Shown here piece by piece: positions 1 to 64,000 of a stretch of DNA of 64,000 bases. The first letter of the stretch is position 1. The number at the start of each line of letters is the position of its first letter. Under the pieces are notes generated by a model. The model did not search any database and was not told the DNA's origin. It saw only the letters and a list, made by a program, of their open reading frames with translations. Source of the stretch: an uncultured Planctomycetota bacterium (GTDB lineage Bacteria; Planctomycetota; Planctomycetia; Isosphaerales; Isosphaeraceae); NCBI GenBank assembly GCA_963737655.1, contig CAVTTN010000002.1, forward strand, positions 6,752,001 through 6,816,000, in the 5' to 3' direction. The position numbers and the translations under genes are program-made.

Positions 1-3000
1 ACCGGGGCCAGGGTCGTTCCCGAGGTCGCGCTGGCGGGGCCTCCGGTGAGGACCACGAGGGCGACCGTGGCGTTCGCGCTCACGGTGACCGGGTCGGAGG
101 TGGCCGAGGCCAGCCCGGTCGAGCTCGCCGTGAACGTGCTGGTGCCGGCCGTCGTGGGGACCAGGTTCGAGAAGGTCGCCACCCCCTTCACGGCCGAGAC
201 CGTCGTCGGGCCGGCGCCGTCGGCGGACGAGACCGTCACCGAGGCCGTGCTGGTGGTCGCGACGTTGCCATCCTGGTCCTCGACGAGGACCTGGAGCGGG
301 CCCAGCGTGGCGCCCGCCAGCGCCGGGCCGGGCGTCTGGGACACGGACAGTTGGCTCGCCGCGCCCGCCACCACGTTCACGCCGGTCGTCGTCGAGGCAC
401 CGTCGGCCGAGGCCAGGAGGGCATAGGTGCCGGCCGCCTGGAAGACCAGGTCGGGGAACGTCGCCACTCCGTTGACGGCCACGGACGTCGTGGTCGTCCC
501 CCCCACGGAAATCGAGTCGATGAGGTCGGTGGGACCGAATGCAGAATTCGTGTTGTTGGCCCCGAGGAACTCGAGGACTTGGCTCCCTGCGGAGACCGCG
601 AAGGACCCCGTGGTGTAGCTGGTGAAGGCCGTCCCCGACGGCTTGACCGTGCCGACGATCGCGCCATCGACCTCGACCTCGATCTCCTCCGAGGAACTTA
701 CGCTCCCGGCGGCCGCCACGGCGAGGAAGCTCAGCGTGTACGTGCCCGAGGCGGGGAAAGAGACCGGCTGGCTCAGCCAGCCCGTGCCCTCGACGAAGGC
801 GACCTGGGTCCCCTCGGGGGCGTTGACGTGGCTCGGGAAGACGGTGCTGCCGTTGCCGGCGAACCCGGCCCCGCTGACATACACTCCCTGCTGGGTGCTC
901 TGCGTGCTGAAGCTCCACGGCGATCCGCTCGGGGAGTACATGTAGTGGTTGGTCGCTGCGGCGACCGATGGCGCCTCGAACCCGGGGTCGGCGACCGTCG
1001 CACTGAGGTTGGACGTGGAGGCGTTCGTCCTCTCAGTGATCGAGTCGATGAAGGCGGTGTTGTCGCCGATGCCGTTGGTCCCGAGGAATTCGACGCTGTA
1101 CGTCCCGGCCGGCTCGGCGAAGGCCGGGGTGCTGTAGGACATGTAGGTCGTCCCCGAGGGCGTGATCCTGCCGACCTCCACGCCGTTGACCAAAACGTCG
1201 ATCGACTGCGCCGAGGGCACGTTCTGCCTCTGCGCGGCGAGGACATTGAGGGTATACAGGCCCGGGACGGGGAACGAGAGCGGCTCGCTCAGCCAGCCCG
1301 TGTCCTGGACGAAGGCGACCTGGGTCCCCTCGGGGGCGCCGGGGTTGCCCGAGGTGAAGCCGCTGCCGTTGCTGCTGAGCCCGGCCCCGTCCGACCCGGC
1401 GTGCGTGCTGAAGGTCCACGCCGAGCCGCTCGGCGCGTAGGTGAAGGCGCCGCTCCCGAGCGAGTCGGACTCGAAGCCCGGGTCGAGGATCGGGGCGGTG
1501 ACGTCGGACGCGTTGGGACCCGCTTGCTCGGTGATCGAGTCGATGAGGGTGGTGTGGTCGTCGCCGGAGGGGTTGGTCCCGAGGAACTCGATCGAGTGTT
1601 GTCCGGCGGTCACCGCGAAGGACGGCGTGCTGTGGGGCAGGTAGGAAGTATAGAAAGACGTAAATGTGTCGATCAGTCGGCCATCGACGAGCACCTGGAT
1701 GGTCTGGAAGGTGGACCCGTCGGTGGCCCTGTGGGCGGCGAGGAAGCCCAGGGTATAGTTGCCCGCGGCGGGGAAGTTGAACGTCTGGGTGATCGAGCCG
1801 GTGCCCTGGATGAAGGCGACCTGCCCGCCGTCGGGGGTGGCCGGGTTGCCCGAGGTGTAGGCCGTGCCGTTGGCGTTGATCCCGGCCGCGTTCAACCCCG
1901 AACGCGCGCTGAAGGTCCACGGCGAGCCGGTCGGCTGGTACTGGAAGCCGCCATTGACCGAGGGGGACTCGAACCCGGCGTCGGCGATCTCGGCCGGGAG
2001 GCTGAGGGTCGCCGTGACGGGGAGATTCCCGTCCACATAGTTGCCGTATTGATCGGTGGCATAGATCTTGCCCTCCGAGAAGGGCTGACCCGCCGTGACC
2101 GTCGACGACGGCGTGTAGGTCGATAGGCCCGTCGCCTTGCCCGGGAGGACGAAGAACGACCCCGACGTGACTCCGGGGATGGAAATGCCGGTCCCATTGG
2201 GGGTCGCCGGGGCGCTGTCGTTGGCGTACTGGTCGTCCTGCCCGGCGATCTGGAGCTGGTAGAGCCCCGCGGTTCGGAGTGTGGCGTTGGCGAAATTGCC
2301 CTTCCCCGGGTCGACGATCCCGTTCGTCGGGGCGGAGGTGAAGGCGGTCCCCGCCTTGGCGGAAATGCTGGAGTCCGAGCCTCCGTTGGCGGGATCCGGT
2401 GCATAGAGGTAGGGGAATGGGTCCGAGGACTCGGCCGGCAGGACGGGTTCGCCGTCCGCGAAGTTGCCCGACAGGCTCAGGAAGGCCCCGCCGATATTGG
2501 AATTGTTGTGCGTGCTGGCGTTATAGTACTGGATCTCGATGTGATGAGAACCCACCGTCAGCGACTGGGCCGTCGTCCCGGTCTTCTTCAGCGTCAGGTG
2601 GTTGCCTTCGAGGTTGACGACCTGTTGGTAATCGACGGAGAGGACCGCGCCGTCGTCGGCCGCGAGGGTGAAGCTCGCGATGCCGGCCTGGCTGGCCGAA
2701 ACATTGAAATTGCCACTGATGTCAAGGTAAGCGTTCTGGAGCGACGTGTCCGGGTTGCTCGAGATCTTCGGGCCATCGGCGCCGAGGAAGTCCTGAAGGT
2801 GGCTGGGGTCGTATCCGTTGTAGATCGTCCCCTGGAGGATGGTCGATGCGAACGTGGCCTGCGGGATCCCCGAGGTGATCTCGTGATTCTGGGCCGAGGC
2901 GACGCTGCTCGGGCCCGCGGACAAGGCGTAATAGGAGCCGGCCAGCGACCCGGTCGCGGTCTGGTAGAGGGGTTGGAACCCGCTGCCCGCCGACGAATTC

Positions 3001-3324
3001 GTCGATTGGGTCGTCGGGATGATGGCGTCCCCGTTACTCTGGAAGGTGCCGCTGACGGAGAGATGGGCACCGCCGACCCCGTTGACCAGCGCCTGGTTCA
3101 CGTACTGAAGTTCGATCGTGTGGACGCCCGAGTCCAGGACGACGCTGTCGGTGGCGCCCCCGATGTTCGAGGTGTTCGGGAGCAAGGCCCCGTCGATGCT
3201 GATCTGCGCGTAGTCGTCGCTGTTCAGGCTGAAGTTCGCGGTCCCGGCCTGGGCGGGAGAGACGTTGATGTAGCCCTTGAAGTCGATGTAGGTGGTGTTG
3301 AGGACAGGGTTCGTGGTGGAGAAC
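1..3324 (-). CDS. Downstream part of a giant secreted Ser/Thr/Gly-rich protein (PA14-like domains, repeated beta-sandwich modules); runs off the window start and is separated from its 5' part by a recombinase element
   Basis: Minus-strand translation by eye gives NTTYIDFKGYINV...SLNSDDYAQISIDG...GVHTIELQY and a second copy ...TLAADDGAVLSVD...GSHHIEIQYY (PA14-like); a module containing GNPA.P.G.QVAF recurs near 800, 1320 and 1820. Confidence 0.7.
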
Positions 3325-3456
3325 GACCAAACAGACTCCACCTCAAGCGACAGGTGGTGCGCCGCCGCTGACACCGGCTACCATCGGTGTCGACGCGCTG
3401 CTTGAGCTGGCTGCGTGGTGCCGAGAGCACCTGAGTCAACGACCCGGAGACACTCC

Positions 3457-3644
3457 ATGTCCAACCACCCTCGAACCATCGCTCCCCCCCGCCCCTGACG
3501 GCCAATCCCACCCCACGGGACAGCACGCCGACGATCTGGGCTCGCCTGCCGACCGACCGCCAGCAACAACTCCGCGACCTGCTCGGCCTGCTCCTGGCCA
3601 GGCTCCTGACGGCTCGACGCAGCCAGGAGGCCGAGCATGACTGA
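3457..3644 (+). pseudogene. Small accessory ORF overlapping the recombinase start, frameshifted in a C7 run
   Basis: GGAGA then ATG 3457; one extra C at 3484-3490 would give ...IWARLPTDRQQQLRDLLGLLLARLL...EAEHD* overlapping ATG 3637. Confidence 0.4.
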
Positions 3645-5757
3645 CCCGCTCCGCTCGCCCAAGCTCAGGGCCTGGCATCTCGACCGCTCGGCCTTCGTCT
3701 ATGTCCGCCAGTCCACGCCCCAGCAGGTGATCGAGCATCAGGAATCGACCGCCCGCCAGTACGCCCTGGCCGATCGCGCCGTCGCCCTCGGCTGGACTCG
3801 GGACCGTGTGATGACGATCGACGATGACCTGGGCAAGAGCGGCCAGTCGATCGAGGGCCGGCCCGGCTTCCAGCGGCTCCTGGCCGAGGTCGCCCTGGAT
3901 CACGTCGGACTGATCCTCGGCCTGGAGATGAGCCGCCTGGCCCGCTCCAATCGCGACTGGCACCAATTGCTCGAGCTCTGTGCACGGTTCCGCGTGCTCC
4001 TGGCCGACGCCGACTCGGTCTACGACCCGTCCGACCACAACGACCGGCTCCTGCTCGGCCTGCACGGGATGATGAGCGAGGCGGAGCTTCATGTCCTCAA
4101 GGAACGCATGTATCAGGGCAAGCTCAACAAGGCCCGTCGGGGGGCCCTGATGGGGGTGCCCCCGATCGGCTACGTCAAGCTCGCCTCGGGCGAATGGGCC
4201 ATCGACCCCGACGAGCAGGTCCAGGCAACCGTCCGGCTGATCTTCGACCAATTCGATCGCGAGACGACCCTGCACGGCCTGCTCCGCTACCTGGTCCACC
4301 ACGGCGTCCGAATCCCGGTCCGGTCGAACGCAGGCCCGAGCCGGGGTGAGTTGGAGTGGCGACGGCCGAACCGGGCCACGCTGTCGAATCTGCTGCATCA
4401 CCCGAGCTATGCCGGTGCCTATCGGTTCGGCTACCGGCCGGTCGACCCGCGTCGCAAGCGGGCGGGGCGTCCGGGCACCGGCAAGCTGATCCGGCGGCCG
4501 GAGGAGTGTCTTGTCCTGATCCGCGACCGGCTGCCGGCCTACATCACCTGGGACCGATTCCAGGCCACACAGGGGCGACTCGACGCCAACCGGGCCCGGC
4601 ACGACCGCCAAGGCGCACCGCGACAAGGTGCCTCGCTCCTGGCCGGATTGCTCCGGTGCGGGAGGTGCGGCCGACGGATGATCGTCCGGTACTCCGGGCC
4701 GAAGAATCGACATGCCTATGCATGCACACGCGGCTCGGCCGACTATGCCGAGCCGCTCTGCCAGGGCCTGTCGGGGCCGGTGCTCGACGAGTTGGTCGCC
4801 ATCCGGGTGCTGGCGGCGGTCGAGCCGGCGGCGCTGGAGGCGAGCCTCGCGGCGGTGGCCGGGGTCGAGCGGGAGCGGGCCGAACTGGCCCGACACTGGC
4901 ACCTGCGGCGCGAGCGAGCCGCTCACGAGGTCGATCGCGCGTGCCGGCAGTATCAGGCCTGCGAGCCGGAGAACCGCCTGGTGGGCCGCGAGCTGGAGCG
5001 ACGCTGGGAGGAGACGCTCAATACGCAACGGCGGCTGGAAGACGAGTTCGAGCGATGGCAGCGGACGGCACCGGGCCGGCTCTCGGGCGACGACGAGCGG
5101 GCGATCCGCTCGCTGGCGGCCGACTTGCCGGCGGTCTGGGGGGCGGCCACGACGAGGCCGGCGGAGCGGCAACGGATCGTCAGGCTCTTGATCGAACAAG
5201 TGAAGGTCCAAGTGGACAAGTCGAGCGAACGCGTCGCCGTCGAACTCTCGTGGGTCGGCGGCCTGATCGAGTTGCACACCGTGTCGCGTCCGGTGAACCG
5301 GTACGACATGCAGGCGGACTATCCCCGCCTGGTGGAGCGACTGCAAGCCTGGTCCGCCGAGGGCCGAAGTGCCGAGGCCATGGCCGCGGCACTCAACGCC
5401 GAAGGCTTCCGCCCGCCGAAGCGTGCCGCTCGCTTCACGCGGGAGATGGTGCGGCGACTCTCGTGGCACCTGAATCTGGCCCGCCGCGAGCCGCACGGCA
5501 GCCTGGCCGGGTTGGGTGCCGACGAGTACCGCCCCGGTGGACTGGCTCGTCATCTGGGGATCTCGCGGGACACGGTCCGCGGTTGGATCCGTCTCGGCCG
5601 TGTGACAACCCGCCGCGATGCCGAGGGACATCACATCGTCTGGGCCGACGCCTCGGAACTGGCCCGGCTGGGCGAACTCCACGGACTGCGACAAAGCTGG
5701 GAGTCCAAGGAGCGTTTCACCGAACTGATCCAGCCCAAAGTCCGCCCCGAGCGATAA
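3637..5757 (+). CDS. Large serine recombinase (resolvase + recombinase + Zn-ribbon + coiled coil + C-terminal HTH)
   Basis: YVRQST catalytic motif, DDDLGKSG, SRLARS, CGRCG zinc ribbon, C-terminal LARHLGISRDTVRGW HTH. Confidence 0.93.
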   Translation: MTDPLRSPKLRAWHLDRSAFVYVRQSTPQQVIEHQESTARQYALADRAVALGWTRDRVMTIDDDLGKSGQSIEGRPGFQRLLAEVALDHVGLILGLEMSRLARSNRDWHQLLELCARFRVLLADADSVYDPSDHNDRLLLGLHGMMSEAELHVLKERMYQGKLNKARRGALMGVPPIGYVKLASGEWAIDPDEQVQATVRLIFDQFDRETTLHGLLRYLVHHGVRIPVRSNAGPSRGELEWRRPNRATLSNLLHHPSYAGAYRFGYRPVDPRRKRAGRPGTGKLIRRPEECLVLIRDRLPAYITWDRFQATQGRLDANRARHDRQGAPRQGASLLAGLLRCGRCGRRMIVRYSGPKNRHAYACTRGSADYAEPLCQGLSGPVLDELVAIRVLAAVEPAALEASLAAVAGVERERAELARHWHLRRERAAHEVDRACRQYQACEPENRLVGRELERRWEETLNTQRRLEDEFERWQRTAPGRLSGDDERAIRSLAADLPAVWGAATTRPAERQRIVRLLIEQVKVQVDKSSERVAVELSWVGGLIELHTVSRPVNRYDMQADYPRLVERLQAWSAEGRSAEAMAAALNAEGFRPPKRAARFTREMVRRLSWHLNLARREPHGSLAGLGADEYRPGGLARHLGISRDTVRGWIRLGRVTTRRDAEGHHIVWADASELARLGELHGLRQSWESKERFTELIQPKVRPER

Positions 5758-5829
5758 ACTGGGGGTGGCCCGGCTCACTCCGAGCCTGGCCACCCCACCG
5801 CGCTCTTGGAAGGCATTATGGCTGGACCA

Positions 5830-6316
5830 TCGAAGAGGGGTTCCAGTCGTTCTTCAGGAAGTCGCTGATGTTGGTAGTGTCGAAGCCGGTGTAGCCGTTG
5901 GGCGACGAGAACAGCGTGGAGACGAAGGTCAGGGTCACGTTGTGCGCCTGGGCCTGCGCGGCGGCGACCGAACCGTTCTGCTGTCTCGCCTCGGAATAGA
6001 GGTCCGCGTAGAGTCCGGGCACGCCCGTGATCGCATGGGCCTGGGCGGTGAAGGTGAAGTCGCTCGCCGCGACGCTCGGGTCCCTGGGCAGGATGTTGCC
6101 GGTGGTGGAATCCACCATCTCGGCCTGCGCGAGGGGGCTGGGGGCCTGGCCGGCGACGAACGAGGCGGGCGACTGGGCGACCAGGACGCTGAGGCCCGAG
6201 GGGCAGGCCCGCTCTTCCAGGTCCTCCATCATCAGGCGGAGCGAATGGGACCGCGCCCCCCGGCGGAGTCGGGACCGCGGGGCCCGGGGCCATGCCAGAA
6301 GTCGATGGAGGGACAT
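5830..6316 (-). CDS. 5' fragment of the interrupted secreted protein with planctomycete export motif
   Basis: MSLHRLL...RLMMEDLEERACPS (LEPR-XLL-like); ends NISDFLKNDW, which parallels HLQDFLGADG in the second PA14-like domain. Confidence 0.7.
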
Positions 6317-6680
6317 GGGGTATCTCCTGGAAGTTGGAGCGCGAAGGGTGGGGGTCAATGTCCAGGCGCAATCCGTCGTCCCGAGCCGTCCGGGGCGTGG
6401 AGCCCCGGCTCGCCGGTCGACGAGGTGTCGCGATGTCGAGGGTGCCGAGGCCGCTTCGTCGGCTGCCTGAGCGAGGTTCCGCCTCGGGTGTCGTCGCCGA
6501 GCCGATCGCCCTACAGGAGTCTTCTCTCGCGCATGTCACGACTTTCCCGGGGCGACCGCCCAGGGCCCGCCACCGGGGTCGTCGCGGGCCGGGCGCGAGG
6601 CCGCCCGGCGGCCGGATCGGGGCCGTTCGGGGCGTGGCGGGTCGCTCGATTCCCGGTCGCCGGGCCGGCGGCTCTGGGGT

Positions 6681-7331
6681 TCAGGCGATCAGCTCGCCCA
6701 TCTCCTCGCGGAGGCGACGCAGGACGTGCGACTTGGCCAGGCGGACGGCGTTGGCGGTGATCCCCAGCTCGGCGGCGACCTCGGCGGTCGGGCGCGACTC
6801 GACGGTCGCCTGCCCGAACGCCGTCCAGGTCCGGCGCTCGACCTGGTGCTGGACCTCTCTCAGGGCCCGATGATACAGGTCGGAGACCTCGGACGACCCC
6901 TCCGAGAGCGCGACCTCGTGCGAGGGTGCGGGGACCTGCTGGAGCTGGAGCTGCGCGTCGGTCCCGCCGACGGCCCGCTGTTCCCGCAGGCGGGAGTAGT
7001 CCACGAGCTTGTGGCGGGCGATCCCGCGCATCCAGCCGCGGAAGGACGTGCCCGGCTGATCGGGCCGGAACTGGCCGAGGCTGGAGGAGATCGCCGCGAG
7101 GACCTCCTGCGACACGTCGGCGACCTCGTGGTCGGCGATCCCCCATTGCCGGCACCAATGGTGGATCAGCGGGGAGTCGAGCCGGACCAGCCGCACCCAC
7201 GCCTCCGGCTCGCGCGCCAGGCGCGCTTCAACAACGACGAGGACGGCGCATCCGCGGGATTCAAGCCGAGGTCCTCCGCCGGATTCGCCCGGCCGTGCCC
7301 CCGACCCCAATCCTCGCCGACTGGAGGACAT
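6681..7331 (-). CDS. ECF sigma-70 factor (true start probably further downstream)
   Basis: EAWVRLV...ADVSQEV...SFRGWMRGIARHKLVD region 2; EVAAELGITANAVRLAKSHVLRRLR region 4. Confidence 0.85.
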   Translation of the reverse strand: MSSSRRGLGSGARPGESGGGPRLESRGCAVLVVVEARLAREPEAWVRLVRLDSPLIHHWCRQWGIADHEVADVSQEVLAAISSSLGQFRPDQPGTSFRGWMRGIARHKLVDYSRLREQRAVGGTDAQLQLQQVPAPSHEVALSEGSSEVSDLYHRALREVQHQVERRTWTAFGQATVESRPTAEVAAELGITANAVRLAKSHVLRRLREEMGELIA

Positions 7332-7460
7332 GTTAGTAGCATTGGGGGCACGCGTCCGACTAATCTAACAGACCCAGGGCCCCGGAGTACATCGCGGACC
7401 CGGCGACGACCCAGGCCTCCGGGGGCCGGGACGACGAAGGGCCGGCACGAAGGGGCGCCG

Positions 7461-10400
7461 ATGGGCCGCATCGACTGTCCGGACCTGGCCACGCTCTCTG
7501 ATTTCGTGCTGGGCAAGCGGCCGATCGCCGAGCTGACGACCGTGGCCGAGCACCTGGACGTCTGCCCCGAATGCGAGCGGACGACCGGGCGGCTCGACGG
7601 CGAGGCCGACGAGGTCGTCTCCGACCTGAAGCGGATCGCGCCGGTCCCCGCAGGCGGCGAGTCGACCGGGACCGTCGCCGCGTCGGGCGAGGTCCAGGCG
7701 GCCCCGGCGATCGGGGCCTGGGGCGAATACCGGATCGTCCGCGAGATCGGCCGGGGCGGCATGGGCGTGGTCTGCGAGGCGTACCAGGGCTCGCTGAACC
7801 GGCACGTCGCGCTGAAGTTCCTGCCCGAGCGCGGCAACCTCGCCCGATTCCGCCGCGAGGCCCGGGCCGCCGGGCGGCTGCACCACACCAACATCGTCCC
7901 GGTCTTCGGCGTGGGGGAACACGGGGGGCGGCATTTCTACGTGATGCAGTACATCGTCGGCCGGGGGCTGGACGTCGTCTCGCGGGAGCGGGTCGCGGCC
8001 GGGGCGGCGGCCTCGCCGCGCGAGGTGGCGAGGATCGGCGTCCAGGCGGCCGAGGCCCTGGCGCACGCCCACGACCTGGGGGTGATCCACCGCGACGTCA
8101 AGCCCTCCAACCTCCTGCTGGACGACCAGGGGACGGTCTGGGTCACCGACTTCGGCCTGGCCAAGGTCGCCGACGAGGAGGAGCTCACCGGCACCGGCGA
8201 CCTCCTGGGCACCGTCCGCCACATGCCCCCCGAGGCGTTCGAGGGCCGCTACGACGTCCGGGGCGACGTCTACGCGCTGGGCATGACCCTGTACGAGCTG
8301 ATCGCCTCCCGCCCGGCCTTCGACGAGTCCGACCGCGCCCGCCTGATCCGACTGGTCACGACCGGCGACCCGCCCCGGCTCCGCGACCTTGACCGCGCCG
8401 TCCCGCGCAACCTGGAGACGGTAATCCATAAGGCCATCGAGCGCGGCCCGGCGCACCGCTACCAGACGGCCTCCGCGCTGGCCGACGACCTGAGGCTCAT
8501 CCTGGAGGACCGCCCGATCCACTCCCGGCGGATCGGCGAGGCGGAGAGGATCGCCCGCTGGTGCCGCCGCAACCCGGTGCCGGCGGGCCTGATGGCGGCC
8601 CTCGCCCTGGTCTTCTGGGTCGGCTTCGGCCTGGTCGCCTGGGAGTGGCGGGAGGCCGTGGCCGAGCGCGAGGCGAAGGACGATCAGGTCCTCAAGGCCA
8701 TCGCCGCCGGGGTGGAGGCCCGCGACGCCCGGGACGTCGCCCTCGTCGAGCAGAAGAAGGCGGCCGACTCCGCCGGCCTCGCCGGCCGCCGGCTCTACTT
8801 CGGCCTGATCGACCGCGCCCGCCTGGAACGCCAGGTCGGCAACATCGCCGAGGCCGAGGACCTCCTCGACCGCTGCGAGCCGGCCCGCCGGGGCTGGGAG
8901 TGGCACTTCCTCAAGCGGCTGGACCACGCCGAGCTGCTGAACCTGAGCGGCCACGACGGCTGGGTCGAGGCGGTCGCCTACAGCCCCGACGGCAAGTGGA
9001 TCGCCACCGCCGGGGGCGGCGACCCGTTCTACGAATCGAACTGGCGGATCACGCCCGGCGCGGTCATCCTCTGGGATGCCGAGACCGGCCGGCCGGCGCG
9101 CACGCTTCGCGGGCACCGGCACCTGCTCCGCAAGATCGCCTTCACCCCGGACGGCCTCCTGCTCGCCTCGTCGAGTCTCGACGGGACCATCCTGCTCCAC
9201 GAGGTCGCCACCGGCCGGCTCGTCCGGACCCTGGAGGTCGGCAAACCTTACGACCGTCCTGCGAGCGAGGTCGTCGATAACAATCGACCGCCGTGGAGTC
9301 GAGGCAGGGCCCGTCGGGGGCGATGGACCTGGCGTTCAGCCCCGACGGGCGGCGGCTGGCGGTCGCCTCGCAGCAGATGGTCAAGCTGATAGACGCCGAG
9401 ACGACCGACGAGGTGCTCACGCTCCGAGGCCGGTACCATCTCCTGCCGAGCAACCACGGCTTCAACCCCCGCGTCCGCTTCAGCCCCGATGGCCGCGGAC
9501 TCTTCGCGGTCTGCTCCGACTCGTGGGAGCCATTGGCCGTGTGGTCCGGCGTGCCGGACGGGCCCGGCGAGCGCGAGGCGAGGCTCGGCGCGGCCCGCCG
9601 TCGCGCCGTGACCCGCCACCTCGCGCTGGCCAATGACCACGCGACGCGACGCGGCCCGGCGCGGCTGATCGCCCTGGACCACCTCGACCACGCCCGGAGG
9701 CTCGGCCTGGACTCGTCCGAGGCGTTCGTGACCTGGGCCCGGATCCTCGCCGGACTCGACCTCGGAGGCCCGGGCGACCCCGCGCTGGACCTGGCCCTAA
9801 ACCTGGCGCCGGACGACGACGAGACCCTGGCCGGCCTGGCCCACACCTGGGCTAGCTTGGGCCGATTCCGGGGCGCCGGGGCCTGGTACTCGCGGATGAA
9901 GCGACTGCCCGATCGCGTCTTCTCGGCCCACTGGACCCCGCACCCCCAGGCCCTGGTGCTCTCGGGCGACCTCGCCCTCTTCCGCCGCTTCTGCGCCGAG
10001 GCCGTCCGGCGCTGGGAGGCGGACCCCGATCCCCGCTGGCTCCCCGACAAGCTGCCCTACGACAATTCGCTCGTCGCCGACTCGGGCATCGACGCCGAGA
10101 CGCGAATCCGGATCGCCCGGCACGCGTATGAGGGCGCGCTGGCGGTCGGGGACAGATCCCGCCAATTCTGGGGCCTGCTCGCCCTCGGGGCCGCCCACCT
10201 CCGCGCCGGCGATCCCGAGCGGGCCGAACCGCTCCTCCGCGAGGTGCTCGGCCGCACGTCGGACGACCAGTTGCGGGCCCTGGTCGCCTCCTGGCTGTCC
10301 CTCACGACCCGTCGCCAGGGGCGAGCCGCCGAGGCGAAGACGTGGTTCGACCAGGCCGACCGCTTCCTCCGCGAGCGGGCCCCCGGCGGGCGTCCCGATC

Positions 10401-10567
10401 GCGAGCACCGCCCACCGGACGGCCTGGACCACCTGGACTGGTGGAGGCTCCTCATCGCCTGGGGCGAGGCCCGCGACCTGTTCCTCGACGACGCCTTCCC
10501 CGCCCGGCCATTCGCCCCTAATCGGGCAGGGCGAACGCCACGAAGGCGTCTCCGGCCTTCGTCCTGA
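7461..10567 (+). CDS. Ser/Thr protein kinase with N-terminal Zn-finger-like motif, TM helix, WD40 and TPR repeats; frameshift near 9290
   Basis: HLDVCPEC, GRGGMG, HRDVKPSN, DFGLAK, WD40 (GHDGWVEAVAYSPDG); WD40 continues in ORF 9293-10567. Confidence 0.88.
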
Positions 10568-12398
10568 GCTTGCCCGCCCCTCCGGCGGCGATCACCACGA
10601 ACTGGCGGCCGCGGACCTCGTACGTCGCCGGGGTGGCGTAGCCGCCGGCCGGCAGCGGGTGCTCCCAGAGGAGCTTCCCGGTCGCCTTGTCGAAGGCGTG
10701 GATCCGCTCGTCCTTCGTCCCGGCGATGAAGACGATCCCTCCGGCCGTGACGATCGACCCCCCGAAGGTCTCCGTCCCGGTCCTCGGCACGCCCCGGGCG
10801 GTCAGCTCGGGGTGCTCGCCCAGCGGCACCTGCCAGGCGAATCCGCCCTGGTTCAGGTCGATGGCCGTGAGGACGCCCCAGGGCGGCTTGATCGCCGGAT
10901 ACCCCTCGTGGTCGAGGAACTGGATGTAGCCGGTGTGCCGGAACGGGCCGTGCCGGCCCACGTCCTCGGGCTTCGAGTCGGCGATCGTCAGGAGGTTCGG
11001 GACGTTGTTCGAGTTGACGTAAAGCAGGCCCGTCGTCGGGTCGAACGACGCCCCGGACCAGTTCGCCCCGCCGTGGAACCCGGGGATGACGACGGTGCCC
11101 CGGGCGCTCGGCGGGTTGAACGCGGGGCCGTTCCGGACCTTCTTCAAAAGGGCCAGGGCCGAGGCCCGGTTCGCCGGGCCGATGTCCGTCACGTTCGTCT
11201 CGTCGAAATGCTGGGCCGCGAACGGAGGCGGCTTCACCGGGATCGGCTGGGTCGCGGCGGCCCTCTCGCCCGGGACGTCGGAGGCCGGGACGGGCCGGTC
11301 CTCGACCTCGAACAGGGGCTTGCCGGTCTCCCGGTCGAACAGGAAGACGTATCCGGTCTTGGTGACCTGGGCGACGGCGTCCACGGGCCGGCCGTCTCGG
11401 GTGACGGTGACGAGGTTCGGGTAGGTCGGCAGGTCGTGGTCCCAGAGGTCGTGGCGGAGGGTCTGGAAGTGCCACATCCTTCGTCCCGTGCGGGCATCCA
11501 GGGCGATCGTGCAGTTGCCGAAGAGGTTGTCGCCGAGCCGGTCGCCGCCGAAGAAGTCGAAGGCGGGGGAGCCGAGGCCGGCGAAGACCATGCCGCGGGC
11601 CGGGTCGACGCTCAGGCCGCCCCAGGCGTTGGCGCCCCCTCGGTCCTTCCACGAGTCGCCGTGCCAGGTCTCATGGCCGAACTCGCCGGGGCCGGGGACG
11701 GTGCGGAACCGCCAGAGCTGGGCCCCGGTGCGGACGTCGAACGCGCGGACGTCCCCCGGGGCGGCGATCCCCGGCCCCTCGTCGCACGACATGCCGAGGA
11801 TCACCGCGTCCCGCCAGACGACCGGGGCCGAGGTCGGCCCGTAGGCCAGCCGGGCGACCTTCGGGTCGAGCTCCGGGCGGAGGTCGCGGACGCCCCCGCG
11901 GCCGAACTTCGGGTCGAGCTTGCCGGTCCTCGCGTCGATCGAGAACAGGCGGCCGTCGGACGTGCCGTGGAGGACCCTCCGCTCGCCCTCGGGGCGGCCG
12001 TCGGACCAGAACGCACACCCGCGATTGACCCCGCCGGAGGCCGGCTGGTGTTCATACGGGCGATCCTTCAACGGGTCGAACTGCCAGAGCTCGCGGCCGG
12101 TCTCGGCATCCAGGGCCACCACGCGGAGATACCCCGTGGTGACGTACATGACCCGATCGACGACGATGGGCGTGCATTCGATGGTCTTCCCGGCCCGCCC
12201 TTCGAGCTCGCCGGTATGGTAGGTCCACGCCGGCCTGAGCCGGGCCACGTTCTCGCGGTTGATCGCGTCGAGAGGGGAATAGCGGGTGCAGCCCGGGTCA
12301 TGCCCCACGCTCGGCCAGTCGGAAGTCTTCGGTGCCTGGGCCTCGGCACGGACGGCCACGGCGATCAGGCAACCGAGGGCGACCCGGTGGAAACGCAT
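10518..12398 (-). CDS. PQQ-dependent (quinoprotein glucose-type) dehydrogenase
   Basis: Signal peptide; RYSPLDAINRENV, HDLWDHD, repeated beta-propeller W motifs, ATPATY. Confidence 0.9.
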   Translation of the reverse strand: MRFHRVALGCLIAVAVRAEAQAPKTSDWPSVGHDPGCTRYSPLDAINRENVARLRPAWTYHTGELEGRAGKTIECTPIVVDRVMYVTTGYLRVVALDAETGRELWQFDPLKDRPYEHQPASGGVNRGCAFWSDGRPEGERRVLHGTSDGRLFSIDARTGKLDPKFGRGGVRDLRPELDPKVARLAYGPTSAPVVWRDAVILGMSCDEGPGIAAPGDVRAFDVRTGAQLWRFRTVPGPGEFGHETWHGDSWKDRGGANAWGGLSVDPARGMVFAGLGSPAFDFFGGDRLGDNLFGNCTIALDARTGRRMWHFQTLRHDLWDHDLPTYPNLVTVTRDGRPVDAVAQVTKTGYVFLFDRETGKPLFEVEDRPVPASDVPGERAAATQPIPVKPPPFAAQHFDETNVTDIGPANRASALALLKKVRNGPAFNPPSARGTVVIPGFHGGANWSGASFDPTTGLLYVNSNNVPNLLTIADSKPEDVGRHGPFRHTGYIQFLDHEGYPAIKPPWGVLTAIDLNQGGFAWQVPLGEHPELTARGVPRTGTETFGGSIVTAGGIVFIAGTKDERIHAFDKATGKLLWEHPLPAGGYATPATYEVRGRQFVVIAAGGAGKLRTKAGDAFVAFALPD

Positions 12399-13644
12399 GC
12401 GTCGCTCCCTGGAGGATAGGCGGCCGAAGGCCCCCGGCTCGTGGGGTCATTTCATGCGCCCTGCGCGGCCCGGCCCGGCGCGTGCTCTCGTGAAACCGGC
12501 GGCAATGGTGCTGCCTGGCGCCGATGTCCGACGAGCGGGGCCGCGGGGAAGTCGGCGACGGGGGCGGGGCGAAGGACAGGCCACCACGGGAGCGTAGCAT
12601 CCCCCGCAGTGCTCCGCCAGGAGGAATCCGCCGAGGGGCCGAGGTCAGGGGCCGATCGTCACCGCCACGTGGACCCGATCCTCGAAACCCTGCTCGATCG
12701 ACTCGATGGTCGCCGCCTTGCCCAGGAGGGCCAGGTCGAGGAGGTCCGCGCGACGACGCGGGTTCGGCCTGACGCGGTCGCCGGCGCGATGCTCGGCGGG
12801 GCCGAGGTGGACGCAATCCAGACGGCGGCGGTCGATCACTTCGAACGGGTCATCCATGAGTCGGCTCCTCCGACGGAGGCCGGAGCCCATGGAACGTGCC
12901 GTGAAGCCCATGAGCTGCTCGCGGGCCAGCGATTCGGTCCTCGCAGGAGGTCGCGGGCGCGGTCGTCCACGGACATCAGGGCGTCCTTCTCGTCGTCGGT
13001 GAGGGTCATGAATCCATCCCCGCCTCGGGCCCGCGATGCCGTTCGGCGACCTCCCGGGACCAGCCCTCACCTGGCGTGCCGAGGACCGGGAGAGGCCGGC
13101 CGCCTCGGCGGATTGGGCCGGGGCTCGGTCCAATCGGCGGGATCAGGATGATTTTCAGGAACGAGGTCTTGACGGCCCGATGTCGAGGATTATGATGAGG
13201 GCGTTGATGCTCATGAGGGGCATCGAACAACCGGCTAAGGCGGCCCCGTCGTGCGAGACCCTCTCTCGCATCCACGGGGCTTGTTGTTTGCGCCTGGCCT
13301 TCCCCCGTCCGGCGACCGGACGGCGCCCGGGTCGTGGATTCGACCCGGACTCGACGGCTTCGCGGTCATGAGTGCCGCTCCCCTGGTCCCTCGGCGAGTT
13401 TCGCCGACGGGCCGATCGGAGACGGCACCATGCGGACGTTCTTCCTGAGCCTGATGGACCCGACGCCCCGTCCAGGGCCTCGGGCCCGGGCCCGCCCTCT
13501 CGCCCTGAGCGGGTCGCTCGACCTCCTCGCCGGGGCCAGGCGTCCCTCGTCCGTCGTCGATCGCCTCGACGACGCCCGCCCCTCGCCGGATCGCGACGGG
13601 GTCGGTCCCGGGAATCCGGACCCTTCATCAACGGAGTGCCAACC

Positions 13645-13893
13645 ATGCTGGTCTTGAGCCGCAAGCCCGACGAATCGCTGGTGATCGACGGGGGAATCCG
13701 CGTGACCGTCCTGGGAGTCCGGGGCGGCCAGATCCGCCTGGGGATCGAGGCGCCCAAGGACGTCCGGGTCTTCCGCGAGGAGCTCCTGGCCGCCGACCCG
13801 GCGCTCCGGGTTGCGGATCGTCGAGTCGCGGGGATCGGGACGAAGGCCAGCCCGACCCGTTCGCTGCCCCCGGCCCGGAGGACCCTGCCATGA
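13645..13893 (+). CDS. csrA: Carbon storage regulator
   Basis: MLVLSRKPDESLVI...IRLGIEAPKDVRVFREEL; GGAG RBS. Confidence 0.92.
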   Translation: MLVLSRKPDESLVIDGGIRVTVLGVRGGQIRLGIEAPKDVRVFREELLAADPALRVADRRVAGIGTKASPTRSLPPARRTLP

Positions 13894-14195
13894 ACCGCCT
13901 TCGACCAACCGACGAGCCGGTCCGCCACGAGGTCCTGACCCGGCTCCGCGGGCCGGCGACCGACGCCGGCCCGGCCGTGGAAGTCGCCGCCGAGAACGGC
14001 ATCGTGACCCTGACCGGCCAGGTCGCCTCGGCCGAGGAGCGGGCCCGGGCCGAGAGGCTCGCGGCGTCCTGTCCGGGCGTCCGGCAAGTGGTCAACCAGA
14101 TCGCGATCGATGAGCCGAGACCGACCGCCCAGGAGGAATTCGGGCTGGCGAGGGCGGTCATCGAGGCGTTCCACCCTCGCCAGGGCCCGGCCTGA
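13890..14195 (+). CDS. BON-domain protein
   Basis: VEVAAENGIVTLTGQV...AERLAASCPGVRQVVNQI. Confidence 0.8.
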   Translation: MNRLRPTDEPVRHEVLTRLRGPATDAGPAVEVAAENGIVTLTGQVASAEERARAERLAASCPGVRQVVNQIAIDEPRPTAQEEFGLARAVIEAFHPRQGPA

Positions 14196-14268
14196 GCCGT
14201 CGGCCCGAGAGATCGATCCAGGAGCCCCATCGCACTCGACTTGAAACCCCACCCAGGAGCCGACGACC

Positions 14269-15033
14269 ATGTTCCCGATCCGCACGATCCTCGCCCCGAC
14301 CGATTTCTCAAGTCCCTCGCTGTCTGCGGTCGAGCTCGCCGCCTGCCTGGCGAACGACTCCGGGGCCCGGCTGATCGTCCTGGAGGTCCGGGGCGACTCC
14401 GGGTCGGGCGGGGAGGCGCAGGCGGTCGCCAGGGATCGGCTGGGCCGCCTCTGTGCCTCGGTCGCGGCCTCGGGGCCGGTCGAGGGCCGGGCGGCGACCG
14501 GCGATCCGGTCGAGGAAGTCCTCCGCGAGGCCCGCGAGGTCCGGGCCGACCTGATCGTCCTGGGCTCGCTCCGGAGGAAGCCCTCGGATCGGCCGGGGAC
14601 CGTCGTCATGTCCGAGAGGATCACGCAGGGGGCCCAGTGCCCGGTCCTCTCGCTCCAGTTTCCGACTTCCGGCGCCGCCGAGGATCGGATGGAATGCGGC
14701 TGCGGACGCCCTCTGGCCCAGTCGGCCGGCGACGTGATCGTGCTTTATGAGTCGTGCCCCTGCACGGGCCGAGCCTCGGCTTTGGTCCATCATCGCGGCT
14801 TCCCCGAGGTCATCGGCGAGGGCTCGACGGTGGCCGAGGGGGCCGACCAGCTCGTCCGCCACCTGATCCGGGCCCGAGACCACGCTCGGGGGCCCTGGCA
14901 CCTCGACCCGATCGACCACGCCCTGGAGGACGTGGCCCTGTTCATCCGGGGCCTCCCGCTCGAAGAGGCGCCCCCGGCCCCGGCGACCTTCCGCGCCTAC
15001 GCCCCGCCCCCCCTGATCGAGGCCATCCCCTGA
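14269..15033 (+). CDS. Universal stress protein with extra Cys/His C-terminal domain
   Basis: ILAPTDFS, ADLIVLGS, AQCPVL. Confidence 0.85.
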   Translation: MFPIRTILAPTDFSSPSLSAVELAACLANDSGARLIVLEVRGDSGSGGEAQAVARDRLGRLCASVAASGPVEGRAATGDPVEEVLREAREVRADLIVLGSLRRKPSDRPGTVVMSERITQGAQCPVLSLQFPTSGAAEDRMECGCGRPLAQSAGDVIVLYESCPCTGRASALVHHRGFPEVIGEGSTVAEGADQLVRHLIRARDHARGPWHLDPIDHALEDVALFIRGLPLEEAPPAPATFRAYAPPPLIEAIP

Positions 15034-15106
15034 CCGAATCGAATCGAACCTACCCAACTCACCCACGATCGAGCCTCGAATCCTTTCTCACCGAGGAGTG
15101 ATCGCC

Positions 15107-15940
15107 ATGATGCGAAGCCTGGTGATCGGACTGGACGGGTCGGACGACGACGAGGCGGCCCTGGACCTGGGGCTCCGCTGGGCCTCGGACTACCACGCCC
15201 TGGCCGTGGGCGTGGCCGTGATCGACGAGCCCGGCATCCTCAACTCGGGCGACGTCCTGTTCACCGAGTCGTACCATCGCCCGATCGCCGCGCCTCTGCT
15301 CGCCGACGCCCGCCGCAAGGCCGGAGAGATCGAGCGCCGGTTCGTCGACCGGGCGAGGAAGGCCGGCGTCCTCTACCGGATGCTGGAATACCGGGGGACG
15401 CCCCACGTCCAGCTCGCCGAGGAGTCGCAGGGCCATGACCTGATCGTCCTCGGCCGCCGGACCCATTTCGACTTCGGCTGGGAAGACGAGCCCGACGACA
15501 CGCTCGCCCAGGTCCTCCGCTCGGGCTCGCGGCCGGTCGTCACCGCCCCTCCGGCCCGGGGCGGAGACGGCCGGGCCGTGATGATCGCCTACGACGGCAG
15601 CCTCCAGGCCGCCCACGCCGTCTTCAGCTTCGAGGCCACCGGCCTGGGCCGATCCCGGCCGGTCCACGTCGTCTCGGTCGGTCCGGACCGCGACGAGGCC
15701 GAGCGCAAGGCCGCGAGGGCCCTGGAATTCCTCCGCTCCCACGACCTCGACGCCCGGCCCGTCCCCATCGCCAGCCACCTCGCCCCGGCCGAGGTCCTCC
15801 TCGATCAGGTCGAGCGGCTCGATGCCGGTCTCCTGGTCCTCGGAGCCTGCGGCCGGTCGGTCCTCCGCGAGTTCTTCCTCGGCTCGGTCACCCGGACCCT
15901 CCTGGAAGAATGCCCGGTGCCGGTCTTCTGCGACCACTGA
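15107..15940 (+). CDS. Tandem-domain universal stress protein
   Basis: IGLDGS, IAYDGS, FFLGSVTRTLL..CPVPV. Confidence 0.9.
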   Translation: MMRSLVIGLDGSDDDEAALDLGLRWASDYHALAVGVAVIDEPGILNSGDVLFTESYHRPIAAPLLADARRKAGEIERRFVDRARKAGVLYRMLEYRGTPHVQLAEESQGHDLIVLGRRTHFDFGWEDEPDDTLAQVLRSGSRPVVTAPPARGGDGRAVMIAYDGSLQAAHAVFSFEATGLGRSRPVHVVSVGPDRDEAERKAARALEFLRSHDLDARPVPIASHLAPAEVLLDQVERLDAGLLVLGACGRSVLREFFLGSVTRTLLEECPVPVFCDH

Positions 15941-16329
15941 CCGCCCGGGCGGATCGGCTCCTCCGACCATCCCCCCTGGGGTCCTGGATTCCAGGCACGG
16001 ACATCGGCCCCCGCCTCGCCGAGGACGCCCGCCCCGGGTGGATTCCGGGGACTCCGGGGCGACCTCGCGGGGCAGGGGCGTCGTCGCGCGCGGAACGATC
16101 GTTCGACCCCGAGATCGCCGACCGGGCCGGTTCCTTCGAAGGGGCCCCTCGGCCGGGAACATTTTGGGTGCCAAGGGTTCCGTTGTCGGAATCCTTGCCG
16201 CCCAGGACGCTTCCGATGACGCTGCTTCCGTGAAAGAACCGGCCCGGGGATTCCCGACTCGGCCCCTTCCGTCGCGCGCTCGGCTCCGATACCATCGAAC
16301 GGCTTCGAAATCGCGACGACGGCCGCGAG

Positions 16330-16776
16330 GTGGCCCCCGTGTCGCTGGACCTGACCGAAGATTTCTTCAACCAGTTCGAGGCCCTCCGACGGGAGAACGC
16401 CCGCCTCCTCGCCGGTCAAGGAGCCGGCGGCCCCAGGCCGCCCGATCCCGTGATCCCGGCCGAGGATCTGGCCACGCTCCGGGAAGAGCGGGACCAATGG
16501 CGGGAACGCGCCCTGAAGGCCGAGGCTGAACTCGAAGTCGAGGAGACCGTCACCCCGCCCGATTCGGTGATCTCGGCCGAGGATCTGGCCACGCTCCGGG
16601 AAGAACTGGCCCAATGGCGGAAGCGAGCCTTGAAGGCCGAGGCCAAACCTTCGGCCGAAGTCCTCCACTCCAGGCTGCACCTGGCCCTCGATCGCATCGA
16701 GAACCTGGAACTCGACCTCCTCGCCCGAGACCGACGCATCCTCGCCCTGGAAGGGGAGCTCTATGGAGGACACTGA
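16330..16776 (+). CDS. Small coiled-coil protein with internal duplication
   Basis: VI.AEDLATLREE..QWR.RALKAEA twice; overlaps next gene. Confidence 0.6.
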   Translation: MAPVSLDLTEDFFNQFEALRRENARLLAGQGAGGPRPPDPVIPAEDLATLREERDQWRERALKAEAELEVEETVTPPDSVISAEDLATLREELAQWRKRALKAEAKPSAEVLHSRLHLALDRIENLELDLLARDRRILALEGELYGGH

Positions 16777-17941
16777 TGCCATCTCGGCAACCCACGCCAA
16801 CGCCCCTCCCGCATCAGGGGACGGCCCGGCCCCCTTCGTCCCGCCCCAGAAGACCTGCCCGGAATGCGGAGACGCCTTCGACCTCGCCTTCGACAACACC
16901 GTCAAGCTCCCCGGGGCCGATTGCACGGTCTATTATTGCGACCGCAAGCACGTCTTCCTGGAGACGGACAAGGGCGAGGTCCGCGTGCCGATCTGCTCCG
17001 TGGCCGACCCGAAGGCGAGCCTGACGGCGTGGTCGAAACGGGCCGAGAAGACGGGCGAGACGATCGCCGAGAACGCAGCCAGGAAGGCCAGGGAGGCCGT
17101 CGAGGGCCAATGGGACAGGCTGTCCCGGGCCCTTCGCCAGGAGCTCGACCTGGCCGGGATCAGGAAGCAAATCGAGGACGACCAGAACGGACGAACCCTC
17201 GCCGATTCGGCGTTCAAGGACGAACTCACCAAGGTCCTCTCGGCCAACATCTCGGGGACGTATCGCGCCATCGCCAACGACGTCGAGAAGGCCCTCAAGG
17301 ACGCCCTGGAGAAGCTCGGGACCAGTCACATTGCATCGATGAATACTCACTCCGCGAGCCTTGAAAAGTTATTCAAGAACTACTATGAGCCGATCCTCGC
17401 GAAAGTGGAGGTCCAGGCCAGGCTGGCCCAGGAGGGCCGGACGGACCTCTCCCGGGTCAAGGAGCTGACCACCGAACTCGCCGGGCAGGGATCGACCCTG
17501 GAGACGAAGGTCCTGCCGGGGATCGAGCAACTGATCGGCCGGGTGGAGACGCTGGAAGGGCTGGAAGATCGGATCAAGAAGCGATTGCGCCAGGCGCTCC
17601 ACGAGCGAGACCTCCTCGCCGGCCAGATCAGCCTGAAGGATGACGTCCTCCCCCTCTTCGACGCCCTGGACAGGGCCCGCGACGGCGACGGGCTCGCGGC
17701 CATCCGCGACCAGTTCGCCCGCTGGCTGGCGATCCGCGGCATCGACGAGATCAAACCCGACCCGGGCACGCCCTACGACGACGTCCGGCACTGGATCGAC
17801 TCGACCGAGCCGACCGACGACCCGGCACGCCACGATCGGATCGCCCGGATCCTCACCCCCGGCTACCTCTGGAACGAGAAGGTCGTCAGAAAGGCAAAAG
17901 TCATCACGTATGGCCATGACAGGGGGAGTGCGCGATCATGA
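16763..17941 (+). CDS. Coiled-coil protein with C-terminal GrpE-like domain
   Basis: DVLPLFDALDRA...PGTPYDDVRH...ILTPGYLWNEKVVRKAKV; N-terminal CPEC. Confidence 0.75.
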   Translation: MEDTDAISATHANAPPASGDGPAPFVPPQKTCPECGDAFDLAFDNTVKLPGADCTVYYCDRKHVFLETDKGEVRVPICSVADPKASLTAWSKRAEKTGETIAENAARKAREAVEGQWDRLSRALRQELDLAGIRKQIEDDQNGRTLADSAFKDELTKVLSANISGTYRAIANDVEKALKDALEKLGTSHIASMNTHSASLEKLFKNYYEPILAKVEVQARLAQEGRTDLSRVKELTTELAGQGSTLETKVLPGIEQLIGRVETLEGLEDRIKKRLRQALHERDLLAGQISLKDDVLPLFDALDRARDGDGLAAIRDQFARWLAIRGIDEIKPDPGTPYDDVRHWIDSTEPTDDPARHDRIARILTPGYLWNEKVVRKAKVITYGHDRGSARS

Positions 17942-19723
17942 GCCTTGGAATCCCGATACTTGGCCTGGATCTCGGCACGAGCACCTGCCTGGGCTGCGCG
18001 ATCCGGGACGGCCGGCCGCAGTTCATCCAGCCCGATCGTTTCTATTATCCGGCCGACTACTCGGGCGACCTGGCCTATCCCGAGTTCATCATGCCGTCGG
18101 TCTTCGCCGTCCATTCCCAGCTGGGCTACCGGACCGGCGAGAGGGCCCTGGAGCAACTGAGAAGAGACCCGAAGCTCGGCCGGGACATGGTTTTGGGGGT
18201 CAAGCGGGACCTGGTCATGGAGGGGCACCGGGTCTATCATCTCGGCCCGTCGAAGGAGGCGTTCTCGCCGTCCCGGATCGTCCAGCAATATGCGTACGTC
18301 CTGCGGGTGGCGGCCGAGAAGCAATGGAAGCTGGGCGAGGGGTCGATCACCGGGGCCGTCGTGGCGGTCCCCACGGCGTTCGGCTCGGTGGAGCGCCTGG
18401 CGACGCGGAAAGCCTGCGAAAAGGCCGGCCTGAGCCGCGTGGAGTTCCTGGACGAGCCGGTGGCCGCCGCGTATTCCCTGAAGCTCCAGGAGGAGGCGAA
18501 GAGGCGGCTGATCATGGTCGTGGACCTCGGCGGAGGGACGCTGGACGTGACCCTCCTGGCCGTGGGCAAGGGGGTCGGGGAAGGGGGGTTCGACGAGCTC
18601 GGCCGGGACGGCGACCCCCGGCTCGGCGGCCTGGACTGGGACCACGAGATCGCCGCCGCCATCGCCCACTCCCAGACGCTCCGCCCGGCCCTGCCCGAGG
18701 ACCTGTTGCGAGACATCCTCCGCCGAGACGATGACCTGAACCGTCGCGACGACGACGACCAGGCCCTGGAACGCGCCGGCCTGGTCCGCTATATCCGCCA
18801 GATCCTCTCCGAGGCGGCCGAGGGGGGCAAGAAGGAGTTCTTCGAGCAGTTCCGGGGCGTCAGCCCCAAGGTCCGGGCCCAGAAGCTGGCTTCGCCCCTG
18901 GAACTCCGGGCCAGCCCGAGCGTCGGCGGCGATCTCTCCAGGGAAATCCCCGGCTTCCCCGAGACCATCCCGACGGTGAAATTCCCGGGGCCGAACTACC
19001 TCAAGCGCACCGCCCCCCTGGTCCAGAGGTGCCTGAAGATCTGCGAGCGAGTCCTGAAGGACGCCTCGGCCGACACCGGCCAGGCCCTGACCTGGAACGC
19101 CCTGGACCGCGTGTATCTGGCCGGCGGAGGGGCGTTCATGGCCAGCGTCGTCCAGGCGTTCGCCGACGTCCTGAAGGACAACCCCAGGGTCACCGAGCCC
19201 TCCCTGGCCGACCAGCCCCAACAGGCCGTGGCCCTGGGCGCCGCCCTCTGCGCCGAGGAGATCCGCAACGGCCGAGAAGTCTTTCACCTGAACAAGAAGC
19301 GATGCCCCCGAGAGGTCGGCCTGCTGATCGACGACGGCGAAGGATCCAAGGACTTCCTCACCCTGGTCCCCCGCCACGCCGCCATCCCCTTCGCCGAGCC
19401 CCCGGACGCACACCCAACCCGTGAACTTCCCCGAGGACTGGAACGGCCGGCTGAGGATCGACGCGGCCGAGAGGGTCGATCCCGAGAACCCTTCCAAGCT
19501 CGTCATGTTCCCCCCATTACTCCTCCGACACCCCCCCTCGGACGCCGCCCGGCCGGAGTGGGCCACGGTCTCCGCCGAGGCCCGGATCGACGGCGTGATC
19601 GACCTGGACATCCGTTGGGGCAACCAGTCCGACACGATCCGCGTCGACATCGACCCCGTCCGCCGGGCGGCCCCGGAGGCCAACGGCCACGCCCACCCGG
19701 TCGACGAAGCCCTCCGACGCTGA
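17938..19723 (+). CDS. Divergent Hsp70-family protein, frameshift near 19420
   Basis: GLDLGTS, VVAVPTAF, LDEPVAAA, VDLGGGTLDV, LGGLDWD, YLAGGG, AVALGAA; plausible C-terminus in ORF 19421-19723. Confidence 0.85.
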
Positions 19724-19864
19724 GCCCCGAACTGGCCCGTCCTAGGAGAATGGGAAACCTGGAGGGTCTGAGTAATTTGTTTGCCCGACCCATGCCAAAT
19801 GGTTAAGGTGGGACGCGACGACGACCGCTTCGGCGAGGCCCTCGGGACGAGGTGGACACCCATC

Positions 19865-22747
19865 ATGAGCGGCGAGCATCCGGCGCAGGCGGGCCCCGGG
19901 GACGACGGGCCGGACGGGGCGAGGAAGCCCCTCGACAAATCGACCGGACCGGGCGACGGCTCCGAGACCCAACCCGACCTGGATTGGGAATCGGACGTCT
20001 CGGACTCGCTCGACGACGTGTTCCCCCTGGACTTCCTTTCGACGGGGCCGTCCCAGGACGCCGGGCAAACCGACTCCGCCGAGGACGAGCCGGACGTCCA
20101 GGACGCCGAAATCTGGGCCGAGACCGGCGAGGACGAGGAGATCCTGGACGCCCCCCTGGTCGAGGACTTCGACGACGGCCCCGAACACCCCGCCTCCGAG
20201 GGAGTGGATGCCGTCCTCGGCAAGTCCCGGCCGTCCGGCGAGGGCGAAGCCGTCGCGCCCCCCAGCCCGAAGGACGCGACGCTGAAAAGCGGCTCGACCA
20301 CCGCGAAGGATGCGACGCTGAAGAGCGGCTCGGCGACCTCGAAGGACGCGACGCTGAAAAGCGGCTCGGACGCCTCGAAGGATACGACCCAGACCGAGGA
20401 TATGGAGACATTCTCCGAAGGCGGATACGCCACCCTCGGCAAACGGCGCATCGCGACCGATCCGAGGGAACCGGTGATTCCGACGCCCCCACCTCCGCCT
20501 CCTCCGCCGGAGGATGAGAAGAAGACGCCGCCCCGCGTCCTCCCCCTCGCGGCCTCGCTGGTCCTGGGGGCGGTCACGGCCGGCGGGGGGATGGGGTTCT
20601 GGGCCTGGCAGGAGTCCGGCAAGCAGGCCGTCCGAATCCAGGAGAGCCAGAAACGGGAGCAGGACGCCAGGGCCCAGGCCGAGAAGGCCGAGAAGGAGCG
20701 GAAGGCAATCGCCGACAAGGCCCAGGATACTCTCGACGCCGCCAAGAAGGACGCGGAGGTCAAACTAGCCCAGGAACAGAAGCTCACCAAAGCGGCCAAC
20801 GAAGTCGCCGAACAGGCCCGAAAAGACGCCGCGGCGGCCAAGACGCAGGAAGAGATCGCGACCCAGCTTGCGAAGACGGCCAAGGAGCAGCAGGAGGAAG
20901 CGGATGCGAAGGCGGAAACCGCCCGTCATCGCGCGACCTTACTCGCCGATCGCTCGGCGGAGGGTCGGGCCAAGCTCGCCGAGGAGACTAACGACCCGAA
21001 GGAGGCCGCGGGCCATCACCTCGATGCCGCCGACCGTTTTCTGATCGCCGGAAAGCTCGACGAGGCCATCGCCCAGGCCACCAAGGCCCGCGATCGGGCC
21101 CAGAAGGCACAGGACCCGGCCGCCGAACTCGACTCGCTGTTCCTGCTCGTGGCCTCCCTGGAAAAGTCCGGCCGCCTCGAGGATGCCAGGGCCCTCTGCG
21201 ACAAGGCCCAGGCCGTCGAGGGCGGCGACCCGGCGAAGAAGAGCCGCCTGAAGAACCTGGGCGGCTACCTCGACTCGAAGAAACGGCGGGCCGAAGCGGC
21301 CAAGACCGGCGGCAACTCCCTCGGCTCGGCGCGGAGAGGCAGGCCCTCGACCCTGGTCCTCGTCCTCGCCCAGGCCCCGCCCCATGAGCTGCCCAAAGCT
21401 ATCGAGGACGAGTTGAAGGCCGCCCTGGCCGAGGTCCGGGACGACAATCCCGAGTCCTTCGCCCGGGCCGCGAGCCTGGAGATCGAGGCCGGCAACTTCT
21501 TCGCCAAGGACCAGCCGGCGAAGGCCCGGCCGCATTTCGAGGCCGTCCTCTCGCTGGCCCGTCGGGGCCTCTCGGCCTGTGCGGTCCTGGCCCTCTCGGG
21601 AGAGCGGGGCTCCACGATCAACTCCCTGATCCAGACACTTGACGCCGACTCCAAAGAGGCCGACCAGAAGCTCGCCCAACTGCCGGCCCCCACCGACCTT
21701 GCCGGCCAGTTGAAGAAGGCCAAGACGGAGCGCGACAACCTGGAAAAGTCCGAGAAACGCCTCGCCGACCTGGCCGAGCAGATCGCCTCCATGCCCGTCG
21801 GCGAGCGAAAACGCCTGGCCGAGCCGATCCCGGTTCAAAGACTCGACCCGTCGGACAACTCCAGGGAATCGGAAAAGTCCAAGCAATGGCGAGAACAGCT
21901 CTCCTCGGCGGTCTCCGGGGTGATCGCCGAACGGGCCAAGGCCGAGAAGGAGCGCGACAACCTGGAAAAGTCCGAAAAACACCTCGCCGACCTGGCCGAG
22001 CAGATCGCTTCCATGCCGGTTGGGACGCAAAAGCTCCTGGACGGGGCGCTTCCAACCCCGGATCAGAGGCTCGACCCATCGGACAAGTCCAAGGAATGGC
22101 GGGTAAGACTCTCCTCGGCCGTGAGCAAGGTCATCAACGATCGAGCCAAGGCCATCGCCCAGCGGGCCGAGGCCGAGAAGGACCGAGACCAGGCCCGAGC
22201 CGCCTTCGCCGATCGCGCCTCCTGGATCAAGACGGCCCAGGACATCGCCGGGCTCGTGGCCTATGCGACGCCCATCCCGCCCACCACCGCCGGGACCCTG
22301 GAATCGGCCGTGAGTCTCCCGTGGCGAGACGGGTTGGTGGCTCAGGTCCGCCAGGCCCTGGACAAGCGCGGGTCTCCCGTCGCAGGCTCGTCACCGTCGG
22401 TCCAACCCTCATTGCAGAACGAGGTTGCGGCGGAGGCCGAGTTCCTCAGCGGGTGGGACCTCTCGGACCGAGGACAATTCGGCCCAGCCGAGCAAGCGTT
22501 TTCCCGAGGCGGCCGGCTCCTTCCCGCAGAGCCGAAGTTTGCCTATTTCCGCGCCCTGGCCCTGCATGACGCCGGGCGGACCGCCGAGGCCGAACTGGCC
22601 GCCCGCCAGGGTGCCGCCCTGGAATGGGCCCGAGGCCCCGCGACCTCCTCGGTCGATGGCGACCTGATCCGTGTCCAGGGACCCCGGCGGCTCTGGCTCG
22701 AATCGTTCCGGACCACCGGACACGCCCCCGTCGGCGCCTCCTGGTGA
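19865..22747 (+). CDS. Large membrane-anchored coiled-coil/TPR protein
   Basis: Acidic disordered N-terminus, polyproline, one TM helix, long coiled coil, duplicated ERDNLEKSEK.LADLAEQIASMPVG, TPR-like end. Confidence 0.7.
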   Translation: MSGEHPAQAGPGDDGPDGARKPLDKSTGPGDGSETQPDLDWESDVSDSLDDVFPLDFLSTGPSQDAGQTDSAEDEPDVQDAEIWAETGEDEEILDAPLVEDFDDGPEHPASEGVDAVLGKSRPSGEGEAVAPPSPKDATLKSGSTTAKDATLKSGSATSKDATLKSGSDASKDTTQTEDMETFSEGGYATLGKRRIATDPREPVIPTPPPPPPPPEDEKKTPPRVLPLAASLVLGAVTAGGGMGFWAWQESGKQAVRIQESQKREQDARAQAEKAEKERKAIADKAQDTLDAAKKDAEVKLAQEQKLTKAANEVAEQARKDAAAAKTQEEIATQLAKTAKEQQEEADAKAETARHRATLLADRSAEGRAKLAEETNDPKEAAGHHLDAADRFLIAGKLDEAIAQATKARDRAQKAQDPAAELDSLFLLVASLEKSGRLEDARALCDKAQAVEGGDPAKKSRLKNLGGYLDSKKRRAEAAKTGGNSLGSARRGRPSTLVLVLAQAPPHELPKAIEDELKAALAEVRDDNPESFARAASLEIEAGNFFAKDQPAKARPHFEAVLSLARRGLSACAVLALSGERGSTINSLIQTLDADSKEADQKLAQLPAPTDLAGQLKKAKTERDNLEKSEKRLADLAEQIASMPVGERKRLAEPIPVQRLDPSDNSRESEKSKQWREQLSSAVSGVIAERAKAEKERDNLEKSEKHLADLAEQIASMPVGTQKLLDGALPTPDQRLDPSDKSKEWRVRLSSAVSKVINDRAKAIAQRAEAEKDRDQARAAFADRASWIKTAQDIAGLVAYATPIPPTTAGTLESAVSLPWRDGLVAQVRQALDKRGSPVAGSSPSVQPSLQNEVAAEAEFLSGWDLSDRGQFGPAEQAFSRGGRLLPAEPKFAYFRALALHDAGRTAEAELAARQGAALEWARGPATSSVDGDLIRVQGPRRLWLESFRTTGHAPVGASW
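20269..20382 (+). repeat. In-frame tandem repeat encoding KDATLKSGS x3 (36-bp unit)
   Basis: gaagga(c/t)gcgacgctgaa(a/g)agcggctcg three times. Confidence 0.85.
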
Positions 22748-22954
22748 GGCTCGCCCCGGGTCGATCCATTCTCAAGGCGGGAAAGACTTTCCGCGTCTCG
22801 AACCCTCTCCCCCGCCTCGGGGGAGGGGGCGTCGGGAGGCCCGGGTTTCACCGACGAATCGACCCGGAAGGTCCGCCCCACCCCCTCGCAACCGGCCGAC
22901 CTCCCGGTTAAGCTCTCGGGGACCAGTCCCCTCCGGTGGCGGGAGGCCCTGCCC

Positions 22955-24463
22955 ATGCCGAACAAGTATTCGATCGGGAGCGTCAACCTGGTCAGCTCCA
23001 CCGACCCCTCGGCCCTCGCCCCGGGGCCGAGCCGCCTCGCCCGGGGCCCCGTTCCGCCTCCTGGTCGTCGGCGACTTCCGCGGCCATCGCGGGGCCGACT
23101 CCCCTCCGCTCGCCTCCCGGAAGCCGGTGAAGGTCGATCGCGACAACTTCGACGACGTCCTGGCCAGGCTCGCCCCGAGCCTCCAGTGGACCGGACGCGA
23201 CGCCGAATCCTCGATCTCGCTTCGGTTTACGGAAATCGACGACTTCCACCCCGACCGCGTCCTCGAACGCTCGGGGACGTTCGACGCCCTCAAGAAACTC
23301 CGCCGAGACCTGGACGACCCCTCGAAGATCGACGACGTGGCCGACCGCCTGGGCATGAGGGTCGCCCCGCCCCCCTCGGCCTCCTCGCCGCCTCCCGGCA
23401 CCGACCCCGCGCCGATCGACCTGCTCGACCAGATCCTCCTCCAGACGCCCACCGTGCCGACCGGCCCGGGGCTGCTCGGCCCGTGGGAGGCGTTCCTCGA
23501 CACCCTCACCACCGGCCATCGCGTCGCCGGCGCCGACCCCCGCCGCGCCGACCTCGACCGCGCCCTCCAATCGGCCGAGGCCGACCTCCTCCGCGCCCTC
23601 CTCCACCATCCCGAATTCCAGTCCCTGGAAGGACTTTGGCGAGGTCTCCGCTTCCTCACCCGCCGCCTCGACACCGACGGCTCGCTCTCCATCTGGGCCC
23701 TCGACGCCTCGAAATCCGAGATCGCCGCCGACCTCTCCGCCGGCGCCCCGGCCCTGAAGAAACTGCTGATCGAGCCGACCGTCGGCACCCCCGGGGGACA
23801 GCCCTGGGCCGTGATCTCGGCCGCTTTCGAATTCGGACCCGTCCCGACCGATCTGGCTACCCTGGAAGGGCTTGCGGTCGTCGGACGGGTCTGCGGCGCC
23901 CCCGTCCTGGCCGGCGCGTCCCCCGAGTTCCTCGGCGTCGAATCGCTGGCCGAGACCCCCGACCCCGACGACTGGCCGGGCCTGGCGGATTCCGACCTCG
24001 AAGCCGCCTGGTCGGCCCTCCGCCGAGGCCCGAACGCCGCGTTCCTGGGCCTGGCGATCCCCCGATTCCTCCTCCGCCAGCCCTATGGCAGCGACGGGGA
24101 ATCCATCGACACCTTCCCATTCGAAGAAATCGGCCCGGGGCAGGGGAATTCGGCCTTCCTGTGGGGCAATCCGGCCATCGCCCTCGGCGAAATGCTCGGC
24201 CGGGCCTTCTCCATCGGCGGCTGGAACCTCCGGCTCGGCACCACCAACGAGATCGACGGCCTCCCCGCCCACATCGACCGCCGGGGCGAGGAATCGCTCA
24301 TGACCCCCTGCGCCGAGGCGCCCTGGGCCTCCGGGCCGGCGAGGCGATCCTCGACCGCGGCCTGATGCCCCTGCTCTCCATCGCCGGACGCCCCGCGATC
24401 CGCCTCTCCCGGTTCCAGTCCGTGGCCGACCCGGTCCGCCCCCTGGCCGGTCGGTGGGGCTGA
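22955..24463 (+). CDS. T6SS contractile sheath-like protein, TssB-like N-terminus fused to TssC-like domain; frameshifts near 23040 and 24325
   Basis: PFRLLVVGDF...VDRDNFDDVL (TssB-like); LLHHPEFQSLEGLWRGL, PRFLLRQPYG, FLWGNPA (TssC-like). Confidence 0.8.
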   Translation: MPNKYSIGSVNLVSSTDPSALAPGPSRLARGPVPPPGRRRLPRPSRGRLPSARLPEAGEGRSRQLRRRPGQARPEPPVDRTRRRILDLASVYGNRRLPPRPRPRTLGDVRRPQETPPRPGRPLEDRRRGRPPGHEGRPAPLGLLAASRHRPRADRPARPDPPPDAHRADRPGAARPVGGVPRHPHHRPSRRRRRPPPRRPRPRPPIGRGRPPPRPPPPSRIPVPGRTLARSPLPHPPPRHRRLALHLGPRRLEIRDRRRPLRRRPGPEETADRADRRHPRGTALGRDLGRFRIRTRPDRSGYPGRACGRRTGLRRPRPGRRVPRVPRRRIAGRDPRPRRLAGPGGFRPRSRLVGPPPRPERRVPGPGDPPIPPPPALWQRRGIHRHLPIRRNRPGAGEFGLPVGQSGHRPRRNARPGLLHRRLEPPARHHQRDRRPPRPHRPPGRGIAHDPLRRGALGLRAGEAILDRGLMPLLSIAGRPAIRLSRFQSVADPVRPLAGRWG

Positions 24464-25125
24464 TCGAGGCACGGAGCAGCGAAGGCGCGAAGAGGCTCAC
24501 GGGACGTTCCCCAAACATCAAGCGGTCGGACATCGCCCCGGCCCCAGCCGGAACCTGTTGCAAGACACCATCGCGACCGACCGCCCCAACGATCACCCCT
24601 CCTCGAATTTCTTCAAAAGCGTCGCCACAAGACCCCGATCGAGGAGCGCCCGGGGACCACACGCAGCCCCGCCGCGCAAGGCCCAAAGTGCGCCGGTTTC
24701 GGACCCATTTTTGTCCCCGAAACTATTCGGAGCCAATCGCCCGATGTTCCAGGAGGGAAATCGGTTCGGGAAACCTCACAAAAACATCCAAACACCAGCG
24801 TGTTTCCCCGCGCAGAAGTGACTGCGCATCGAAAACGGCCGTTTTTCCGCCGTTTGCGCGCTTTTTGGGGAAAATGTGTTGTCAAATATTGTCAACTTCC
24901 CAGGTTCGAGAAAATTAGCGGAAATCATGGAGTCCAGTCGGCACGATCGAAAACCCCAATAGTAGCGAGGAATCGGGGCCGCACGACGGAAGGCCGCGCG
25001 ACTCGCCTGGTCCCCTTCGCACCAGGTTTTCACGACCGCCGGGGAAACGGGTCGGAAGCCCGAAATAAGTTTATTTAGGCGATTTACGCGTTTCGCCGCT
25101 CCGGCCTCTTTGGTCTCGACGACCC

Positions 25126-26082
25126 TCAGGGGGTGTCCAGGGGGCTGCGGACCCCGAGCGGGCCGGACTGAAGAACGTGGGTATAAATCATGGTAGTGCG
25201 AACATCTTCATGCCCCAGGAGTTCCTGGACCGTCCGGATGTCGCGCCCTTCTTCCAGGAGGTGGGTGGCGAAGCTATGGCGGAGCGTGTGGGGGCTGGCC
25301 GGCTTGACCAGGCCCGCGCGGAGGGCGGCCCGTCGCACCGCCCTCTGCAGCGCCTGCTCTCCCACGTGGTGACGGCGGACCGCCCCCGATCGCGGATCGA
25401 CCGACTTCGTCCCCGCGGGGAAGACGTACTGCCAGCCGAGCGAGCGATCCGCCTCGGGATACTTCCTCGCCAGGGCGAACGGCAGGTGGACCCGCCCGAA
25501 CCCCTGGCGGAGGTCCTGCGAATGGAGGTCCTTCACCCGGGCGACCTGGCGCCGAAGCGCCTCGACCAGCGCGACCGGGAGCACCGTCACGCGGTCCTTC
25601 TGCCCTTTGCCGTCGCGAACGACCAGGTGCTTCTGCCCGAAATCCACGTCCTTGACGCGCAAGCGGACGCATTCCATCAGCCGGAGTCCGGACCCGTAAA
25701 GCAGCCCGGCCATCAGCCCGAACGTCCCGTCGAGCTGCGCCAGAAGAGCGCGAACCTCCTGGCGAGTCAGGACCACCGGCAGCCGCTCGGGCCTCCGGGC
25801 CCTGGGCAGGTCGCCAAACTCCTCCAGAGGACGCTTCACGACCTCCCGGTAGAGGAACAACAGGGCGCTGAGTGCCTGGTTCTGGGTCGAGGCCGCCACA
25901 TTCCGATCCACCGCCAGATGGGTCAGGAAGGCCCCAACCTCCACCTCGCCCATTTCCTCGGGATGCCGCTTCTCGTGAAACAAGATGAACTGCTTCGCCC
26001 AGCGGACATAAGCATCCTCAGTGCGAAGGCTATAATGCAACGTCCGGGCAGCCTCCCGGACCCGGTCCAGCAGCATCGACAT
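25126..26082 (-). CDS. intI: Integron integrase
   Basis: [31 protein letters not shown], IntI-specific insert ([10 protein letters not shown]...WQYVFP...RRHH), [21 protein letters not shown]. Confidence 0.98.
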
Positions 26083-26179
26083 GGTCGTGTCGTCCCGATC
26101 AACGAATCAAGGAAGAGAAAATCCAAAGAAAATCCTTGCAAGGCGAACTCCCCGCCGGCAAAATCAACAACCGGCCCGA

Positions 26180-26231
26180 GATTATACGTCCGAAACGACG
26201 TGATAAACCACATCATTTCGGACGTATAATC
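26180..26231. promoter_or_regulatory. Palindrome carrying back-to-back TATAAT boxes (candidate Pint and Pc)
   Basis: ATTATACGTCCGAAA 26181-26195 and TTTCGGACGTATAAT 26216-26230. Confidence 0.6.
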
Positions 26232-26239
26232 CCGCAAAT

Positions 26240-26282
26240 TCGGGGATTCTGCGTCACTTTCGATGTCTACTTCATGTTAGGC
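26240..26282 (+). other. attI site (core GTTAGGC at 26276-26282; left limit approximate)
   Basis: First GTTRRRY after intI with no attC stem upstream; cassette 1 starts here. Confidence 0.8.
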
Positions 26283-26513
26283 GGCTCAGGAGTCGAAGCC
26301 TTCGGTCGTGCTCGTCGTCGGCCTCGCCGGTCGCGCCTCGGCTCGACGACGCCATCGGTCGGGCCCCTGGAGTCGGCCTCGGCGGTGGTGCGCGTCGTCG
26401 CCCTCGCCGGCCGCGCCCCCGAGGTCGGGCCCGTCGGCCGGCGCCCCCTTGCCAACGCCGTCGGTCCGTGCCAGGATCGTCGGTGTCGGCGCGTGGGGCG
26501 TCGCCGGGGCGCC

Positions 26514-26613
26514 GCCTAACCCGGCGCTGCAGCGGACCCGGCCCGCGGTCGACGATCACTCTCCTCTCAATCTCGCCGGGCGCGGGCCGGTCCGCTGAGC
26601 TTTGTCGTTAGGC
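26514..26613 (+). repeat. attC1 (intact)
   Basis: GCCTAAC...GTTAGGC with CAGCGGACC/GGTCCGCTG arms. Confidence 0.92.
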
Positions 26614-26978
26614 GGCTGACTCACGGGTCATTCGCAAGGTCTGATGGCAGCGTGCGACGTCGCCGGGGGCCCGGTCGGTCCCGTGCTTCGAGCGTCGTCG
26701 CCGCCGTGTCATCGCGCATCGCCGGTGGCCTCGGTCCTCACCGCGGTGGTGTCGTTGCCGTGGGGGCTCGCGTGCGTTCGTTGCCGCGGGGGTCTTGCGT
26801 CGTGCTCACGCGCCGCCTCCCCGTGAACTCTTCGCGCCGGCGGTTCGGCATCGGTTGATACTATGTGGGCATGATCATCGATCGGCCCGCATCCCCCCCG
26901 GCCCCCGCGACGACGGGGACGGCCCGATCCGGCTCGGCGGGGCTTGCGGTCGGGCGCCCCGCCTCCGACCCGTCGCCC

Positions 26979-28331
26979 TCACGACGGCGGCGACGGCGGC
27001 GACTTCGCCACCAGCTCGTAGCCCAGCGACCTCGCCTTGCGCCGCAGCGACCGCTCCTGCTTCGCGCGCACCTCGGCCTCGTACTCCGCCAGCGACCTCG
27101 ACACGTACTCCTCGCCGTGCCTGAGCATCCGGTACACCAGCCGCGACAGCTTGTGCGCCGTCGCCGTGATCGCCCCCCGGCCGCCGATCCGGCCCTTGAT
27201 CCGCCGGTAGAACTGGCCCGTCGCCGTCGCCGTCCGGCCCGCCGCCTGCGCCGCCATCCGCAGCGCCTGACCCACCCGGTTCTTGCCCTTGCGGGGCGTG
27301 CGACGCCGCTCGGTCTTGTTGCTCCGGTCGGTCCGCGGGCAGAGGCCCAGCCAGCTGGCGAAGTGCTTCTCGCTCGGGAACCGCCCCACGTCGCCGCCGA
27401 GCTCGGCCAGGATCACCGTCGCCGTCGTCGCGTCGATCCCCTCGATGGCCGTCAGGTCCACGCCGATCGCCCGGGCCAGCTTGGCCGGGGCGTCGAACCG
27501 CACGTCGTTGGCCTTGCGGCCGCGCTTGCGGGGCCTCGCCGCGATCGGCCGGCCTTCGGAGCGGTCGGGCAGGCGGTCCAGCTCCTCGGCGATCCGGGCG
27601 TCGCACTCGTCGACCTGGCGGTGGAGGTAGTGGTACAGGTCGGACGCCTGCCTCAGGGCGAACAGGTGCTCGGGCCGCCAGGTGCCCTCCAGGGCCCGGG
27701 CGATCTCCGCCTCGTCCCGGGCGCACCGCTCGTGCCGCAGCGCGGCCAGCTTCGTGGCGTCCCGCTCGCCGGCGAGGATCGCGGCGATGATCGCCGTGCC
27801 GGTGACGCCCGTGATGCTGCTGACGACCTCGGTCAGCTTCACATTCATCTGCTCCAAAGCCTTCTGCATGTGCTGGACGTGGTGCGAGGCGTACCGCACG
27901 AGCATCTGCCGCTGCCGCCAGTAGCCGCGCAGGGCCAGGACGGCCCCGGGCGGGCGGAAGGACGGGCGGAGCAGGCCGCACGAGTGGAGGCGCTGGAGCC
28001 ACTGGCAGTCGAGCCGGTCGGTCTTGGGCCGGGCGCCGCAGTGGCTGGCCTGGCTCGGCTCGATGAGGAAGACCTCGAAGCCGCGCGATTCGAGCAGCTC
28101 GAACAGGGGGATCCAGTAGACGCCGGTGGACTCCAGGACCACCGAGGTGACGCCCTCGGCCCGGAACCAATCGGCCAGGGCGTGGAGGTCGGCCGAGCAG
28201 GCGCCGAAGGTGCGGACCCGTCCGGGCCCGACGCAGGCGACGTGGTTGTCGGAGTGGACGTCGACGGCGGCGGCGTGGGGGTGGACGACCGGCAGGGACG
28301 CGTCGGGATCGGGGGGCGTGCGGCGACTCAT
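26979..28331 (-). CDS. IS110-family transposase
   Basis: DEDD residues (AVDVH, LESTGVYW, KTDRLD); IEGID, FPSEKHFASWLGLCP...S, TATAHKLSRLVY. Confidence 0.96.
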   Translation of the reverse strand: MSRRTPPDPDASLPVVHPHAAAVDVHSDNHVACVGPGRVRTFGACSADLHALADWFRAEGVTSVVLESTGVYWIPLFELLESRGFEVFLIEPSQASHCGARPKTDRLDCQWLQRLHSCGLLRPSFRPPGAVLALRGYWRQRQMLVRYASHHVQHMQKALEQMNVKLTEVVSSITGVTGTAIIAAILAGERDATKLAALRHERCARDEAEIARALEGTWRPEHLFALRQASDLYHYLHRQVDECDARIAEELDRLPDRSEGRPIAARPRKRGRKANDVRFDAPAKLARAIGVDLTAIEGIDATTATVILAELGGDVGRFPSEKHFASWLGLCPRTDRSNKTERRRTPRKGKNRVGQALRMAAQAAGRTATATGQFYRRIKGRIGGRGAITATAHKLSRLVYRMLRHGEEYVSRSLAEYEAEVRAKQERSLRRKARSLGYELVAKSPPSPPS

Positions 28332-28540
28332 GGCGAGGGCTCCGGCGGGTGGGGGGCCAAGCCGTCGCGGGCCGAGAGGGGGTCCGGGGACGAGGTAGTC
28401 TCCCCGACGGGAACGTCGCGGGGCCGTGTTGACACGGCGCCGCGGGTCACCAATGATGGGGCCACGGCCTCTCGGGCCAAGCTAACCTGCGGGCGGCGAG
28501 CACCAGGGAGATGACGGCCGGGAGGCCCGCGGCGGCGACG
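28332..28540 (-). ncRNA. Candidate bridge/seek RNA of IS copy 1 (limits approximate)
   Basis: Non-coding region 5' of transposase; target match CTAACCT 28482-28488 and GGCGGC 28492-28497; end match TCCCCG 28401-28406; minus-strand TACGAT at 28544-28549. Confidence 0.65.
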
Positions 28541-28602
28541 CCGATCGTACCGCGCCCCGGTTCACGTCCGTCGGGGAGCGGTCGCAGGCCGCGCGGAGAG
28601 TT

Positions 28603-28698
28603 AACCTTGCGCTGCAGCGGACCCGGCCACGGGCCGCGCCTTGTGTCCTTTCCGGCTCGTCGGTCCGTGGACCGGTCCGCTGAGCTTTGGCGTTAGGC
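28603..28698 (+). repeat. attC2 (part downstream of IS)
   Basis: AACC...GTTAGGC. Confidence 0.9.
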
Positions 28699-28908
28699 GG
28701 CTGACTCACGGGTCATTCGCGAGGCCCGTTCGCAGCGAAGCAAGCGACGTCGCCGGCGGCTCGGTCGGTCCCGTGCTTCGAGCGTCGTCACCGCCGTGTC
28801 GTCGAACATCGCCGCGGGCATCGGTCCTCACCGCCGCGGGTTCGTTGCCGTGGGGTCTCGCGTGCGTTCGTTGCCGTCGGGGTCTTGCGTCGTGCCTTCG
28901 CGCCGCCT

Positions 28909-29288
28909 CTTCGTGAACTCTTTGGCTGGGAACGGCCATCGACGCGCGACACTACCCCAACCCCAGGCTTTGTGGCCGGGCAGCGGCGAGGTCCGGGTAG
29001 CAAACCGACGGATTCAAGAGCGGCGGACGAGGCGCGGGCCGAGAGGGGAGTCGGTTACGTTTGCAGTCTCTTCGACGGGAACATCCCCGCGAGTCGGCTC
29101 GCGGGGCGTCGCCAATGACCGGATCACGACCTCTCGGGCCAGGCTAACCTACGGGCAGGGAGCACCAAGGTGGAGACGGCCGGGAGGCCCGCGCCACACT
29201 CAGGCTACGCCGCGCCGGGTCGGCGGGCAAGTCGTCCCCGACCCCCGTTCACGCCCCGTCGGGAGCGGACGAAGGCCGCAGGATGGTT
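28909..29288 (-). mobile_element. 380-bp non-autonomous IS110-like mini-element M1 in attC3
   Basis: CTTCGTGAACTC...GGATGGTT between GCCT and AAC; homologous to IS non-coding region. Confidence 0.92.
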
Positions 29289-29384
29289 AACCTTGCGCTG
29301 CAGCGGACCCGGCCACGGGCCGCGTTCTTTGTTCTTTCACGCTCACAGGTCCGTGGACCGGTCCGCTGAGCTTTGGCGTTAGGC
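29289..29384 (+). repeat. attC3 (downstream part)
   Basis: AACC...GTTAGGC. Confidence 0.9.
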
Positions 29385-29408
29385 GTCTTCGCAGCGGAGG
29401 GGCACGCG

Positions 29409-29855
29409 GTGGGGATCACTCCGGCGACGCGGAAGCCGGTCCACCTCCTGACGGCTGCCGATCTCGCGGCGTTCCCGGTCTGGGAGTACGCCGACGATGA
29501 GGAGTCCGTCGAGGGTCGGGATGAGACCTGGATCCGCCCTGTCCCCGTCGAAGTCATGCCTTCCCGGAGCTATGCCATCGTCGCGGCGGACTTCGAGGCT
29601 GCTTGCGGTCGTCGCTTCCAGGGGTATGTCTTCGTCTCCACGTTGGAGGGCGCCCCCGACGCATGCCAGGGCGTCATCTGGTCAGGTTCGTCGGGCCTCT
29701 TCGTCGCTAACCCGGAGGCTGTCGTCTACAAGGGATCGCGGGCTGAGTTGCTCGCAGGGCTGGGCGTCGGCGAGCATGAGTTGTTCCCCCTGTCCTTCCG
29801 TCCGCGCGTTCCGGTCGAGGGTATGCAAGGGCTCTGGTCAGGCGTGTTACCCTAA
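29409..29855 (+). CDS. Cassette 4 hypothetical protein
   Basis: GGAGG RBS, GTG start, fills cassette, stop just before attC. Confidence 0.75.
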   Translation: MGITPATRKPVHLLTAADLAAFPVWEYADDEESVEGRDETWIRPVPVEVMPSRSYAIVAADFEAACGRRFQGYVFVSTLEGAPDACQGVIWSGSSGLFVANPEAVVYKGSRAELLAGLGVGEHELFPLSFRPRVPVEGMQGLWSGVLP

Positions 29856-29856
29856 C

Positions 29857-29958
29857 GCCTAACCCGGCGCTGCAGCGGACCCCGGCCACGGGCCGCGCTT
29901 TCTCTTCTGTTGTAGCTCAGTGGTCCGTGGCCGGGTCCGCTGAGCTTGGTCGTTAGGC
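29857..29958 (+). repeat. attC4 (intact)
   Basis: GCCTAAC...GTTAGGC. Confidence 0.92.
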
Positions 29959-29977
29959 GTCAGGGGGCGATCTCGCC

Positions 29978-30421
29978 GTGAGCGTCAAAGTCCTCGCGCT
30001 CGACCTTGAGCGAACGCTGATCGATGACGCCCTGAGCGCCCGCCCACGGCCCGGCCTCCGCGATTTCCTCGCCTTCTGCGACGAGAGCTTCACGCGGGTC
30101 GCCATCTACACCACGGTCGAGGAGACCGACGCCCGCGAAGTCATTGATGAACTGGCCCGTGAGGGCCACGTCACTCAGGCCCTGCTAGCGCGGCTGGAGT
30201 ACATCGATTGGTCGGGCGAGCACAAGGATCTTGCGTATGTGCCCGGCGTCGCCGCGGAAGAGGTGGTGCTCGTCGATGACGACGCCGGTTGGATCCGGCC
30301 GGATCAGCGAGGGAGCTGGGTCGCCATCAAGCCCTGGGACGGCGGGCCGGACGGCGAGTTGCCCCGCATCAGGTCAATACTCCAGGCCCTGGTCGCCGGT
30401 GTGGCCGCGCCGGATGCCTAA
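29978..30421 (+). CDS. Cassette 5 HAD/NIF-type phosphatase-like protein
   Basis: LALDLERTL, RPGLRDFL, KDL, VVLVDD; stop is the attC TAA. Confidence 0.8.
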   Translation: MSVKVLALDLERTLIDDALSARPRPGLRDFLAFCDESFTRVAIYTTVEETDAREVIDELAREGHVTQALLARLEYIDWSGEHKDLAYVPGVAAEEVVLVDDDAGWIRPDQRGSWVAIKPWDGGPDGELPRIRSILQALVAGVAAPDA

Positions 30422-30515
30422 CCTCGCGCTGCAGCGGACCCGGCCCGCCGCGGCGTTTTCTGGTATCATCAAGCCTTCACTTGGCGGTCCGGTCCGCTGA
30501 GCTTTGGCGTTAGGC
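30416..30515 (+). repeat. attC5 (intact)
   Basis: GCCTAAC...GTTAGGC. Confidence 0.92.
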
Positions 30516-30557
30516 GGCTCGACCTCAACCGTGGACGACGTGCACGATGACCCCTCG

Positions 30558-30977
30558 ATGGAGATACGCTCCTGCCACGGCAGGCGTGGCCTCCGCTTCC
30601 ACAGCCGGCGCGGAGACTACTTCCACGCGAGCGTCGAGGGTGACGGCCCGAGTGCCTCCGTGCGGGTCTGGGGCTACACCGATTGCCACCTCCTCGTCGA
30701 CCTCTTCGAGTCGATCGCCCACGACTGGCGCGGCTGGCAAGGCGAGCGTTCCTGGTCCTCCATCGAGGATGAGTTCCGCATCGGTGCCACCACCGACAAG
30801 GCGGGCCATGTCACCCTCTCGGTTGTGCTTGCTCACTGTGACGGGATGGACGACTGGCGGCTCTCGGTGCCGGTCTTCACCGAGGCCGGACAGCTCGAAA
30901 AGATCGCCCGAGAGGTCGCTCGCTTCTTCTCCGGCGATGCGAGCGGCCCCCCGCCCGCAGATGCCGCCTCTTCGTGA
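30558..30977 (+). CDS. Cassette 6 protein, DUF6228-like
   Basis: LFESIAHDWRGWQGERSWSSIE...GHVTL; stop lies inside M2; family recalled, not searched. Confidence 0.7.
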   Translation: MEIRSCHGRRGLRFHSRRGDYFHASVEGDGPSASVRVWGYTDCHLLVDLFESIAHDWRGWQGERSWSSIEDEFRIGATTDKAGHVTLSVVLAHCDGMDDWRLSVPVFTEAGQLEKIAREVARFFSGDASGPPPADAASS

Positions 30978-31349
30978 ACTCTTTGGCTGGGAACGGCCAT
31001 CGACGCGCGACACTACCCCAACCCCAGGCTTTGTGGCCGGGCAGCGGCGAGGTCCGGGTAGCAAACCGACGGATTCAAGAGCGGCGGACGAGGCGCGGGC
31101 CGAGAGGGGAGTCGGTTACGTTTGCAGTCTCTTCGACGGGAACATCCCCGCGAGTCGGCTCGCGGGGCGTCGCCAATGACCGGATCACGACCTCTCGGGC
31201 CAGGCTAACCTACGGGCAGGGAGCACCAAGGTGGAGACGGCCGGGAGGCCCGCGCCACACTCAGGCTACGCCGCGCCGGGTCGGCGGGCAAGTCGTCCCC
31301 GACCCCCGTTCACGCCCCGTCGGGAGCGGACGAAGGCCGCAGGATGGTT
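30970..31349 (-). mobile_element. Mini-element M2 in attC6
   Basis: Same 380-bp sequence and insertion point. Confidence 0.92.
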
Positions 31350-31447
31350 AACCTCGCGCTGCAGCGGACCCCGGCCACGGGCCGCGCCTTCTGCGTCTTC
31401 GTAACTCGCTGGTCCGTGGCCGGGTCCGCTGAGCTTGGTCGTTAGGC
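31350..31447 (+). repeat. attC6 (downstream part)
   Basis: AACC...GTTAGGC. Confidence 0.9.
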
Positions 31448-31464
31448 GGCGGGAGGCTCCCGCG

Positions 31465-31785
31465 ATGGAATGGCCCGAACCGTGGTGCGATGTCGCCGAT
31501 CTCGGCCCCGACTTCGCGGCTACGTTCGAGCGCGTCCTGGTGCGCGAGGTCGCGAGGGGCCATCCGCTCCACGGCATCACGGTCGCAGCGGTCGGCAAGC
31601 GCGACGGCACCGACGACGTGCTATTTCGGCTGCTCGACGGCTCCGGGCGTGTTGCTGCCGTGCATCTGACCTGGACGCGCTCACCTCCCGAACGGCCACC
31701 CTGGCCGGCAACCGAACTATTCGCCAATTTCGAGGCGTTTGCCCGGCATCAGATGCAACCCGACCACGAGGAATACGTGACGTAG
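31465..31785 (+). CDS. Cassette 7 hypothetical protein
   Basis: GGAGG RBS; MEWPEPW...REVARGHPL...DDVLF...VHLTW. Confidence 0.78.
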   Translation: MEWPEPWCDVADLGPDFAATFERVLVREVARGHPLHGITVAAVGKRDGTDDVLFRLLDGSGRVAAVHLTWTRSPPERPPWPATELFANFEAFARHQMQPDHEEYVT

Positions 31786-31807
31786 CGGCGGGCACAGAAC
31801 GCCGCCT

Positions 31808-32187
31808 CTTCGTGAACTCTTTGGCTGGGAACGGCCATCGACGCGCGACACTACCCCAACCCCAGGCTTTGTGGCCGGGCAGCGGCGAGGTCCGGGTAGC
31901 AAACCGACGGATTCAAGAGCGGCGGACGAGGCGCGGGCCGAGAGGGGAGTCGGTTACGCTTGCAGTCTCTTCGACGGGAACATCCCCGCGAGTCGGCTCG
32001 CGGGGCGTCGCCAATGACCGGATCACGACCTCTCGGGCCAGGCTAACCTACGGGCAGGGAGCACCAAGGTGGAGACGGCCGGGAGGCCCGCGCCACACTC
32101 AGGCTACGCCGCGCCGGGTCGGCGGGCAAGTCGTCCCCGACCCCCGTTCACGCCCCGTCGGGAGCGGACGAAGGCCGCAGGATGGTT
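31808..32187 (-). mobile_element. Mini-element M3 in attC7
   Basis: Same 380-bp sequence (C allele). Confidence 0.92.
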
Positions 32188-32282
32188 AACCTCGCGCTGC
32201 AGCGGACCCGGCCCGCCGCGGCGATTTTTCTGCTATCATGGCCCTTCTCGGCGGGCCGGTCCGCTGAGCTTTGGCGTTAGGC
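32188..32282 (+). repeat. attC7 (downstream part)
   Basis: AACC...GTTAGGC. Confidence 0.9.
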
Positions 32283-32299
32283 GGCTCGGAGGTCTGCAA

Positions 32300-32566
32300 G
32301 TGCCACGGCTTCGGTTCACTCGTGCAGAAGCTGAGGCCGAAGCCATACGATTGGCCACAGAGTTCGTCGCCGCGATGCCTGGCACTGAGTCCGCCCGATG
32401 CATCGGTGCCTCCGCCGACCCCTTCACGTCGAGAAGTACAAGCAGCAAGCATCCCGTCATCTGGGCCGTTGGTTTCGTCTTTCACCCACCCGAAGTCGTG
32501 ATGGACGGCGGCGAGTTGTTTGTCGGCGTTAACATCGAAACCAAGGCCGTAACAGCACATGAATAA
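32300..32566 (+). CDS. Cassette 8 hypothetical protein
   Basis: GGAGG RBS, GTG start, fills cassette. Confidence 0.7.
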   Translation: MPRLRFTRAEAEAEAIRLATEFVAAMPGTESARCIGASADPFTSRSTSSKHPVIWAVGFVFHPPEVVMDGGELFVGVNIETKAVTAHE

Positions 32567-32583
32567 CCGCCGTGCGACCGCCT

Positions 32584-34367
32584 CCCCGTGAACTCTTCGC
32601 GCCGGCGGTTCGGCATCGGTTGATACTATGTGGGCATGATCATCGATCGGCCCGCATCCCCCCCGGCCCCCGCGACGACGGGGACGGCCCGATCCGGCTC
32701 GGCGGGGCTTGCGGTCGGGCGCCCCGCCTCCGACCCGTCGCCCTCACGACGGCGGCGACGGCGGCGACTTCGCCACCAGCTCGTAGCCCAGCGACCTCGC
32801 CTTGCGCCGCAGCGACCGCTCCTGCTTCGCGCGCACCTCGGCCTCGTACTCCGCCAGCGACCTCGACACGTACTCCTCGCCGTGCCTGAGCATCCGGTAC
32901 ACCAGCCGCGACAGCTTGTGCGCCGTCGCCGTGATCGCCCCCCGGCCGCCGATCCGGCCCTTGATCCGCCGGTAGAACTGGCCCGTCGCCGTCGCCGTCC
33001 GGCCCGCCGCCTGCGCCGCCATCCGCAGCGCCTGACCCACCCGGTTCTTGCCCTTGCGGGGCGTGCGACGCCGCTCGGTCTTGTTGCTCCGGTCGGTCCG
33101 CGGGCAGAGGCCCAGCCAGCTGGCGAAGTGCTTCTCGCTCGGGAACCGCCCCACGTCGCCGCCGAGCTCGGCCAGGATCACCGTCGCCGTCGTCGCGTCG
33201 ATCCCCTCGATGGCCGTCAGGTCCACGCCGATCGCCCGGGCCAGCTTGGCCGGGGCGTCGAACCGCACGTCGTTGGCCTTGCGGCCGCGCTTGCGGGGCC
33301 TCGCCGCGATCGGCCGGCCTTCGGAGCGGTCGGGCAGGCGGTCCAGCTCCTCGGCGATCCGGGCGTCGCACTCGTCGACCTGGCGGTGGAGGTAGTGGTA
33401 CAGGTCGGACGCCTGCCTCAGGGCGAACAGGTGCTCGGGCCGCCAGGTGCCCTCCAGGGCCCGGGCGATCTCCGCCTCGTCCCGGGCGCACCGCTCGTGC
33501 CGCAGCGCGGCCAGCTTCGTGGCGTCCCGCTCGCCGGCGAGGATCGCGGCGATGATCGCCGTGCCGGTGACGCCCGTGATGCTGCTGACGACCTCGGTCA
33601 GCTTCACATTCATCTGCTCCAAAGCCTTCTGCATGTGCTGGACGTGGTGCGAGGCGTACCGCACGAGCATCTGCCGCTGCCGCCAGTAGCCGCGCAGGGC
33701 CAGGACGGCCCCGGGCGGGCGGAAGGACGGGCGGAGCAGGCCGCACGAGTGGAGGCGCTGGAGCCACTGGCAGTCGAGCCGGTCGGTCTTGGGCCGGGCG
33801 CCGCAGTGGCTGGCCTGGCTCGGCTCGATGAGGAAGACCTCGAAGCCGCGCGATTCGAGCAGCTCGAACAGGGGGATCCAGTAGACGCCGGTGGACTCCA
33901 GGACCACCGAGGTGACGCCCTCGGCCCGGAACCAATCGGCCAGGGCGTGGAGGTCGGCCGAGCAGGCGCCGAAGGTGCGGACCCGTCCGGGCCCGACGCA
34001 GGCGACGTGGTTGTCGGAGTGGACGTCGACGGCGGCGGCGTGGGGGTGGACGACCGGCAGGGACGCGTCGGGATCGGGGGGCGTGCGGCGACTCATGGCG
34101 AGGGCTCCGGCGGGTGGGGGGCCAAGCCGTCGCGGGCCGAGAGGGGGTCCGGGGACGAGGTAGTCTCCCCGACGGGAACGTCGCGGGGCCGTGTTGACAC
34201 GGCGCCGCGGGTCACCAATGATGGGGCCACGGCCTCTCGGGCCAAGCTAACCTGCGGGCGGCGAGCACCAGGGAGATGACGGCCGGGAGGCCCGCGGCGG
34301 CGACGCCGATCGTACCGCGCCCCGGTTCACGTCCGTCGGGGAGCGGTCGCAGGCCGCGCGGAGAGTT
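32584..34367 (-). mobile_element. IS110-family element copy 2 (1784 bp) in attC8
   Basis: Same length and ends as copy 1, identical translation. Confidence 0.95.
32744..34096 (-). CDS. IS110-family transposase
   Basis: Identical protein to 26979-28331. Confidence 0.96.
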   Translation of the reverse strand: MSRRTPPDPDASLPVVHPHAAAVDVHSDNHVACVGPGRVRTFGACSADLHALADWFRAEGVTSVVLESTGVYWIPLFELLESRGFEVFLIEPSQASHCGARPKTDRLDCQWLQRLHSCGLLRPSFRPPGAVLALRGYWRQRQMLVRYASHHVQHMQKALEQMNVKLTEVVSSITGVTGTAIIAAILAGERDATKLAALRHERCARDEAEIARALEGTWRPEHLFALRQASDLYHYLHRQVDECDARIAEELDRLPDRSEGRPIAARPRKRGRKANDVRFDAPAKLARAIGVDLTAIEGIDATTATVILAELGGDVGRFPSEKHFASWLGLCPRTDRSNKTERRRTPRKGKNRVGQALRMAAQAAGRTATATGQFYRRIKGRIGGRGAITATAHKLSRLVYRMLRHGEEYVSRSLAEYEAEVRAKQERSLRRKARSLGYELVAKSPPSPPS

Positions 34368-34463
34368 AACCTTGCGCTGCAGCGGACCCGGCCCGCCGCG
34401 GCGGTTTCTGGTAACATCAAGCCTTCACTCGGCGGGCCGGTCCGCTGAGCTTGGTCGTTAGGC
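34368..34463 (+). repeat. attC8 (downstream part)
   Basis: AACC...GTTAGGC. Confidence 0.9.
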
Positions 34464-34654
34464 GGCTCGGCAACCGGTCGAGCCGGGGAGGGGGATGCGA
34501 TGCCCGTTCGGCCGTTCGCGCCTCGTCGCCGTGCCGGTCGTCGCGTCGCCGTGCCGGTCGTCGCGTCGCCGTCGGCCGCGCCCCGCGTCGTCGCCGCCCG
34601 GGGTGGCGCGCGTGGTCGCCGCCGGCGGTCGTGCCCCGCGCGGTCGCGCCGCCT

Positions 34655-35034
34655 CTTCGTGAACTCTTTGGCTGGGAACGGCCATCGACGCGCGACACTA
34701 CCCCAACCCCAGGCTTTGTGGCCGGGCAGCGGCGAGGTCCGGGTAGCAAACCGACGGATTCAAGAGCGGCGGACGAGGCGCGGGCCGAGAGGGGAGTCGG
34801 TTACGTTTGCAGTCTCTTCGACGGGAACATCCCCGCGAGTCGGCTCGCGGGGCGTCGCCAATGACCGGATCACGACCTCTCGGGCCAGGCTAACCTACGG
34901 GCAGGGAGCACCAAGGTGGAGACGGCCGGGAGGCCCGCGCCACACTCAGGCTACGCCGCGCCGGGTCGGCGGGCAAGTCGTCCCCGACCCCCGTTCACGC
35001 CCCGTCGGGAGCGGACGAAGGCCGCAGGATGGTT
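34655..35034 (-). mobile_element. Mini-element M4 in attC9
   Basis: Same 380-bp sequence (T allele). Confidence 0.92.
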
Positions 35035-35129
35035 AACCTCGCGCTGCAGCGGACCCCACCCGCCGCATCGGTTTCTGGTAGATTCAAGGTCGCTCGTGCG
35101 GGTGGGTCCGCTGAGCTTGGCCGTTAGGC
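35035..35129 (+). repeat. attC9 (downstream part)
   Basis: AACC...GTTAGGC. Confidence 0.9.
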
Positions 35130-35360
35130 GGCTCAGGAGTCGAAGCCTTCGGTCGTGCTCGTCGTCGGCCTCGCCGGTCGCGCCTCGGCTCGACGACGCC
35201 ATCGGTCGGGCCCCTGGAGTCGGCCTCGGCGGTGGTGCGCGTCGTCGCCCTCGCCGGCCGCGCCCCCGAGGTCGGGCCCGTCGGCCGGCGCCCCCTTGCC
35301 AACGCCGTCGGTCCGTGCCAGGATCGTCGGTGTCGGCGCGTGGGGCGTCGCCGGGGCGCC

Positions 35361-35460
35361 GCCTAACCCGGCGCTGCAGCGGACCCGGCCCGCGGTCGAC
35401 GATCACTCTCCTCTCAATCTCGCCGGGCGCGGGCCGGTCCGCTGAGCTTTGTCGTTAGGC
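35361..35460 (+). repeat. attC10 (intact, same as attC1)
   Basis: GCCTAAC...GTTAGGC. Confidence 0.92.
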
Positions 35461-35485
35461 GTATTAGGTCGATCGGAGGCTCTGG

Positions 35486-35896
35486 ATGCGCAGTAGAGTC
35501 CGCTATGTCAGTGGTTTGCTATCGCTGTCCGTGCTGATCTTTACCTCGTGCAGCCCGGAGCGACCGGCGGGCAGCGAGGCGGACGCGTGGCCATCCGACC
35601 AAGAGATCCTCGCCTACCTCGATGGCAAGACGATTTTCGAGCCCACGCCTGCCTCATCGGAGAAGGGAGGTAGTGTACCCCCGAAATCCTTCTTGCTGAA
35701 GGCAGGCAACATTTCCTCCTTGGAAGTGAAGAAGTCGGGGGTTGCTGTCTCGGGCGAGCCTTGGACGACGCCGATCCATTTCATCCTCGACGAGGGGGGG
35801 CGTAAATATGCCGTTGATGCCAGCGTCGATCACCGGAAAGTCGATAATAAACGGGCCTTCTTCGGGCTCAAGGCCGAGCGCATCGCTGAGCAGTGA
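35486..35896 (+). CDS. Cassette 11 putative lipoprotein
   Basis: GGAGG RBS; signal peptide ending LIFTSC. Confidence 0.78.
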   Translation: MRSRVRYVSGLLSLSVLIFTSCSPERPAGSEADAWPSDQEILAYLDGKTIFEPTPASSEKGGSVPPKSFLLKAGNISSLEVKKSGVAVSGEPWTTPIHFILDEGGRKYAVDASVDHRKVDNKRAFFGLKAERIAEQ

Positions 35897-35897
35897 C

Positions 35898-35998
35898 GCC
35901 TAACCTCGCGCTGCAGCGGACCCCGGCCACGGGCCGCGCTCCCTCTTCCCTCAAGCTCACTGGTCCGTGGCCGGGTCCGCTGAGCTTTGGCGTTAGGC
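35898..35998 (+). repeat. attC11 (intact)
   Basis: GCCTAAC...GTTAGGC. Confidence 0.92.
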
Positions 35999-36014
35999 GG
36001 CAGAGGAGATTGGG

Positions 36015-36545
36015 ATGACCACCTCACCCCGTGACCGCATGCGGATGATCGTCGGCGATATCACGACACTAGCCGTCGACGCCGTCGTCACGGCCGCCAA
36101 TGAGTCCCTCCTCGGCGGCGGGGGAGTCGATGGCGCCATCCACCGAGCCGCCGGCCCCGGGTTGCTCGACGAGTGCCGCACCCTGGGGATCTGCAACGAG
36201 GGCGAGGCGAAGATCAGCGGCGCCTATCGCCTGCCCGCCAAATACATCATCCATACCGTCGGGCCGGTCTGGGAGGGCGGCCACTACGATGAGGTCGGCA
36301 CCTTGCGGCGGTGCTACAGGGCCTGCCTGGAATTGGCGGAGGGGCGCGGCGTCGAGTCGATCGCCTTCCCATGCGTCGCCACGGGCGTCTACGAGTTCCC
36401 GAAGGACCTGGCCTGCGAGGTCGCCGTCGACGCCGTGCGCGAATGGCTGTCGGACCACGACCTCCCGAAGCAGGTGGTCTTCTGCTGCTTCGAGGAGTCG
36501 GATGCCGCGCTGTACCGTGACCGCCTCTCCGCGGCCATCGCCTAA
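36015..36545 (+). CDS. Cassette 12 macrodomain protein (YmdB-like ADP-ribose hydrolase)
   Basis: GDIT, AANESLLGGGGVDGAIHRAAG, IIHTVGP, SIAFPCVATGVY. Confidence 0.93.
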   Translation: MTTSPRDRMRMIVGDITTLAVDAVVTAANESLLGGGGVDGAIHRAAGPGLLDECRTLGICNEGEAKISGAYRLPAKYIIHTVGPVWEGGHYDEVGTLRRCYRACLELAEGRGVESIAFPCVATGVYEFPKDLACEVAVDAVREWLSDHDLPKQVVFCCFEESDAALYRDRLSAAIA

Positions 36546-36638
36546 CCTGGCGCTGCAGCGGACCCGGCCCGCCGCGGTAGTTTCCGTGCTATCATCGGTC
36601 TGCTCGGCGGGCCGGTCCGCTGAGCTTGGTCGTTAGGC
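36540..36638 (+). repeat. attC12 (intact)
   Basis: GCCTAAC...GTTAGGC. Confidence 0.92.
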
Positions 36639-36661
36639 TCCGAAGTCGGAAGGTGAGTGCG

Positions 36662-37528
36662 ATGCAACAAGCTTCACAACCAAACGCGATGCAGCAACCC
36701 ATAAAGGAGTTGCTCAAGGCGATAGCCGAACAGTCGAATCCGAAGCAACTCAGGGAAGCCTTATTCGAAAAGCGGTTGCTGGCGCGGGCCTTCGCCATCT
36801 GCCCGGATGCGGAACAAGCCGCGAAGTTAACGGACATCGTGTTCAAGCGACTCAGCGACTTGGATAAACAAGTTGAATTGGCACGGGCTGAATGGGACGA
36901 ATTCAAGAACAAGGCATGCACAGACTGGAAGAGGGTCCGAGCGGAGATCGAACACGAGAATCTGCTCATCAATCACCGTTTGGGATGGTTATTTACCTCA
37001 CAGATTTTCCTGCTCGGAGGTTTTGCGGCGGTCTTTCAGGCTTCTCTCAAGGAGAACCTACTCACCAGTTCGCTCCCAGTCCAGGTTGTATTATTAGCGA
37101 TATCAGTCGTCGCCGTTTCAATTTGTGCATTTGTGACTGCTTCTGTCGATGCAGCTCATAAACAGATTGAATTCTTGGAGAATTGGTGGTTCGCTCACTA
37201 CCTGAGCAAAAAACTGAAAATGATGGATATCTTCTGCGTCGAAAAATTGACAGATCACCCTCCAATCAACGGTATTTTTGATGAATGGTTGTACACTATC
37301 CTAAGTACGAAATGGATGCCAGTACCGATCGCTCTAGGCTGGCTCGCCTTGATGTCTGCAGTATTCTTTGAGAAGATTTTGAAGATCGAGCAGCCTGTTG
37401 TCCCAACGGTTGCCTCGACCACCGTCGTGTTTGGGCTGGGTGTCGGGCTCTTCTATTTTGCGACGTTGCGGCGCAAGCGTCCGAATCGCAAAGTTGGTTC
37501 CTGGAAAGAGCCCGCCGCCTCTTCGTGA
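36662..37528 (+). CDS. Cassette 13 low-GC membrane protein (about 4 TM helices)
   Basis: Helical N-terminus, EHENLLINHRLGWLFTSQ then hydrophobic segments; stop inside M5. Confidence 0.8.
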   Translation: MQQASQPNAMQQPIKELLKAIAEQSNPKQLREALFEKRLLARAFAICPDAEQAAKLTDIVFKRLSDLDKQVELARAEWDEFKNKACTDWKRVRAEIEHENLLINHRLGWLFTSQIFLLGGFAAVFQASLKENLLTSSLPVQVVLLAISVVAVSICAFVTASVDAAHKQIEFLENWWFAHYLSKKLKMMDIFCVEKLTDHPPINGIFDEWLYTILSTKWMPVPIALGWLALMSAVFFEKILKIEQPVVPTVASTTVVFGLGVGLFYFATLRRKRPNRKVGSWKEPAASS

Positions 37529-37900
37529 ACTCTTTGGCTGGGAACGGCCATCGACGCGCGACACTACCCCAACCCCAGGCTTTGTGGCCGGGCAGCGGCG
37601 AGGTCCGGGTAGCAAACCGACGGATTCAAGAGCGGCGGACGAGGCGCGGGCCGAGAGGGGAGTCGGTTACGCTTGCAGTCTCTTCGACGGGAACATCCCC
37701 GCGAGTCGGCTCGCGGGGCGTCGCCAATGACCGGATCACGACCTCTCGGGCCAGGCTAACCTACGGGCAGGGAGCACCAAGGTGGAGACGGCCGGGAGGC
37801 CCGCGCCACACTCAGGCTACGCCGCGCCGGGTCGGCGGGCAAGTCGTCCCCGACCCCCGTTCACGCCCCGTCGGGAGCGGACGAAGGCCGCAGGATGGTT
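37521..37900 (-). mobile_element. Mini-element M5 in attC13
   Basis: Same 380-bp sequence (C allele). Confidence 0.92.
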
Positions 37901-37997
37901 AACCTCGCGCTGCAGCGGACCCCGGCCACGGGTTACGTTTTCTCTTCTCCCAAGCTCACCGGTCCGTGGCCGGGTCCGCTGAGCTTGGTCGTTAGGC
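37901..37997 (+). repeat. attC13 (downstream part)
   Basis: AACC...GTTAGGC. Confidence 0.9.
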
Positions 37998-38021
37998 GGC
38001 TTTCCCCGGTGAGGCCGACTC

Positions 38022-38420
38022 GTGCGCATCAGCATCCCACGCCTCCCGGTCGCGCTCGTCATCCGAGCGGATCGGCGGCCCCGACGGCCGATCAAGCCGA
38101 GGTTCACCCTTCGTGGCATGATGCTTGCCGTGCTCGTCGTCGGGCTGGTGCTCGCGCTGTCGCTCCACGCGGCGAGGTTGCAACGGGCTGGCAACGACCA
38201 TGCGGCGCGAGCGGTCCTGCTCGCCCCGGGCGCCGGCACGATGCCTCCGGTCGTGGGCTGGCACAACGCGAGGGCGAACGCCCTCTTCGCGGCCGCCTGG
38301 CGCTGGCACATGGCGGTCACCACGCTCGTTGTCAGCTCGGCCGCCTTGGGGTGTATCGCGGCCATCGGCCGGTGCGTCGCTTCTGCGCCCCGGCCCTACG
38401 GTGGGTCGGAAGGCGCCTGA
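38022..38420 (+). CDS. Cassette 14 small membrane protein
   Basis: PRFTLRGMMLAVLVVGLVLAL; stop in attC. Confidence 0.65.
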   Translation: MRISIPRLPVALVIRADRRPRRPIKPRFTLRGMMLAVLVVGLVLALSLHAARLQRAGNDHAARAVLLAPGAGTMPPVVGWHNARANALFAAAWRWHMAVTTLVVSSAALGCIAAIGRCVASAPRPYGGSEGA

Positions 38421-38512
38421 CCTCGCGCTGCAGCGGACCCCGCACCGCCGCGGCGCTTTCTCTGCTACCATGTCGTTGTTCGGCGGTGCGGGTCCGCTCA
38501 GCTTGGGCGTTA
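38415..38512 (+). repeat. attC14 (GCCTGAC variant; R' box split by MITE)
   Basis: Conserved arms; GTTA then insertion then TAGGC. Confidence 0.8.
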
Positions 38513-38658
38513 TTGCCCTTCAGGTTGTCCGGTTCCGGACGATCCCCGGGTGGCCGGGGGCTCGTCCGCGAGACCCCGGTCCCGCGGGGTCGGCCGACCG
38601 GGGTCTCGCCGGCGAGCCCCCGGCCACCCGGACAGGAACCCAACAATCTGAAGGTCAA
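38513..38658. mobile_element. 146-bp palindromic MITE with TA duplication
   Basis: TTGCCCTTCAGGTTGT...ACAATCTGAAGGTCAA flanked by TA at 38511-38512 and 38659-38660. Confidence 0.8.
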
Positions 38659-38685
38659 TAGGCACACTCACACACGGCATCACGC

Positions 38686-39147
38686 ATGAGCACAGGAAAC
38701 ACAAAAGCCGTCAGAGATTCCGAGACGTGCTGGGAACTTGATGAAGAGTTCATGTTGTATGCCGCGACCATTCCAGACCCGCCGAAGGCGGGTGCGGCCA
38801 CGACGGTGAGGCTCACGCATCGGAGCTCCTGCGGCCCGTTCGACTTCGCTGAATTTTTCGTTCGTGTAGGAAACTCGGCCAAGTCGAACGCCCCGCGCGA
38901 TTCGGATTCGACGACAGATTGGATTCAGGCGCGATTGGTCGAGGAGTTGGTCACCGTCGCTGAGGAAGAGATGCATCGTTCAGAGGCGCAAGAGCCTTTC
39001 GATGACGAGACACTTTGGATCGGGACTTACGAGGCCGACTTAATCTTTCCCGTCGGGCAGAGTTCCATCGAGATCAAGATCGTCAGCCAAGAGCCAGAGA
39101 TGCTCGGGTCATTCGTGCTGACGGACTGGGAGGTGACGGTTGGATGA
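38686..39147 (+). CDS. Cassette 15 acidic hypothetical protein
   Basis: Fills cassette. Confidence 0.75.
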   Translation: MSTGNTKAVRDSETCWELDEEFMLYAATIPDPPKAGAATTVRLTHRSSCGPFDFAEFFVRVGNSAKSNAPRDSDSTTDWIQARLVEELVTVAEEEMHRSEAQEPFDDETLWIGTYEADLIFPVGQSSIEIKIVSQEPEMLGSFVLTDWEVTVG

Positions 39148-39158
39148 GCCGTGCGCCT

Positions 39159-39538
39159 CTTCGTGAACTCTTTGGCTGGGAACGGCCATCGACGCGCGAC
39201 ACTACCCCAACCCCAGGCTTTGTGGCCGGGCAGCGGCGAGGTCCGGGTAGCAAACCGACGGATTCAAGAGCGGCGGACGAGGCGCGGGCCGAGAGGGGAG
39301 TCGGTTACGCTTGCAGTCTCTTCGACGGGAACATCCCCGCGAGTCGGCTCGCGGGGCGTCGCCAATGACCGGATCACGACCTCTCGGGCCAGGCTAACCT
39401 ACGGGCAGGGAGCACCAAGGTGGAGACGGCCGGGAGGCCCGCGCCACACTCAGGCTACGCCGCGCCGGGTCGGCGGGCAAGTCGTCCCCGACCCCCGTTC
39501 ACGCCCCGTCGGGAGCGGACGAAGGCCGCAGGATGGTT
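39159..39538 (-). mobile_element. Mini-element M6 in attC15
   Basis: Same 380-bp sequence (C allele). Confidence 0.92.
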
Positions 39539-39634
39539 AACCTCGCGCTGCAGCGGACCCCACACCGCCGCGGCGCTTTTTCTGCTATCATGCCTGTCTC
39601 GGCGGTGCGGGTCCGCTGAGCTTGGTCGTTAGGC
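39539..39634 (+). repeat. attC15 (downstream part)
   Basis: AACC...GTTAGGC. Confidence 0.9.
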
Positions 39635-39644
39635 GGCTCTCCCT

Positions 39645-39953
39645 TTGGGCGTCGAGGATCATACGTTCTCTGTGCGAATCGTCTCCATCGAGCGACTCCG
39701 CCTGCGGAATGGGTCGTCGCTGCTCCTCCTTGGCCTCGACATGACGTACCTTCAAGCGGCGCGGTCTGGTTGTCCGGGTGCCAAGGCACGCGTCGTATCC
39801 GGCGATGCCGTCACGCCAGTCCGGGGCACCCTGGCCTTTCAGCAACCACTCGACAGCCTCGCGACCGTGAGCGTATCTTCACCTGAGTCGATCATCGTCG
39901 CTGTCGGCGACACGTTCGAGTTCGAGCGAGCCGACCCCGCCGCCTCCCCGTGA
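39645..39953 (+). CDS. Cassette 16 hypothetical protein
   Basis: Fills cassette; stop inside IS end; weak start. Confidence 0.5.
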   Translation: MGVEDHTFSVRIVSIERLRLRNGSSLLLLGLDMTYLQAARSGCPGAKARVVSGDAVTPVRGTLAFQQPLDSLATVSVSSPESIIVAVGDTFEFERADPAASP

Positions 39954-40593
39954 ACTCTTCGCGCCGGCGGTTCGGCATCGGTTGATACTATGTGGGCGTG
40001 ATCATCGATCGGCCCGCATCCCCCCCGGCCCCCGCGACGACGGGGACGGCCCGATCCGGCTCGGCGGGGCTTGCGGTCGGGCGCCCCGCCTCCGACCCGT
40101 CGCCCTCACGACGGCGGCGACGGCGGCGACTTCGCCACCAGCTCGTAGCCCAGCGACCTCGCCTTGCGCCGCAGCGAACGCTCCTGCTTCCGCCTCACCT
40201 CCGCCTCGTACTCCGCCAGCGACCTCGACACGTACTCCTCGCCGTGCCTGAGCAGCCGGTACACCAGCCGCGACAGCTTGTGCGCCGTCGCCGTGATCGC
40301 CCCGCGGCCGCCGATCCGGCCCTTGATCCGCCGGGGGGTCAAAAAGGGGACGGGGGGTCAAAAAGGGGACGGAGCGAATAAATTCAGCTTTTTGCATTTT
40401 GCCGCGTCTCATCCAGGCCGAACTTATTCGCTCCGTCCCCTTTTCGGCCCCAAGCTAACCTGCGGGCGGCGAGCACCAGGGAAGGGACGGCCGGGAGGCT
40501 CGCGACGGCGTGCCCCAGCGTATCGCGCCCGGTGGTCGGGGCCACCCCCGGTTCACGTCCGTCGGGGAGCGGTCGGAGACGGCGCGGAGAGTT
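39946..40593 (-). mobile_element. Internally deleted, diverged IS110 copy 3 in attC16
   Basis: Both ends and transposase 3' end (40106-40332) kept; middle replaced by 40333-40450. Confidence 0.9.
40333..40444. repeat. REP/MITE-like inverted repeat at the deletion junction
   Basis: AAAAGGGGACGGAGCGAATAA 40361-40381 and exact complement 40424-40444; 19-nt tandem 40333-40370. Confidence 0.8.
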
Positions 40594-40689
40594 AACCTGG
40601 CGCGGCAGCGGACCCCGCACCACCGCGACGCCTCTTGTGTTATCATGGCCCACTCGGCGGAGCGGGTCCGCTGAGCTTTGGTATCAGGC
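40594..40689 (+). repeat. attC16 (degenerate R', ATCAGGC)
   Basis: Arms conserved, GTT mutated. Confidence 0.75.
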
Positions 40690-40715
40690 GGCTCGCACTT
40701 CCGAGGGGCACACCG

Positions 40716-41066
40716 ATGACCTTGCCTGGTCGCCTCCGCCCTCGTTGGACCATCGGGCGCTGCATGATCGGCGTCGCGGTCTCAGCCCTTGCGCTCTCCG
40801 GGCCGTTGCAATTCCTCCTCGTGGCCCTGACTGTCTCCTTCATGCTCCTCATGAGGCTCGGCTTTTCCTGGGTGAAGGCGCTGATGGCGGTCGAAGTGAT
40901 GGGCGCCATCGCGATCGCCCTCGGACTGCCGTTCTTCGTCACCGCCCTACGCTCCAATTGTGGCATGCCCGCGTCTGGGCCGACTAACCTCGCGGTGCGG
41001 GGGACCCGTCCCGCCGTTGTGCGTTCTCCGCTCTCATGGCGATCGCTCGGCGGGCCGGTCCGCTGA
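40716..41066 (+). CDS. Cassette 17 small membrane protein (reads into attC)
   Basis: GAGG RBS; PRWTIGRCMIGVAVSAL and hydrophobic helices. Confidence 0.6.
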   Translation: MTLPGRLRPRWTIGRCMIGVAVSALALSGPLQFLLVALTVSFMLLMRLGFSWVKALMAVEVMGAIAIALGLPFFVTALRSNCGMPASGPTNLAVRGTRPAVVRSPLSWRSLGGPVR

Positions 41067-41081
41067 GCGTTCGCGTTCGGC
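40982..41081 (+). repeat. attC17 (degenerate)
   Basis: GACTAAC...GGTCCGCTGAGC...GTTCGGC. Confidence 0.7.
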
Positions 41082-41096
41082 CCCACGGAGGCGGTG

Positions 41097-41432
41097 ATGC
41101 AGAAGGCTGGTGTCTGGCTTCTGACGATCATCGGCCTGGTCGGGCTGTTGGTGGCCCTCAGCTTCGAAGGGCATGGCGCGGGCGCCTCGACCCCTCAGCC
41201 GGGAGGACCGGTGCACGTGGCGCCGGTCGTCTGGCCAGTCGGCCTGCCCGATACCTGGCTGGAGTGGGAGAGGCCCGGATACCTGTTGGGGCAGGAGGGC
41301 CGCCCCCATGTCCACTTCGCCGGCGTGTATGTCCTCAGATGGTCGTTCGGAATCCTCGTCGCGAGCGCCTGCGCCCTGGGCTGCGCGTCGATTCTGGCTC
41401 GCCGCGGGCAATCCGGCCGGATCGGGGGCTAA
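41097..41432 (+). CDS. Cassette 18 small membrane protein
   Basis: GGAGG RBS; two TM helices; stop is attC TAA. Confidence 0.7.
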   Translation: MQKAGVWLLTIIGLVGLLVALSFEGHGAGASTPQPGGPVHVAPVVWPVGLPDTWLEWERPGYLLGQEGRPHVHFAGVYVLRWSFGILVASACALGCASILARRGQSGRIGG

Positions 41433-41526
41433 CCTCGCGCTGCTGCGGACCCCGCACCGCCGCGCCCCCTTCTGCGAGATCTTCGTCGATTCGGCGGTGA
41501 GGGTCCGATGAGCTTTGTCGTTAGGC
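41427..41526 (+). repeat. attC18 (slightly degenerate)
   Basis: GGCTAAC...GTTAGGC. Confidence 0.8.
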
Positions 41527-41558
41527 GGCGGGGGGATCCACCCAGGGGGGAACCGAGG

Positions 41559-41966
41559 GTGGTGCGGCGATCCTGGCGGAGTTTGCGGGCGATTCTGGTC
41601 GCCATAGCCGTCGCGGCCGTCGCGATGAACGGCCTGCGTGAACTTCCCACGTTGCGAGATGGCTATCTCCTTCGGCAAGGGGCGGGTCGTGCCCGGCGTG
41701 ATGTCGAGTTGATCGGCGCGGCCTCGGGTCTCGATTCCGCCGCCGGTCGCAGGGCAGTGCTCAATGCCCATCAGGCCCAAGTCCGAGCCAATGCGTTCTG
41801 GCGGGAGAATCTTCCCGGACTGGCCGTCCTGGCGTGCGGCGCGGCGGCCGGTCTCCGGCTCCTGGGGCTGGCCTTCGGGGGCCTCTCGCCAGCCTTCGAC
41901 AGGCGAATCGGCGCGGTCGAACATCGCCGGAGTCCACCGCCTGACCTCTCGCGACCGCTCTCGTAA
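41559..41966 (+). CDS. Cassette 19 small membrane protein
   Basis: SLRAILVAIAVAAVAM and second hydrophobic helix. Confidence 0.55.
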   Translation: MVRRSWRSLRAILVAIAVAAVAMNGLRELPTLRDGYLLRQGAGRARRDVELIGAASGLDSAAGRRAVLNAHQAQVRANAFWRENLPGLAVLACGAAAGLRLLGLAFGGLSPAFDRRIGAVEHRRSPPPDLSRPLS

Positions 41967-42015
41967 AATCGAACGTCGCTCGGGCGGGTGGGTCCGCTGA
42001 GCCTGGTCGTTAGGC
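41939..42015 (+). repeat. attC19 (left arm partly deleted)
   Basis: GCCTGAC...GGTCCGCTGAGCC..GTTAGGC. Confidence 0.7.
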
Positions 42016-42366
42016 GGCTCATCCGGAGGCGAATATGAATGTCGGCGGCGACCTGTCTGACTTCCTCCAAGGGGCACGTCAACGGCCCTCGATGTTCGTC
42101 CGGGACCGGTCCCTCGCCGAATTGGAGGGCATGTGCCGCGGCTACCATGTCGCCCTGCTCATTTCGGGGGATTTGTGCAAGAATTGTCAATGAATCAAAT
42201 GACCCGGAACCGCACGACCAGGGCTGCGGTTCTCCCTTCCAACTCGGGGGGCCGGTCGCCGCTATCAGTAATCGGGGATTTGACTTGACGAACCTCGTTC
42301 CGCCGGATAGTGTACGGCAGTTCCCAATCCAGGGAACATTCGTACCCTGAAACGTGGAGGCGTGCG

Positions 42367-42885
42367 ATGATCCGACGGATCGCGGCGTTGGGGGCGGCGG
42401 TGGTCCTGGCGGCGGCGGCTCTGGGGGCCTGGGCGGGGGCGGAGGACGCCAAGGGCGTGGAGGCGAAGGCGGCGTTCGCGAAGCTCAAGGCCCTGGCCGG
42501 CGAGTGGACCGTGACGAGCGAGCACGGGGCCGGCAAGATCGTGTACAAGGTCACGGCCAACGGGACGACCGTGATGGAGACCGACTTCCCCGGGTCGGCT
42601 CATGAGATGATCACGATGTATCATCTCGATGGGTCGAACCTCAAGGCCACCCACTACTGCTCGGCCGGCAACCAGCCCCGGCTCAAGCTGGACCTGGCCG
42701 GGTCGACGCCCGACCGCCTGAAGTTCGACTTCGACGGCGGCTCGAACCTCGACGCCTCCAAAGATATGCACATCCACGGCTGTGAGATCGCGATCAAGGA
42801 CGCCAACCACGCCGAGGCGACCTGGCAGGGGTTCCTGGGCGGCAAGAAGGCCATGGACACGAAGTTCGTGATGTCCCGGCCGTGA
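42367..42885 (+). CDS. Secreted hypothetical protein
   Basis: GGAGG RBS, signal peptide, AFAKLKALAGEW, THYCSAGNQPR. Confidence 0.8.
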   Translation: MIRRIAALGAAVVLAAAALGAWAGAEDAKGVEAKAAFAKLKALAGEWTVTSEHGAGKIVYKVTANGTTVMETDFPGSAHEMITMYHLDGSNLKATHYCSAGNQPRLKLDLAGSTPDRLKFDFDGGSNLDASKDMHIHGCEIAIKDANHAEATWQGFLGGKKAMDTKFVMSRP

Positions 42886-43166
42886 ATCGGTGATCAGGCC
42901 CGGATCAACCGGGAGGGGGCGGCACGGGGAGCCGGGGGCGGGAGGCCGCGGCCTCGTCTTTCCGCCGGGGCGCCTCGTGCCGCGACGCTCCCTCTCGGGC
43001 CCGTTCCGGGCGCGGGCCGTGCTCGACCCGGCCGATGGTTTCGCCGAATCGGCGGACCCGGAGGCGTGGAAGGCGGATCGGTCGAGCTCCGAAGTCCCGA
43101 CGAGCGGGGATGGGCATGCCCTGGGAGGGCCCAGGGCATGCCTCGCGACTTCGGCGCGAACTGAAC

Positions 43167-44924
<1,758 letters not shown>

Positions 44925-45327
44925 CTCAGGAGTCTCCTTCCAAAACGCGGGAAACGAGGCGAGAACGTGCGCGGGGCACGACGACGGATGGCGGATCGGC
45001 CGGGGCCGGGAGGTCCGCCGGGGGCGGGCCGGGTCGCCGGTCGAGATGGGGGGGAAGGGGGGTCGCGTGGATGCAATCGCGGACCGCACCCGGCGCGTAT
45101 TCTAAAACATCGGTCCCAGTCATGGAACAAAGAAATCCCATGTCGGCCAAAAATTTCCCAGGGTGGTCCGAGTTGCACCGATCGTGAGGCGGGGAGCGGT
45201 CTGGATTTCGCGGGGCGGACCGTCTCTGATGATTGGGGGAGCGGGCCCGGGGCGGGATGACCCGTCGCCGGGCGCGTCCCGGCTCGATCCGACGTCTGGG
45301 AGGAAAGCGACCTTGAAATCGCAGCAA

Positions 45328-46317
45328 ATGCGGCGCCTTGGCCATTCGGATGTCATGATCTCGCCGGTCACCTTCGGCGCCTGGGCCGTGGGCGGCTGGA
45401 TGTGGGGCGGGGCCGACGAGGCCGAGTCGATCGCCGCGATCCGCGCCGGCGTCGATCACGGCGCCACCACGATCGACACGGCCGCCGTGTACGGCCAGGG
45501 CTACGGCGAGGAGGTCGTCGGCAAGGCGATCGCCGGGATTCGCGACCGCGTCCAGGTCGCCACCAAGGGCGGGATGCGGTGGGACATCGAGGACGGCTCG
45601 GAACCCTGGGCCACCAAGGACCGATCGGGCCGGGACGTCGTGATCCGCAAGAACTCGCGCCCGGAGAGCCTGATCTGGGAGTGCGAACAATCGCTCAGGC
45701 GCCTCGGCGTCGACGTGATCGACCTGTACCAGGTCCACTGGCCCGACCCGTCCACCCCGGTCGAGGAGACGATGGCCGCGCTCCTGAAGCTCAAGGAGCA
45801 GGGGAAGATCCGCGCCATCGGCGTGAGCAATTACGACGTCCCGTGGATGGAGCGCGCCCTCAAGATCGGCCCGATCGACAGCTTGCAGCCGCCGTTCAGC
45901 CTGATCCAGCGGAAGATCGAGCCGGCGATCCTGCCGTTCTGCCGGGACCGCGGGATCGGCGTGATCGTCTACTCGCCCCTGGAGCGGGGGCTCCTGGCCG
46001 GGACGGTCGGCCCCGACCGCCAGTTCCCCCCGGGCGACCATCGCGCGACCCACCGATTCTTCACCGTCGAGAACCGCAAGCGAGTGCTCGCGGCCCTCGA
46101 AGCCATCCGGCCGATCGCCGAGACGCACCGCGCGAGCCTGGCCCAATTGGTCATCGCCTGGACGATCGCCGAGCCCGGGATCACCGCCGCTCTCGTCGGC
46201 GCGAGGAACCCCGATCAGGCCATCCACAACGCCGAGGCCATGACGATCTCCCTTTCCGAGCAGGAACGCGCCACCATCCGCGGCGTGTTCGACCCGGTCT
46301 CGGCGGCGATGATGTGA
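45328..46317 (+). CDS. Aldo/keto reductase
   Basis: DTAAVYG, IDLYQVHWPD, IRAIGVSN, YSPLERGLL. Confidence 0.93.
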   Translation: MRRLGHSDVMISPVTFGAWAVGGWMWGGADEAESIAAIRAGVDHGATTIDTAAVYGQGYGEEVVGKAIAGIRDRVQVATKGGMRWDIEDGSEPWATKDRSGRDVVIRKNSRPESLIWECEQSLRRLGVDVIDLYQVHWPDPSTPVEETMAALLKLKEQGKIRAIGVSNYDVPWMERALKIGPIDSLQPPFSLIQRKIEPAILPFCRDRGIGVIVYSPLERGLLAGTVGPDRQFPPGDHRATHRFFTVENRKRVLAALEAIRPIAETHRASLAQLVIAWTIAEPGITAALVGARNPDQAIHNAEAMTISLSEQERATIRGVFDPVSAAMM

Positions 46318-46320
46318 GGA

Positions 46321-46516
46321 GAGATTGAACCGCCAAGACGCCAAGATCGCCAAGGAGGGAGAGGAGAGGAGAAGAAGAGAGAAGAAGAGGTTTGAAATAA
46401 AAATCTTTAGAAATTTTTATTTTCTCTCCTCTCTTCTTCTCCTCTCCTCTCCCTCCTTGGCGATCTTGGCGATCTTGGCGATCTTGGCGATCTTGGCGTC
46501 TTGGCGGTTCAATCTC
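46321..46516. repeat. Long REP-like palindrome between convergent genes
   Basis: GAGATTGAACCGCCAAGACGCCAAGATCGCCAAG... mirrored by ...(CTTGGCGAT)4CTTGGCGTCTTGGCGGTTCAATCTC. Confidence 0.85.
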
Positions 46517-46523
46517 CCTCCCC

Positions 46524-48320
46524 TCATTCGAAGCGGATCTCGTCCAGGAAGAACGAGACGGGCTTGCCCGGCGAGGCCAGCGACCAGGCGAAACCGGTCT
46601 TGATTCTCTTGAGGCTCAGGCCGTCGAGCGGGATGGTGAAGCGTTTCCACTCGCGGCCCAGGGTCACTTTTTCGAGCTTCCCCTTGCCGGAGTCGGGGTA
46701 TTTTTTCTCGGGCCCGAGCAGGCCGAACTCGAAGTTGACGACCTCGCCGCCCTCGGCGCCTCGGGCCCAGAAACCCAGGGTCTTCGCGCCCGAGAGGTCC
46801 AGCCCTCCGGGGCGATCGCCCCAGTCGTCGGCCGGGCTCTGCCAGACGACGCCTCCCCAGTCGGATGAGGCCGTGTACCGGACTTTCAGGCAGGTCTTGC
46901 CGGAATGAGGCATGTCGGCGCAGGTAGGATCAAGCTGAATGGCCTTCGTGTTGCCCATGAATCCCGACGGCGAATAGGGCGGAGCCGGGCCGTCGGCCTC
47001 GTCGTAGACGATCACGGGCAACGTCGCCACCCGGGCCGGGACGGGCGACGACGGCCCCTTCACGAACAGGGGGACGTTCGCCACCGCCGCGCCGTTCTTG
47101 CCGTCCCGGACGTAGGCGAACAGGCGATAGCCGCCGCCGTCCTTCGGCATCGTCAAGGTGGCCGTTTGAGAGTCGGACCGGACCAGGACGTCGGGGAACT
47201 CGGGGGGGGCCGATTCGGCGTCGCCGCCGGTGCGGAGGTCCGTCGCCTCCCGGACGAACCGCCACGTCACCTTCACCGGCGAGCCTTCCGGGTCCGCGGC
47301 CGACAGTTCCGCCCGAACCGTCGCCCCGGGTTCGACCTCCGCCGGCCCGGCGACCTTCAGGCTTTCGATCCGGGGGCAGAGGTCGCGAGGCGGTCGGCCG
47401 GTCCAGAGCTGCGACAGGGCATCGACGGCGCCGAGCTTCGAGCCGTCCGGCAGCAGGAGGCCGAACCACGTGGCGGTGGCCTCCTGCTTCCATCCCCAGG
47501 TGAACGCATAAGACCCCAGGCACGGGCCTTTCGGGGCGATCGCGGCGTCATAGGTTTTCTTGTACAGATCGGCCTTCGCGGTGCTCGAAGGCTCGATCGG
47601 CGCGCCCCACGCCGTCCTGGCCGATTCCCACGACCCGGGCGGGCCGAATTCGGTCAAGACGAAAGGCTTCGTCCCGCCGGCCTTCTTGTATCGCCCGGGC
47701 ACGGAGGGGCCGCCCCCGTAGCTGTTGATCCCCACGACGTCGATCGACGGGCAGAGCCGGTGGATGTTCTTCACGCGGTCGCCGCCGAGCTCGGCCACCA
47801 CGGTCATCGTCGGGTGGTCGGGGTCGAGCGTCTTGACCATCGCCGCGAGGCTTTCGATCGCCGACCAGATCGCGGCGTCGTCCCCCTTCTCGTACCCCTC
47901 CATCTCATTGCCGAGCCCCCACATGAGCAAGGCGGGGTGATCTTTATATTGGAGGACGACCTTGCGAGCCTCCTCCTTCTGCTTCGCGACCTGATCGGCG
48001 TTGTTGTAGTCGAACCCGTGCCGCCGATGGCCGAGCCAGATGCCCAGGGTGACGGTCAGCCCGCGTTTCTGGGCCTCGTCCAGGATGGCGCCGGCCTTCT
48101 CGACGCCCCATGTCCGGACCGAGTTGCCGCCGACCTCGGCCAGGAGCTCCAGCGACCCGTCGCCGCCGACACCCTTGATGAAGTAGGGGCGGCCGCCGCG
48201 AACCAGCTCGTAACCGCCGTCCTCCCTCGCCAGGACGCGGACGGTCGAGGGCCCGTCGGCCATCGCCAGGCCGCCGCCGAGCGCGAAAATCGCGGCGAAA
48301 CCGAACGATCGAGCGATCAC
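46524..48320 (-). CDS. Secreted GH2-like TIM-barrel glycoside hydrolase with C-terminal carbohydrate-binding-like domain
   Basis: GGNSVRTW, HPALLMWGLGNE, FVLTEFGP; C-terminal DLSGAKTLGFWARG...FFLDEIRFE. Confidence 0.85.
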   Translation of the reverse strand: MIARSFGFAAIFALGGGLAMADGPSTVRVLAREDGGYELVRGGRPYFIKGVGGDGSLELLAEVGGNSVRTWGVEKAGAILDEAQKRGLTVTLGIWLGHRRHGFDYNNADQVAKQKEEARKVVLQYKDHPALLMWGLGNEMEGYEKGDDAAIWSAIESLAAMVKTLDPDHPTMTVVAELGGDRVKNIHRLCPSIDVVGINSYGGGPSVPGRYKKAGGTKPFVLTEFGPPGSWESARTAWGAPIEPSSTAKADLYKKTYDAAIAPKGPCLGSYAFTWGWKQEATATWFGLLLPDGSKLGAVDALSQLWTGRPPRDLCPRIESLKVAGPAEVEPGATVRAELSAADPEGSPVKVTWRFVREATDLRTGGDAESAPPEFPDVLVRSDSQTATLTMPKDGGGYRLFAYVRDGKNGAAVANVPLFVKGPSSPVPARVATLPVIVYDEADGPAPPYSPSGFMGNTKAIQLDPTCADMPHSGKTCLKVRYTASSDWGGVVWQSPADDWGDRPGGLDLSGAKTLGFWARGAEGGEVVNFEFGLLGPEKKYPDSGKGKLEKVTLGREWKRFTIPLDGLSLKRIKTGFAWSLASPGKPVSFFLDEIRFE

Positions 48321-48348
48321 GGGAGGGGCTCCGAGGCTGGAGGGACGG

Positions 48349-48702
48349 TCAGGCGATCCGAACGAACGTGAATTTGCCATAATGCTCATCGGTATAATAG
48401 ATTTCGCGAATCTGTCGGGCCGGGACGACGACCTCGAGCACCAATCGCTTGGCGCCCGCCTCGCCCATCGGGTCGCCGGGCCGGGCCTCGCCGACCTGGA
48501 CCTCGTAATAGGCGCACCCCTGATCGGGAGCGGGCAGAGGCGGGCCTTCCAGGTCGGTCCGGCCCTGTTGATTGCGGAACTCGCGGAACGCCCCGCCGAT
48601 CTTCAGCCGATTCTTGGCCGTGATCAACGCGAATTTCACGTCAGGCGGCAAGGACATCTCGGACTTCGTGGGGATCTGCGACTTGGCGATGCGCCCGCTC
48701 AT
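48349..48702 (-). CDS. Barnase/RNase Sa-like ribonuclease
   Basis: FRN...LP...YYE...GAKRLV...IYYTDEHY..F. Confidence 0.75.
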   Translation of the reverse strand: MSGRIAKSQIPTKSEMSLPPDVKFALITAKNRLKIGGAFREFRNQQGRTDLEGPPLPAPDQGCAYYEVQVGEARPGDPMGEAGAKRLVLEVVVPARQIREIYYTDEHYGKFTFVRIA

Positions 48703-48932
48703 CCCGAAGGCCCTCCCCGAGTCGAGACGGCCGGCGACCCCCGCCCGTCGGACGACGCGACAACGCGATTATCCCGGCCCCCGAGGGCGGGGTCAACGAG
48801 GCGTGGCTGGGCCACGCCATCGCTGGCGGGGTATCTGCGGCCCGTTCCCTGCTTGCGACGGACGGTTCGTTCCGATTAGGGTGAAGCGTCTTGGGCGGCC
48901 TCGTATCTAGGAGCGGTTGGAAGGCGAATCTC

Positions 48933-50125
48933 GTGCTCACTAAGGTCGAAATCCATCGCTACCGGTCTTGCGTCGATCTTATGCTCGACGACCTCGGACC
49001 GACCGTGGCCCTCCTCGGCCGAAACGGGGCCGGGAAGACGAATATTTTGCGGGCCATCGCCGATGTCGCGAAAGGGGCGTTAAGTCTTGGATCGGCCGGG
49101 GAATTCCAGGATCATCCCTGGGGATCGGCGGTCACGCTCGAATGCGAGACCGAAGGGGTCAGGATTCGGTACAGGCTCGAATTGCTCTGGCCCGAAGGTG
49201 GAGCCAGGAATAGCTATGCCCTGGATGAAGACATCTGGGTCGCCGAAGACGGCGAGAACTGGGGTAAGCTCGTGGAGCGCCGTGGAGGCGCGGCACGCTT
49301 CCATGAGAATGCCACCGCACGGGAGTTCTCGATCAGGGCGCAGCGCCGGTTTTGCCCTTCCTGACGGCCGTTCTGCCGTCCGACGGACCAGCTTCGGAAA
49401 AGCTCGTCATCCTGGAGCGATTCCTCCGCAGGGTGGTCTTCCACACATTCGACGAAACGAGCCGGCCGAGCGAGCACACAGGCATCGTTTCAAGTTCTTA
49501 TCTGAATCATGGGATTGCCGATCTCGACTTGATCCCGCCGAGTGAGGAGTCGCTCCATTGGAGGCTCCTCAACATGTCCGTTCACGCTCCCGACGACTTT
49601 CGCGAGATCGCCGATCTCCTCGGACCGGATGGTCTCGGGCTCCTCGAAAGGCTAGAGGTCAGGTCCTTCACCATCACGAGTGGGGCCCCGAAGAACGGGA
49701 CGGGACGCGAAGTCTACATGTTATATTACCATCCTTTAGATGAAGGCGGGGGATCGGCCGGCGCCTTTCCCTTCGAGTTCCTGTCCCAGGGTACGCGACG
49801 GATCATTCGCATGGTCGTTGCGATGGTCGCCGATCAGAGTCGCGTGATGCTGATCGAACATCCCGAGGATGGCATCCATCGGGGCCTGATCCGCAAGGTA
49901 TTCAGCCTCCTGAAAACGTACAGCGATCCCGGCCAGGTGATCGTGACGACGCATTCGGAACTCGTCCTCGACATGCTCGACCCGACCGAGGTCCGCCTGG
50001 TCTCGATGGAAGGCGGGGTCACGCGGGCCCGGGCCCTGGACACGGAGGAGGTCGCGCAGGCCCGGCGGTACGTCAAGGAGGCCGGCGCGTTCTCGGACTA
50101 TCTCGAATCCGAATTCGGGCTTTGA
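48933..50125 (+). CDS. AAA_21/ABC-type ATPase, frameshift near 49350
   Basis: GRNGAGKTN Walker A; LSQGTRR, MLIEHPEDGIH, VIVTTHS in second frame. Confidence 0.85.
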
Positions 50126-50697
50126 CAATGGATCGGGCCCGCTTCTTCGTGCTTGCGGAGGATGAGTCCGACAAGCAAACCATCCACGCCATCCTGCGGA
50201 CGCTCACCGGCGATCCCCGACTCCCCCGACTCGGCCAGGGGTTCGGCGGTTGCGGCGACCTCCTCAATCGCGGGGCCAGGGTGATCCGTGGCCATCTTCG
50301 CGACTCCGAAAAGTTCATCATCTGCGTCGATGCGGACGGGGAACCGCCGGAACGGGTCCGCGAGAAGGTCCGTCAACGAGTCCTCATCCCTTCGGGCATC
50401 TCGGCGTGCGGCCTGGTCGTCCCCGTCCAGGAGATCGAAGCCTGGATTCTGTCGGATATCGATCGGGCCCTGGCGAAATGGAAGGCCCATCCGTCGTGGA
50501 CTCCGGCTGAGGTTCGCAACCCCGAGGCGATTGCGAAACCGAAGGAAGCATTGATTCAGATGAGTCGATCTCGTCGTTCGAAGCCGGATTACGTCCCGGC
50601 CCTCCACAACGAGCACATCGCGGCCCATCTGGACCTGGCGCGCGTGGAGACGAAGTGTCCGTCCTTCGCCCCCTTGCGGCAGTATGTGATGGGTTGA
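50122..50697 (+). CDS. DUF4276-like TOPRIM-fold partner protein
   Basis: LAEDESD, CVDAD, EIEAWILSD, PKEAL, CPSF. Confidence 0.78.
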   Translation: MTMDRARFFVLAEDESDKQTIHAILRTLTGDPRLPRLGQGFGGCGDLLNRGARVIRGHLRDSEKFIICVDADGEPPERVREKVRQRVLIPSGISACGLVVPVQEIEAWILSDIDRALAKWKAHPSWTPAEVRNPEAIAKPKEALIQMSRSRRSKPDYVPALHNEHIAAHLDLARVETKCPSFAPLRQYVMG

Positions 50698-50734
50698 TCG
50701 AAGGTGGGCACCAGTTCCCTACCTCGCCTCCGGC

Positions 50735-52066
50735 TCAGCGGCCGGCCGGGGCTTCTTCGGCGAGGGTGGCGGCCCGGCCGATCCCGAAGTAGGTGAAGCC
50801 GAGGGCGGCCATCTTCTCGGGGTCGTAGAGGTTGCGGCCGTCGATGATGACCGGGGTCTTCATCGTCCGGCGCATGAGGTCGAAGTCCGGGTTGCGGAAC
50901 TCGTTCCACTCGGTGGCGATGGCCAGGGCGTCGGCGCCTTTGAGGCAGTCGTACGGCCGGGCGCAGTAGTTCAGCTTGTCGCCGTAGAGGGCCTTGACGT
51001 TGTCCATCGCCTCGGGGTCGTGGACGTTCACGGCGCATCCGGCGGCGATCAGGGCGTCGATCAGGACGAGCGCGGGGGCCTCGCGGATGTCGTCGGTCTT
51101 GGGCTTGAACGCCAGGCCCCAGAGGGCGACCTTCCGGCCGGCGAGGTCGCCGAAGTGCTCGCGGAGCTTGGTCGCCAGGACGTCCTTCTGCGCGTTGTTG
51201 ACCTCGTCCACCGCCTCCATCATCTTCGCCGGGAGGCCGACGGTCCGGGCCATGTGGATCACGGCGCGGATGTCCTTGGGGAAGCAACTGCCGCCGTAGC
51301 CGACGCCGGGGAAGAGGAAGCTGAAGCCGATCCGTTGGTCGTGGCCGATCCCCCGGCGGACGTCGTTGATGTCCGCCTCGTACCGCTCGCAGAGGTTGGC
51401 CATCTCGTTGATGAAGCTGATCTTGGCGGCGAGCATGCAGTTGGCGACGTACTTGGTCATCTCGGCCGACTCGGGCGTCATCACCAGGAACGGCCGCTCG
51501 GTGCGGAGGAAGGGGGCGTAGAGGTCGCGGAGGGTCTCGGCGACCTCGGGGGACCTCACGCCGACGACGACGCGGTCGGGCTTGGTGAAGTCGTCGATGG
51601 CGGCGCCTTCCTTGAGGAACTCGGGGTTGTTGGCGACGTCGAACGGGACGTCGGTCACCGCGGCCATCCTCCGGGCGAGCTCGGCGTTGGTGCCGACCGG
51701 GACGGTGCTCTTGATCACGACGACCTTGTGCGAGTCCAGGGCCCGGGCGATCTCCTCGCCGACGGCCCAGACGCCGGAGAGGTCCGCGCCCCCGTCGTCC
51801 CCCTGGGGGGTGCCGACGGCGATGAAGACCAGCTCGGCCTCGACGACGGCCTCGGCCAGGTCGGTGGTGAAGTGGAGGCGGCCGTCTCGCGAGTTGCGGC
51901 GGACGAGCTCGGCCAGCCCGGGCTCGTAGATCGGGACCTCGCCGCGGTGGAGCATGGCGATCTTCGAGGCGACCTTGTCGACGCAGGTGACCTCGTTGCC
52001 GCTCTCGGCGAAGCAGGTCCCGGTGACCAGGCCGACGTATCCAGTCCCGATGACGGCGATCTTCAT
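50735..52066 (-). CDS. ugd: UDP-glucose 6-dehydrogenase
   Basis: [38 protein letters not shown]. Confidence 0.96.
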
Positions 52067-52475
52067 GAAAGGCGGCCCTCCTCGGCCCGCGATCGGTTCA
52101 GTTCGGTGCGACGGGGTTCGGTGCGGCGCGATTCGGGGGAGGTCGAGACGGACGGGCCCCGGGAGAGCTTAGGGCGCGGGCGGGTCCGAGCCAGGGAGGC
52201 TCGGCGATCCCGGCGCAAATTTTCGCAACCCGCCGCCGCGGCCGCAAGCCCGAACGACGATCCGGGGCCCGTCGCGTGGCATTCGGCCATCGTGAGAGGC
52301 CTGAATCCCGGCTCGATCCGATCCGATCGGAGGGCGCCCCCCATCGGCCGAGATCTTCATCGGAAACCCATCGTTTTTACGCAGAAGCTCGCATCAATTC
52401 TTCATGGACGGAGGGTAGATTGCCTGACCCCCTGAACTTTCCCGCCGAGTGGCCTGCTTTCCGAGGACCCCGAAA

Positions 52476-53612
52476 GTGAACGCATCTCCGGTTCGGAAGT
52501 CGCGAGGCGGCTTCACCTTGATCGAGCTGCTGGTGGTGATTGCCATCATCGGGGTCTTGATCGCCCTGCTCCTGCCGGCGGTGCAGGCGGCTCGCGAGGC
52601 GGCGAGGCGCATCCAGTGCACCAACAATCTGAAGCAGATCGGCCTGGCGATCCACAACTACGAGAGCGCCAACGGCTCGCTGCCGCCGACGACGATCCTG
52701 GTCCCGCCGTTCAACGGCTCGAACTGGCTGTTCGAGTCGTCGTGGAGCGTCTCGGCGCGGGTGTCGCCGTTCATGGAGCAGGGGAACCTGTATAACTCGA
52801 TCAACTTCACGCTGACCTACAGCGACCCGCCGAACACGACGGTGGCCTGGACCTCGCTGAGCACCCTGCTGTGCCCGAGCGACACCGGGGCCCCGTATGA
52901 CGACGCCACGCTCGGCGGGACGGCCGTGCTGGTCGCCGGCAAGAAGTTCGCGCCCAATGCCACGAGCAGCTACGGGGCGGTGGTCGGCGACTGGTACGTC
53001 TGGTCGATCAACGGCTCGGCGGTCGGCCAGGTGAACCGCTCGGCGTTCGGGCCGACGATGGTCCGGCGATTCGCGGACTTCACCGACGGCCTGAGCAACA
53101 GCCTCCTGTATTCCGAGGGGTACATCGGCCACGCCCAGGCCCGCGACTGCGTGCCGAGCAACGGCATCCCGTCGGACTCCTCGGCCGGGACGTGGTCCCC
53201 CTCGAACGTCCCGACGCCCGAGAACTCGCTGGCCGCGCTGAACCAGGTGGTCGCGGCGTGCAGCAGCTCGAAGAAGTTCGGCGTGCCCTACGGCCACACC
53301 CGCTGGTGCAACGGCGGCGTGTATTACTCGGGGATCACCACGGCCGTCCCGCCCAACACGAAGGTGACGACGACCCTGCCCGTGGTCAACTCCCGGACCA
53401 TCGGCAAGCCGTTCGACTACGTGAGCTGGGACGAGAACAACGGCCTCTCGACCTACGCCTCGCTCTCGGCCAGCAGCTTCCACCCCGGCGGCGTGAACAC
53501 CCTGCTGGGCGACGGCAGCGTGAAGTTCGTCAAGGACGCGACGGCCCCGAAGGTCTGGCGGGCCCTGGGCACCATCTCCGGCAGCGAGGTCATCAACGCC
53601 ACCGATTATTGA
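52476..53612 (+). CDS. DUF1559 prepilin-type protein
   Basis: [50 protein letters not shown]. Confidence 0.95.
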
Positions 53613-53624
53613 GTGGGCCGCGGT

Positions 53625-53775
53625 CGGCGGTCGCTGATGAAGCGGAGGCGGCCGTCTCGCGAGTTGCGGCGGACGAGCTCGGCCAGACCGGGCTCGGCTC
53701 GTGGATCGGGACCTCGCCGCGCGTGACCTCGTCGCCGCTCTGGGCGAGCCAGGTCCCCGTGACGACGATCTTCAT
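53625..53775 (-). pseudogene. Decayed duplicate of ugd 5' end
   Basis: MKIVVTGT...[15 protein letters not shown] and gccgtctcgcgagttgcggcggacgagctcggcc shared with 51880-51914. Confidence 0.8.
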
Positions 53776-53995
53776 GAGAGGCGGCCCTCCTCGGCCCGCG
53801 ATCGGTCCCGTTCGGAGCGATCGGAGGGGGGGCGGGGCCGACCTTCGGAGGGTCGTCGCGGGGGGCCGCGATCTTCATCGGAAATCCACGTCTTTTTCGC
53901 CGAAAAGCACATCGATTCTTCACGGTCGCCGGCTAAATTGCTCGATCCCCCGCGAGTTTTCCCGCCTGATGGCCCAGTTTCCAAGGATCCCGAAA

Positions 53996-55096
53996 GTGCA
54001 CGCAACCCCCGTCCGGAAGTCGCGACGCGGCTTCACGCTGATCGAGCTCCTCGTGGTGATCGCGATCATCGGCGTGTTGATCGCCCTGCTCCTGCCGGCC
54101 GTGCAAGCGGCGAGGGAGGCGGCCCGGCGGGCCCAGTGCACCAACAACCTCAAGCAGATGGGGCTGGCGCTGCACAACTACGAGGGGAGCTTCGGGACCT
54201 TCCCGCTCTCGAACGCCATGGTGCAGAACGGCACGTCGCTCGGGGGACCGTTCTGGACCAACAACCTCAGCGTGAACTCGCGGCTGCTGAACTACATCGA
54301 GGGCGGCAACGTCTTCAACGCGATGAACCTGAGCTTGAAGGACTCCGCCCCCGAGAACACCACGACCTGCGGCCAGTTGATCTCCGCGTTCGTCTGCCCC
54401 AGCGACCCCAACACCAGGGCCTTCAACGACGGCGGCACCGTCTTCGGGGCCGGGAACTACGGCTTCTGCGCGTCGAGCGACTGGTACGTCTTCAGCTGGC
54501 CGAATGCGGCGATCTCGGGGGCGGGCTCCCCCTCGCGGGGCGCGTTCGCGGTCAATCAGGCCCGCAGGCTCGCGGAGTTCACCGACGGGCTCTCGGGCAC
54601 GGCCGTGATCGCCGAGATCAAGACCTACCAACCCTCGATGAAGTGCCCGTCGCTCATCTCCACAGCGAACATCATGAACGTCCCCGGCCCCAACGACCCC
54701 CTGCCGGCCGCCTACACCAGCGGCTGTGCCAAGATCGATGACGTCAAGCACTCCCGCTGGTCCAACGCGGGGGTCTACCACTCGGGATATACCGCGGCCT
54801 ATCCCCCCAACAAGAAGACCGAGACCCTCGTCCCGGCGGGCACGGTGTTCACCTTCCCGCAGGGCGGGGCCGGCAGCTACATGGTCATCGACACCTGGTC
54901 CGGCAATGAGAACGACGGCGGCGCCAACGGCGTCACGTTCGCTTCGTTCGCGGCGCGGAGCTATCACCCCGGAGGCGTCAATGTCCTCTTCGGAGACGGG
55001 TCGGTCAAGTACGTCAAGGACGGGATCGCCGGGAACACCTGGCGGGCGATCAACTCGATCTCCGGGGGCGAGATCGTCAATGCCAGCGAGCTTTGA
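53996..55096 (+). CDS. DUF1559 prepilin-type protein (paralog)
   Basis: Same N- and C-terminal signatures. Confidence 0.95.
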
Positions 55097-55122
55097 TCCG
55101 ACCCGCGGACCGCGGGCGACCC

Positions 55123-56622
55123 TCAAGGCACCAGCTGATACGTCACGAAGGCGATCTTCTTGCCGTCGGGCGACCAGCAGGGGACGTTGGCGGTCCCCTG
55201 GCCTCCGAAGATCCGGCCGAGGATGTCGATCTTCCTGGAGGCCAGGTCCAGCCGGCGGAGCGTGACGTCCCGGTCCTCGGGGTGGCCCGTCACGTCCTTC
55301 GGGTAGGAGAGGAAGACGATCGATCGGCCGTCGGGCGAGGGGTGCGGGAACCAGTTGTTGAAGTCGTCGTCGGTGACCGGTTCCTGCTCCGAGCCGTCGG
55401 CCTTCATCGTCCAGACCTGCATCCGGCCGGACCGCTCGGAGTTGAAGACGATCGATCGGCCGTCGGGCGTGAATTCGGGGCCGTCGTCCAGGCCCTTCGC
55501 CGAGGTCAGCCGGGTCTCGGGCCCGCCCTCGGCCGGGATGGTGTAGACGTCGAACTCGCCGCCCCTCTCGGCGCAATAGGCGAGCGTCTTGCCGTCGGGC
55601 GACCATCCGTGCCAGTATGAGGGGCCGTCGGGGGTGATCCTCTGGGGCGTCCCTCCGTCGATGGGGAGGGTGTAGATCCGCGACTTGCGGTCGCCCTGCG
55701 AGCCGTCGCTGATCGCGAGCGATCGGCCGTCGGGCGAGACGCCGTGGTCGTTGTTGCAGCGGGTGGCGAACCCGGTGTCGATGGGTTTCGGCTCCCCGCC
55801 CGAGGCCGGGATCTTCACGATCCGGCCTCCCGAGTTGTAGATCAGCGATTGGCCGTCGCGGAGCCAGTTCGGCGCCTCGATTCGCGAGGGCGTGACGAAC
55901 ACCACCCGGCGATCGGTCGAGGCCATCGTCTGCGTTTCGAGGGTGCTGAAGAGCGTGGGCTTGCCCGTCGAGGCGGGCAGGGGGGACCTCACGATCACGT
56001 TGGAGAACCTGGCCGTCTCGACGACCTCCGCGTTGTGGGCGCACACGCCCAGGCCGACCAGGAACGGCTCCTTCAGGGCGATCCTCACCGCCGCGCCGGA
56101 GAACTTCACGTCCTTCTCGCTCGAACCCAGGAACATTCTCACATAAGACCCGCGTTTCTCCAGGCGGAGGCGCGAGGGGGCGGAGACGTTGGCCTGGACC
56201 TCGTGGGTGAGGTCGCCGGAGGTGTCGCGGAACTGGAGGGACGTCAGGCCGTCGCCGTGGAGGGCCGCATCGACGTAGGCCGAATCGGCGCCGAGGCCCT
56301 GGCGGATCATCAGGCAGGCCTTGCGGTGGGGGTCCGTGCCCCGGCCGACGAACGAGACGTCGGCCTCGATCGCCACGTCGCCCGCGACCTCCTTCCAGAG
56401 GAACCGGAACGCATCCTCGGCGCCCCACATGTTCTTGCCGCTGCCCGAGAGGGTATAGACCTTCGTCGCCGGGTCGAACGCCGAGGAGCCGGCGTGGAGG
56501 ACGGTCCCCACGTCGCCCCGACCGCCGAACTCCCCGACGCGCCCCTCGCCCGCGAAGGCGAAGGCCGGCGCCGCCAGGCCCAGGACGACCGCTCCCAGCC
56601 CCGGTGTGAAACGAGATCGCAT
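55123..56622 (-). CDS. TolB-like PD40 beta-propeller protein
   Basis: Signal peptide; repeated SPDG motifs. Confidence 0.85.
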
Positions 56623-56747
56623 GACGGCCCTCTCCCGATCGACGGTGGGTCTTCGGATCGATCCTCGCCCGAGCCCCGATTCTCGGCGCCCGGCGGGCCG
56701 GCCGCAAGACGGCTCGTCCCCAGAGGTTCCCCGGCCCGCCTCCCGCT

Positions 56748-57485
56748 TCACGCGAGGAAGGGAGGGAGGGGCCCTCGGCTCCGGACGTGGCGGAGGAAGC
56801 CTTCGGCGAGGCGGGTTCCGCTCTCGATCCCCCGGAATTTGGCCACCTGGTCCTGGAGGGCGTAGAACCGCTCGGGCGCCTGGCTGGCGTGGGCGAAGCA
56901 GGCCCGGCGCTTCCGGGGCTCCGCGTCGGTGATGTCGAGGTAGTGGGTGGGCGAGAACTGCTGGGTGTCCTCGCCGTTGGAGACTTCGTAGAAGAACAGC
57001 GAGGGCTTGCGGCCCAGTTTCAGCCAGGCGTGGAGGACGAGCATCGCGGCGGCCCGGTGGTCGGCGTGGTCGTCGATCGGCCAGTGGGTGAAGAGGGCGT
57101 CGGGCTTCTCGGGTTCCAGGATCTTGAGGAACGCCTCGGAGTGGGACGGATCGACGACCGAGGCGCCGTCGACCTGCCCGGCGAACACGGGCCGGGCCTT
57201 GAGGATCTCGCAGGCGAGGCGGGCCTCGGCCACCCGGGTCCCGGCGGGGATTCGGCGAGGCCCGGCGGGCTCGCCCTCGTTCAGGTAGAGCACGACGACC
57301 TCATGGCCGGCGTCGGTCCATCGGGCGATGCTCCCTCCGCAGCCGTATTCGGGGTCGCCGGGATGGCCCCCGACCACGATCAGCTTGAGCCTGCGAGCCG
57401 GATCGGCGGGAGGCCCGGCCCATCCCGAGGCCGCGGCCAGCCCCCCGGCCCGGCCGATCAGGGATCGTCGCGAAATCGGCGGCAT
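56748..57485 (-). CDS. PIG-L family deacetylase, Tat-type signal
   Basis: [18 protein letters not shown]. Confidence 0.85.
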
Positions 57486-57564
57486 GGGCGGCGGGCCTTC
57501 GGGGGGCGGAGGAGATGGCGGGCCAATGGCGGGACGGGCTGCCATTGGCCCGCCGATGCCGGTC

Positions 57565-58710
57565 TCACCCGCCCGCCTTCGGCCGGGCGTAGGAAAGCGC
57601 CATCAGGGCATAGGACGTGACGAGGTTCGGGTCGCCTTCCATGAAGCTGTCGGCCTTGTTCACCCAGCTGCCGGACGGGTCTTGCCGCTTCGCGAGTGCC
57701 TCGACGAGTTCGGCCCTCCAGTCGTGGCCCTTGCCCGAGGCGTCGGTGAACTTCGGCTGGCCGAGGAGGGCCATCGCCTTGGCGAAGGTCTGGTAGTAGT
57801 AGTACAGGCCCTTCTGGCCCATCCCGGGGTTCTCGTCCAGGCTGTAATTCTTGGCGATGTAGGCCAGGGCGGCCTTGACCCGGGGGTCGTCCGGCTTCAG
57901 CCCGGCGTAGATCATGCTCTTGAGTCCGGCGTAGGTCATCCCGGCGTAGGAGCGGAGGCCGCCGTCGTCGGTCTTCCCGGCCATGCTCTGGCCGCCGTTG
58001 GCGGCGGTGTAGACGAACCCGCCGTCATTGACCTTGCCGGCCCAGGGCTGGTCGTTGAACTCGCTCTTGAGGTTCTGGCACCGCGAGACGAAGACCAGGG
58101 CCTTCTTCATCGCGGGGTCGTCGGCGGGCAGGCCGCTGTCTCGCAGGGCCTCGATCATGAAGGCGGTGTTGGAGAGGTCGGGGCGGCTGTTGCTTCCTCC
58201 GTAGCCGGCCCCTCCGTAGAAGTCGCTGTCCGGGCCCTTGCCCTCGGACTCGTCCCACTGCTTGCCGGTGAGGAACTTCTGGCCTCCCTTGAGGAAGGCG
58301 TCGTATTTGCCGTCCCGGTTCGCCTCCTGGAAGGCCATCAGGGAGATCGCGGTCGAGTAATTGGCGTGGGCGGCCTCGGACAGCCCGCCCTGGGGGCCGA
58401 CGAACTTCTCCAGGTAGCCCAGCGCCTTGGTGATGACCGGCTCGTTCGGCGCGACCTGGCTCGATCGCAGCAGCGCGGTCACGACCAGGGCCGTGATGCC
58501 CGGCTCCTTGCGGTCGGGCGACCAGTTCCCCTCGGCCGCCTGCCGGGGGCGGAGGAACGCCACGGCCTTCCTCGAAAGCGAGTCGATCGACGGGGCGGGG
58601 TCGTCGGCGAACGCCTCTCGACCGGCCAGGGCCGCAATCCCGAAGGTGCCGGCGCCGAGGCCGAGGCCCAGGCCGAGGAACTGGCGTCGCGAGGGCAGGG
58701 GGGACGTCAT
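57565..58710 (-). CDS. Prenyltransferase/squalene-oxidase repeat protein, Tat signal
   Basis: SRRQFL; Q..G.W repeats, DLSNT, DGGFVY. Confidence 0.85.
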   Translation of the reverse strand: MTSPLPSRRQFLGLGLGLGAGTFGIAALAGREAFADDPAPSIDSLSRKAVAFLRPRQAAEGNWSPDRKEPGITALVVTALLRSSQVAPNEPVITKALGYLEKFVGPQGGLSEAAHANYSTAISLMAFQEANRDGKYDAFLKGGQKFLTGKQWDESEGKGPDSDFYGGAGYGGSNSRPDLSNTAFMIEALRDSGLPADDPAMKKALVFVSRCQNLKSEFNDQPWAGKVNDGGFVYTAANGGQSMAGKTDDGGLRSYAGMTYAGLKSMIYAGLKPDDPRVKAALAYIAKNYSLDENPGMGQKGLYYYYQTFAKAMALLGQPKFTDASGKGHDWRAELVEALAKRQDPSGSWVNKADSFMEGDPNLVTSYALMALSYARPKAGG

Positions 58711-58860
58711 GGCGGGCGGTCCTCCGGTCGGTCTCGATCGATGGGGTCTCAGTCCGAAGACTCTCGGTCGTCCGGGACCATGATAGCCTGCCTCGCCCCG
58801 CCGAGGAAAGGCGGACGGAGCCGAGGGGAGGGTCGGAGGCCGGGGCGGCCCGGCCGGCGA

Positions 58861-60078
58861 TCAGAGCACCATCCCGTTGAACTTGGCCACCCGTTCGAGG
58901 TCCAGGACGAGCTCTCGGGGGGTCTGGAACCGCTCGTCGGGCCTCTTGGCGAGCATCCGCAAGACGGCCCCCTCGAACAGGTCGGGGATCGAGAGCTGGA
59001 ACTTCTTCGGCTTCACGGGCTCGGCCAGGCGGATCTTCTGGACCGTGTCGACCAGCGAGGTCCCCTCGAACGGCGGCCGGCCGGTCAGGAGGGCGTAGAC
59101 CGTGGCGCCCAGGCTGTAGATGTCGGAGCGGGTGTCCACCGACGCATCCTCGCGGGTCCGCTCGGGGGACATGTAGGCGAGGTCCCCCAGGAGCTGCCCC
59201 GGCCGGGTGACCTGCCGGGCCATCACGCCTTCCAGGGCCTTGGCCAGCATCAGGTCGCCGAGCTTCGCCGCGTTGTCCCCCTTGCGGATCAGGATGTTCT
59301 GGGGGGTGATGTTCCGGTGGATGATGTGGTGTTCATGGGCCGCTTCCAGGGCCCGGGCGATCTGGACGGCCACCGTCAGCGCGTATCGCCAGTCGAGCAT
59401 GCCGACGGTGCCGATCCGGGCGATGACCTTCGTGAGCGGCTCGCCGTCGACGTATTCCATGGCGATCCAGCAGACCGGGCCGTTCTTGCCCGCGCCGTGG
59501 AGGGCGACGATGTTCGGGTGCTTCAGGGCCACGACGGTCTTCATCGCCCGGATGAACCTCTGGAGCTCTTCCTCGTCGTCGGCGTACTCGGGGCCGAGGA
59601 CCTTGAAGGCGACCTCGTGGCCGTCCCGGGTGTCCTTCGCCTTGTAGATGGTGCCGGTCTGCCCCTTGGCGAGGATCGTGCCGACCTCGTAATGGGAGAT
59701 CGTCTGGCCGGTCAGGTCGGTCGGTCCCGGGCGGCCGGGGGGCCGGGCCCCGGGGTTCATCACCTGGGTGCTCTGGTCGTGAGTGCCGGCCGCCACCAGC
59801 TTCAGCCGGGTCGAGCCCAGGGCGATCACGTCGCCGTCCTCCAGGGTCGCCTCGGTGACCTTCCGGCCATTCACGGCCGTCCCGGCGGCGCTGCCGTTGT
59901 CGTGCAGCAGGAACACGCCGGCCATCGCCTGGATCTCGCAATGGACCCGCGAGATCTGGAGGTCCTTGAGCTGGGTCCCGGTGTTCTGCCCCCGGCCGAT
60001 CACCAGCGTCTGACCGTCCTCCAGAGGGAACGAACGGCCCTGGTCCGGGCCCTCGATGACCTGAAGATGACCGAGCAT
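58861..60078 (-). CDS. FHA-domain Ser/Thr kinase-like protein
   Basis: [36 protein letters not shown]. Confidence 0.88.
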   Translation of the reverse strand: MLGHLQVIEGPDQGRSFPLEDGQTLVIGRGQNTGTQLKDLQISRVHCEIQAMAGVFLLHDNGSAAGTAVNGRKVTEATLEDGDVIALGSTRLKLVAAGTHDQSTQVMNPGARPPGRPGPTDLTGQTISHYEVGTILAKGQTGTIYKAKDTRDGHEVAFKVLGPEYADDEEELQRFIRAMKTVVALKHPNIVALHGAGKNGPVCWIAMEYVDGEPLTKVIARIGTVGMLDWRYALTVAVQIARALEAAHEHHIIHRNITPQNILIRKGDNAAKLGDLMLAKALEGVMARQVTRPGQLLGDLAYMSPERTREDASVDTRSDIYSLGATVYALLTGRPPFEGTSLVDTVQKIRLAEPVKPKKFQLSIPDLFEGAVLRMLAKRPDERFQTPRELVLDLERVAKFNGMVL

Positions 60079-60208
60079 GCGTGGACCTCCCGGAGCGACG
60101 CCGAACCCTGGCGATCCGCGGCCGTCGCGGAGTTGTTTTGATCGAAAAAGTTTGATGGAGCGGCGCGAGGAAGTCAAGTGGGGGCAAGGCCCCGGCCGCA
60201 GGTTCTCG

Positions 60209-60904
60209 CTACGGGGGCAGCTTGCCCAGCTCCAGGCTCCGGGCCAGGAGGTCCTTGGCGCGGTCGGGGAGGTCGGCCTTGCGGATCCTGGCGACGGCCT
60301 GGTCGATCGGGTAGCTCATCCTCTTGAGCTCGATCCGGCCGTTGTCGATCACGGCGTAGGCGGCCCGGGGGTCGCCGTCTCGGGGCTGGCCGACGCTCCC
60401 CGGGTTCAGGACGACGGCGTCCCCGGCGACGAGGTTGAACTGGAGGTGCGAGTGCCCCACGCAGACGATGTCCGCCTCGACGTTCTCGACCCGCTTGGCC
60501 CAGACCTCCGGGTCGCGCATCACGTATTCGTCCAGGGGGTCGCGAGGCGTCCCGTGGACCAGGAGGAACCGCTTGCCGTCGAGCGTCAGGCGCCGGGTCA
60601 GCGGCAGTTGGAGGAGGTATTTTCGCTCCTCCTGGCCCAGGGCGGCCCACTGGAGAGGGCGGGTGGCGCGGGTCAAGTAGCGGTAGCCGGATTCCCCCTG
60701 GACCGGCACGCCCTGGGCGACCCCGTGGTCGTGGTTGCCCCGGATGGCGTGGTCGGCGTGCTCCATCGCCCAGCGGACGCACTCGGCCGGGTCGGGGCCG
60801 TAATCGACGAGGTCCCCCAGGCAGAGGCAGACGTCGTGGGGCTCGTCGATCGCCGAGAGGGCGGCGAAGTTGGCGTGGATGTCCGAGACGATCAGGATGC
60901 GCAC
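60209..60904 (-). CDS. Metallophosphoesterase
   Basis: SDIHAN, GDLVDYG, RGNHD, GHSH, NPGSVG. Confidence 0.92.
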   Translation of the reverse strand: MRILIVSDIHANFAALSAIDEPHDVCLCLGDLVDYGPDPAECVRWAMEHADHAIRGNHDHGVAQGVPVQGESGYRYLTRATRPLQWAALGQEERKYLLQLPLTRRLTLDGKRFLLVHGTPRDPLDEYVMRDPEVWAKRVENVEADIVCVGHSHLQFNLVAGDAVVLNPGSVGQPRDGDPRAAYAVIDNGRIELKRMSYPIDQAVARIRKADLPDRAKDLLARSLELGKLPP

Positions 60905-60942
60905 GGGCAGCCCCCGGGGGGTTCGGGACCGCCGTCCCGCCT

Positions 60943-62813
60943 CTAGAGCCACCGATCGGCCCACAGGCCGAACATCAGGAGCGTCCACAACGGCTTGCGA
61001 TGGTCCTTCGAGCCCTCGCGATGCTCGGCGATCATCGCGCCCACGGCCTCGGGGCGGAACAGGCCCAACGCCTTCAGGCGATCCGGGCCGAGGGTCGCGT
61101 CCAGGAGGCCGCCGAGCTCCCCCGGAGCCACCGGGCCACCGGGATGCCGAACCCCTTCTTCGGGCGACCGAGGATCGAGGCCGGAAGCCTACCCTTCGCC
61201 GACGCCTTGAGCAACCTCTTGGTCGTCCCGTTCGCATACTTGAAGCGAGAAGGCAACGCTTCCACCCGGTCCACCAGCCCGGCGTCCAGGAACGGGGCGC
61301 GGACCTCCAGCCCGCACGCCATGCTCGCGCGGTCCACCTTGGTCAAGATATCTTCCGGAAGGTACGTATCCTGATACAGCAAGAGCGACCGACGGAGCCG
61401 ATCGCCCGAACCCGCGGCCCCGGCCGACCTCGCCAGGTGCTGGGCTTCCACGTCGATCGAGGCGCCGTCGGCCAGCAATCGGCCGATCTCCCGGCCCGAG
61501 AACGACCCGAGCCATCGCTGGTGGGCCAGGGCCGCCGGCTCGCCGGCCCCCCGGACGAACTGCTTCAGCTTGAAATCGAGGCTGAAGTTGCGGTGATCGA
61601 CCGGCAGGCGGCCGACGGTCGCCTTCGCCAGCCTCCGGGCCGGCCGGGGCAGCATCCCGTAGACGGCCGAGGCCCCCTCGGCGGCGAACGTCGGGTAGCC
61701 GGCCAGCAGCTCGTCGGCGCCGTCTCCGCCGAGGGCCACCGTCACCTCCTCGCGGGCGAACCGGCTCAGCAGGTGGGTCGGCAGGATCGAGGCGTCGCCG
61801 AACGGCTCGTCGAGCCACCCGACGACCTCCGGCAGGAGGTCCAGCACGTCCCTCGCCGAGAATTTCCGCTCGCGATGGTCCGTGCCCAGCGCCTCGGCCA
61901 CCGTCCGGGCGTGCGACGACTCATCGAAGCTCGGGTCATCGAATCCGATCGAGAACGTCTTGATCCGGGACGGGTGATCCAGCTCGCAGAGGGCCGCCGC
62001 GACGCTCGACGAATCCACCCCGCCGGAGAGGAACACGCCGAGGGGGACGTCCGACCGGCGATGACGGCCCACCGAGTCGCGGAAATCGCCCCAGAACCGC
62101 TCCGCCTCCCCGGCGAACGGCGGGGGGTCGGCCATTTCCCCGGGGGGCGACCAGTAGCGATCGACCGAGGCCCGGCCCTCCTCCCAGACCAGCCGATGCC
62201 CGGCCGGGAGCTTGCTCATCCCCTTCCAGATCGAGCCCGGGGCGGGGACGTATTCATAGAAGAGGTAGCGGGCCAGGCCGTCGGGGTCGAGCGATCGCGG
62301 GACGTCCGGGTGGGCGAGCAGGGCCTTGGGCTCGGAGCCGAACGCCAGCCCCCCGCCGGGCAGCCCGGCATGGAAGAGCGGCTTCTGGCCCATCCGGTCG
62401 CGGGCCAGGACGAGCCTCCGCCTCTTCTCGTCCCAGATCGCCAGGGCGAACATGCCGTTGAGCCGGCGGACGAAGTCGATCCCGTCCTCTTCATACAGAT
62501 GGACGAGGCTCTCGGTGTCCGAGGAGTTCCGGTAGACGTGCCCCCGGGCGATCAACTCGCGGCGGAGTTCGGGCTCGTTGTAGATCTCGCCGTTGAAGCT
62601 GACCCAGACCGAGCCGTCCTCGTTGCCCATGGGCTGGGCCCCGCCGGCCACGTCGATGATCGACAGGCGGCGATGCCCCAGGGCGGCGTTGCCCGAGACG
62701 AACAGGCCGTCGCCGTCGGGCCCGCGATGGGCGAGGGTCGCCGTCATCCTGGCCACGGTGTCGCGGTCGGCCGGCTCGCCCTGGCGATTGACGAACCCCG
62801 CGATTCCGCACAT
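60943..62813 (-). CDS. asnB: Asparagine synthase (glutamine-hydrolysing), frameshift near 61120
   Basis: MCGIAG, HRGPD, NGEIYN, LSGGVDSS, KVDRASM, PKKGF; C-terminus LWTLLMFGLW in ORF 60943-61131. Confidence 0.9.
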
Positions 62814-62951
62814 GACGAGGGCCTTTCGGGGGGCGAGGAGCCGGGAGGACCACCGCGAGCCCGCGTGAATATCCTTCTGTTATAATGCGCCGACCCGCCG
62901 GGCGAATAGCGGGGGCCGGAGTCGCCCATCCACCCCGACCGGAGCCTCCTC

Positions 62952-63428
62952 ATGATTCGTCCTCGGATCACGATCGCGCACCTGATGAGCGGCGTGGCCT
63001 TCGCAGCGATGTTCTTCTGGATCGTGATCCTGGCCAATGGCTCTCCCGGCTACCTCGACCCGGAAATCGCGGTGGCGGTCTACCTGTCGGTCCTGACCTT
63101 CGCCACCCTCCTTTGGAGGTACGGCCCCGAGGCGATCCGGCCGTTCTGCCTGGGCGTGGCCGCGTATGGGTGGGTGTTCCTGGCATTCGGCGTCCACTTC
63201 ATGCTCGGGGACTGGTCGAACGGCTCGAATTCCGGCCTGGCCCGCCGCTGTTTGATCGCCCTTCCCCTGGGTCTTATGGTGGGGATCGCCTCCCAATGGC
63301 TGGTCGTCCTCCGTCGCCGGGAGGGCGACTCCCCGAAGGCCGACGCTCCGCCCGAGCCCTCCCGGTTCGGAGACGGCATCGCGGCGGGCCCGGGCGGTCG
63401 AGTTGATTTGAGGGGGCCTTCCGCCTAG
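62952..63428 (+). CDS. Small membrane protein
   Basis: GGAG RBS; four hydrophobic helices. Confidence 0.7.
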   Translation: MIRPRITIAHLMSGVAFAAMFFWIVILANGSPGYLDPEIAVAVYLSVLTFATLLWRYGPEAIRPFCLGVAAYGWVFLAFGVHFMLGDWSNGSNSGLARRCLIALPLGLMVGIASQWLVVLRRREGDSPKADAPPEPSRFGDGIAAGPGGRVDLRGPSA

Positions 63429-63487
63429 TCTACGGAGGTCGCCCCGCCTCTCGCCGCCCTCCCTTGCGAAGACTTCAGGAGATGCCG

Positions 63488-64000
63488 ATGGCCTCGTTCG
63501 AGCCGATCGACCATTTCGGGCCCGACGAGCCCCCTCGCCCGACCACCCCCCCGATCCGTCGCGGGTTCGTCCTGGTCCTGCTCGGCCTGAGCCTGGCGGC
63601 CTCCCTGGTCTACGGCATCCCGTATGTCGCCGAGCGGACCGGATACGCCTACGAGGCCGGTCGCGCCCGGGCCGCCGGGGAGGCCCTGGCGAAGATGGAC
63701 GAGGCCGGGATCATCGCCAAGAGCTCCAGCCTCTTCCGCCTGGCCGCGGCCCGGGTGGGGCCCGCCGTGGTGAACATCCGGTCGTTCAAGGCGGGCAACG
63801 GCAACGCCCTGGCCGGCCGGAGGCTCGTCCCGGTCGGCTCGGGCTCGGGCGTGGTGATCGACAAGGCCCGCGGGCTGATCGTCACCAATTATCACGTGAT
63901 CAAGGACGGCGAGGAACTGATCGTCCGCCCGAGTCGGGGGGCCGAGCTGCCGGCGAGGGTCCTGGGCGTCGATCCCAACACCGACCTGGCCGTCCTGGAG
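63488..64000 (+). CDS. HtrA/DegP-type serine protease, 5' part
   Basis: TM anchor then PAVVNI, GSGSGVVID, IVTNYHVI, VLGVDPNTDLAVL. Confidence 0.9.
   Translation, partial: MASFEPIDHFGPDEPPRPTTPPIRRGFVLVLLGLSLAASLVYGIPYVAERTGYAYEAGRARAAGEALAKMDEAGIIAKSSSLFRLAAARVGPAVVNIRSFKAGNGNALAGRRLVPVGSGSGVVIDKARGLIVTNYHVIKDGEELIVRPSRGAELPARVLGVDPNTDLAVLE

Follow-up and report, generated by a model that had tools for sequence, protein, structure and literature searches.

An IS110-family element and a 380-bp MITE in integron attC sites, with predicted guide RNAs matching the occupied target

Comparison of elements, predicted guides and flanks makes it highly probable that integron attC sites are parasitised via RNA-DNA pairing, both by a bridge recombinase of the IS110 family, apparently ISPpu9-like, and by a 380-bp MITE that is non-autonomous. 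The window, meaning the whole stretch of 64,000 nucleotides that was analysed, comes from an uncultured Planctomycetota bacterium. Throughout its genome, 36/36 element copies lie in attC R'' boxes at CT^AACCT, with both junctions precise in all. They are antisense to the array in a fixed orientation and show no long target duplication. The AG target core and the family scaffold are present in the IS lineage, and only one core base is common at the junctions because the left junction reads AA, a difference from ISPpu9. Among attC sites carrying CT^AACCT, 36 were occupied and 17 empty, versus 0/30 occupied among other attC sites (p = 1e-10). Once duplicate cassettes were merged, the figures became 35 occupied and 15 empty versus 0/22 (p = 6e-9). 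The preliminary description had proposed targeting by primary sequence, and this is borne out over the 7-nt guide target. It had also named insertion into AACCC sites as evidence against its proposal: 0/14 such attC sites were occupied, 10 of the 14 being copies of one cassette. GACCT sites were likewise unoccupied (0/6), as were 48 R' boxes located in the other arm of the attC hairpin, 9-mer near-matches with CCGCCTAAC plus other bases (0/48). The attC counts cover 83 sites; 5 of 88 candidates, all empty, were excluded because alignment failed at the 5' end. The site at C2:4298600, which ends in ATGGTT, was scored empty and may be an element remnant.

The integron and the empty sites of the window array are as follows.

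25126..26082, minus strand: intact integron integrase intI, 318 aa (TIGR02249, 475 bits, cut-off 265)
26255..26284, plus strand: attI-like region, GTTAGGC crossover box from 26276; assigned from its place between intI and the first cassette
26276..26613, plus strand: first cassette with attC1 (AACCC, empty); second copy at 35123-35460
29861..29958, plus strand: attC4, empty, ACGCCT^AACCC
30420..30515, plus strand: attC5, empty, ATGCCT^AACCT
35902..35998, plus strand: attC11, empty, ACGCCT^AACCT
36544..36638, plus strand: attC12, empty, TCGCCT^AACCT
38419..38512, plus strand: attC14, empty, GCGCCT^GACCT
40986..41080, plus strand: attC17, empty, CCGACT^AACCT
41431..41526, plus strand: attC18, empty, GGGGCT^AACCT
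41940..42015, plus strand: attC19, empty, internally shortened, CCGCCT^GACCT

The intI gene is the sole full-length integrase match in the genome. With intI nearby, the attC sites display RYYYAAC/GTTRRRY boxes and a bottom-strand hairpin with an extrahelical base, and the two empty sites that were folded gave hairpin z values of -4.6 and -5.5. The first cassette recurs across 4 arrays, in 10 near-identical copies that are all unoccupied.

All 19 attC sites of the window were recovered, and 9 are occupied: the IS or its deleted copy sits in attC2, 8 and 16, and the MITE in attC3, 6, 7, 9, 13 and 15. The flanks read as previously described: AACCT stands to the right of all 9 occupied sites, preceded by CCGCCT in 8 and GCGCCT in 1 (39159). 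Among the empty sites, attC1, 10 and 4 have AACCC and attC14 and 19 TGAC on the right; on the left, attC5 has ATGCCT, attC11 ACGCCT, attC12 TCGCCT, attC17 GACT and attC18 GGCT. Perfect 11-mers are thus occupied in 8/8 cases in the window versus 1/11 for other sites (hypergeometric p ~1e-4, hand-calculated). From this pattern one could conclude that a perfect 11-bp match is required and that every matching site is filled. Such a strict rule fits 18/19 window sites, and the genome-wide count of perfect sites goes far in the same direction, with 22/24 occupied versus 14/29 of the sites with left deviations (p = 1e-3). It is nevertheless highly unlikely and already refuted by the counts, since 14/36 occupied sites deviate to the left of the cut (ACGCCT in 5, GCGCCT in 4, CGGCCT in 2, and ATGCCT, CCGACT and TCTCCT in 1 each). 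Outside the window, 13/27 occupied sites have a deviating left flank, so that the left-side rule looks cleaner in the window than across the genome. Flanks ACGCCT, CGGCCT and CCCCCT also occur at element ends in the genomes G002 and G003, where 8/18 regions were element ends, mostly fragments, and 0 had both junctions.

The claim that matching sites are saturated did not hold either: C2:285051 and 4849127 are perfect attC sites without an insertion. Moreover, the array is unsaturated because one and the same cassette, that of attC11, is empty in the window and carries a MITE at G000:C2:1971445. The 11-mers of empty attC5 and attC17 are also occupied elsewhere in the genome (C2:1678866 and C2:1981514, respectively); sites with the 11-mer of attC12 are occupied in 0/3 cases.

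A few insertions spread by cassette duplication, or by recombination between repeats, could in principle imitate targeting. Two cassette bodies are each found twice, every copy with a MITE, and two identical attC sites stand behind different cassette bodies, again with MITEs involved; some exchange between repeats has therefore taken place. As a general account, descent is extremely unlikely: 35 distinct occupied cassettes are left after duplicate merging, the duplicated pairs have different MITE haplotypes, junctions are precise in every copy, and targets and guides vary together across unrelated genomes. Descent is largely refuted by how many distinct flanks there are.

The IS copies, the predicted RNA and its guides are located as follows.

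26819..28602, minus strand: IS copy 1, 1784 bp, in the attC2 R'' box at CCGCCT^AACCT, antisense to the array
26979..28331, minus strand: DEDD transposase/recombinase (tnp), 450 aa (PF01548 and PF02371; NF033542, 253 bits, cut-off 140)
32584..34367, minus strand: IS copy 2, identical to copy 1, in attC8 (tnp 32744-34096)
39946..40593, minus strand: IS copy with an internal deletion, 648 bp, both ends retained, in attC16
28366..28545, minus strand: predicted bridge RNA of the IS, upstream of tnp, target loop then donor loop, scaffold conserved in relatives
28482..28488, minus strand: left target guide AGGTTAG, pairing with CTAACCT, assigned by covariation
28506..28514, minus strand: candidate right-target-guide segment TCATCTCCC, matching the CCGCC flank imperfectly, placed by register tests that leave one base of uncertainty
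28400..28406, minus strand: left donor guide CGGGGAG, matching the IS right end
28429..28457, plus strand: predicted sigma70-like promoter TTGACA-17-AATGAT, 10/12 consensus matches, 0 in shuffles

The element belongs to the IS110 family in the broad sense, with DEDD_Tnp_IS110 and Transposase_20 domains and a non-coding region with a target guide supported by covariation and a donor guide. This region is longer upstream of tnp (271 bp) than downstream (160 bp), as in the IS110 group and unlike IS1111. A repeat matching at 11/12 positions lies at the very left end and 7 bp from the right end of the IS; terminal inverted repeats were rejected as a family trait, the repeat being conserved neither in the MITE nor in relatives such as L006. 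In the RNA consensus fold, 9/27 pairs have two-sided changes; an energy of -14.6 kcal/mol, with a covariation term of -1.5, makes this a weak fold. Rfam gave 0 matches in the window.

The left guide covaries with the flank in relatives: it matched in 35/43 loci, versus 14/1746 for foreign guides. Held-out loci gave 30/51 versus 16/2482; 8/43 and 21/51 loci, respectively, had no exact match. Among distinct left guides, 22/30 match their flank exactly at the expected distance, and the 7th guide base equals the second core base in 37/38 cases. Own-guide mismatches exist among relatives, L130 differing by 2 bases and L115 missing one base. Relatives at 78-84% (L128, L129, L131 and L134) and the G003 MITEs also lie in attC; in L129 the natural left guide begins with G in place of A. 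Extension of the left guide past +5 was rejected: the RNA mismatches at +6 to +10, and targets differ from one another at +6. The right guide is less regular. It matches CCGCC at 4/5 positions in the MITE and at 3/5 plus one wobble in the IS; it fits poorly at one position, which is G in 35/36 targets, and its register shifts by one base between tests. A CCGCC beside the left guide was tried as right guide and rejected, as it overlaps the GCCCG scaffold, which is retained by relatives whose targets are unrelated, and the MITE has CTGCC there. A right donor guide was sought in the RNA and no placement was consistent. This poor right match speaks for an explanation in which the protein reads the target and the guide-like match is incidental. 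We regard that explanation as close to negligible, since most distinct left guides match their flank and foreign ones almost never do, a result repeated in held-out loci, and since published IS110 and IS1111 members require their RNA.

The MITE copies of the window, without transposase, carry a second predicted RNA, detailed for copy 1.

28909..29288, minus strand: MITE copy 1, 380 bp, in attC3
30970..31349, minus strand: MITE copy 2, in attC6
31808..32187, minus strand: MITE copy 3, in attC7
34655..35034, minus strand: MITE copy 4, in attC9
37521..37900, minus strand: MITE copy 5, in attC13
39159..39538, minus strand: MITE copy 6, in attC15, left flank GCGCCT
29034..29207, minus strand: predicted MITE bridge-RNA copy, target guide 29144-29150
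29168-29176, minus strand: right-guide segment TCTCCACCT
29068-29074, minus strand: donor guide CGAAGAG, matching the MITE's own end
29202..29230, minus strand: possible promoter TTGCCC-17-TAGCCT ahead of the RNA, first seen by eye

The possible promoter pattern is present in 25/28 MITEs and falls under the threshold of the promoter scan. IS and MITE have a common scaffold and a common 7-nt left guide, AGGUUAG, corresponding to the invariant target bases, and the donor guide follows the element end (CGGGGA in the IS, CGAAGA in the MITE). In L001, a tandem MITE has TGAAGA at donor guide and end alike.

Under RNA-guided targeting, the RNA would be made in the tnp direction, the element would excise or copy out as a circle, and the MITE would use the IS recombinase. 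The left guide would require full pairing and the right guide would pair only partly with the CCGCC flank, which would explain why insertion into left-flank variants is about half as frequent. Sites would fill with high but incomplete probability; the hairpin would not be strictly needed and may raise efficiency. In this natural read-out the left guide is strict over 7 nt and the right guide soft, and 83 near-identical natural targets, 36 of them used, form a specificity table inside one genome for this clade of bridge recombinases. A single recombinase serving two donors through two natural, predicted guide RNAs would lend itself to tests of orthogonal donors and guide sharing.

The basic phenomenon has already been published: attC targeting is known for RNA-guided IS1111 elements, and a MITE for ISPpu9. 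In the IS1111-attC group, seekRNA has been demonstrated for ISKpn4 and ISPst6 (PMC11187229), and ISPa21 and ISPa25 also belong there. The present elements have in common with that group an IS110-superfamily DEDD recombinase, an RNA-matched target at one attC end, insertion near the 5' end antisense to the array, and a top-strand guide 5' of the bottom-strand guide. They differ in RNA position (downstream of tnp in the group (PMC11187229), upstream here) and enzyme size (about 330-350 aa versus 450 aa), and the group's subterminal 11-13 bp inverted repeats, set 7 bp in from the left end and 3 bp in from the right, are not found here. By eye, ISKpn4 and ISPa25 are without the motifs, such as ESTGVYWIP, seemingly common to ISPpu9 and the present transposase, and ISKpn2 matches the latter over 42 residues only. 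The present elements are probably a convergent variant from another lineage, in which attC targeting would have arisen with a different layout. ISPpu9, in the parts of its description drawn on here (PMC12288879), has in common an IS110-group assignment, an upstream non-coding region, an AG core, a palindromic-repeat target (REP there, attC here), an antisense promoter in the leader (predicted here) and, in Pseudomonas putida, a MITE, MITEPpu9/ssr9, that is also found tandemly behind the IS, an arrangement seen in L001 too. Those parts present Ssr9 as a hitchhiker and a regulator, and do not describe it as a second bridge RNA equipped with a separate donor guide. No attC-targeting MITE was found in the literature searched. 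As in IS621 (PMC11208160) and the ISEc21 seekRNA, the RNA is upstream, target loop then donor loop, with a long left and a short right guide. The core is CT in IS621 and AG here. If the RNA runs in the tnp direction, the right segment precedes the left, opposite to IS621 and ISEc21, and the bottom-strand guide is not 5' of the top-strand guide, as it is in the IS110 group; other folds, e.g. ISAzs32, may already show the right-before-left order. ISPpu10 (10.64898/2026.03.19.712850) is also an IS110 element at a structured repeat with the site defined by pairing, but its right guide is strict and its left guide tolerant distally, the reverse of the natural data here.

Does the attC structure matter? 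The guide may set the address and the hairpin, or its extrusion, act as a second determinant strongly raising insertion, a reading we find plausible without leaning towards it. CTAACCT outside attC is occupied in 0/38 cases versus 36/53 in attC, and stratification by left mismatches leaves p ~4e-4 (hand-calculated); the 38 empty non-attC 7-mers are unexpected from sequence alone. ISPpu10 without its 5' stem-loop loses more than half of its activity (10.64898/2026.03.19.712850), and the attC stem is on the equivalent side. However, only 5/38 non-attC sites have at most one left mismatch, and a 76%-identical relative with the same left guide (L091) lies in a 310-codon frame without a hairpin (z +0.7). 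In addition, 31/38 non-attC sites fall inside long frames free of stops, which at 69% GC is a weak proxy for coding; the same pattern could therefore come from selection against disrupting genes. A role of the hairpin is compatible with guide pairing, as a matter of degree.

Folding suggests what insertion does to the site. The R helix was lost in 2/2 occupied sites folded and retained in 2/2 empty ones; outer R pairs number mostly 4 without an insertion and mostly 2 or 1 with one. Insertion removes outer R-box pairs and probably lowers attC recombination. More speculatively, and in our view rather unlikely as a whole, the MITE would be a guide-RNA parasite that expresses a complete second bridge RNA with an own-end donor guide, borrows the IS recombinase, has a target loop fitting attC better than that of the IS, outnumbers the IS (28 versus 8 genome copies) and locks more than 40% of cassettes by R-box unpairing; the AACCC cassette, a single-base escape, would have stayed mobile and reached 10 copies. 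If true, an integron and an RNA-guided element would be engaged in an arms race, and the clade concerned would combine an upstream RNA with the guide order of IS1111.

The effect of such insertions on cassette mobility and expression has been called under-studied (PMC11616780), and the present system makes it testable. Group IIC-attC introns (PMC3001079) are also attC parasites, antisense to the array and with outward promoters, but as retroelements their mechanism is unrelated to that of the present elements. The predicted sigma70-like promoter of the IS is antisense to the bridge RNA and directed into the downstream cassettes.

The source genome (G000; 7.6 Mb, 69% GC) carries in the window (C2:6752001-6816000) a complete integron with an integrase gene, an attI-like box and 19 attC sites:

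Window 25126-26082, intI (TIGR02249, score above cut-off)
Window 26276, attI-like box

The expected bottom-strand hairpin was found in empty attC sites (two folded, z -4.6 and -5.5). An IS110-family element (1784 bp, 450-aa DEDD protein) is present in 3 attC sites, one copy being internally deleted to 648 bp, and a 380-bp element without transposase (MITE) in 6 others. All insertions in the window are antisense to the array and located at the R'' box between T and AAC. The flank motifs listed in the preliminary description were every one correct when the window attC sites were re-checked. Two cassettes encode a Macro-domain protein (PF01661, window 36015-36545) and a NIF-like phosphatase (PF03031, window 29978-30421); no Pfam match was obtained for the other ten array ORFs tried. 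Downstream of the array, low-complexity Gly/Met-rich repeats (GGMGGM-type, window 44127-44563) occur in a large ORF.

Occupancy was counted genome-wide using an HMM built from 18 window attC sequences, which retrieved 87 sites. Adding one truncated occupied site (88) and removing 5 whose 5' ends did not align, each of them empty, left 83 counted sites. All 36 elements of the genome (28 MITE, 8 IS) lie in an attC at CT^AACCT, where ^ marks the insertion point. The attC sites with this 7-mer were 36 occupied and 17 empty, and those without it were occupied in 0 of 30 cases (p 1e-10); merging duplicate cassettes gave 35 occupied and 15 empty versus 0/22 for the others. Insertion at AACCC sites, which the preliminary description had found empty in the window, was looked for genome-wide: 0 of 14 were occupied, 10 of the 14 being copies of one cassette. 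GACCT sites were likewise empty (0/6). Among sites with the left side CCGCCT, duplicates merged, 21/23 were occupied when followed by AACCT versus 0/8 for other right sides (p 6e-6).

It had been proposed that occupancy follows the match to the 11-mer CCGCCT^AACCT and that matching sites in the array are saturated. The guide does set occupancy, but over seven bases and not over eleven. The left flanks of occupied sites were CCGCCT (22), ACGCCT (5), GCGCCT (4), CGGCCT (2), ATGCCT, CCGACT and TCTCCT (1 each), and outside the window 13 of 27 occupied sites deviate there, which argues against a strict 11-mer requirement. A perfect left side increases occupancy (22/24 versus 14/29 otherwise, p 1e-3) but is not required. 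Saturation does not hold either: the intact 11-mer is unoccupied at all 3 places where the genome has it (an attI-like box and two good attC sites), and the 11-mers of attC5, attC11 and attC17, empty in the window, are occupied elsewhere, the attC11 cassette bearing a MITE at C2:1971445. For its best class of site, the array approaches full occupancy without being saturated.

We also considered the respective weights of sequence and structure. On the other arm of the same hairpin, CCGCCTAAC is present in 48 R' boxes, read on the opposite strand and continuing with other bases; none is occupied, so that a 9-base match within a hairpin is insufficient for insertion. CTAACCT outside attC sites and elements occurs at 38 genome sites, 0 occupied, a result of probability about 4e-4 under equal rates when stratified by left mismatches (hand-calculated). 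Long stop-free frames contain 31 of these 38 sites, and the left side has one mismatch or none in only 5, several of which resemble decayed att sites. A relative sharing the left guide (L091, 76% identical) is inserted at CGGCCT^AACCT within a 310-codon frame where no hairpin is predicted (z +0.7), which counts against a strict structural need; we take the interrupted gene to be 'TPR-like'. Other close relatives are in attC sites (L082, L128, L129, L131, L134), as are four MITEs of another genome (G003), one in a site with a base missing. Three more distant loci (L152, L170, L179) have the same left guide with another right segment, and their common non-attC flank differs in sequence. A fair reading of these results is that the target sequence would be necessary and the hairpin optional. 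In a distant relative (51%; L076:1-120), the left guide is TTGTTAG and the flank, ending with GAGTTGTTAGGC, is similar to an attC R' box. More than one origin of attC targeting in the clade is possible.

The MITE and the region upstream of tnp have a common scaffold (76% column identity), which an HMM detected in 96/103 loci, own copies included. The consensus fold of 20 sequences has a modest energy and displays two hairpin-interrupted loops; two-sided changes are seen in 9/27 pairs. RNA direction was inferred from the pairing geometry, as described for IS621 (PMC11208160), and from promoter-like motifs. After a conserved CCCG-N motif, a variable 6-mer matches the element's own flank, which lies 84-136 bases upstream; this holds for 35 of 43 distinct elements (from 83 parsed loci) versus 14/1746 foreign 6-mers. 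Of 80 held-out metagenome loci, 62 could be parsed, and 51 were distinct and had enough DNA; the corresponding figures there were 30/51 and 16/2482; 30 and 33 distinct left guides are involved in the two sets, respectively, and the counts overstate significance because relatives are not independent. The seventh guide base is identical to the second core base in 37/38 held-out loci. For the window elements the left guide is AGGTTAG, covering exactly the seven invariant target bases.

The right guide is assigned, with less certainty, to a segment of 9 nt that lies 5' of the left guide. Against the right flank, its complementarity reaches about twice the expected level, the best register being 7 (19 types) in one set and 8 (34 types) in the other. 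At register 8, the segments are CCACC (MITE) and TCTCC (IS) versus the usual target CCGCC, and this imperfect match would account for the tolerance of left-flank variants. The lone TCTCCT target is identical to the IS segment, and the matching G is present in the segment of relatives L129 and L130.

The donor guide follows a second CCCG motif and is identical to the element right end in 29/30 held-out loci, a weak test with only three common variants. The clearest case lies within the genome itself: the IS has the donor guide CGGGGA and the end CACGGGG-A, the MITE CGAAGA and CACGAAG-A. Guide and end likewise agree in one MITE of G003 and in the MITE that follows the IS in tandem at locus L001. 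As its donor guide matches its own end, the MITE keeps a full, self-addressed predicted bridge RNA. A diverged MITE subfamily (25-55 differences; G000:C2:1975838, 1979325, 4850316) has retained both guides together with the CCACCT segment.

attC occupancy by the IS and MITE under a predicted RNA guide is a real, well-supported feature. Both work like IS1111-attC elements, yet fail two defining features of that group; judged by eye, they resemble an IS of ISPpu9 type and its MITE that have been redirected to attC. ISKpn4 and ISPst6 seekRNAs match an attC target (PMC11187229) and ISPpu9 has an AG core and MITEPpu9 (PMC12288879); related papers are 10.64898/2026.03.19.712850, 10.64898/2026.08.31.748434, PMC4889954, PMC3001079 and PMC11616780. 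In the literature covered, with most subscription papers and ISfinder outside its scope, we came across neither an attC-targeting IS110-group element whose RNA lies upstream nor an attC MITE carrying its own bridge RNA.

On insertion, element bases take the place of the four outer R'' bases, and the outer R''-R' pairs fall from 4 to mostly 2 with the MITE (21/24) or 1 with the IS (6/7); the R helix was lost in the predicted fold of both occupied sites folded. The AAC triplet, called essential in PMC7439510, is retained, so insertion may lower attC activity without abolishing it. In cassettes whose stop codon is the R'' TAA, the element would provide a TGA two codons later. A strong sigma70-like site is predicted in the IS, directed into the downstream cassette. 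The most-copied cassette has an unusable AACCC site, a single case that fits escape from insertion. This 330-bp cassette (window 26276-26613 and 35123-35460) has no clear gene, and its 10 near-identical copies, some of them in tandem, are spread over 4 arrays.

The genome also contains another IS110-family element, whose protein is 33% identical, together with its derivatives:

C2:4847050-4848545, second element, at GTTAG boxes within R' or attI-like sites
C2:4298432-4298508 and C2:1121397-1121473, derivatives of about 90 bp at such boxes
C2:286889-287611, part of the element

Two IS110 lineages therefore target the two ends of integron sites. Nine more attC clusters have no full intI nearby (CALIN-like; G000:C2 near 284-291, 820, 1673-1682, 1970-1987, 4297-4299, 4673-4675, 4849-4851, 5877-5893 and 6862 kb), some being preceded by an attI-like sequence resembling window 26255-26284. 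Different cassette bodies precede identical attC sites at C2:1679246 versus 1976982 and at C2:1680138 versus window 36544, with MITEs in both cases, which suggests that MITE-MITE recombination may reshuffle bodies and attC sites. At the deletion point of the deleted IS copy, a short foreign stretch (window 40335-40410) has a doubled GGGGGGTCAAAAAGGGGACGG motif, and a similar motif cuts the attC at C2:5886043; such stretches are possibly the footprint of another mobile element. After attC14, a long inverted repeat (CTTCAGGTTGTCCGG ... CCGGACAGGAACCCAACAATCTGAAG, window 38510-38660) looks like another small inserted element.

What the first reader, a model, noticed from the sequence alone, without database searches (positions are those of the whole stretch)
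28332..29288. Bridge-RNA logic readable in the sequence: target guide and donor guide co-varying with element ends
Seen: the IS non-coding region holds CTAACCT (28482-28488), equal to the target core and right flank, followed after 3 nt by GGCGGC, the reverse complement of the left flank GCCGCC. The mini has CTAACCT-acg-GGC (29144-29156). A second motif, agtc-TCCCCG-acgggaac in the IS (28401-28406), equals its end TCCCCG; the same position in the mini reads agtc-TCTTCG-acgggaac (29069-29074), equal to its end TCTTCG. The mini's CATCC (29082-29086) also complements its other end GGATG. A GGCCGAGAGG/CCTCTCGGGCC stem brackets the donor motif in both. On the minus strand the target motif precedes the donor motif, the order known for the IS621 bridge RNA. 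Inference: two naturally orthogonal donor specificities on one scaffold, with unusually close half-guides.
Basis: partly seen in the sequence, partly recalled or inferred. Interest (0 to 1): 0.9.

Follow-up and report, generated by a model that had tools for sequence, protein, structure and literature searches.

The report
Recombinase-less mini-element carrying its own bridge RNA
An IS110-type jumping gene and a short derivative without a recombinase gene each encode a guide ("bridge") RNA that spells out both the integron site they insert into and their own ends, and the derivative uses a different end code, so one enzyme may serve two separately addressed elements.

Summary
Two of its four guide readings hold and two do not.

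The region holds an IS110-family element (window 26818-28601, minus strand) and a 380-bp mini element with no recombinase gene (28908-29287). Each encodes a roughly 175-nt RNA with two stem-closed loops, supported by covariation in 24 relatives.

- **Target guide:** AGGUUAG (plus-strand CTAACCT) equals the left target flank plus core.
- **Donor guide:** CGGGGAG in the IS and CGAAGAG in the mini equal each element's own right end. Both relations recur across about 30 distinct relatives and beat permutation controls.
- **GGCGGC "half-guide":** this is the loop and invariant stem of a scaffold hairpin, so the "unusually close half-guides" reading fails.
- **The mini's CATCC match:** it has no counterpart in the IS and no family support.

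Three further points emerged.

- The target is the attC site of a chromosomal integron. 35 of 51 AGGTTA-type sites are occupied and 0 of 14 GGGTTA/CGGTTA-type sites.
- The guide order is the IS1111 type, although the RNA lies upstream of the recombinase gene, and the core is AG.
- RNA-only minis occur in other genomes.

That the two donor codes do not cross-react is inferred, not shown.

The parts
26818..28601 (-). IS110-family insertion sequence, 1784 bp, with one base (A in IS sense) ambiguous at the junction. It is inserted in an attC-like site between GCC and TAAC.
   Evidence: Six full copies in the genome share these ends. The flanks are the two halves of the attC repeat.
26979..28331 (-). 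Recombinase gene, 450 aa.
   Evidence: Pfam DEDD_Tnp_IS110 E=1.9e-17 and Transposase_20 E=5.9e-18. Distant match to the IS621 transposase 8wt6_A, E=1.5e-10.
26817..26828 (-). Right end of the IS. In IS sense it reads GTTCAC GGGGA followed by flank G. The last 7 nt, CGGGGAG (26817-26823), equal the donor guide. GTTCACG (26822-28) is an inverted repeat of CGTGAAC in the left end.
28360..28537 (-). Bridge RNA of the IS, 178 nt: outer stem P0, target loop (P1 closing) and donor loop (P2 closing).
   Evidence: Covariance model R1 scores 126.2 bits. The structure is supported on 24 relatives: 89.3% of cells paired against 38-48% when slid, 25 of 40 pairs changed on both sides, 0 of 500 shuffles as good. 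MFE z-score -2.60.
28481..28489 (-). V2, the target guide on the 3' side of the target loop: C-AGGUU-AG-C, which is the left target flank plus the AG core.
   Evidence: It matches the empty attC sequence AGGTTA-GGC.
28490..28505 (-). Pt, the inner hairpin of the target loop: UGGUGC-UCGCC-GCCCG. It is scaffold, not a guide.
   Evidence: Helix 3 is 100% paired, with 2 compensatory changes. The loop letters differ in relatives that have the same V2. Complementarity of 5 nt or more to the right flank occurs in only 6 of 53, two of them this IS itself.
28506..28513 (-). V1, on the 5' side of the target loop: CAUCUCCC. This is the family's right-target guide position.
   Evidence: Columns 33, 32, 31 and 30 complement core position 2 and RT+1 to RT+3 at 0.45-0.53 against about 0.25 expected. 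In this IS the fit to GCGGC is poor.
28397..28407 (-). V4, the donor guide on the 3' side of the donor loop: U-CGGGGAG-ACU.
28373..28474 (-). Donor loop, closed by P2 (28468-28474 pairs with 28373-28379), with inner helices Pd and P3.
   Evidence: helices 4 and 5. P3 has a wholly different sequence in the mini but still pairs.
28602..28700 (+). Remainder of the attC-like site split by the IS. TAACCT at 28602-28607 is the left target flank.
28908..29287 (-). Mini element, 380 bp, with no recombinase gene. There are 28 copies in the genome.
   Evidence: No ORF related to the recombinase is present. All 28 copies are flanked by attC halves.
29027..29199 (-). Bridge RNA of the mini, 173 nt. V2 is 29143-29151 (U-AGGUU-AG-C), V4 is 29065-29075 (U-CGAAGAG-ACU), V1 is 29168-29175 and Pt is 29152-29167.
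   Evidence: R1 scores 133.3 bits. MFE z-score -3.59. Coordinates.
28907..28918 (-). Right end of the mini. In IS sense it reads GTTCAC GAAGA followed by flank G. The last 7 nt, CGAAGAG (28907-28913), equal the mini's own V4.
   Evidence: 28 of 28 copies.
25126..26082 (-). Integron integrase gene (context). The cassette array with attC sites runs rightward from about 26.5 kb.
   Evidence: TIGR02249 scores 474.6 bits against a cut-off of 265 at G000:C2:6777135-6778073, which is window 25135-26073. The ORF is listed.
32583..34366 (-). Second identical IS copy in the window, with its RNA at 34125-34302. Further mini RNAs lie at 31088-31260, 31926-32098, 34773-34945, 37639-37811 and 39277-39449.

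Best explanation
The finding covers the left end of an IS110-family insertion sequence and a neighbouring non-autonomous mini element. Each encodes a bridge RNA on the minus strand.

The RNA has an outer stem that encloses two stem-closed internal loops. In the first (target) loop, the 3' segment AGGUUAG has the sequence of the left half of the insertion site plus an AG core. [quoted passage not shown] In relatives, the 5' segment of that loop complements the right half. In the second (donor) loop, the 3' segment has the sequence of the element's own right end plus core: CGGGGAG in the IS and CGAAGAG in the mini.

The recombinase made by the IS would load either RNA. Each RNA then brings its own element's joined ends to an AGGTTA^GGC attC site. 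The mini therefore moves with a borrowed enzyme but supplies its own guide RNA, and its donor code differs from the IS's at two adjacent positions.

Shown here: the RNA structure, the guide-to-flank and guide-to-end relations with their covariation across relatives, the copy numbers and the site occupancy.

Inferred: transcription, loading in trans, circle formation, and that the two donor codes do not cross-react.
For: - **Protein:** the recombinase has both IS110 domains.
- **RNA family:** the covariance model finds the RNA upstream of the recombinase gene in nearly all of the 79 related loci, with 87 hits in all, and in 37 of 121 genomes of the order.
- **Structure:** 89.3% of cells paired, 25 of 40 pairs with changes on both sides, 0 of 500 shuffles as good. 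The single-sequence folds recover P0, P1, P2 and P3.
- **Target guide:** the own 6-mer lies 55-115 nt upstream in 17 of 31 against 7 of 930. Two copies in one genome differ in V2 (CAUUC against CAUUU), and each variant is found beside a matching flank (L006, L007), but L008 and L009 carry the other variant, so only 2 of those 4 copies match exactly.
- **Donor guide:** the own 7-mer lies at the right end in 12 of 15 against 15 of 210. In all 9 elements whose ends were fixed independently by comparing copies, V4 equals the terminal bases.
- **IS against mini:** 28 of 28 minis have CGAAGAG in both the RNA and the end, and 7 of 7 IS-type copies have CGGGGAG in both. A mini in another assembly has UGAAGAG in its RNA and CATGAAGAG at its end. 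A mini in a genome of the same genus keeps CGAAGAG in both places.
- **Site choice:** 35 of 51 TAACCT-type attC arms are occupied against 0 of 14 TAACCC/TAACCG-type arms.
- **Promoter hint:** a TANNNT hexamer ends about 7 nt before the RNA in 34 of 51 distinct upstream regions, against 1 of 51 in a control segment.
- **Literature:** bridge RNA supplied in trans works for IS621 (PMC11208160, passages seen).
Against: - No guide for the left-end (RD) half of the donor could be found. No RNA column covaries with RD+1 to RD+14.
- V1 of this IS and of the mini fits the attC right flank poorly.
- The left junction always reads AA although both guides read AG.
- The LT and LD junctions in most relatives were located with the guides themselves. 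Those identities are partly circular, and only the permutation test and the 9 copy-defined ends are independent.
- There is no direct evidence of transcription. No sequencing run holds this organism; the best share of words was 0.07.
- In ISPpu9, mixed circles between IS ends and MITE ends do form (PMC12288879), so a few mismatches need not block cross-reaction.
Confidence: 0.8

Rival explanations
1. The mini is an ordinary deletion-derived MITE that the IS's own bridge RNA moves. Its RNA gene is a decaying relic, and the match between its RNA motif and its end is hitch-hiking or chance.
For: Simple deletion derivatives that keep the parent's ends and the parent's donor guide do exist in relatives (L085:5703, L087, L088, L089). 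Mixed circles in ISPpu9 show some tolerance of end mismatches.
Against: - The mini's end differs from the IS guide at 2 of 7 positions next to the core, and its own RNA carries exactly the compensating letters in 28 of 28 copies.
- The RNA keeps all helices, with a completely re-coded P3 and 4 pairs changed on both sides. It scores higher on the family model than the IS RNA does, 133.3 against 126.2 bits.
- The GAAGAG lineage persists in at least 3 genomes, and a further matched change (U with T) occurs in one of them.
Confidence: 0.12
2. The reader's original layout is right for this lineage: CTAACCT and GGCGGC, 3 nt apart, are the two target half-guides.
For: In this IS, GCCGCC(C) is complementary to 7 nt of the right flank GGCGGC(G), whereas V1 fits that flank badly.
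Against: - GCC of that motif is part of the GCCCG stem, which is conserved whatever the target.
- The other three letters lie in an apical loop that reads CCCU in the mini, CUUC in L001 and L081, and CGUU in L002, all of which share the same V2.
- Across relatives this hairpin reaches 5 nt of complementarity in 6 of 53. V1 is shorter and reaches 4 nt in 19 of 53, against 7 of 53 for the hairpin.
Confidence: 0.07
3. The internal copies of the end and flank sequences are protein-binding or recombination-site repeats in DNA, not RNA guides.
For: A 6-7 bp inverted repeat (CGTGAAC/GTTCACG) does link the two ends. Transcription is not shown.
Against: - The motifs sit in the unpaired sides of loops of a structure held by compensatory changes.
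- Conserved U-G pairs (24 of 24 at two positions) fit only the minus-strand RNA.
- The same logic is proven experimentally for IS621 and for seekRNAs.
Confidence: 0.03

Closest known systems
IS621 bridge RNA and recombinase (IS110 group; PMC11208160 and PMC11208158, passages seen)
   Same: - A DEDD plus Tnp recombinase.
- The RNA is encoded in the left end, upstream of the gene.
- A target loop is followed by a donor loop, each being stem, guide, hairpin, guide, stem.
- Guides pair with opposite strands of the two halves and overlap a 2-nt core.
- V2 runs on into the first base or two of the left end in 16-18 of 32 relatives, which resembles a handshake guide.
   Different: - The protein is only remotely related (E=1.5e-10).
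- The core reads AG (AA on the left junction) on the RNA-sense strand instead of CT. Read on the other strand this is CT/TT.
[quoted passage not shown]
- An outer stem P0 encloses both loops.
- No Rfam family matched in window 25000-31000.
IS1111-family seekRNA elements, including the attC-targeting ISKpn4 and ISPst6 (PMC11187229, passages seen)
   Same: - The top-strand complement lies 5' of the bottom-strand match.
- Some members insert at one end of integron attC sites.
- The sub-terminal inverted repeats are longer than in IS621.
   Different: - Their RNA lies downstream of the recombinase gene, whereas here it is upstream.
- Their seekRNA was described as 70-100 nt, whereas here it is about 175 nt with a clear second (donor) loop.
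- Relatedness of the proteins was not tested here.
ISPpu9 and MITEPpu9 of Pseudomonas putida (PMC12288879; abstract, section 13 and passages seen)
   Same: - Recombination at an AG dinucleotide.
- Insertion into repeated palindromes.
- A small companion element without a recombinase gene that carries an sRNA gene resembling the IS's 5' region.
- The companion has slightly different end boxes, forms its own circles, and is often fused behind the IS, as in L001.
   Different: - Ssr9 was read as a regulator or hitch-hiker, not as the MITE's own bridge RNA.
- Ends differ by 1-3 mismatches, with mixed circles observed.
- Here the mini RNA is a full two-loop bridge RNA whose donor guide changes with its end.
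- I did not see their supplementary tables.
ISPpu10 (bioRxiv 10.64898/2026.03.19.712850, passages seen)
   Same: A bridge-RNA IS aimed at a repeated stem-loop-forming intergenic element, with trans mobilisation of LE-cargo-RE shown experimentally.
   Different: It has a CT core and the IS621 guide layout, and no RNA-bearing mini was described in the passages seen.

Membership tests
IS110-family bridge recombinase system (IS621 type) | Recombinase with a RuvC-like DEDD domain and a Tnp domain | tested here: met
   PF01548 E=1.9e-17 and PF02371 E=5.9e-18. Catalytic residues were not checked one by one.
IS110-family bridge recombinase system (IS621 type) | Structured non-coding RNA in the left end, upstream of and co-directional with the gene | tested here: met
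   R1 hits lie upstream of the gene in nearly all of the 79 related loci. Covariation is shown.
IS110-family bridge recombinase system (IS621 type) | Two internal loops, the first matching the target and the second matching the element ends | tested here: met
   V2 with LT and V4 with LD. V1 with RT is weaker. The RD guide was not found.
IS110-family bridge recombinase system (IS621 type) | [quoted passage not shown] | tested here: not met
   Here the 3' sides carry the left-half sequence. The sides are swapped, which is equivalent to the IS621 layout read on the opposite DNA strand.
IS110-family bridge recombinase system (IS621 type) | CT core on the RNA-sense strand at both junctions | tested here: not met
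   AG on the right and AA or AG on the left. The A is nearly invariant and the second base varies, mirroring the statement that T is invariant and C is looser.
IS110-family bridge recombinase system (IS621 type) | RNA is expressed and a circular intermediate forms | not testable with these tools
   No run holds this organism. Contigs from relatives in RNA libraries are no proof.
IS1111 group | Guide RNA downstream of the recombinase gene | tested here: not met
   The RNA lies 28 nt upstream of the start codon.
IS1111 group | Top-strand complement lies 5' of the bottom-strand match in the RNA | tested here: met
   V1 (complement of RT) precedes V2 (identical to LT). The criterion comes from PMC11187229.
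IS1111 group | Sub-terminal inverted repeats of 7-17 bp | tested here: inconclusive
   A 6-7 bp repeat, CGTGAAC/GTTCACG. In the left end it lies about 40 nt inside the terminus.
Non-autonomous miniature element (MITE-like, as MITEPpu9) | No recombinase gene, many near-identical copies, ends related to those of an autonomous partner in the same genome | tested here: met
   380 bp, with 28 copies of which 25 are at least 97.6% identical. The ends are related to the IS's but distinct from them.
Integron attC site (the target) | Imperfect palindrome bounded by RYYYAAC and GTTRRRY, in same-strand arrays next to intI | tested here: met
   21 intact 99-102 bp copies, all on the plus strand. intI scores over its cut-off and lies adjacent. 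Folding of the bottom strand and extrahelical bases were not tested.

The most novel reading that the evidence does not exclude
The mini belongs to a lineage of transposons made only of a bridge RNA. They parasitise an IS110-family recombinase but carry a complete guide RNA of their own, with a private donor code (GAAGAG ends against GGGGAG ends). This makes them genetically independent of the IS's RNA, lets them outnumber it 28 to 6, and lets them persist across genomes.

Nature would then already hold pairs of non-cross-reacting donor codes for one recombinase. The family would also be an intermediate between the IS110 and IS1111 layouts: RNA upstream of the gene but IS1111 guide order, with the core read on the other strand.
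Probability: 0.45. Interest if true: 0.75.

Novelty: new variant of a known kind. Interest (0 to 1): 0.62.

Why it matters
Bridge recombinases are being developed as programmable tools for inserting DNA. This locus offers four things.

- **A natural matched pair.** One recombinase with two RNAs whose donor codes differ by two adjacent bases, with matching ends. That is a ready-made test of how sharply the donor loop discriminates, and a possible starting point for using two donors side by side.
- **A natural read-out of target discrimination.** Sites reading AGGTTA are occupied and sites reading GGGTTA or CGGTTA are not.
- **A different kind of non-autonomous element.** Such elements of this family can carry the guide RNA itself. 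This changes how these insertion sequences and their small companions, such as Ssr9 of ISPpu9, should be read.
- **A possible effect on the host.** Over half of this genome's attC-like sites of the matching type are interrupted, which may freeze parts of its integron cassette arrays.

Tried and rejected
- **RD-side donor guide.** Column-by-position identity and complement scans and stacked 4-mer dot plots gave no diagonal. The only recurrent hits were trivial conserved strings.
- **V3 5' part as complement of the sub-terminal right end.** CCGUG with CACGG in the IS and UCGUGA with TCACGA in the mini looked like a further matched change. It fails in the congeneric mini (L080, which has C where U is needed), in the L001 mini, and in seven relatives that share one right end but differ in V3. 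Rejected as chance.
- **Discontinuous pairing of the mini's V3 with its left end** (GGU.. GAU). This has no counterpart in the IS. Rejected.
Rejected as guides, as set out in the observation check and the first-reader verdict.
- **Second base of the tail after V2.** The IS has CU and the mini CC, matching left ends CT and CC. The type-B IS copies, however, read CC or CA with the same end, so only the first base is consistent.
- **Junction promoter.** I found no sigma-70-like pair across the joined right and left ends by eye.
- **Rfam.** No family matched in window 25000-31000.
- **Sequencing runs.** All 24 listed runs held 0.07 or less of the words. Laying 4 of them gave only pieces of relatives, one RNA-library contig covering 28388-28536 at about 94% likeness. 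This is no evidence of expression or habitat.
- **Earlier findings of this scan.** None near this place.
- **Literature on RNA-bearing minis.** Searches and a term search inside one preprint found only MITEPpu9. Supplements and figures were not seen.

Full report
**What is there.** The finding spans the left, non-coding end of an insertion sequence and a small repeat next to it.

- The ORF at window 26979-28331 (minus strand, 450 aa) has both domains of IS110-family recombinases. It is only remotely similar to the solved IS621 protein (E=1.5e-10).
- Comparing copies within the genome defines the element as window 26818-28601. There are 6 full copies (3 identical, 3 at 96.6%) plus 2 broken ones.
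- The neighbouring repeat is a 380-bp element at 28908-29287 with no recombinase gene. It has 28 copies, 25 of them at least 97.6% identical to the window copy.
- Its central part is 82% identical to the IS left end.

**The observation.** CTAACCT occurs 14 times in the window against 0.89 expected, always in copies of this RNA gene or in the target repeat.

**The RNA.**

- I fetched 79 loci encoding relatives of the recombinase, 41-84% identical. Similarity to the IS left end runs from about 60-80 nt inside the end to just before the start codon.
- An alignment of 24 distinct sequences supports one structure. An outer stem P0 encloses two units. P1 closes a loop that holds a small hairpin Pt. 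P2 closes a loop that holds helices Pd and P3.
- On this structure 89.3% of cells pair, against 38-48% when partners are slid. 25 of 40 pairs change on both sides, and 0 of 500 shuffles do as well.
- Invariant U-G pairs fit the minus-strand RNA only.
- A covariance model built from the alignment gave 87 hits over the window and the 79 loci, upstream of the recombinase gene in nearly all loci. It found 36 copies in the window's genome and hits in 37 of 121 genomes of the order.
- Single-sequence folds of the IS RNA and the mini RNA recover P0, P1, P2 and P3, with z-scores of -2.60 and -3.59.

**Which segments are guides.** Four segments vary freely among relatives: V1 and V2 flank Pt, and V3 and V4/V5 flank Pd/P3.

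- *V2 (AGGUUAG here).* It equals the DNA just outside the left end plus the first base of the right flank, which is the uninterrupted target AGGTTA^GGC. Intact copies of that target exist in the genome. Across relatives, the element's own 6-mer lies 55-115 nt upstream of its RNA in 17 of 31 distinct cases, against 7 of 930 when RNAs and loci are mismatched. The misses are mostly one-mismatch cases. In one genome, copies differ in V2 (CAUUC against CAUUU). Each variant is found beside a matching flank (L006, L007), but L008 and L009 carry the other variant, so 2 of those 4 copies match exactly.
- *V4.* It equals the last bases of the right end plus core. The own 7-mer is present there in 12 of 15 distinct cases against 15 of 210. 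It is typically preceded by AGTTC/AGTTA/AGTTT. In all 9 elements whose ends I fixed independently by comparing copies (this IS, this mini, and the L006, L010, L015, L039, L041, L052 and L054 groups), V4 matches the terminal bases. These include CGGGGAG, CGAAGAG, UGGGGAG, UUGGGAA, UCAGGAG, UUGGAAG and UUAGAAG.
- *V1.* It complements the second core base and the first three bases of the right flank, at 0.45-0.53 against about 0.25 expected. This is an independent signal, because junctions were not located with V1.
- *Left-end (RD) half of the donor.* No segment could be tied to it.

- The target motif and the donor motif are confirmed as V2 and V4.
- GGCGGC is the complement of the Pt loop (UCGCC) plus the first bases of the GCCCG strand. 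That strand is conserved whatever the target. The loop letters differ in the mini and in L001, L002 and L081/L082, which share the same V2 and, where seen, the same kind of target. It is therefore scaffold. The two target half-guides are separated by a 16-nt hairpin, as in known bridge RNAs.
- The mini's GGAUG lies where P3 meets Pd. The IS has no equivalent and the family shows no signal there.

**IS against mini.**

- Both share the target guide.
- Their right ends differ, CACGGGGA against CACGAAGA, and so do their V4 segments, in the same two positions. This holds in 7 of 7 IS-type and 28 of 28 mini copies.
- Of the 40 structural pairs, 34 are identical, 4 are changed on both sides and 2 are unpaired in one RNA. 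P3 is entirely re-coded yet still pairs.
- The GAAGAG lineage also occurs in a genome of the same genus (L080) with the same RNA-end match.
- It also occurs in another assembly (L001), where the RNA reads UGAAGAG and the end CATGAAGAG. There the mini is fused directly behind an IS.
- Other genomes hold RNA-only derivatives that keep their parent's ends and guide (L085:5703, L087, L088, L089). I chose 10 loci partly because they looked unusual, so the share of RNA-only copies among them (about half) is not a frequency.

**The target.** The 100-bp 'palindromes' are attC-like.

- They are bounded by GCCTAAC and GTTAGGC, and 21 intact copies all lie on one strand in a few arrays.
- An integron integrase gene scores 474.6 bits against a cut-off of 265 at window 25135-26073, facing away from the array.
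- The elements sit between GCC and TAAC of the first boundary.
- Of attC arms reading TAACCT, 35 of 51 are occupied (8 IS-type, 27 mini), 14 are empty and 2 are other. Of arms reading TAACCC or TAACCG, 0 of 14 are occupied. One mini lies in a diverged arm that this count missed. This fits discrimination at the first guide position. Both arm types occur in the same arrays, but I did not control for array history.

**Comparison with known systems.**

[quoted passage not shown] Here the sides are swapped and the core is AG, with the A nearly invariant and the second base looser.
- Read on the opposite DNA strand, this is exactly the IS621 scheme: CT, with T invariant and C looser. So the RNA and gene are inverted relative to the polarity of the crossover site. 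This is my inference.
- The seekRNA paper reports that IS1111-family RNAs have the top-strand complement first, that the IS110 member has the reverse, and that some IS1111 members target attC. This family therefore combines the IS1111 guide order and an attC target with the IS110 position of the RNA.
- ISPpu9 also recombines at AG. Its companion MITEPpu9 carries an sRNA related to the IS's 5' region and has slightly different end boxes. That sRNA was not read as the MITE's own bridge RNA in the text I saw.
- I found no paper describing minis that carry their own bridge RNA (searches; term search). Figures and supplements were not available to me, so diversity panels may already show the swapped layout.

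**What remains open.**

- Transcription, loading in trans, circles and non-cross-reaction of the two donor codes are all inferred.
- A TANNNT hexamer ends about 7 nt before the RNA in 34 of 51 distinct upstream regions, against 1 of 51 in a control segment. This suggests an internal promoter.
- V1 of this IS and of the mini fits the attC right flank poorly. The reverse complement of the IS's V1 instead matches the element's own last bases plus core (GGGAG).
- In this clade the left junction always reads AA and the right junction AG, though both guides read AG. The second core base therefore always stays with the right-hand partner. A 2-nt staggered exchange with random segregation would not predict this.

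Noticed in passing
window 25126-26082 (-) and the array from about 26500 rightward: A complete chromosomal integron: an integrase gene over the family cut-off, with a same-strand array of 100-bp attC-like sites. Similar arrays lie at 4-5 other genomic places, and those are where all IS and mini copies cluster.
   Followed up: partly
window 28429-28457 (+): A sigma-70-like promoter (TTGACA, 17 nt, AATGAT; 10 of 12 matches, 0.0 expected in shuffles) lies antisense inside the IS bridge-RNA gene and points out of the element. Its -35 box is the P3 loop. The mini lacks it. This recalls the antisense sRNAs Asr9 and Asr10 of ISPpu9 and ISPpu10.
   Followed up: no
all left and right junctions (e.g. 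window 28600-28603 and 26817-26819); L006-L011, L069, L075, L003: The left junction reads LT-AA-RD and the right junction reads LD-AG-RT in every copy, although both guides read AG and empty sites read A-G. The second core base always segregates with the right-hand partner.
   Followed up: partly
L001:1-2273: An IS whose right end is joined directly (GGGG-AA-CTCGCC) to the left end of a mini with its own RNA. The pair is flanked as a unit by one target, like the tnp-ssr9 composites of ISPpu9.
   Followed up: partly
L085:5703-5880, L087:2554-2730, L088:2537-2714, L089:2535-2712, L080:2524-2695: Bridge-RNA copies with no recombinase gene within 2.5 kb in five other genomes. Three share a conserved internal segment and the ends of their local IS.
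   Followed up: partly
window 40326-40510 (-) and G000:C2:1680927-1681665: Broken IS copies whose RNA or gene region is interrupted by tandem copies of a GGGGCCGAAAAGGGGAC-like unit.
   Followed up: no
window 26608-26820 and 28693-28909: The roughly 210-bp stretches between an attC site and the next occupied attC are 86% identical paralogues, apparently non-coding cassettes.
   Followed up: no
window 28548-28554 with 26822-26828; relatives: A 6-7 bp inverted repeat (CGTGAAC in the left end, GTTCACG at the right end). In distant relatives the left copy (GGAACTT/GTAACTT) overlaps a -35-like TTG about 35 nt before the RNA.
   Followed up: no
L086:1709-2300 (G115): Long arrays of GGGACGCAGGGGTCAG(ACTTGGTTTA)-like repeats lie next to distant, partly truncated copies of the RNA. 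They may be a repeated target or debris.
   Followed up: no
window 28388-28536: A contig from a soil RNA library matches this stretch at about 94% and diverges exactly at 28536, the predicted 5' end of the RNA. It comes from a relative and does not prove transcription.
   Followed up: no

What the first reader, a model, noticed from the sequence alone, without database searches (positions are those of the whole stretch)
28909..39538. Six transposase-less 380-bp 'guide-RNA-only' IS110 mini-elements parasitising attC sites
Seen: six near-identical 380-bp units (28909, 30970, 31808, 34655, 37521, 39159), each at GCCT^AAC of a different attC, the same base used by the full IS110 copies. They have no credible ORF. 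They share the terminal CGTGAACTCTT and about 250 bp of diverged homology with the non-coding region 5' of the IS110 transposase, so they are not simple deletions of the resident IS. Known: IS110/IS1111 transposases are RNA-guided recombinases (bridge/seek RNA), and attC-targeting IS1111 elements exist. Inference: these are non-autonomous elements reduced to ends plus their own guide RNA, borrowing a recombinase in trans and outnumbering the autonomous element. I do not know of this being described in integron arrays.
Basis: partly seen in the sequence, partly recalled or inferred. Interest (0 to 1): 0.95.

Follow-up and report, generated by a model that had tools for sequence, protein, structure and literature searches.

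The report
Transposase-less guide-RNA mini-elements in integron sites
A planctomycete genome carries 28 copies of a 380-base jumping element that has lost its enzyme gene but kept its own guide RNA, and it has filled most matching docking sites of the cell's gene-cassette arrays, probably by borrowing the enzyme of a related resident element.

Summary
The six 380-bp units are real, and the genome holds 28. Each is a precise insertion at CCT^AACCT in the left arm of an attC site. One cassette exists both filled and empty.

The units are transposase-less derivatives of an IS110-family element. They keep both ends and the non-coding left end, which encodes a bridge/seek-type RNA on the minus strand.

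Related elements show that two 7-nt words of this RNA are guides:
- AGGUUAG follows the target flank, in 5 target classes.
- CGAAGAG in the mini, against CGGGGAG in the resident IS, follows each element's own end, in 3 classes.

So the mini has a private donor code.

AACCT-type attC sites are filled 35 of 48. AACCC, GACCT and other types are filled 0 of 21.

No transposase-bearing parent with the mini's ends was found. Use of the resident transposase in trans is therefore inferred, not shown. No RNA or circle data were available.

Closest precedent: MITEPpu9 of ISPpu9 (PMC12288879) and the attC-targeting IS1111 elements.

Verdict: first reading supported; a new variant of a known kind; interest moderate to high.

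The parts
28909..29288 (-). Mini-element copy 1 (380 bp). The strand given is that of its RNA. On the + strand it reads CTTCGTGAAC...GGATGGTT.
   Evidence: Flanks are GCCGCCT| and |AACCTTGCGCTGCAGCGGACC.
30970..31349 (-). Mini-element copy 2
   Evidence: C2:6782970, 100% to copy 1.
31808..32187 (-). Mini-element copy 3
   Evidence: An empty paralogue of its cassette end (90% identical) lies at C2:1972235.
34655..35034 (-). Mini-element copy 4
   Evidence: Cassette and mini are duplicated at C2:1673105, with identical flanks.
37521..37900 (-). Mini-element copy 5
39159..39538 (-). Mini-element copy 6 (left flank GTGCGCCT)
29031..29195 (-). Structured core of the guide RNA in copy 1: a closing stem plus a target arm and a donor arm.
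   Evidence: Alignments A2 and A3, consensus fold and pair counts. Covariance model R1 hits all 28 minis and 7 IS copies on this strand.
29144..29150 (-). Target guide AGGUUAG, complementary to + strand CT|AACCT of attC.
   Evidence: The word changes with the right flank in relatives: AACCT, CCACC, AACCC, TCGCT, CATCC.
29068..29074 (-). Donor guide CGAAGAG, complementary to + strand CT|CTTCG, which is the flank CT plus the mini's own left end.
   Evidence: The resident IS and the G002 IS have CGGGGAG with ends CCCCG. The G019, G075, G106, G048 and G044 IS have UGGGGAG with ends CCCCA.
29202..29230 (-). Promoter-like hexamers TTGCCC, 17 nt, TAGCCT, just upstream of the RNA core (inference only).
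   Evidence: They are in register with TGGTTC/TTGTTC ... TAnnnT in relatives. The consensus scan found no sigma-70 site.
26819..28602 (-). Resident autonomous IS110-family element, copy 1 (1784 bp). The transposase gene is 28331..26979 and the guide-RNA region is 28364-28533.
   Evidence: Pfam DEDD_Tnp_IS110 and Transposase_20. NCBIfam NF033542 at 253 bits against a cut-off of 140. Ends.
32584..34367 (-). Resident IS copy 2, identical to copy 1 (transposase gene 34096..32744).
39946..40593 (-). Dead remnant of the resident IS: IS bases 1-389, then a 120-bp palindromic hairpin element (about 40330-40455), then a diverged IS 1659-1784. It lacks the donor arm.
35895..35908 (+). Empty allele. The uninterrupted attC left end GACGCCT|AACCTCG belongs to the same cassette that carries a mini at C2:1971065.
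   Evidence: 347 nt identical to the left; the attC differs by one indel.
25126..26082 (-). Integron integrase intI, the only one in the genome. The cassette array runs rightwards on the + strand.
   Evidence: Pfam. TIGR02249 at 475 bits against a cut-off of 265.

Best explanation
The 380-bp units are non-autonomous, transposase-less derivatives of an IS110-family insertion sequence.

What each unit keeps:
- both element ends;
- the non-coding left end which, in the autonomous relatives, lies upstream of the DEDD transposase gene;
- in that region, a bridge/seek-type guide RNA read from the window's minus strand, antisense to the cassettes.

The RNA has a closing stem and two arms.
- The target arm carries AGGUUAG. 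This pairs with CT|AACCT at the 5' end (R'' core, GCCT^AAC) of attC.
- The donor arm carries CGAAGAG. This pairs with CT|CTTCG, the unit's own left end. The resident IS has CGGGGAG for its own CCCCG end.

Most likely mechanism:
1. The mini's own RNA loads onto the transposase made by the resident IS copies.
2. It pairs the mini's ends and excises a 380-bp circle.
3. It inserts the circle into any free AACCT-type attC.

The mini is thus a parasite of the resident IS that needs only its protein.

Shown by sequence: the anatomy, precise insertion, guide/target and guide/end covariation, single-base site preference, copy numbers, and a recent burst.

Inferred: transcription, RNA-protein compatibility, circle formation, and supply of the protein in trans.
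For: Insertion.
- 28 of 28 copies lie at ..CT|..|AACCT.
- 27 of these are followed by the conserved attC left arm; the 28th is followed by a truncated one.
- A filled and an empty version of one cassette define a clean 380-bp insertion.

Family.
- The ends and 258 nt are homologous to the resident IS non-coding region.
- The resident transposase scores as an IS110-family RNA-guided transposase.
- It matches IS621 in the PDB at E 1.5e-10.

RNA.
- 97.9% of 572 cells pair, against 43-51% with slid partners.
- 7 pairs show compensatory change.
- Covariation is 0.176 against 0.101 in shuffles (0 of 500 shuffles reach it).
- 64 G.U cells would be mismatches on the other strand. One G.U pair is kept in 14 of 14 rows.
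- Alifold gives -49.5 on the minus strand against -39.9 on the plus strand.
- Within the five mini rows, 7 of 82 paired columns vary against 43 of 185 unpaired ones. Five of those 7 changes keep the pair.

Guides.
- The target word equals CT plus the five flank bases in 5 classes (AACCT, CCACC, AACCC, TCGCT, CATCC). One exception was seen among the relatives' copies (L038, 4 of 5).
- The donor word equals CT plus the first five bases of the element's own end in all 13 elements whose end was recovered, which fall in 3 classes.

Site choice.
- AACCT-type attC are filled 35 of 48. AACCC (13), GACCT (6), AACCG (1) and AAACT (1) types are filled 0 of 21. Fisher p = 3e-9.

No cognate parent.
- CTTCGTGAACTCTT occurs 28 times, only in minis.
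- The genome holds 6 intact resident transposase genes, 2 remnants and one 33%-identical relative.
- None was found in 121 genomes of the family or in two collection scans.

Recent activity.
- 14 of 28 copies are identical to the consensus.

Literature.
- IS110/IS1111 elements can be moved with the RNA and the transposase supplied in trans (PMC11187229, passages).
- A seekRNA works across transposases that are 46% identical (same paper, passages).
- The IS621 recombinase-RNA complex also performs excision (PMC13626964, abstract).
Against: - No expression or circle data. No RNA run holds the sequence, so transcription is unproven.
- No sigma-70 consensus promoter was found. The hexamers I propose are weak, and the older mini lineage has TAGCCC.
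- The single-sequence fold is unremarkable (z = -1.55).
- Only one half of each guide pair was identified. No covarying word was found for the target's left side (only CCT is kept) or for the element's right end.
- The junctions are asymmetric: CT on the left and TT on the right in the 28 minis and in the window's IS copies, with the 8 IS right ends shown by the GAGAGTT census. The IS621 model does not explain this.
- 14 CCTAACCT sites outside attC are all empty. A 7-nt guide therefore cannot be the whole specificity.
- The mini RNA core is only 77% identical to the resident IS RNA (123 of 160). Compatibility with that protein is assumed.
- In G003, which also has minis, the best transposase match is 43% identical. 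That assembly is fragmentary (77% complete).
- The match between donor word and end could simply be inherited from a lost parent.
Confidence: 0.65

Rival explanations
1. Fossils of a lost parent. An autonomous IS with CTTCG ends and the same RNA once lived in this lineage and supplied both protein and RNA. The minis spread then and are now immobile.
For: - The mini is not a deletion of the resident IS (75-83% identity, different ends).
- Its tail resembles the start of the G019-type transposase rather than the resident one.
- Older lineages at 88-95% identity, and copies in another species at 83-86%, show a long history.
Against: - 14 of 28 copies are identical and 24 differ by at most 3 bases, so the burst is very recent.
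- Yet no copy or remnant of such a parent remains in a 3-contig genome.
- None was found in 121 related genomes or in the two collection scans. Those scans were exact 18-mer matches only.
Confidence: 0.2
2. Ends-only hitchhiker. The minis are moved by the resident IS's own RNA and protein, and the RNA inside the mini is a vestige.
For: - The target word is the same in the mini and in the IS.
- The ends share CGTGAACTCTT, and the right ends are homologous.
Against: - The resident RNA's donor word (CGGGGAG) mismatches the mini end (CTTCG) at 2 of 5 non-core bases. The mini's own word matches fully.
- IS621 tolerates double mismatches poorly. That passage (PMC11208160) concerns the target loop.
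- The mini RNA is under structural constraint between lineages.
Confidence: 0.07
3. No transposition. The copies spread by cassette duplication, integrase-mediated shuffling or gene conversion between attC sites.
For: Some cassette-plus-mini units are duplicated. C2:1673105 and window 34655 have identical flanks. C2:1679758 and C2:1977494 share a left flank.
Against: - Most of the 28 copies have different left flanks and different attC loops.
- Homology to the left of the insertion is only 3-7 nt.
- A filled and an empty pair exists.
- The strict preference for AACCT over AACCC and GACCT attC fits a guide, not recombination.
Confidence: 0.03

Closest known systems
MITEPpu9 (the ssr9 module) of ISPpu9, IS110 family, Pseudomonas putida KT2440 (PMC12288879; abstract and passages read)
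   Same: A natural transposase-less module. It is flanked by near-copies of the IS ends, carries a small-RNA gene and occurs apart from the IS. It forms minicircles that need the IS transposase, and the authors interpret it as selfish. Recombination is at an AG dinucleotide, which is the CT seen here on the other strand.
   Different: - Ssr9 is described as a regulator that pairs with an antisense RNA, not as a guide.
- Its end boxes differ from those of the IS by 1-3 mismatches, and no private donor code is reported.
- It has 8 copies, in REP sequences.
- Here there are 28 copies in attC. The RNA is the homologue of the IS's own guide RNA, and its donor word is matched to ends that differ from the resident IS.
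IS1111-attC group (ISPa21, ISPst6, ISKpn4). Tetu & Holmes 2008 and Post & Hall 2009 could not be read here. I know them through PMC3001079 and PMC11187229 (passages).
   Same: DEDD-transposase elements that insert near the 5' end of attC, antisense to cassette transcription, guided by an RNA from their non-coding region.
   Different: - Those elements have the non-coding region and seekRNA downstream of tnp, and longer subterminal inverted repeats.
- Here the region is upstream (IS110 layout) and the inverted repeat is 7 bp.
- Those are autonomous elements. My searches found no transposase-less form described for them.
- The best plasmid-borne relatives of the resident transposase are under 50% identical.
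IS621 bridge RNA (PMC11208160; PMC13626964)
   Same: An RNA upstream of tnp with a target loop and a donor loop. The guides include a CT core. The same complex inserts and excises.
   Different: [quoted passage not shown]
- The two arms sit inside one closing stem.
- Protein similarity is remote (E 1.5e-10).
- No Rfam family matched.
Laboratory mini-IS with seekRNA and transposase supplied in trans (PMC11187229, passages)
   Same: Ends plus cargo move when the RNA and the protein come from elsewhere.
   Different: Those are engineered constructs. Here the element is natural and carries the RNA itself as its only content.
Group IIC-attC introns (PMC3001079, passage)
   Same: Another RNA-based parasite of the 5' end of attC, also antisense to the cassettes.
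   Different: The mechanism is unrelated (retrohoming ribozyme with reverse transcriptase). No intron family matched in 25000-43000.

Membership tests
IS110 family (DEDD transposase elements): resident IS | DEDD/RuvC-like N-terminal domain plus the IS116/IS110/IS902 C-terminal domain | tested here: met
   PF01548 (E 1.9e-17) and PF02371 (E 5.9e-18). NF033542 at 253 bits against a cut-off of 140.
IS110 family: mini-element as a non-autonomous derivative | Ends and non-coding region homologous to an autonomous member, same insertion site and orientation, no transposase gene | tested here: met
   Model R1 scores the minis at 160-174 bits and the IS copies at 136-150 bits.
Bridge RNA / seekRNA | Non-coding RNA from the long non-coding end, transcribed in the transposase sense | tested here: inconclusive
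   Position and strand are supported by structure conservation and G.U pairs. No transcript data are available.
Bridge RNA / seekRNA | A segment that covaries with, and is complementary to, the target | tested here: met
   Five target classes; the word equals CT plus five flank bases. Occupancy is 35 of 48 against 0 of 21 by attC type.
Bridge RNA (IS110 group) | A second loop that covaries with the element's own ends (the donor) | tested here: met
   Three end classes (CTTCG, CCCCG, CCCCA) are matched by the donor word in 13 of 13 elements with a recovered end.
Bridge RNA (IS110 group) | Each loop holds two guides, one for each DNA strand (left and right guides) | tested here: inconclusive
   Only one guide per loop was found. 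The 5' side of the target loop matches the left flank in G106 and G048b but poorly in the attC-targeting members.
Bridge RNA / seekRNA | Binds the transposase and is required for movement | not testable with these tools
   Needs pull-down and transposition assays.
IS1111 group / IS1111-attC subgroup | Long non-coding region downstream of tnp | tested here: not met
   About 270 nt lie upstream and about 160 nt downstream. The RNA lies upstream.
IS1111 group / IS1111-attC subgroup | Subterminal inverted repeats of 7-17 bp | tested here: inconclusive
   A 7-bp repeat, CGTGAAC/GTTCACG, is present. It lies 3 nt from one end but about 33-40 nt from the other.
IS1111-attC subgroup | Transposase inside the monophyletic attC-associated clade | not tested
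   No reference sequences of ISPa21, ISPst6 or ISKpn4 were available. Plasmid matches are all under 50% identity and are annotated only as IS110 family.
MITE (classical) | Terminal inverted repeats and a target-site duplication | tested here: not met
   No terminal inverted repeat. The filled and empty comparison shows no duplication beyond a 1-nt ambiguity.
Integron attC site (the target) | R''-L''...L'-R' imperfect palindrome ending in GTTRRRY, arrayed next to intI | tested here: met
   GCCT|AAC...GTTAGGC with paired arms is visible. intI is confirmed. No formal attC model was run.

The most novel reading that the evidence does not exclude
A selfish guide-RNA gene. The mini is a hyperparasite whose only content is a bridge RNA with a private donor code. 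It reprograms the resident IS110 recombinase to copy the mini instead of the IS, and it competes with the IS for the same attC sites (27 sites held against 8). In doing so it splits the R'' core of nearly half of the cell's attC sites, which probably freezes cassette exchange. This would be a natural case of one bridge recombinase served by two orthogonal RNAs in one cell.
Probability: 0.5. Interest if true: 0.75.

Novelty: new variant of a known kind. Interest (0 to 1): 0.62.

Why it matters
Bridge and seek RNAs were described only in 2024, and their natural ecology is barely known.

For the RNA-guided recombinase field, this locus offers three things:
- sequence-level evidence that a non-autonomous element can live on the RNA alone;
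- a donor word that has parted from that of the autonomous element in the same cell, which amounts to natural orthogonal programming of one recombinase;
- a compact, alignment-supported RNA scaffold from an unexplored phylum, with five natural target reprogrammings, for engineering.

For integron biology, it shows a chromosomal array system with one intI and several integrase-less arrays. About 45% of recognisable attC left arms (35 of 78) are interrupted. The choice of site follows a single base of the attC core.

The mechanism is directly testable with a three-plasmid assay.

Tried and rejected
- Rfam scan of 25000-43000 at E<=1: only chance microRNA and snoRNA hits, all on the hairpin element or at weak scores. 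No bridge-RNA or intron family matched.
- Consensus promoter scan: 0 sites.
- Single-sequence folds are weak: z = -1.55 on the minus strand and -0.23 on the plus strand.
- Sequencing-run search: no RNA holder listed. All 20 rows hold 7% or less of the words, so I laid no reads.
- Search for the autonomous parent. The mini as a DNA query against 41 and then 121 related genomes gave full-length matches only in G000 and G003. The transposase against G001-G003 gave no cognate element.
- The exact 18-mer AGTCTCTTCGACGGGRAC gave 25 loci in genome contigs. Only one, L068, is real. It has the same alignment figures as L002, so it is not counted as independent.
- The same 18-mer gave 46 loci in metagenome contigs, none real. 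A parent with one change in that 18-mer would be missed.
- Search for the second guide halves by word matching to the element's right end: no word at a conserved position. GGAUG in the mini lies in a stem and has no counterpart in relatives.
- Two other sequences ending ..GGTT before an attC-like arm were only noted. GAATGGTT is an ordinary gene end, not an element.
- In one search, the loose 15-mer anchor also returned about 40 single non-attC matches. I left these out of the occupancy table. Of the AACCT rows without CCT, I left 4 out of the 48 (TCT, GCT, CCC, CCG; the first two end in CT). Counting the two CT rows as empty gives p = 1.4e-8.
- Tetu & Holmes 2008 is not held. Post & Hall 2009 was not looked up. 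A transposase-less form might be mentioned in either.
- Earlier notes of this scan by place and by sequence: nothing on this locus.

Full report
**Observation**

The repeat finder returns six copies at the stated starts, 99-100% identical. Reading the junctions gives units of exactly 380 bp, CTTCGTGAAC...GGATGGTT. Each lies between ...GCCT and AACCT[C/T]GCGCTGCAGCGGACC..., and the attC loops and R' cores (GTTAGGC) that follow differ between copies.

The window also holds:
- an integron integrase at 25126-26082 on the minus strand;
- two identical 1784-bp IS copies at 26819-28602 and 32584-34367, whose transposase gene reads on the minus strand;
- one broken copy at 39946-40593.

The IS copies sit at the same base of other attC sites: GCCGCCT|CCCCGTGAAC...GGAGAGTT|AACC.

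**Genome-wide picture**

In the laid genome (7.63 Mb, 3 contigs) the unit has 28 full-length copies. Of these, 24 are at >=98.9% and four are at 97.9, 95.0, 88.5 and 87.7%. Fourteen are identical to the consensus.

All 28 are flanked by ..CT on the left (27 CCT, one ACT) and AACCT on the right. Twenty-seven of them are followed by the conserved attC left arm, and the 28th (C2:1977494) by a truncated one.

Of 78 matches to the attC left arm (<=3 mismatches):
- 27 are preceded by a mini;
- 8 are preceded by the IS;
- 34 are empty and read CCT|;
- 9 are other.

There is a single intI, so the other clusters are integrase-less arrays.

**Proof of insertion**

I searched left and right flanks separately. 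One cassette end, 347 nt identical and with the same attC, is filled at C2:1971065 and empty at window 35901/35902, where it reads GACGCCT|AACCTCGCG. A second, more diverged pair also exists. The unit is therefore a discrete insertion without target duplication; the limits can slide by one T.

**What it is related to**

Mini 1-14 matches the IS left terminus. Mini 123-380 aligns with IS 1546-1784, the region upstream of the transposase gene. Mini 15-122 has no partner in the resident IS.

The resident protein has both IS110-family domains. It passes NCBIfam's 'IS110 family RNA-guided transposase' model and matches IS621 in the PDB.

No ORF lies inside the unit, and the overlapping frames match no Pfam family.

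**The RNA**

Related genomes supplied homologues:
- minis at 83-86% in G003, also in attC;
- a full IS at 81% in G002;
- more distant IS copies in G019, G021, G075, G106, G048, G044 and G063.

An alignment of 14 sequences in the transposase sense (A2) folds into:
- a 5' hairpin;
- a closing stem;
- a target arm;
- a donor arm with an inner hairpin.

For that structure:
- 97.9% of 572 cells pair, against 93.5% in column shuffles and 43-51% with slid partners;
- 7 pairs show changes on both sides;
- the covariation score is reached by 0 of 500 shuffles.

The caveat is that the structure was derived from the same alignment.

Sixty-four cells are G.U, among them one pair kept in 14 of 14 rows. These would be mismatches on the other strand. 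Alifold prefers the minus strand, -49.5 against -39.9. The RNA therefore reads on the window's minus strand, like the transposase gene and antisense to the cassettes.

Between mini lineages, paired columns vary less than unpaired ones (7 of 82 against 43 of 185), and five of the seven changes keep the pair.

A covariance model of the 170-position core finds 35 matches in this genome, the 28 minis and 7 IS copies, all on the expected strand. It also finds matches in 22 of 121 genomes of the order as sampled.

**The guides**

Two 7-nt words behave as guides. I write them here on the + strand.

The first is CT plus five bases in the target arm. It equals the five bases that follow the element:

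| Right-flank class | Elements |
|---|---|
| AACCT | minis, resident IS, G002 IS |
| CCACC | G019, G075, G048 |
| AACCC | G106 |
| TCGCT | G044 |
| CATCC | a second G019 element |

One copy, L038, matches at 4 of 5.

The second is CT plus five bases in the donor arm. It equals the flank CT plus the element's own first five bases:

| End class | Elements |
|---|---|
| CTTCG | minis of both species |
| CCCCG | resident IS and G002 IS |
| CCCCA | the G019, G075, G106 and G048 elements whose end was recovered |

This holds in 13 of 13 elements whose end was recovered, falling in three classes. G044 carries the same donor word, but its end was not recovered. Copies within one genome are not independent, so the classes are the honest count.

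The layout parallels the IS621 bridge RNA, in which each loop's guides include the CT core (PMC11208160, passages). It also fits the seekRNA description of short matches to both target strands (PMC11187229, passages).

The mini thus carries a donor word for its own ends. That word differs at two bases from the resident IS's word.

**Site choice**

I sorted credible attC left ends by their first five bases:

| attC type | Filled | Total |
|---|---|---|
| AACCT | 35 (27 minis, 8 IS) | 48 |
| AACCC | 0 | 13 |
| GACCT | 0 | 6 |
| AACCG | 0 | 1 |
| AAACT | 0 | 1 |

Fisher p = 3e-9. About 40 single non-attC matches of the loose anchor were dropped. Duplicated cassettes make the test somewhat generous. 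A one-base change in the attC core is enough to spare a site, as a guide would predict.

**Origin and helper**

The genome has six intact copies of the resident transposase gene (three identical, three at 97%), two remnants, and one unrelated IS110-family gene at 33%. None has the mini's ends, and CTTCGTGAACTCTT occurs 28 times, all in minis.

No transposase-bearing element with the mini's donor word was found in 121 related genomes or in two collection scans.

The mini's tail in the RNA sense is ATGGCCGTTCCCAGCCAAAGAG|TTCACGAAG. It resembles the start of the G019-type transposase gene, ATGGTCGTCCCAAACGAAGAG. This suggests a deletion between GAAGAG repeats in a non-resident parent (inference).

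The burst is very recent and no parent remains. The simplest reading is that the mini's RNA uses the resident transposase. The RNA cores are 77% identical. The seekRNA paper reports function across 46%-identical transposases (passage).

**Not explained**

- I found only one guide per loop.
- In the copies read, the left junction reads CT and the right one TT.
- 14 CCTAACCT sites outside attC are all empty.
- There is no consensus promoter, only weak hexamers in register with relatives.
- No RNA or circle data were available.

**Comparison with what is known**

attC-targeting DEDD elements are known as the IS1111-attC group. They too insert at the 5' end of attC, antisense to the cassettes (PMC3001079, passage). 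Their RNA is downstream of tnp, whereas here the layout is IS110-type.

A natural transposase-less IS110-family module that forms circles with the transposase in trans is published as MITEPpu9 (PMC12288879). Its RNA was not read as a guide, and no private end code was reported.

My searches for such elements in integrons, or with bridge RNAs, returned nothing else. Two key older papers could not be read.

Earlier notes of this scan report transposase-less IS110-family minis in other genomes. The kind is therefore recurrent.

What is new here is the combination of three things: amplification to 28 copies, near-saturation of one attC type, and a donor code distinct from the resident autonomous element.

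**Verdict**

- Observation: confirmed.
- First reading: supported, with trans-mobilisation inferred.
- Novelty: a new variant of a known kind.

Noticed in passing
window 40330-40455; also C2:286707-286828 and C2:1680752-1680867: A palindromic hairpin element of about 120 bp with low G+C (about 0.5). It has a duplicated GGGGTCAAAAAGGGGACGG head. It gave the chance microRNA hits in Rfam. There are three copies in the genome. Two of them sit exactly at the deletion joints of the two broken resident IS copies, and the third sits inside an attC next to a mini.
   Followed up: partly
L144 (G014:C6), L147 (G067:C264), L161 and L142 (G072:C2): Other transposase-less derivatives of the same IS lineage keep the RNA module. 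One is 489 bp with ends CT|CCCCATGAAC...GGTT|AACCC. In G072, both a full IS and a derivative of about 0.5 kb sit in attC-like sites 3 kb apart. attC targeting by this lineage is therefore not confined to one genus.
   Followed up: partly
C2:1975838-1976217 (locus L048): This mini copy looks chimeric. Its first 205 nt are identical to the main lineage. The rest is like the old 88% lineage, which suggests recombination between minis.
   Followed up: no
L036, L037, L040, L042, L043, L004, L010: The CCACC-guided relatives in G019, G048 and G075 mostly insert into one conserved repeat, CCACCGCCGCTCCGATAGCTnCnGGCTGGAGCGACCCAGTTGCC. This may be a REP-like family of those genomes.
   Followed up: no
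window 25126-26082 and genome-wide: The genome has only one integron integrase but about eight clusters of attC sites. Most arrays therefore lack an integrase.
   Followed up: partly
L054 (G003:C84): An IS110-family element with a transposase about 40% identical has a similar target arm reading GCTGGTTAGTCTGGCC. Its guide word may be CTAACCA-type.
   Followed up: no
window 711-1952 and 52428-54184: Two further repeat families unrelated to the finding: three diverged 225-nt units spaced about 500 nt apart, and a 237-nt pair at 82% identity.
   Followed up: no

Follow-up and report, generated by a model that had tools for sequence, protein, structure and literature searches.

An IS110-family element and a 380-bp mini-element at attC sites of a Planctomycetota integron, with an in-frame TGA that is probably an older end motif

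An IS110-family insertion sequence (IS) and a 380-bp element (the mini) were found at one and the same position of attC, between GCC and TAAC, in the integron of an uncultured Planctomycetota bacterium. We are fairly confident that the IS and, likely in trans, the mini are inserted at this position by an IS110-family recombinase whose guide is likely a predicted bridge RNA from the upstream end of the element, and that the TGA that the inserted end places in frame with the cassette ORF is an older end motif. The window, meaning the whole stretch of 64,000 nucleotides that was analysed, contains the one full integron integrase gene found in the genome and a cassette array that extends from 26276 to about 42020. 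No Rfam family matched at gathering threshold across 26200-42100. The integron features are as follows.

25126..26082, minus strand: intI integron integrase, 318 aa (TIGR02249, 475 bits vs cutoff 265; tblastn)
26276..26282, plus strand: attI crossover GTTAGGC, start of the cassette array (from sequence and homologous attI regions elsewhere in the genome)
29978..30421, plus strand: empty control cassette 5, NIF-like phosphatase, stop at the TAA of GCCTAAC
30504..30977, plus strand: cassette ORF, DUF6228, ending in S-S-stop
31349..31445, plus strand: attC behind the mini at 30969..31348, beginning with TAAC, R box down to 5/7 pairs
36015..36545, plus strand: empty control cassette 12, macro domain, stop at the TAA of GCCTAAC
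36626..37528, plus strand: cassette ORF without Pfam match, ending in S-S-stop
39645..39953, plus strand: cassette ORF without Pfam match, ending in S-P-stop

The inserted elements of the array all lie on the minus strand.

26818..28601, minus strand: full IS copy 1, 1784 bp, between GCC and TAAC of attC
28908..29287, minus strand: mini, 380 bp
30969..31348, minus strand: mini, 380 bp, without transposase; TGA at 30975-30977 inside the repeat arm 30973-30979, inner arm at 31308-31314
31807..32186, minus strand: mini; the upstream ORF stops earlier, at 31785
32583..34366, minus strand: full IS copy 2, identical to copy 1
34654..35033, minus strand: mini inside a 198-bp cassette
37520..37899, minus strand: mini, supplies the TGA at 37526-37528
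39158..39537, minus strand: mini; the upstream ORF stops earlier, at 39147
39945..40592, minus strand: IS with an internal deletion, 648 bp, both ends retained; provides the TGA at 39951-39953

An unrelated palindromic repeat lies in the interior of the last of these. All 36 copies in the genome (28 minis and 8 ISs, two of the latter truncated) were located between GCC and TAAC of an attC-type site, in a single register and orientation. The three nucleotides before the element (the R'' arm) are GCC in 34 copies, GAC in one and TCC in one, and the other end reads GT+TAAC; of the occupied attC sites, one breaks off after about 12 nt and a second is interrupted by another repeat. Perfect guide sites (GCC-TAACCT) were occupied in 34/48 cases vs 0/21 for sites with one mismatch, 10 of the 21 being copies of one cassette and hence not independent. 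In the window, cassette 35486-35896 is empty, and the copy at C2:1971064 is occupied. Insertion is thus sequence-specific, in one orientation and without target duplication beyond the core, as in the IS110 family. At guide position -7, no difference in preference is claimed between the IS (3/8) and the mini (2/28, p=0.06).

Coding and terminal features of IS copy 2 are given below.

32744..34096, minus strand: IS110 recombinase, 450 aa (Pfam PF01548 and PF02371, NF033542, PDB IS621, motifs)
34325..34331, minus strand: inner end-repeat arm, CGTGAAC in element orientation
32587-32593: partner end-repeat arm, contains the TGA
34194..34222, plus strand: promoter-like TTGACA-17-AATGAT (1 found, 0.0 in shuffles)

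The recombinase scored 253 bits with the NF033542 profile (cutoff 140) and matched PDB IS621 at E=1.5e-10. It has the two domains of the IS110 family, a DEDD RuvC-like domain (PF01548; residues in VDVHSD, LESTG and KTDRLD) and a Transposase_20 domain (PF02371) with the conserved serine in GLCPRTDRSN. The noncoding ends measure 270 nt upstream of tnp and 161 nt downstream, and the longer, RNA-bearing one is upstream, as in the IS110 group and not the IS1111 group. The promoter-like sequence is antisense to the predicted RNA and directed at downstream cassettes. Relatives in the plasmid collection had at most 50% identity and generic annotation.

34120..34310, minus strand: predicted bridge/seek RNA core of the IS, upstream of tnp (alignment A1, consensus fold, guide covariation)
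34247-34253, minus strand: IS target guide AGGTTAG
34165-34179, minus strand: IS donor-guide segment with CGGGGA
31084..31268, minus strand: predicted bridge RNA core of the mini
31205-31211, minus strand: mini target guide AGGTTAG, same as in the IS
31129-31143, minus strand: mini donor-guide segment with the private donor guide CGAAGA, which matches the mini's own end

In the consensus RNA fold, 21/41 pairs had two-sided changes and both target guides fell in one internal loop; the donor loop was not clean. AGGTTA is identical to the attC bottom strand as far as a core of one base that both share (A; the T of TAAC). Metagenome relatives were chosen by the RNA motif of this clade and parsed with an HMM; of the 124 modules among the matches listed, 79 had a guide identical to the left target and 18 had one with a single mismatch. 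The donor guide was the same as the last 6 nt of the element end in 49/52 elements (shuffles: mean 17, max 26), and one of the 3 misses is the IS of the window, whose end was mis-picked by the script. Covariation of the right-target guide was modest (z 2.5-4 on a shifting diagonal; n=39, related sequences), with 3/4 bases matching in the IS of the window. The noncoding target and donor guides typical of the IS110 family were thus recognised, by covariation only; the predicted top-strand guide is 5' of AGGTTA, the reverse of the IS110-group order, where the bottom-strand match comes first, and the top-strand signal is modest. Together, these sequence data suggest that a predicted bridge RNA encoded in the upstream end likely guides the IS recombinase.

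Other IS elements are known at attC, namely the IS1111-attC group, which Tetu and Holmes (2008) and Post and Hall (2009) have reportedly also treated. This group (ISKpn4, ISPst6, ISPa21, ISPa25; Siddiquee 2024, PMC11187229) likewise consists of RNA-guided DEDD elements at a fixed position near the attC 5' end, antisense to the array (from the available part of PMC3001079), with the top-strand guide before the bottom-strand guide in the predicted loop. It differs in having the RNA in the downstream noncoding region and not upstream of tnp, a recombinase of 330-350 aa vs 450 aa here, and 11-13-bp sTIRs at 7/3 bp (PMC11187229) vs a short asymmetric 7-bp repeat here, which lies about 35 nt from one end and 4 nt from the other. 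In addition, attC targeting here arose in a clade with dozens of other targets, and this nesting among non-attC relatives points to a separate acquisition of the attC target; on the sequences compared, the IS lineage is one that retargeted its predicted upstream bridge RNA (guide AGGTTA) to attC independently. The element is like the IS110-group bridge recombinases (IS621, ISEc21; Durrant 2024, PMC11208160) in its upstream RNA, in target and donor guides that covary with the target and the element end, in the DEDD and serine domains and in the short repeat flanking the donor. It is unlike them in the one-base shared core, which is a dinucleotide there, in the guide order, which is reversed relative to IS110-type seekRNAs, and in SN vs SG after the serine in much of the clade; the recombinase is also distant from that of IS621 (E=1.5e-10).

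The mini likely is a non-autonomous element that carries its own guide RNA: it has no transposase, both of its ends are IS-like and it is multicopy (28 x 380 bp) at the target of the IS, as expected of an IS110-family MITE. From the shared target, RNA scaffold and end repeat, it would be mobilised in trans by the IS recombinase. The mini's own RNA would load this recombinase to move minis. Among 401 genomes, mini DNA of full or near-full length was present in G000 and G003 only, and four further genomes matched the mini RNA core alone. In G003 the mini is also at attC (4 guide matches, one full copy at 83%). Three minis, each from a different genome or contig, all have a donor guide that matches their own end; the mini of locus L001, which is in tandem behind an IS, has a C-to-T change in both donor guide and end. 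The other 11 transposase-less RNA modules among the metagenome loci listed, two short attC-guided ones aside, gave no convincing mini, being truncated ISs or modules without a clear right end. No self-guided IS110-family mini at attC was found in the literature searched, of which the supplements of Durrant 2024 and Siddiquee 2024 may list the lineage.

Alternatively, the mini could be a passive deletion derivative that is moved by the RNA of the IS itself, its RNA-like sequence being a non-functional leftover. A precedent is MITEPpu9 of ISPpu9: this IS110 MITE has IS-like ends and, in the part of PMC12288879 available, forms circles that depend on the transposase. We still regard a passive mini as unlikely. 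The mini end differs from the IS donor guide at 2/6 bases and the mini RNA has the same two changes, mismatches between LD and LDG being generally poorly tolerated in IS621 (PMC11208160); the L001 mini has changed guide and end jointly once more, and the RNA core is just 75% identical to that of the IS with stems and guides nonetheless kept. Like the mini, MITEPpu9 with ssr9 (Pares-Guillen 2025, PMC12288879) is an sRNA-bearing non-autonomous IS110-family element, alone or in tandem behind its IS (cf. L001), at the same target class. In the available text of that paper Ssr9 is seen as a regulator or hitchhiker instead of a bridge RNA that has a donor guide to itself; in the mini, guide and element end covary and attC is the target.

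The reading of the mini as an element with its own guide can be taken further, to a guide-RNA parasite with a complete bridge RNA and a private donor code, whose RNA would load the IS recombinase and redirect it to move minis only, so that minis out-compete the IS at attC (28 vs 8 copies), slow IntI and act as a second system of cassette shuffling, by which genes change places between attC sites. We consider the chances of this extended proposal to be evenly balanced. The mini suggests a way for non-autonomous elements to exist in a family whose element ends are recognised by RNA and not by protein: the RNA is kept and its donor guide recoded. Were the proposal to hold, nature would here have produced an orthogonal pair of donor RNAs that serve a single bridge recombinase.

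The effect of the elements on attC was assessed from predicted folding. The sequence-only reading had proposed that the element leaves TAAC in front of the attC arms to pair with GTTA, and that it becomes cargo that IntI moves with the cassette. GT+TAAC was indeed present at all copies, but TAAC is not supplied by the element: AAC is target DNA and T is the one-base core common to both, so that TAAC is kept by the cut position. The first two element bases are AC in 68/69 non-attC and 11/11 attC-guided exact matches among those listed, and the GT before TAAC is therefore clade-wide. Pairing survived in the 4-bp core of the R box and was lost in the outer pairs, the mean number of Watson-Crick pairs (of 7) falling from 6.75 to 4.92 for minis (n=24) and from 6.86 to 4.14 for ISs (n=7). 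With 10-40 nt of real flank, median pfold was 0.004-0.017 for occupied vs 0.65-0.79 for reconstructed empty sites; it was lower in 26/26 occupied sites, with a median drop of 10-107-fold depending on flank, in a folding prediction that ignores integrase binding. Occupied attC sites are thus predicted to be weakened as recombination sites by folding less often into the recombinogenic form, though not dead, and sites with pfold of 1e-5 still recombined at a low rate in the available part of Loot et al. 2017. Occupied cassettes would then be slowed rather than freely carried by IntI. According to a 2024 paper, which suspects immobilisation, the effect of attC-targeting ISs on integron function has so far been poorly tested (PMC11616780). 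Two element types are present in this genome, where empty cassettes can be matched with occupied ones, and the predicted effect on IntI is quantitative.

That occupied attC sites stay good IntI substrates, with elements spreading mainly by riding excised cassettes, is doubtful in our view. The four base pairs YAAC/GTTR that define a recombinogenic R box, according to the portion of Loot 2017 available, do survive, and site-only pfold stays at 0.07-0.08, against which stand the values with real flank. Comparison of cassette duplicates found no occupied cassette in the genome with a changed downstream neighbour, and gave no proof of the cargo proposal. The one candidate pair among the duplicates is the 198-bp cassette with the mini at 34654..35033, which recurs directly after an orphan attI at C2:1672907 with a mini that differs at one base; both copies begin exactly at a GTTAGGC crossover, as riding would have it, but they differ in mini variant and next-cassette variant with the downstream neighbour unchanged, which fits independent insertion or a welded pair. 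Furthermore, the most shuffled cassette (10 copies, many neighbours) was never occupied, and rearrangements involving minis were bounded by minis and not by IntI crossovers.

Identical minis likely recombine with each other, which would reassort cassette bodies and attC sites. Minis mark places where attC sites have exchanged their cassette bodies. The attC of cassette 36015..36545 recurs at C2:1680137, where a mini precedes it and the cassette body is another one, and a mini-bounded 1.28-kb unit is present twice with differing flanks on both sides. A similar joining of genes and attC sites by copy-copy recombination has been proposed for Group IIC-attC introns (Leon and Roy 2009 model, via the available part of PMC3053210). 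These introns (S.ma.I2; Leon 2010, PMC3001079, in the part available) also lie near the attC 5' end on the bottom strand and can carry outward promoters, but they are retrotransposing ribozymes with a mechanism unrelated to the IS and the mini.

The junctions with the cassette ORFs were as the sequence-only reading had described them. Cassette ORFs stop at the TAA of GCC-TAA-C in the empty cassettes 5 and 12, and with the junction codons GCC-TCT-TCG-TGA (mini) or GCC-TCC-CCG-TGA (IS) the ORFs at 30504-30977 and 36626-37528 end in A-S-S-stop and that at 39645-39953 in A-S-P-stop, a gain of two residues each. Its explanation, that the element ends repair the damage, failed on the refuting condition that the same reading had set, since the TGA is equally conserved in relatives with other targets. 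The TGA sits in the inverted-repeat end motif GTGAAC/GTTCAC, which is carried clade-wide, and among the matches listed it was found in 37/39 clusters without attC match and in 24/24 clusters (21 guides) whose guide is not readable as a stop on the other strand and is unable to address the attC stop; a sibling mini with a non-attC guide has it as well. The attC-guided clade (7 rows, SH-aLRT 100) is nested in a 53-row TGA clade, in a tree from a quick search that was midpoint-rooted, without bootstrap and with the ISKpn4 and ISPst6 sequences left out. At locus L138 both inverted-repeat arms changed jointly and the TGA was lost, and an outer clade has AAGGAAC/GTTCCTT ends without a stop.

Because the TGA is kept in non-attC relatives, the attC clade is nested and L138 lost the TGA together with its repeat, the ends were not shaped for cassette repair. 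On these comparisons the TGA is probably an older inverted-repeat end motif that happens to lie two codons after the split stop, a lucky stop that would make insertion cheap for the cassette protein, and hence an exaptation and not a repair device. It is very improbable that the ends were selected for restoring the stop codon together with the attC core and so made insertion neutral, and an adaptive origin of the TGA was rejected on this evidence, even though every TAA-dependent ORF gains only two residues, the next in-frame stop without the TGA is codon 31 (mini) or 19 (IS) with late or no stops in the other frames, and the TGA is in 3/3 attC-confirmed clusters having an end, given that the TGA varies with the inner repeat arm, that the AC start is clade-wide and that stop-reading guides are not enriched in the clade (10/44 distinct guides, p=0.3). 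Purifying selection may keep the TGA within the attC clade. At random positions of the genome, an in-frame stop falls within 3 codons in 3.8% of cases, and for such statistics the 36 copies count as a single inherited event rather than 36 trials. In the literature searched nothing relevant was found on an insertion sequence restoring a stop at attC; Tetu and Holmes 2008, Leon and Roy 2009 and Post and Hall 2009 may treat such stops, or the recombination of occupied sites. As an exaptation the stop-codon match is clear-cut, and it cautions against seeing design in junctions.

Near neutrality of insertion is supported for the cassette protein, which stays nearly intact. By mechanical ORF calls, a longest ORF of at least 80 aa that needed the TAA was present at only 3 of the 9 occupied sites of the window and 18 of the 36 in the genome, and among targetable sites occupancy did not differ by this need (18/26 vs 18/25; Fisher p=1).

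Integron cassettes of this genome are interrupted inside their attC sites by elements of two kinds, an IS of 1784 bp encoding an IS110-family recombinase of 450 aa, and a 380-bp mini element without a transposase. The genome carries 8 IS copies (2 truncated) and 28 minis; 3 IS and 6 minis lie in the window. All 36 copies are antisense to the array, with the 3-nt R'' arm on one side (GCC in 34 of 36) and TAAC on the other. The integron of the window is set out as follows:

25126-26082, minus strand: integron integrase (TIGR02249)
26276-26282: attI crossover; the cassette array runs from there to about 42020

This is the only full integron integrase found in the genome. attC sites were searched with an HMM trained on attC-like sites of this same genome; its 87 matches fall in several clusters. 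Copies of the attI region without an integrase gene (84-95% identical) were found on the same contig, C2, at about 283.6, 1121.5, 1672.8, 1969.5 and 5884.7 kb, and at least three of them head cassette arrays.

The sequence-only reading held that the element ends repair the cassette stop codon split by insertion, and its observation is confirmed. The three cassette ORFs it named gain two residues (ends SS*, SS* and SP*), and cassettes 5 and 12, which are empty, stop at GCC-TAA. Since the TGA cuts off a run-on to codon 31 (mini) or codon 19 (IS), where the next in-frame stop stands, the cost to the cassette protein is small and insertion is near-neutral at the protein level. An in-frame stop within three codons is expected at 3.8% of random positions, yet all 36 copies have one common end. 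Scored by a longest-ORF rule, a cassette ORF of ≥80 aa depends on the TAA in 18 of the 36 occupied cassettes (3 of 9 in the window); occupancy was 18/26 for cassettes with a TAA-dependent ORF vs 18/25 for the rest (p=1).

The origin of the TGA was traced in relatives from 79 genome loci and at least 121 metagenome stretches, the metagenome pattern being taken from the clade's RNA motif. Among the matches listed, 104 long protein matches formed 81 clusters at 95%, and those of about 60% identity or more were examined. Again among the matches listed, the TGA holds the same position in 3/3 attC-confirmed clusters whose end is in view and in 37/39 others, the end lying outside view in 11 clusters; for one of the two exceptions, locus L169, a second method shows an end that bears the TGA. 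The attC test of relatives used this genome's HMM, which other attC types could escape, and a stricter class was therefore drawn from the requirement that an attC target at this register has a guide ending GTTA. Among the matches listed, the TGA is present in 24/24 clusters (21 guides) whose guide cannot read as a stop on the other strand and in 16/17 clusters with stop-reading guides. In a quick tree, the attC-guided clade (7 rows, SH-aLRT 100) is nested in a 53-row clade with the TGA end; the outer clade ends in GTTCCT, with no stop. The TGA lies within one arm of an inverted repeat, in which GTTCAC pairs with GTGAAC about 35 nt inside the opposite end, and two outer elements have arms AAGGAAC/GTTCCTT and CAGGAAC/GTTCCTG. 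In locus L138 the inner arm reads GTTAAC and the end arm GTTAAT; this compensatory change abolishes the stop although the locus's own target reads TAA. The TGA in non-attC relatives, the nested clade and the two-arm change of L138 refute both its specificity to attC targeters and repair by design. In one non-attC relative (loci L006-L009, L013 and L061), near-direct repeats flank the element and a 64-133-codon open frame ends at the junction in 5/6 copies, so this lineage may also hit stop codons. Locus L134 has an 11-bp element end in four tandem repeats.

Targeting is likely steered by a guide RNA predicted from the upstream non-coding end, which is conserved across the clade and has a fold with two-sided changes in 21/41 pairs (40 sequences). 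One internal loop of the predicted fold contains both the segment AGGTTA and a top-strand guide that varies. Guides were labelled LTG (left target) and LDG (left donor) following the available text of Durrant 2024 (PMC11208160). Among the matches listed, the segment at the AGGTTA position matched the left target exactly in 79 of 124 modules and with one mismatch in 18; 17 had no match, 9 were too short and 1 was out of range. A second segment of the predicted RNA is identical to the element's final six bases in 49/52 elements (shuffles: mean 17, max 26), a count inflated by relatedness; the top-strand guide gives a weaker signal (z up to 4). Within the genome, 34/48 perfect guide sites are occupied and 0/21 one-mismatch sites, 10 of the 21 being one cassette and not independent. 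A copy in another genome (G002) has a matching linear sequence as target and no attC-like arm in the flank examined, suggesting recognition of sequence rather than of a hairpin. A second IS110 (34% identity; C2:4847047-4848546) lies in an attI-like site, inserted on the top strand at GTTA|GGC; it has a similar RNA scaffold and a guide-like GTGTTA, and is possibly a sibling targeting attI/R'; short related pieces lie at C2:4298466-4298510 and 1121431-1121475.

The predicted RNA core of the mini is about 75% identical to that of the IS and keeps the stems and attC guide. Its donor segment is CGAAGA (CGGGGA in the IS), and its own end is CGAAGA. Genome G003 has minis at attC with equal RNA-end pairing, plus a 78%-identical recombinase fragment, and at locus L001 the IS is followed in tandem by a sibling mini whose RNA and end both read TGAAGA and whose target guide is a non-attC one. 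Since donor-guide mismatches are generally poorly tolerated in IS621 according to the portions available of Durrant 2024, it would be simplest to suppose that the mini supplies its own RNA to a recombinase acting in trans.

TAAC before the attC arms is retained, as the sequence-only reading stated; its retention is due to the cut position and the element does not supply it. In element orientation the target is GGTTA|GGC, and the element starts AC and ends A, with one base common to both; the start is AC in 79/80 exact-match relatives among the matches listed, attC-guided or otherwise. Occupied sites lose the outer R-box pairs. The probability of the recombinogenic fold (pfold, as defined in the available text of Loot et al. 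2017) fell in all 26 of the 36 occupied sites that could be scored, from a median of 0.74-0.78 down to 0.07-0.08 when the site is folded alone and 0.004-0.017 when 10-40 nt of its real flank are included; in 21 empty sites it stayed at 0.81-0.84. Because the same text gives low yet real recombination at one site with a pfold of 1e-5, occupied sites are predicted to be slowed, not dead.

That IntI moves the elements as cargo is unproven, and such movement is predicted to be impaired. Shuffling of the classic IntI type is seen among empty cassettes: one that lacks an ORF has 10 copies beside many neighbours (in the window at 26277-26611 and 35123-35458) and is never occupied, as its attC, which reads TAACCC and is possibly an escape variant, mismatches the guide. 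No occupied cassette with two different downstream neighbours was found in the genome. The best cargo candidate is a 198-bp cassette (34463-35127) with a second mini-bearing copy directly behind an orphan attI. Both copies have the GTTAGGC crossover at the start and the same cassette next; their minis are one base apart and the next cassettes one indel apart, each variant being shared with other copies. The two copies are consistent with insertion on separate occasions, with gene conversion, or with movement of a welded pair via the next empty attC.

Minis mark rearrangements not made by IntI. A mini-attC-body-mini unit of about 1.28 kb is present in two copies (5 mismatches) whose flanks differ on either side, and the attC of the macro cassette (36543) is also found behind a mini with another body. 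All 3 body/attC discordances involve a mini, and none was found among empty-empty duplicates in the genome. These swaps echo the Leon & Roy 2009 model (PMC3053210, as available in part), in which recombination between group IIC-attC intron copies joins genes to attC.

IS1111 elements that target attC are already known, as are their seekRNAs (Siddiquee 2024, PMC11187229). As far as the available text of that paper defines them, this IS differs in NCR, size and sTIR; it has the NCR of the IS110 group and an IS1111-like guide order, and was therefore filed in the IS110 family only. The nearest known mini is MITEPpu9, going by the portions available of its paper (PMC12288879). The literature covered describes neither the stop-codon coincidence nor a mini whose donor guide has been recoded. 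The lasting interest is in an IS110 lineage independently retargeted to attC, with a mini element predicted to be self-guided.

Several minor features were recorded. Of the 104 proteins related to the recombinase at 32744-34096 among the matches listed, 50 have SN instead of SG after the conserved serine. A TTGACA-17-AATGAT motif (34194-34222, + strand), inside the IS end and antisense to the predicted RNA, is a possible outward promoter for downstream cassettes. A 149-bp palindromic element with terminal inverted repeats (38512-38660; single copy in the genome) lies inside an attC R' core (GTTA|GGC) with an apparent TA duplication. A palindromic repeat of about 95-108 bp inside a truncated IS (40335-40442) has 3 genome copies; of the other two, one lies within an IS (C2:1680770) and one splits an attC (C2:286728). 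Degenerate short remnants of element ends precede attC sites at C2:4298601 and 819744.
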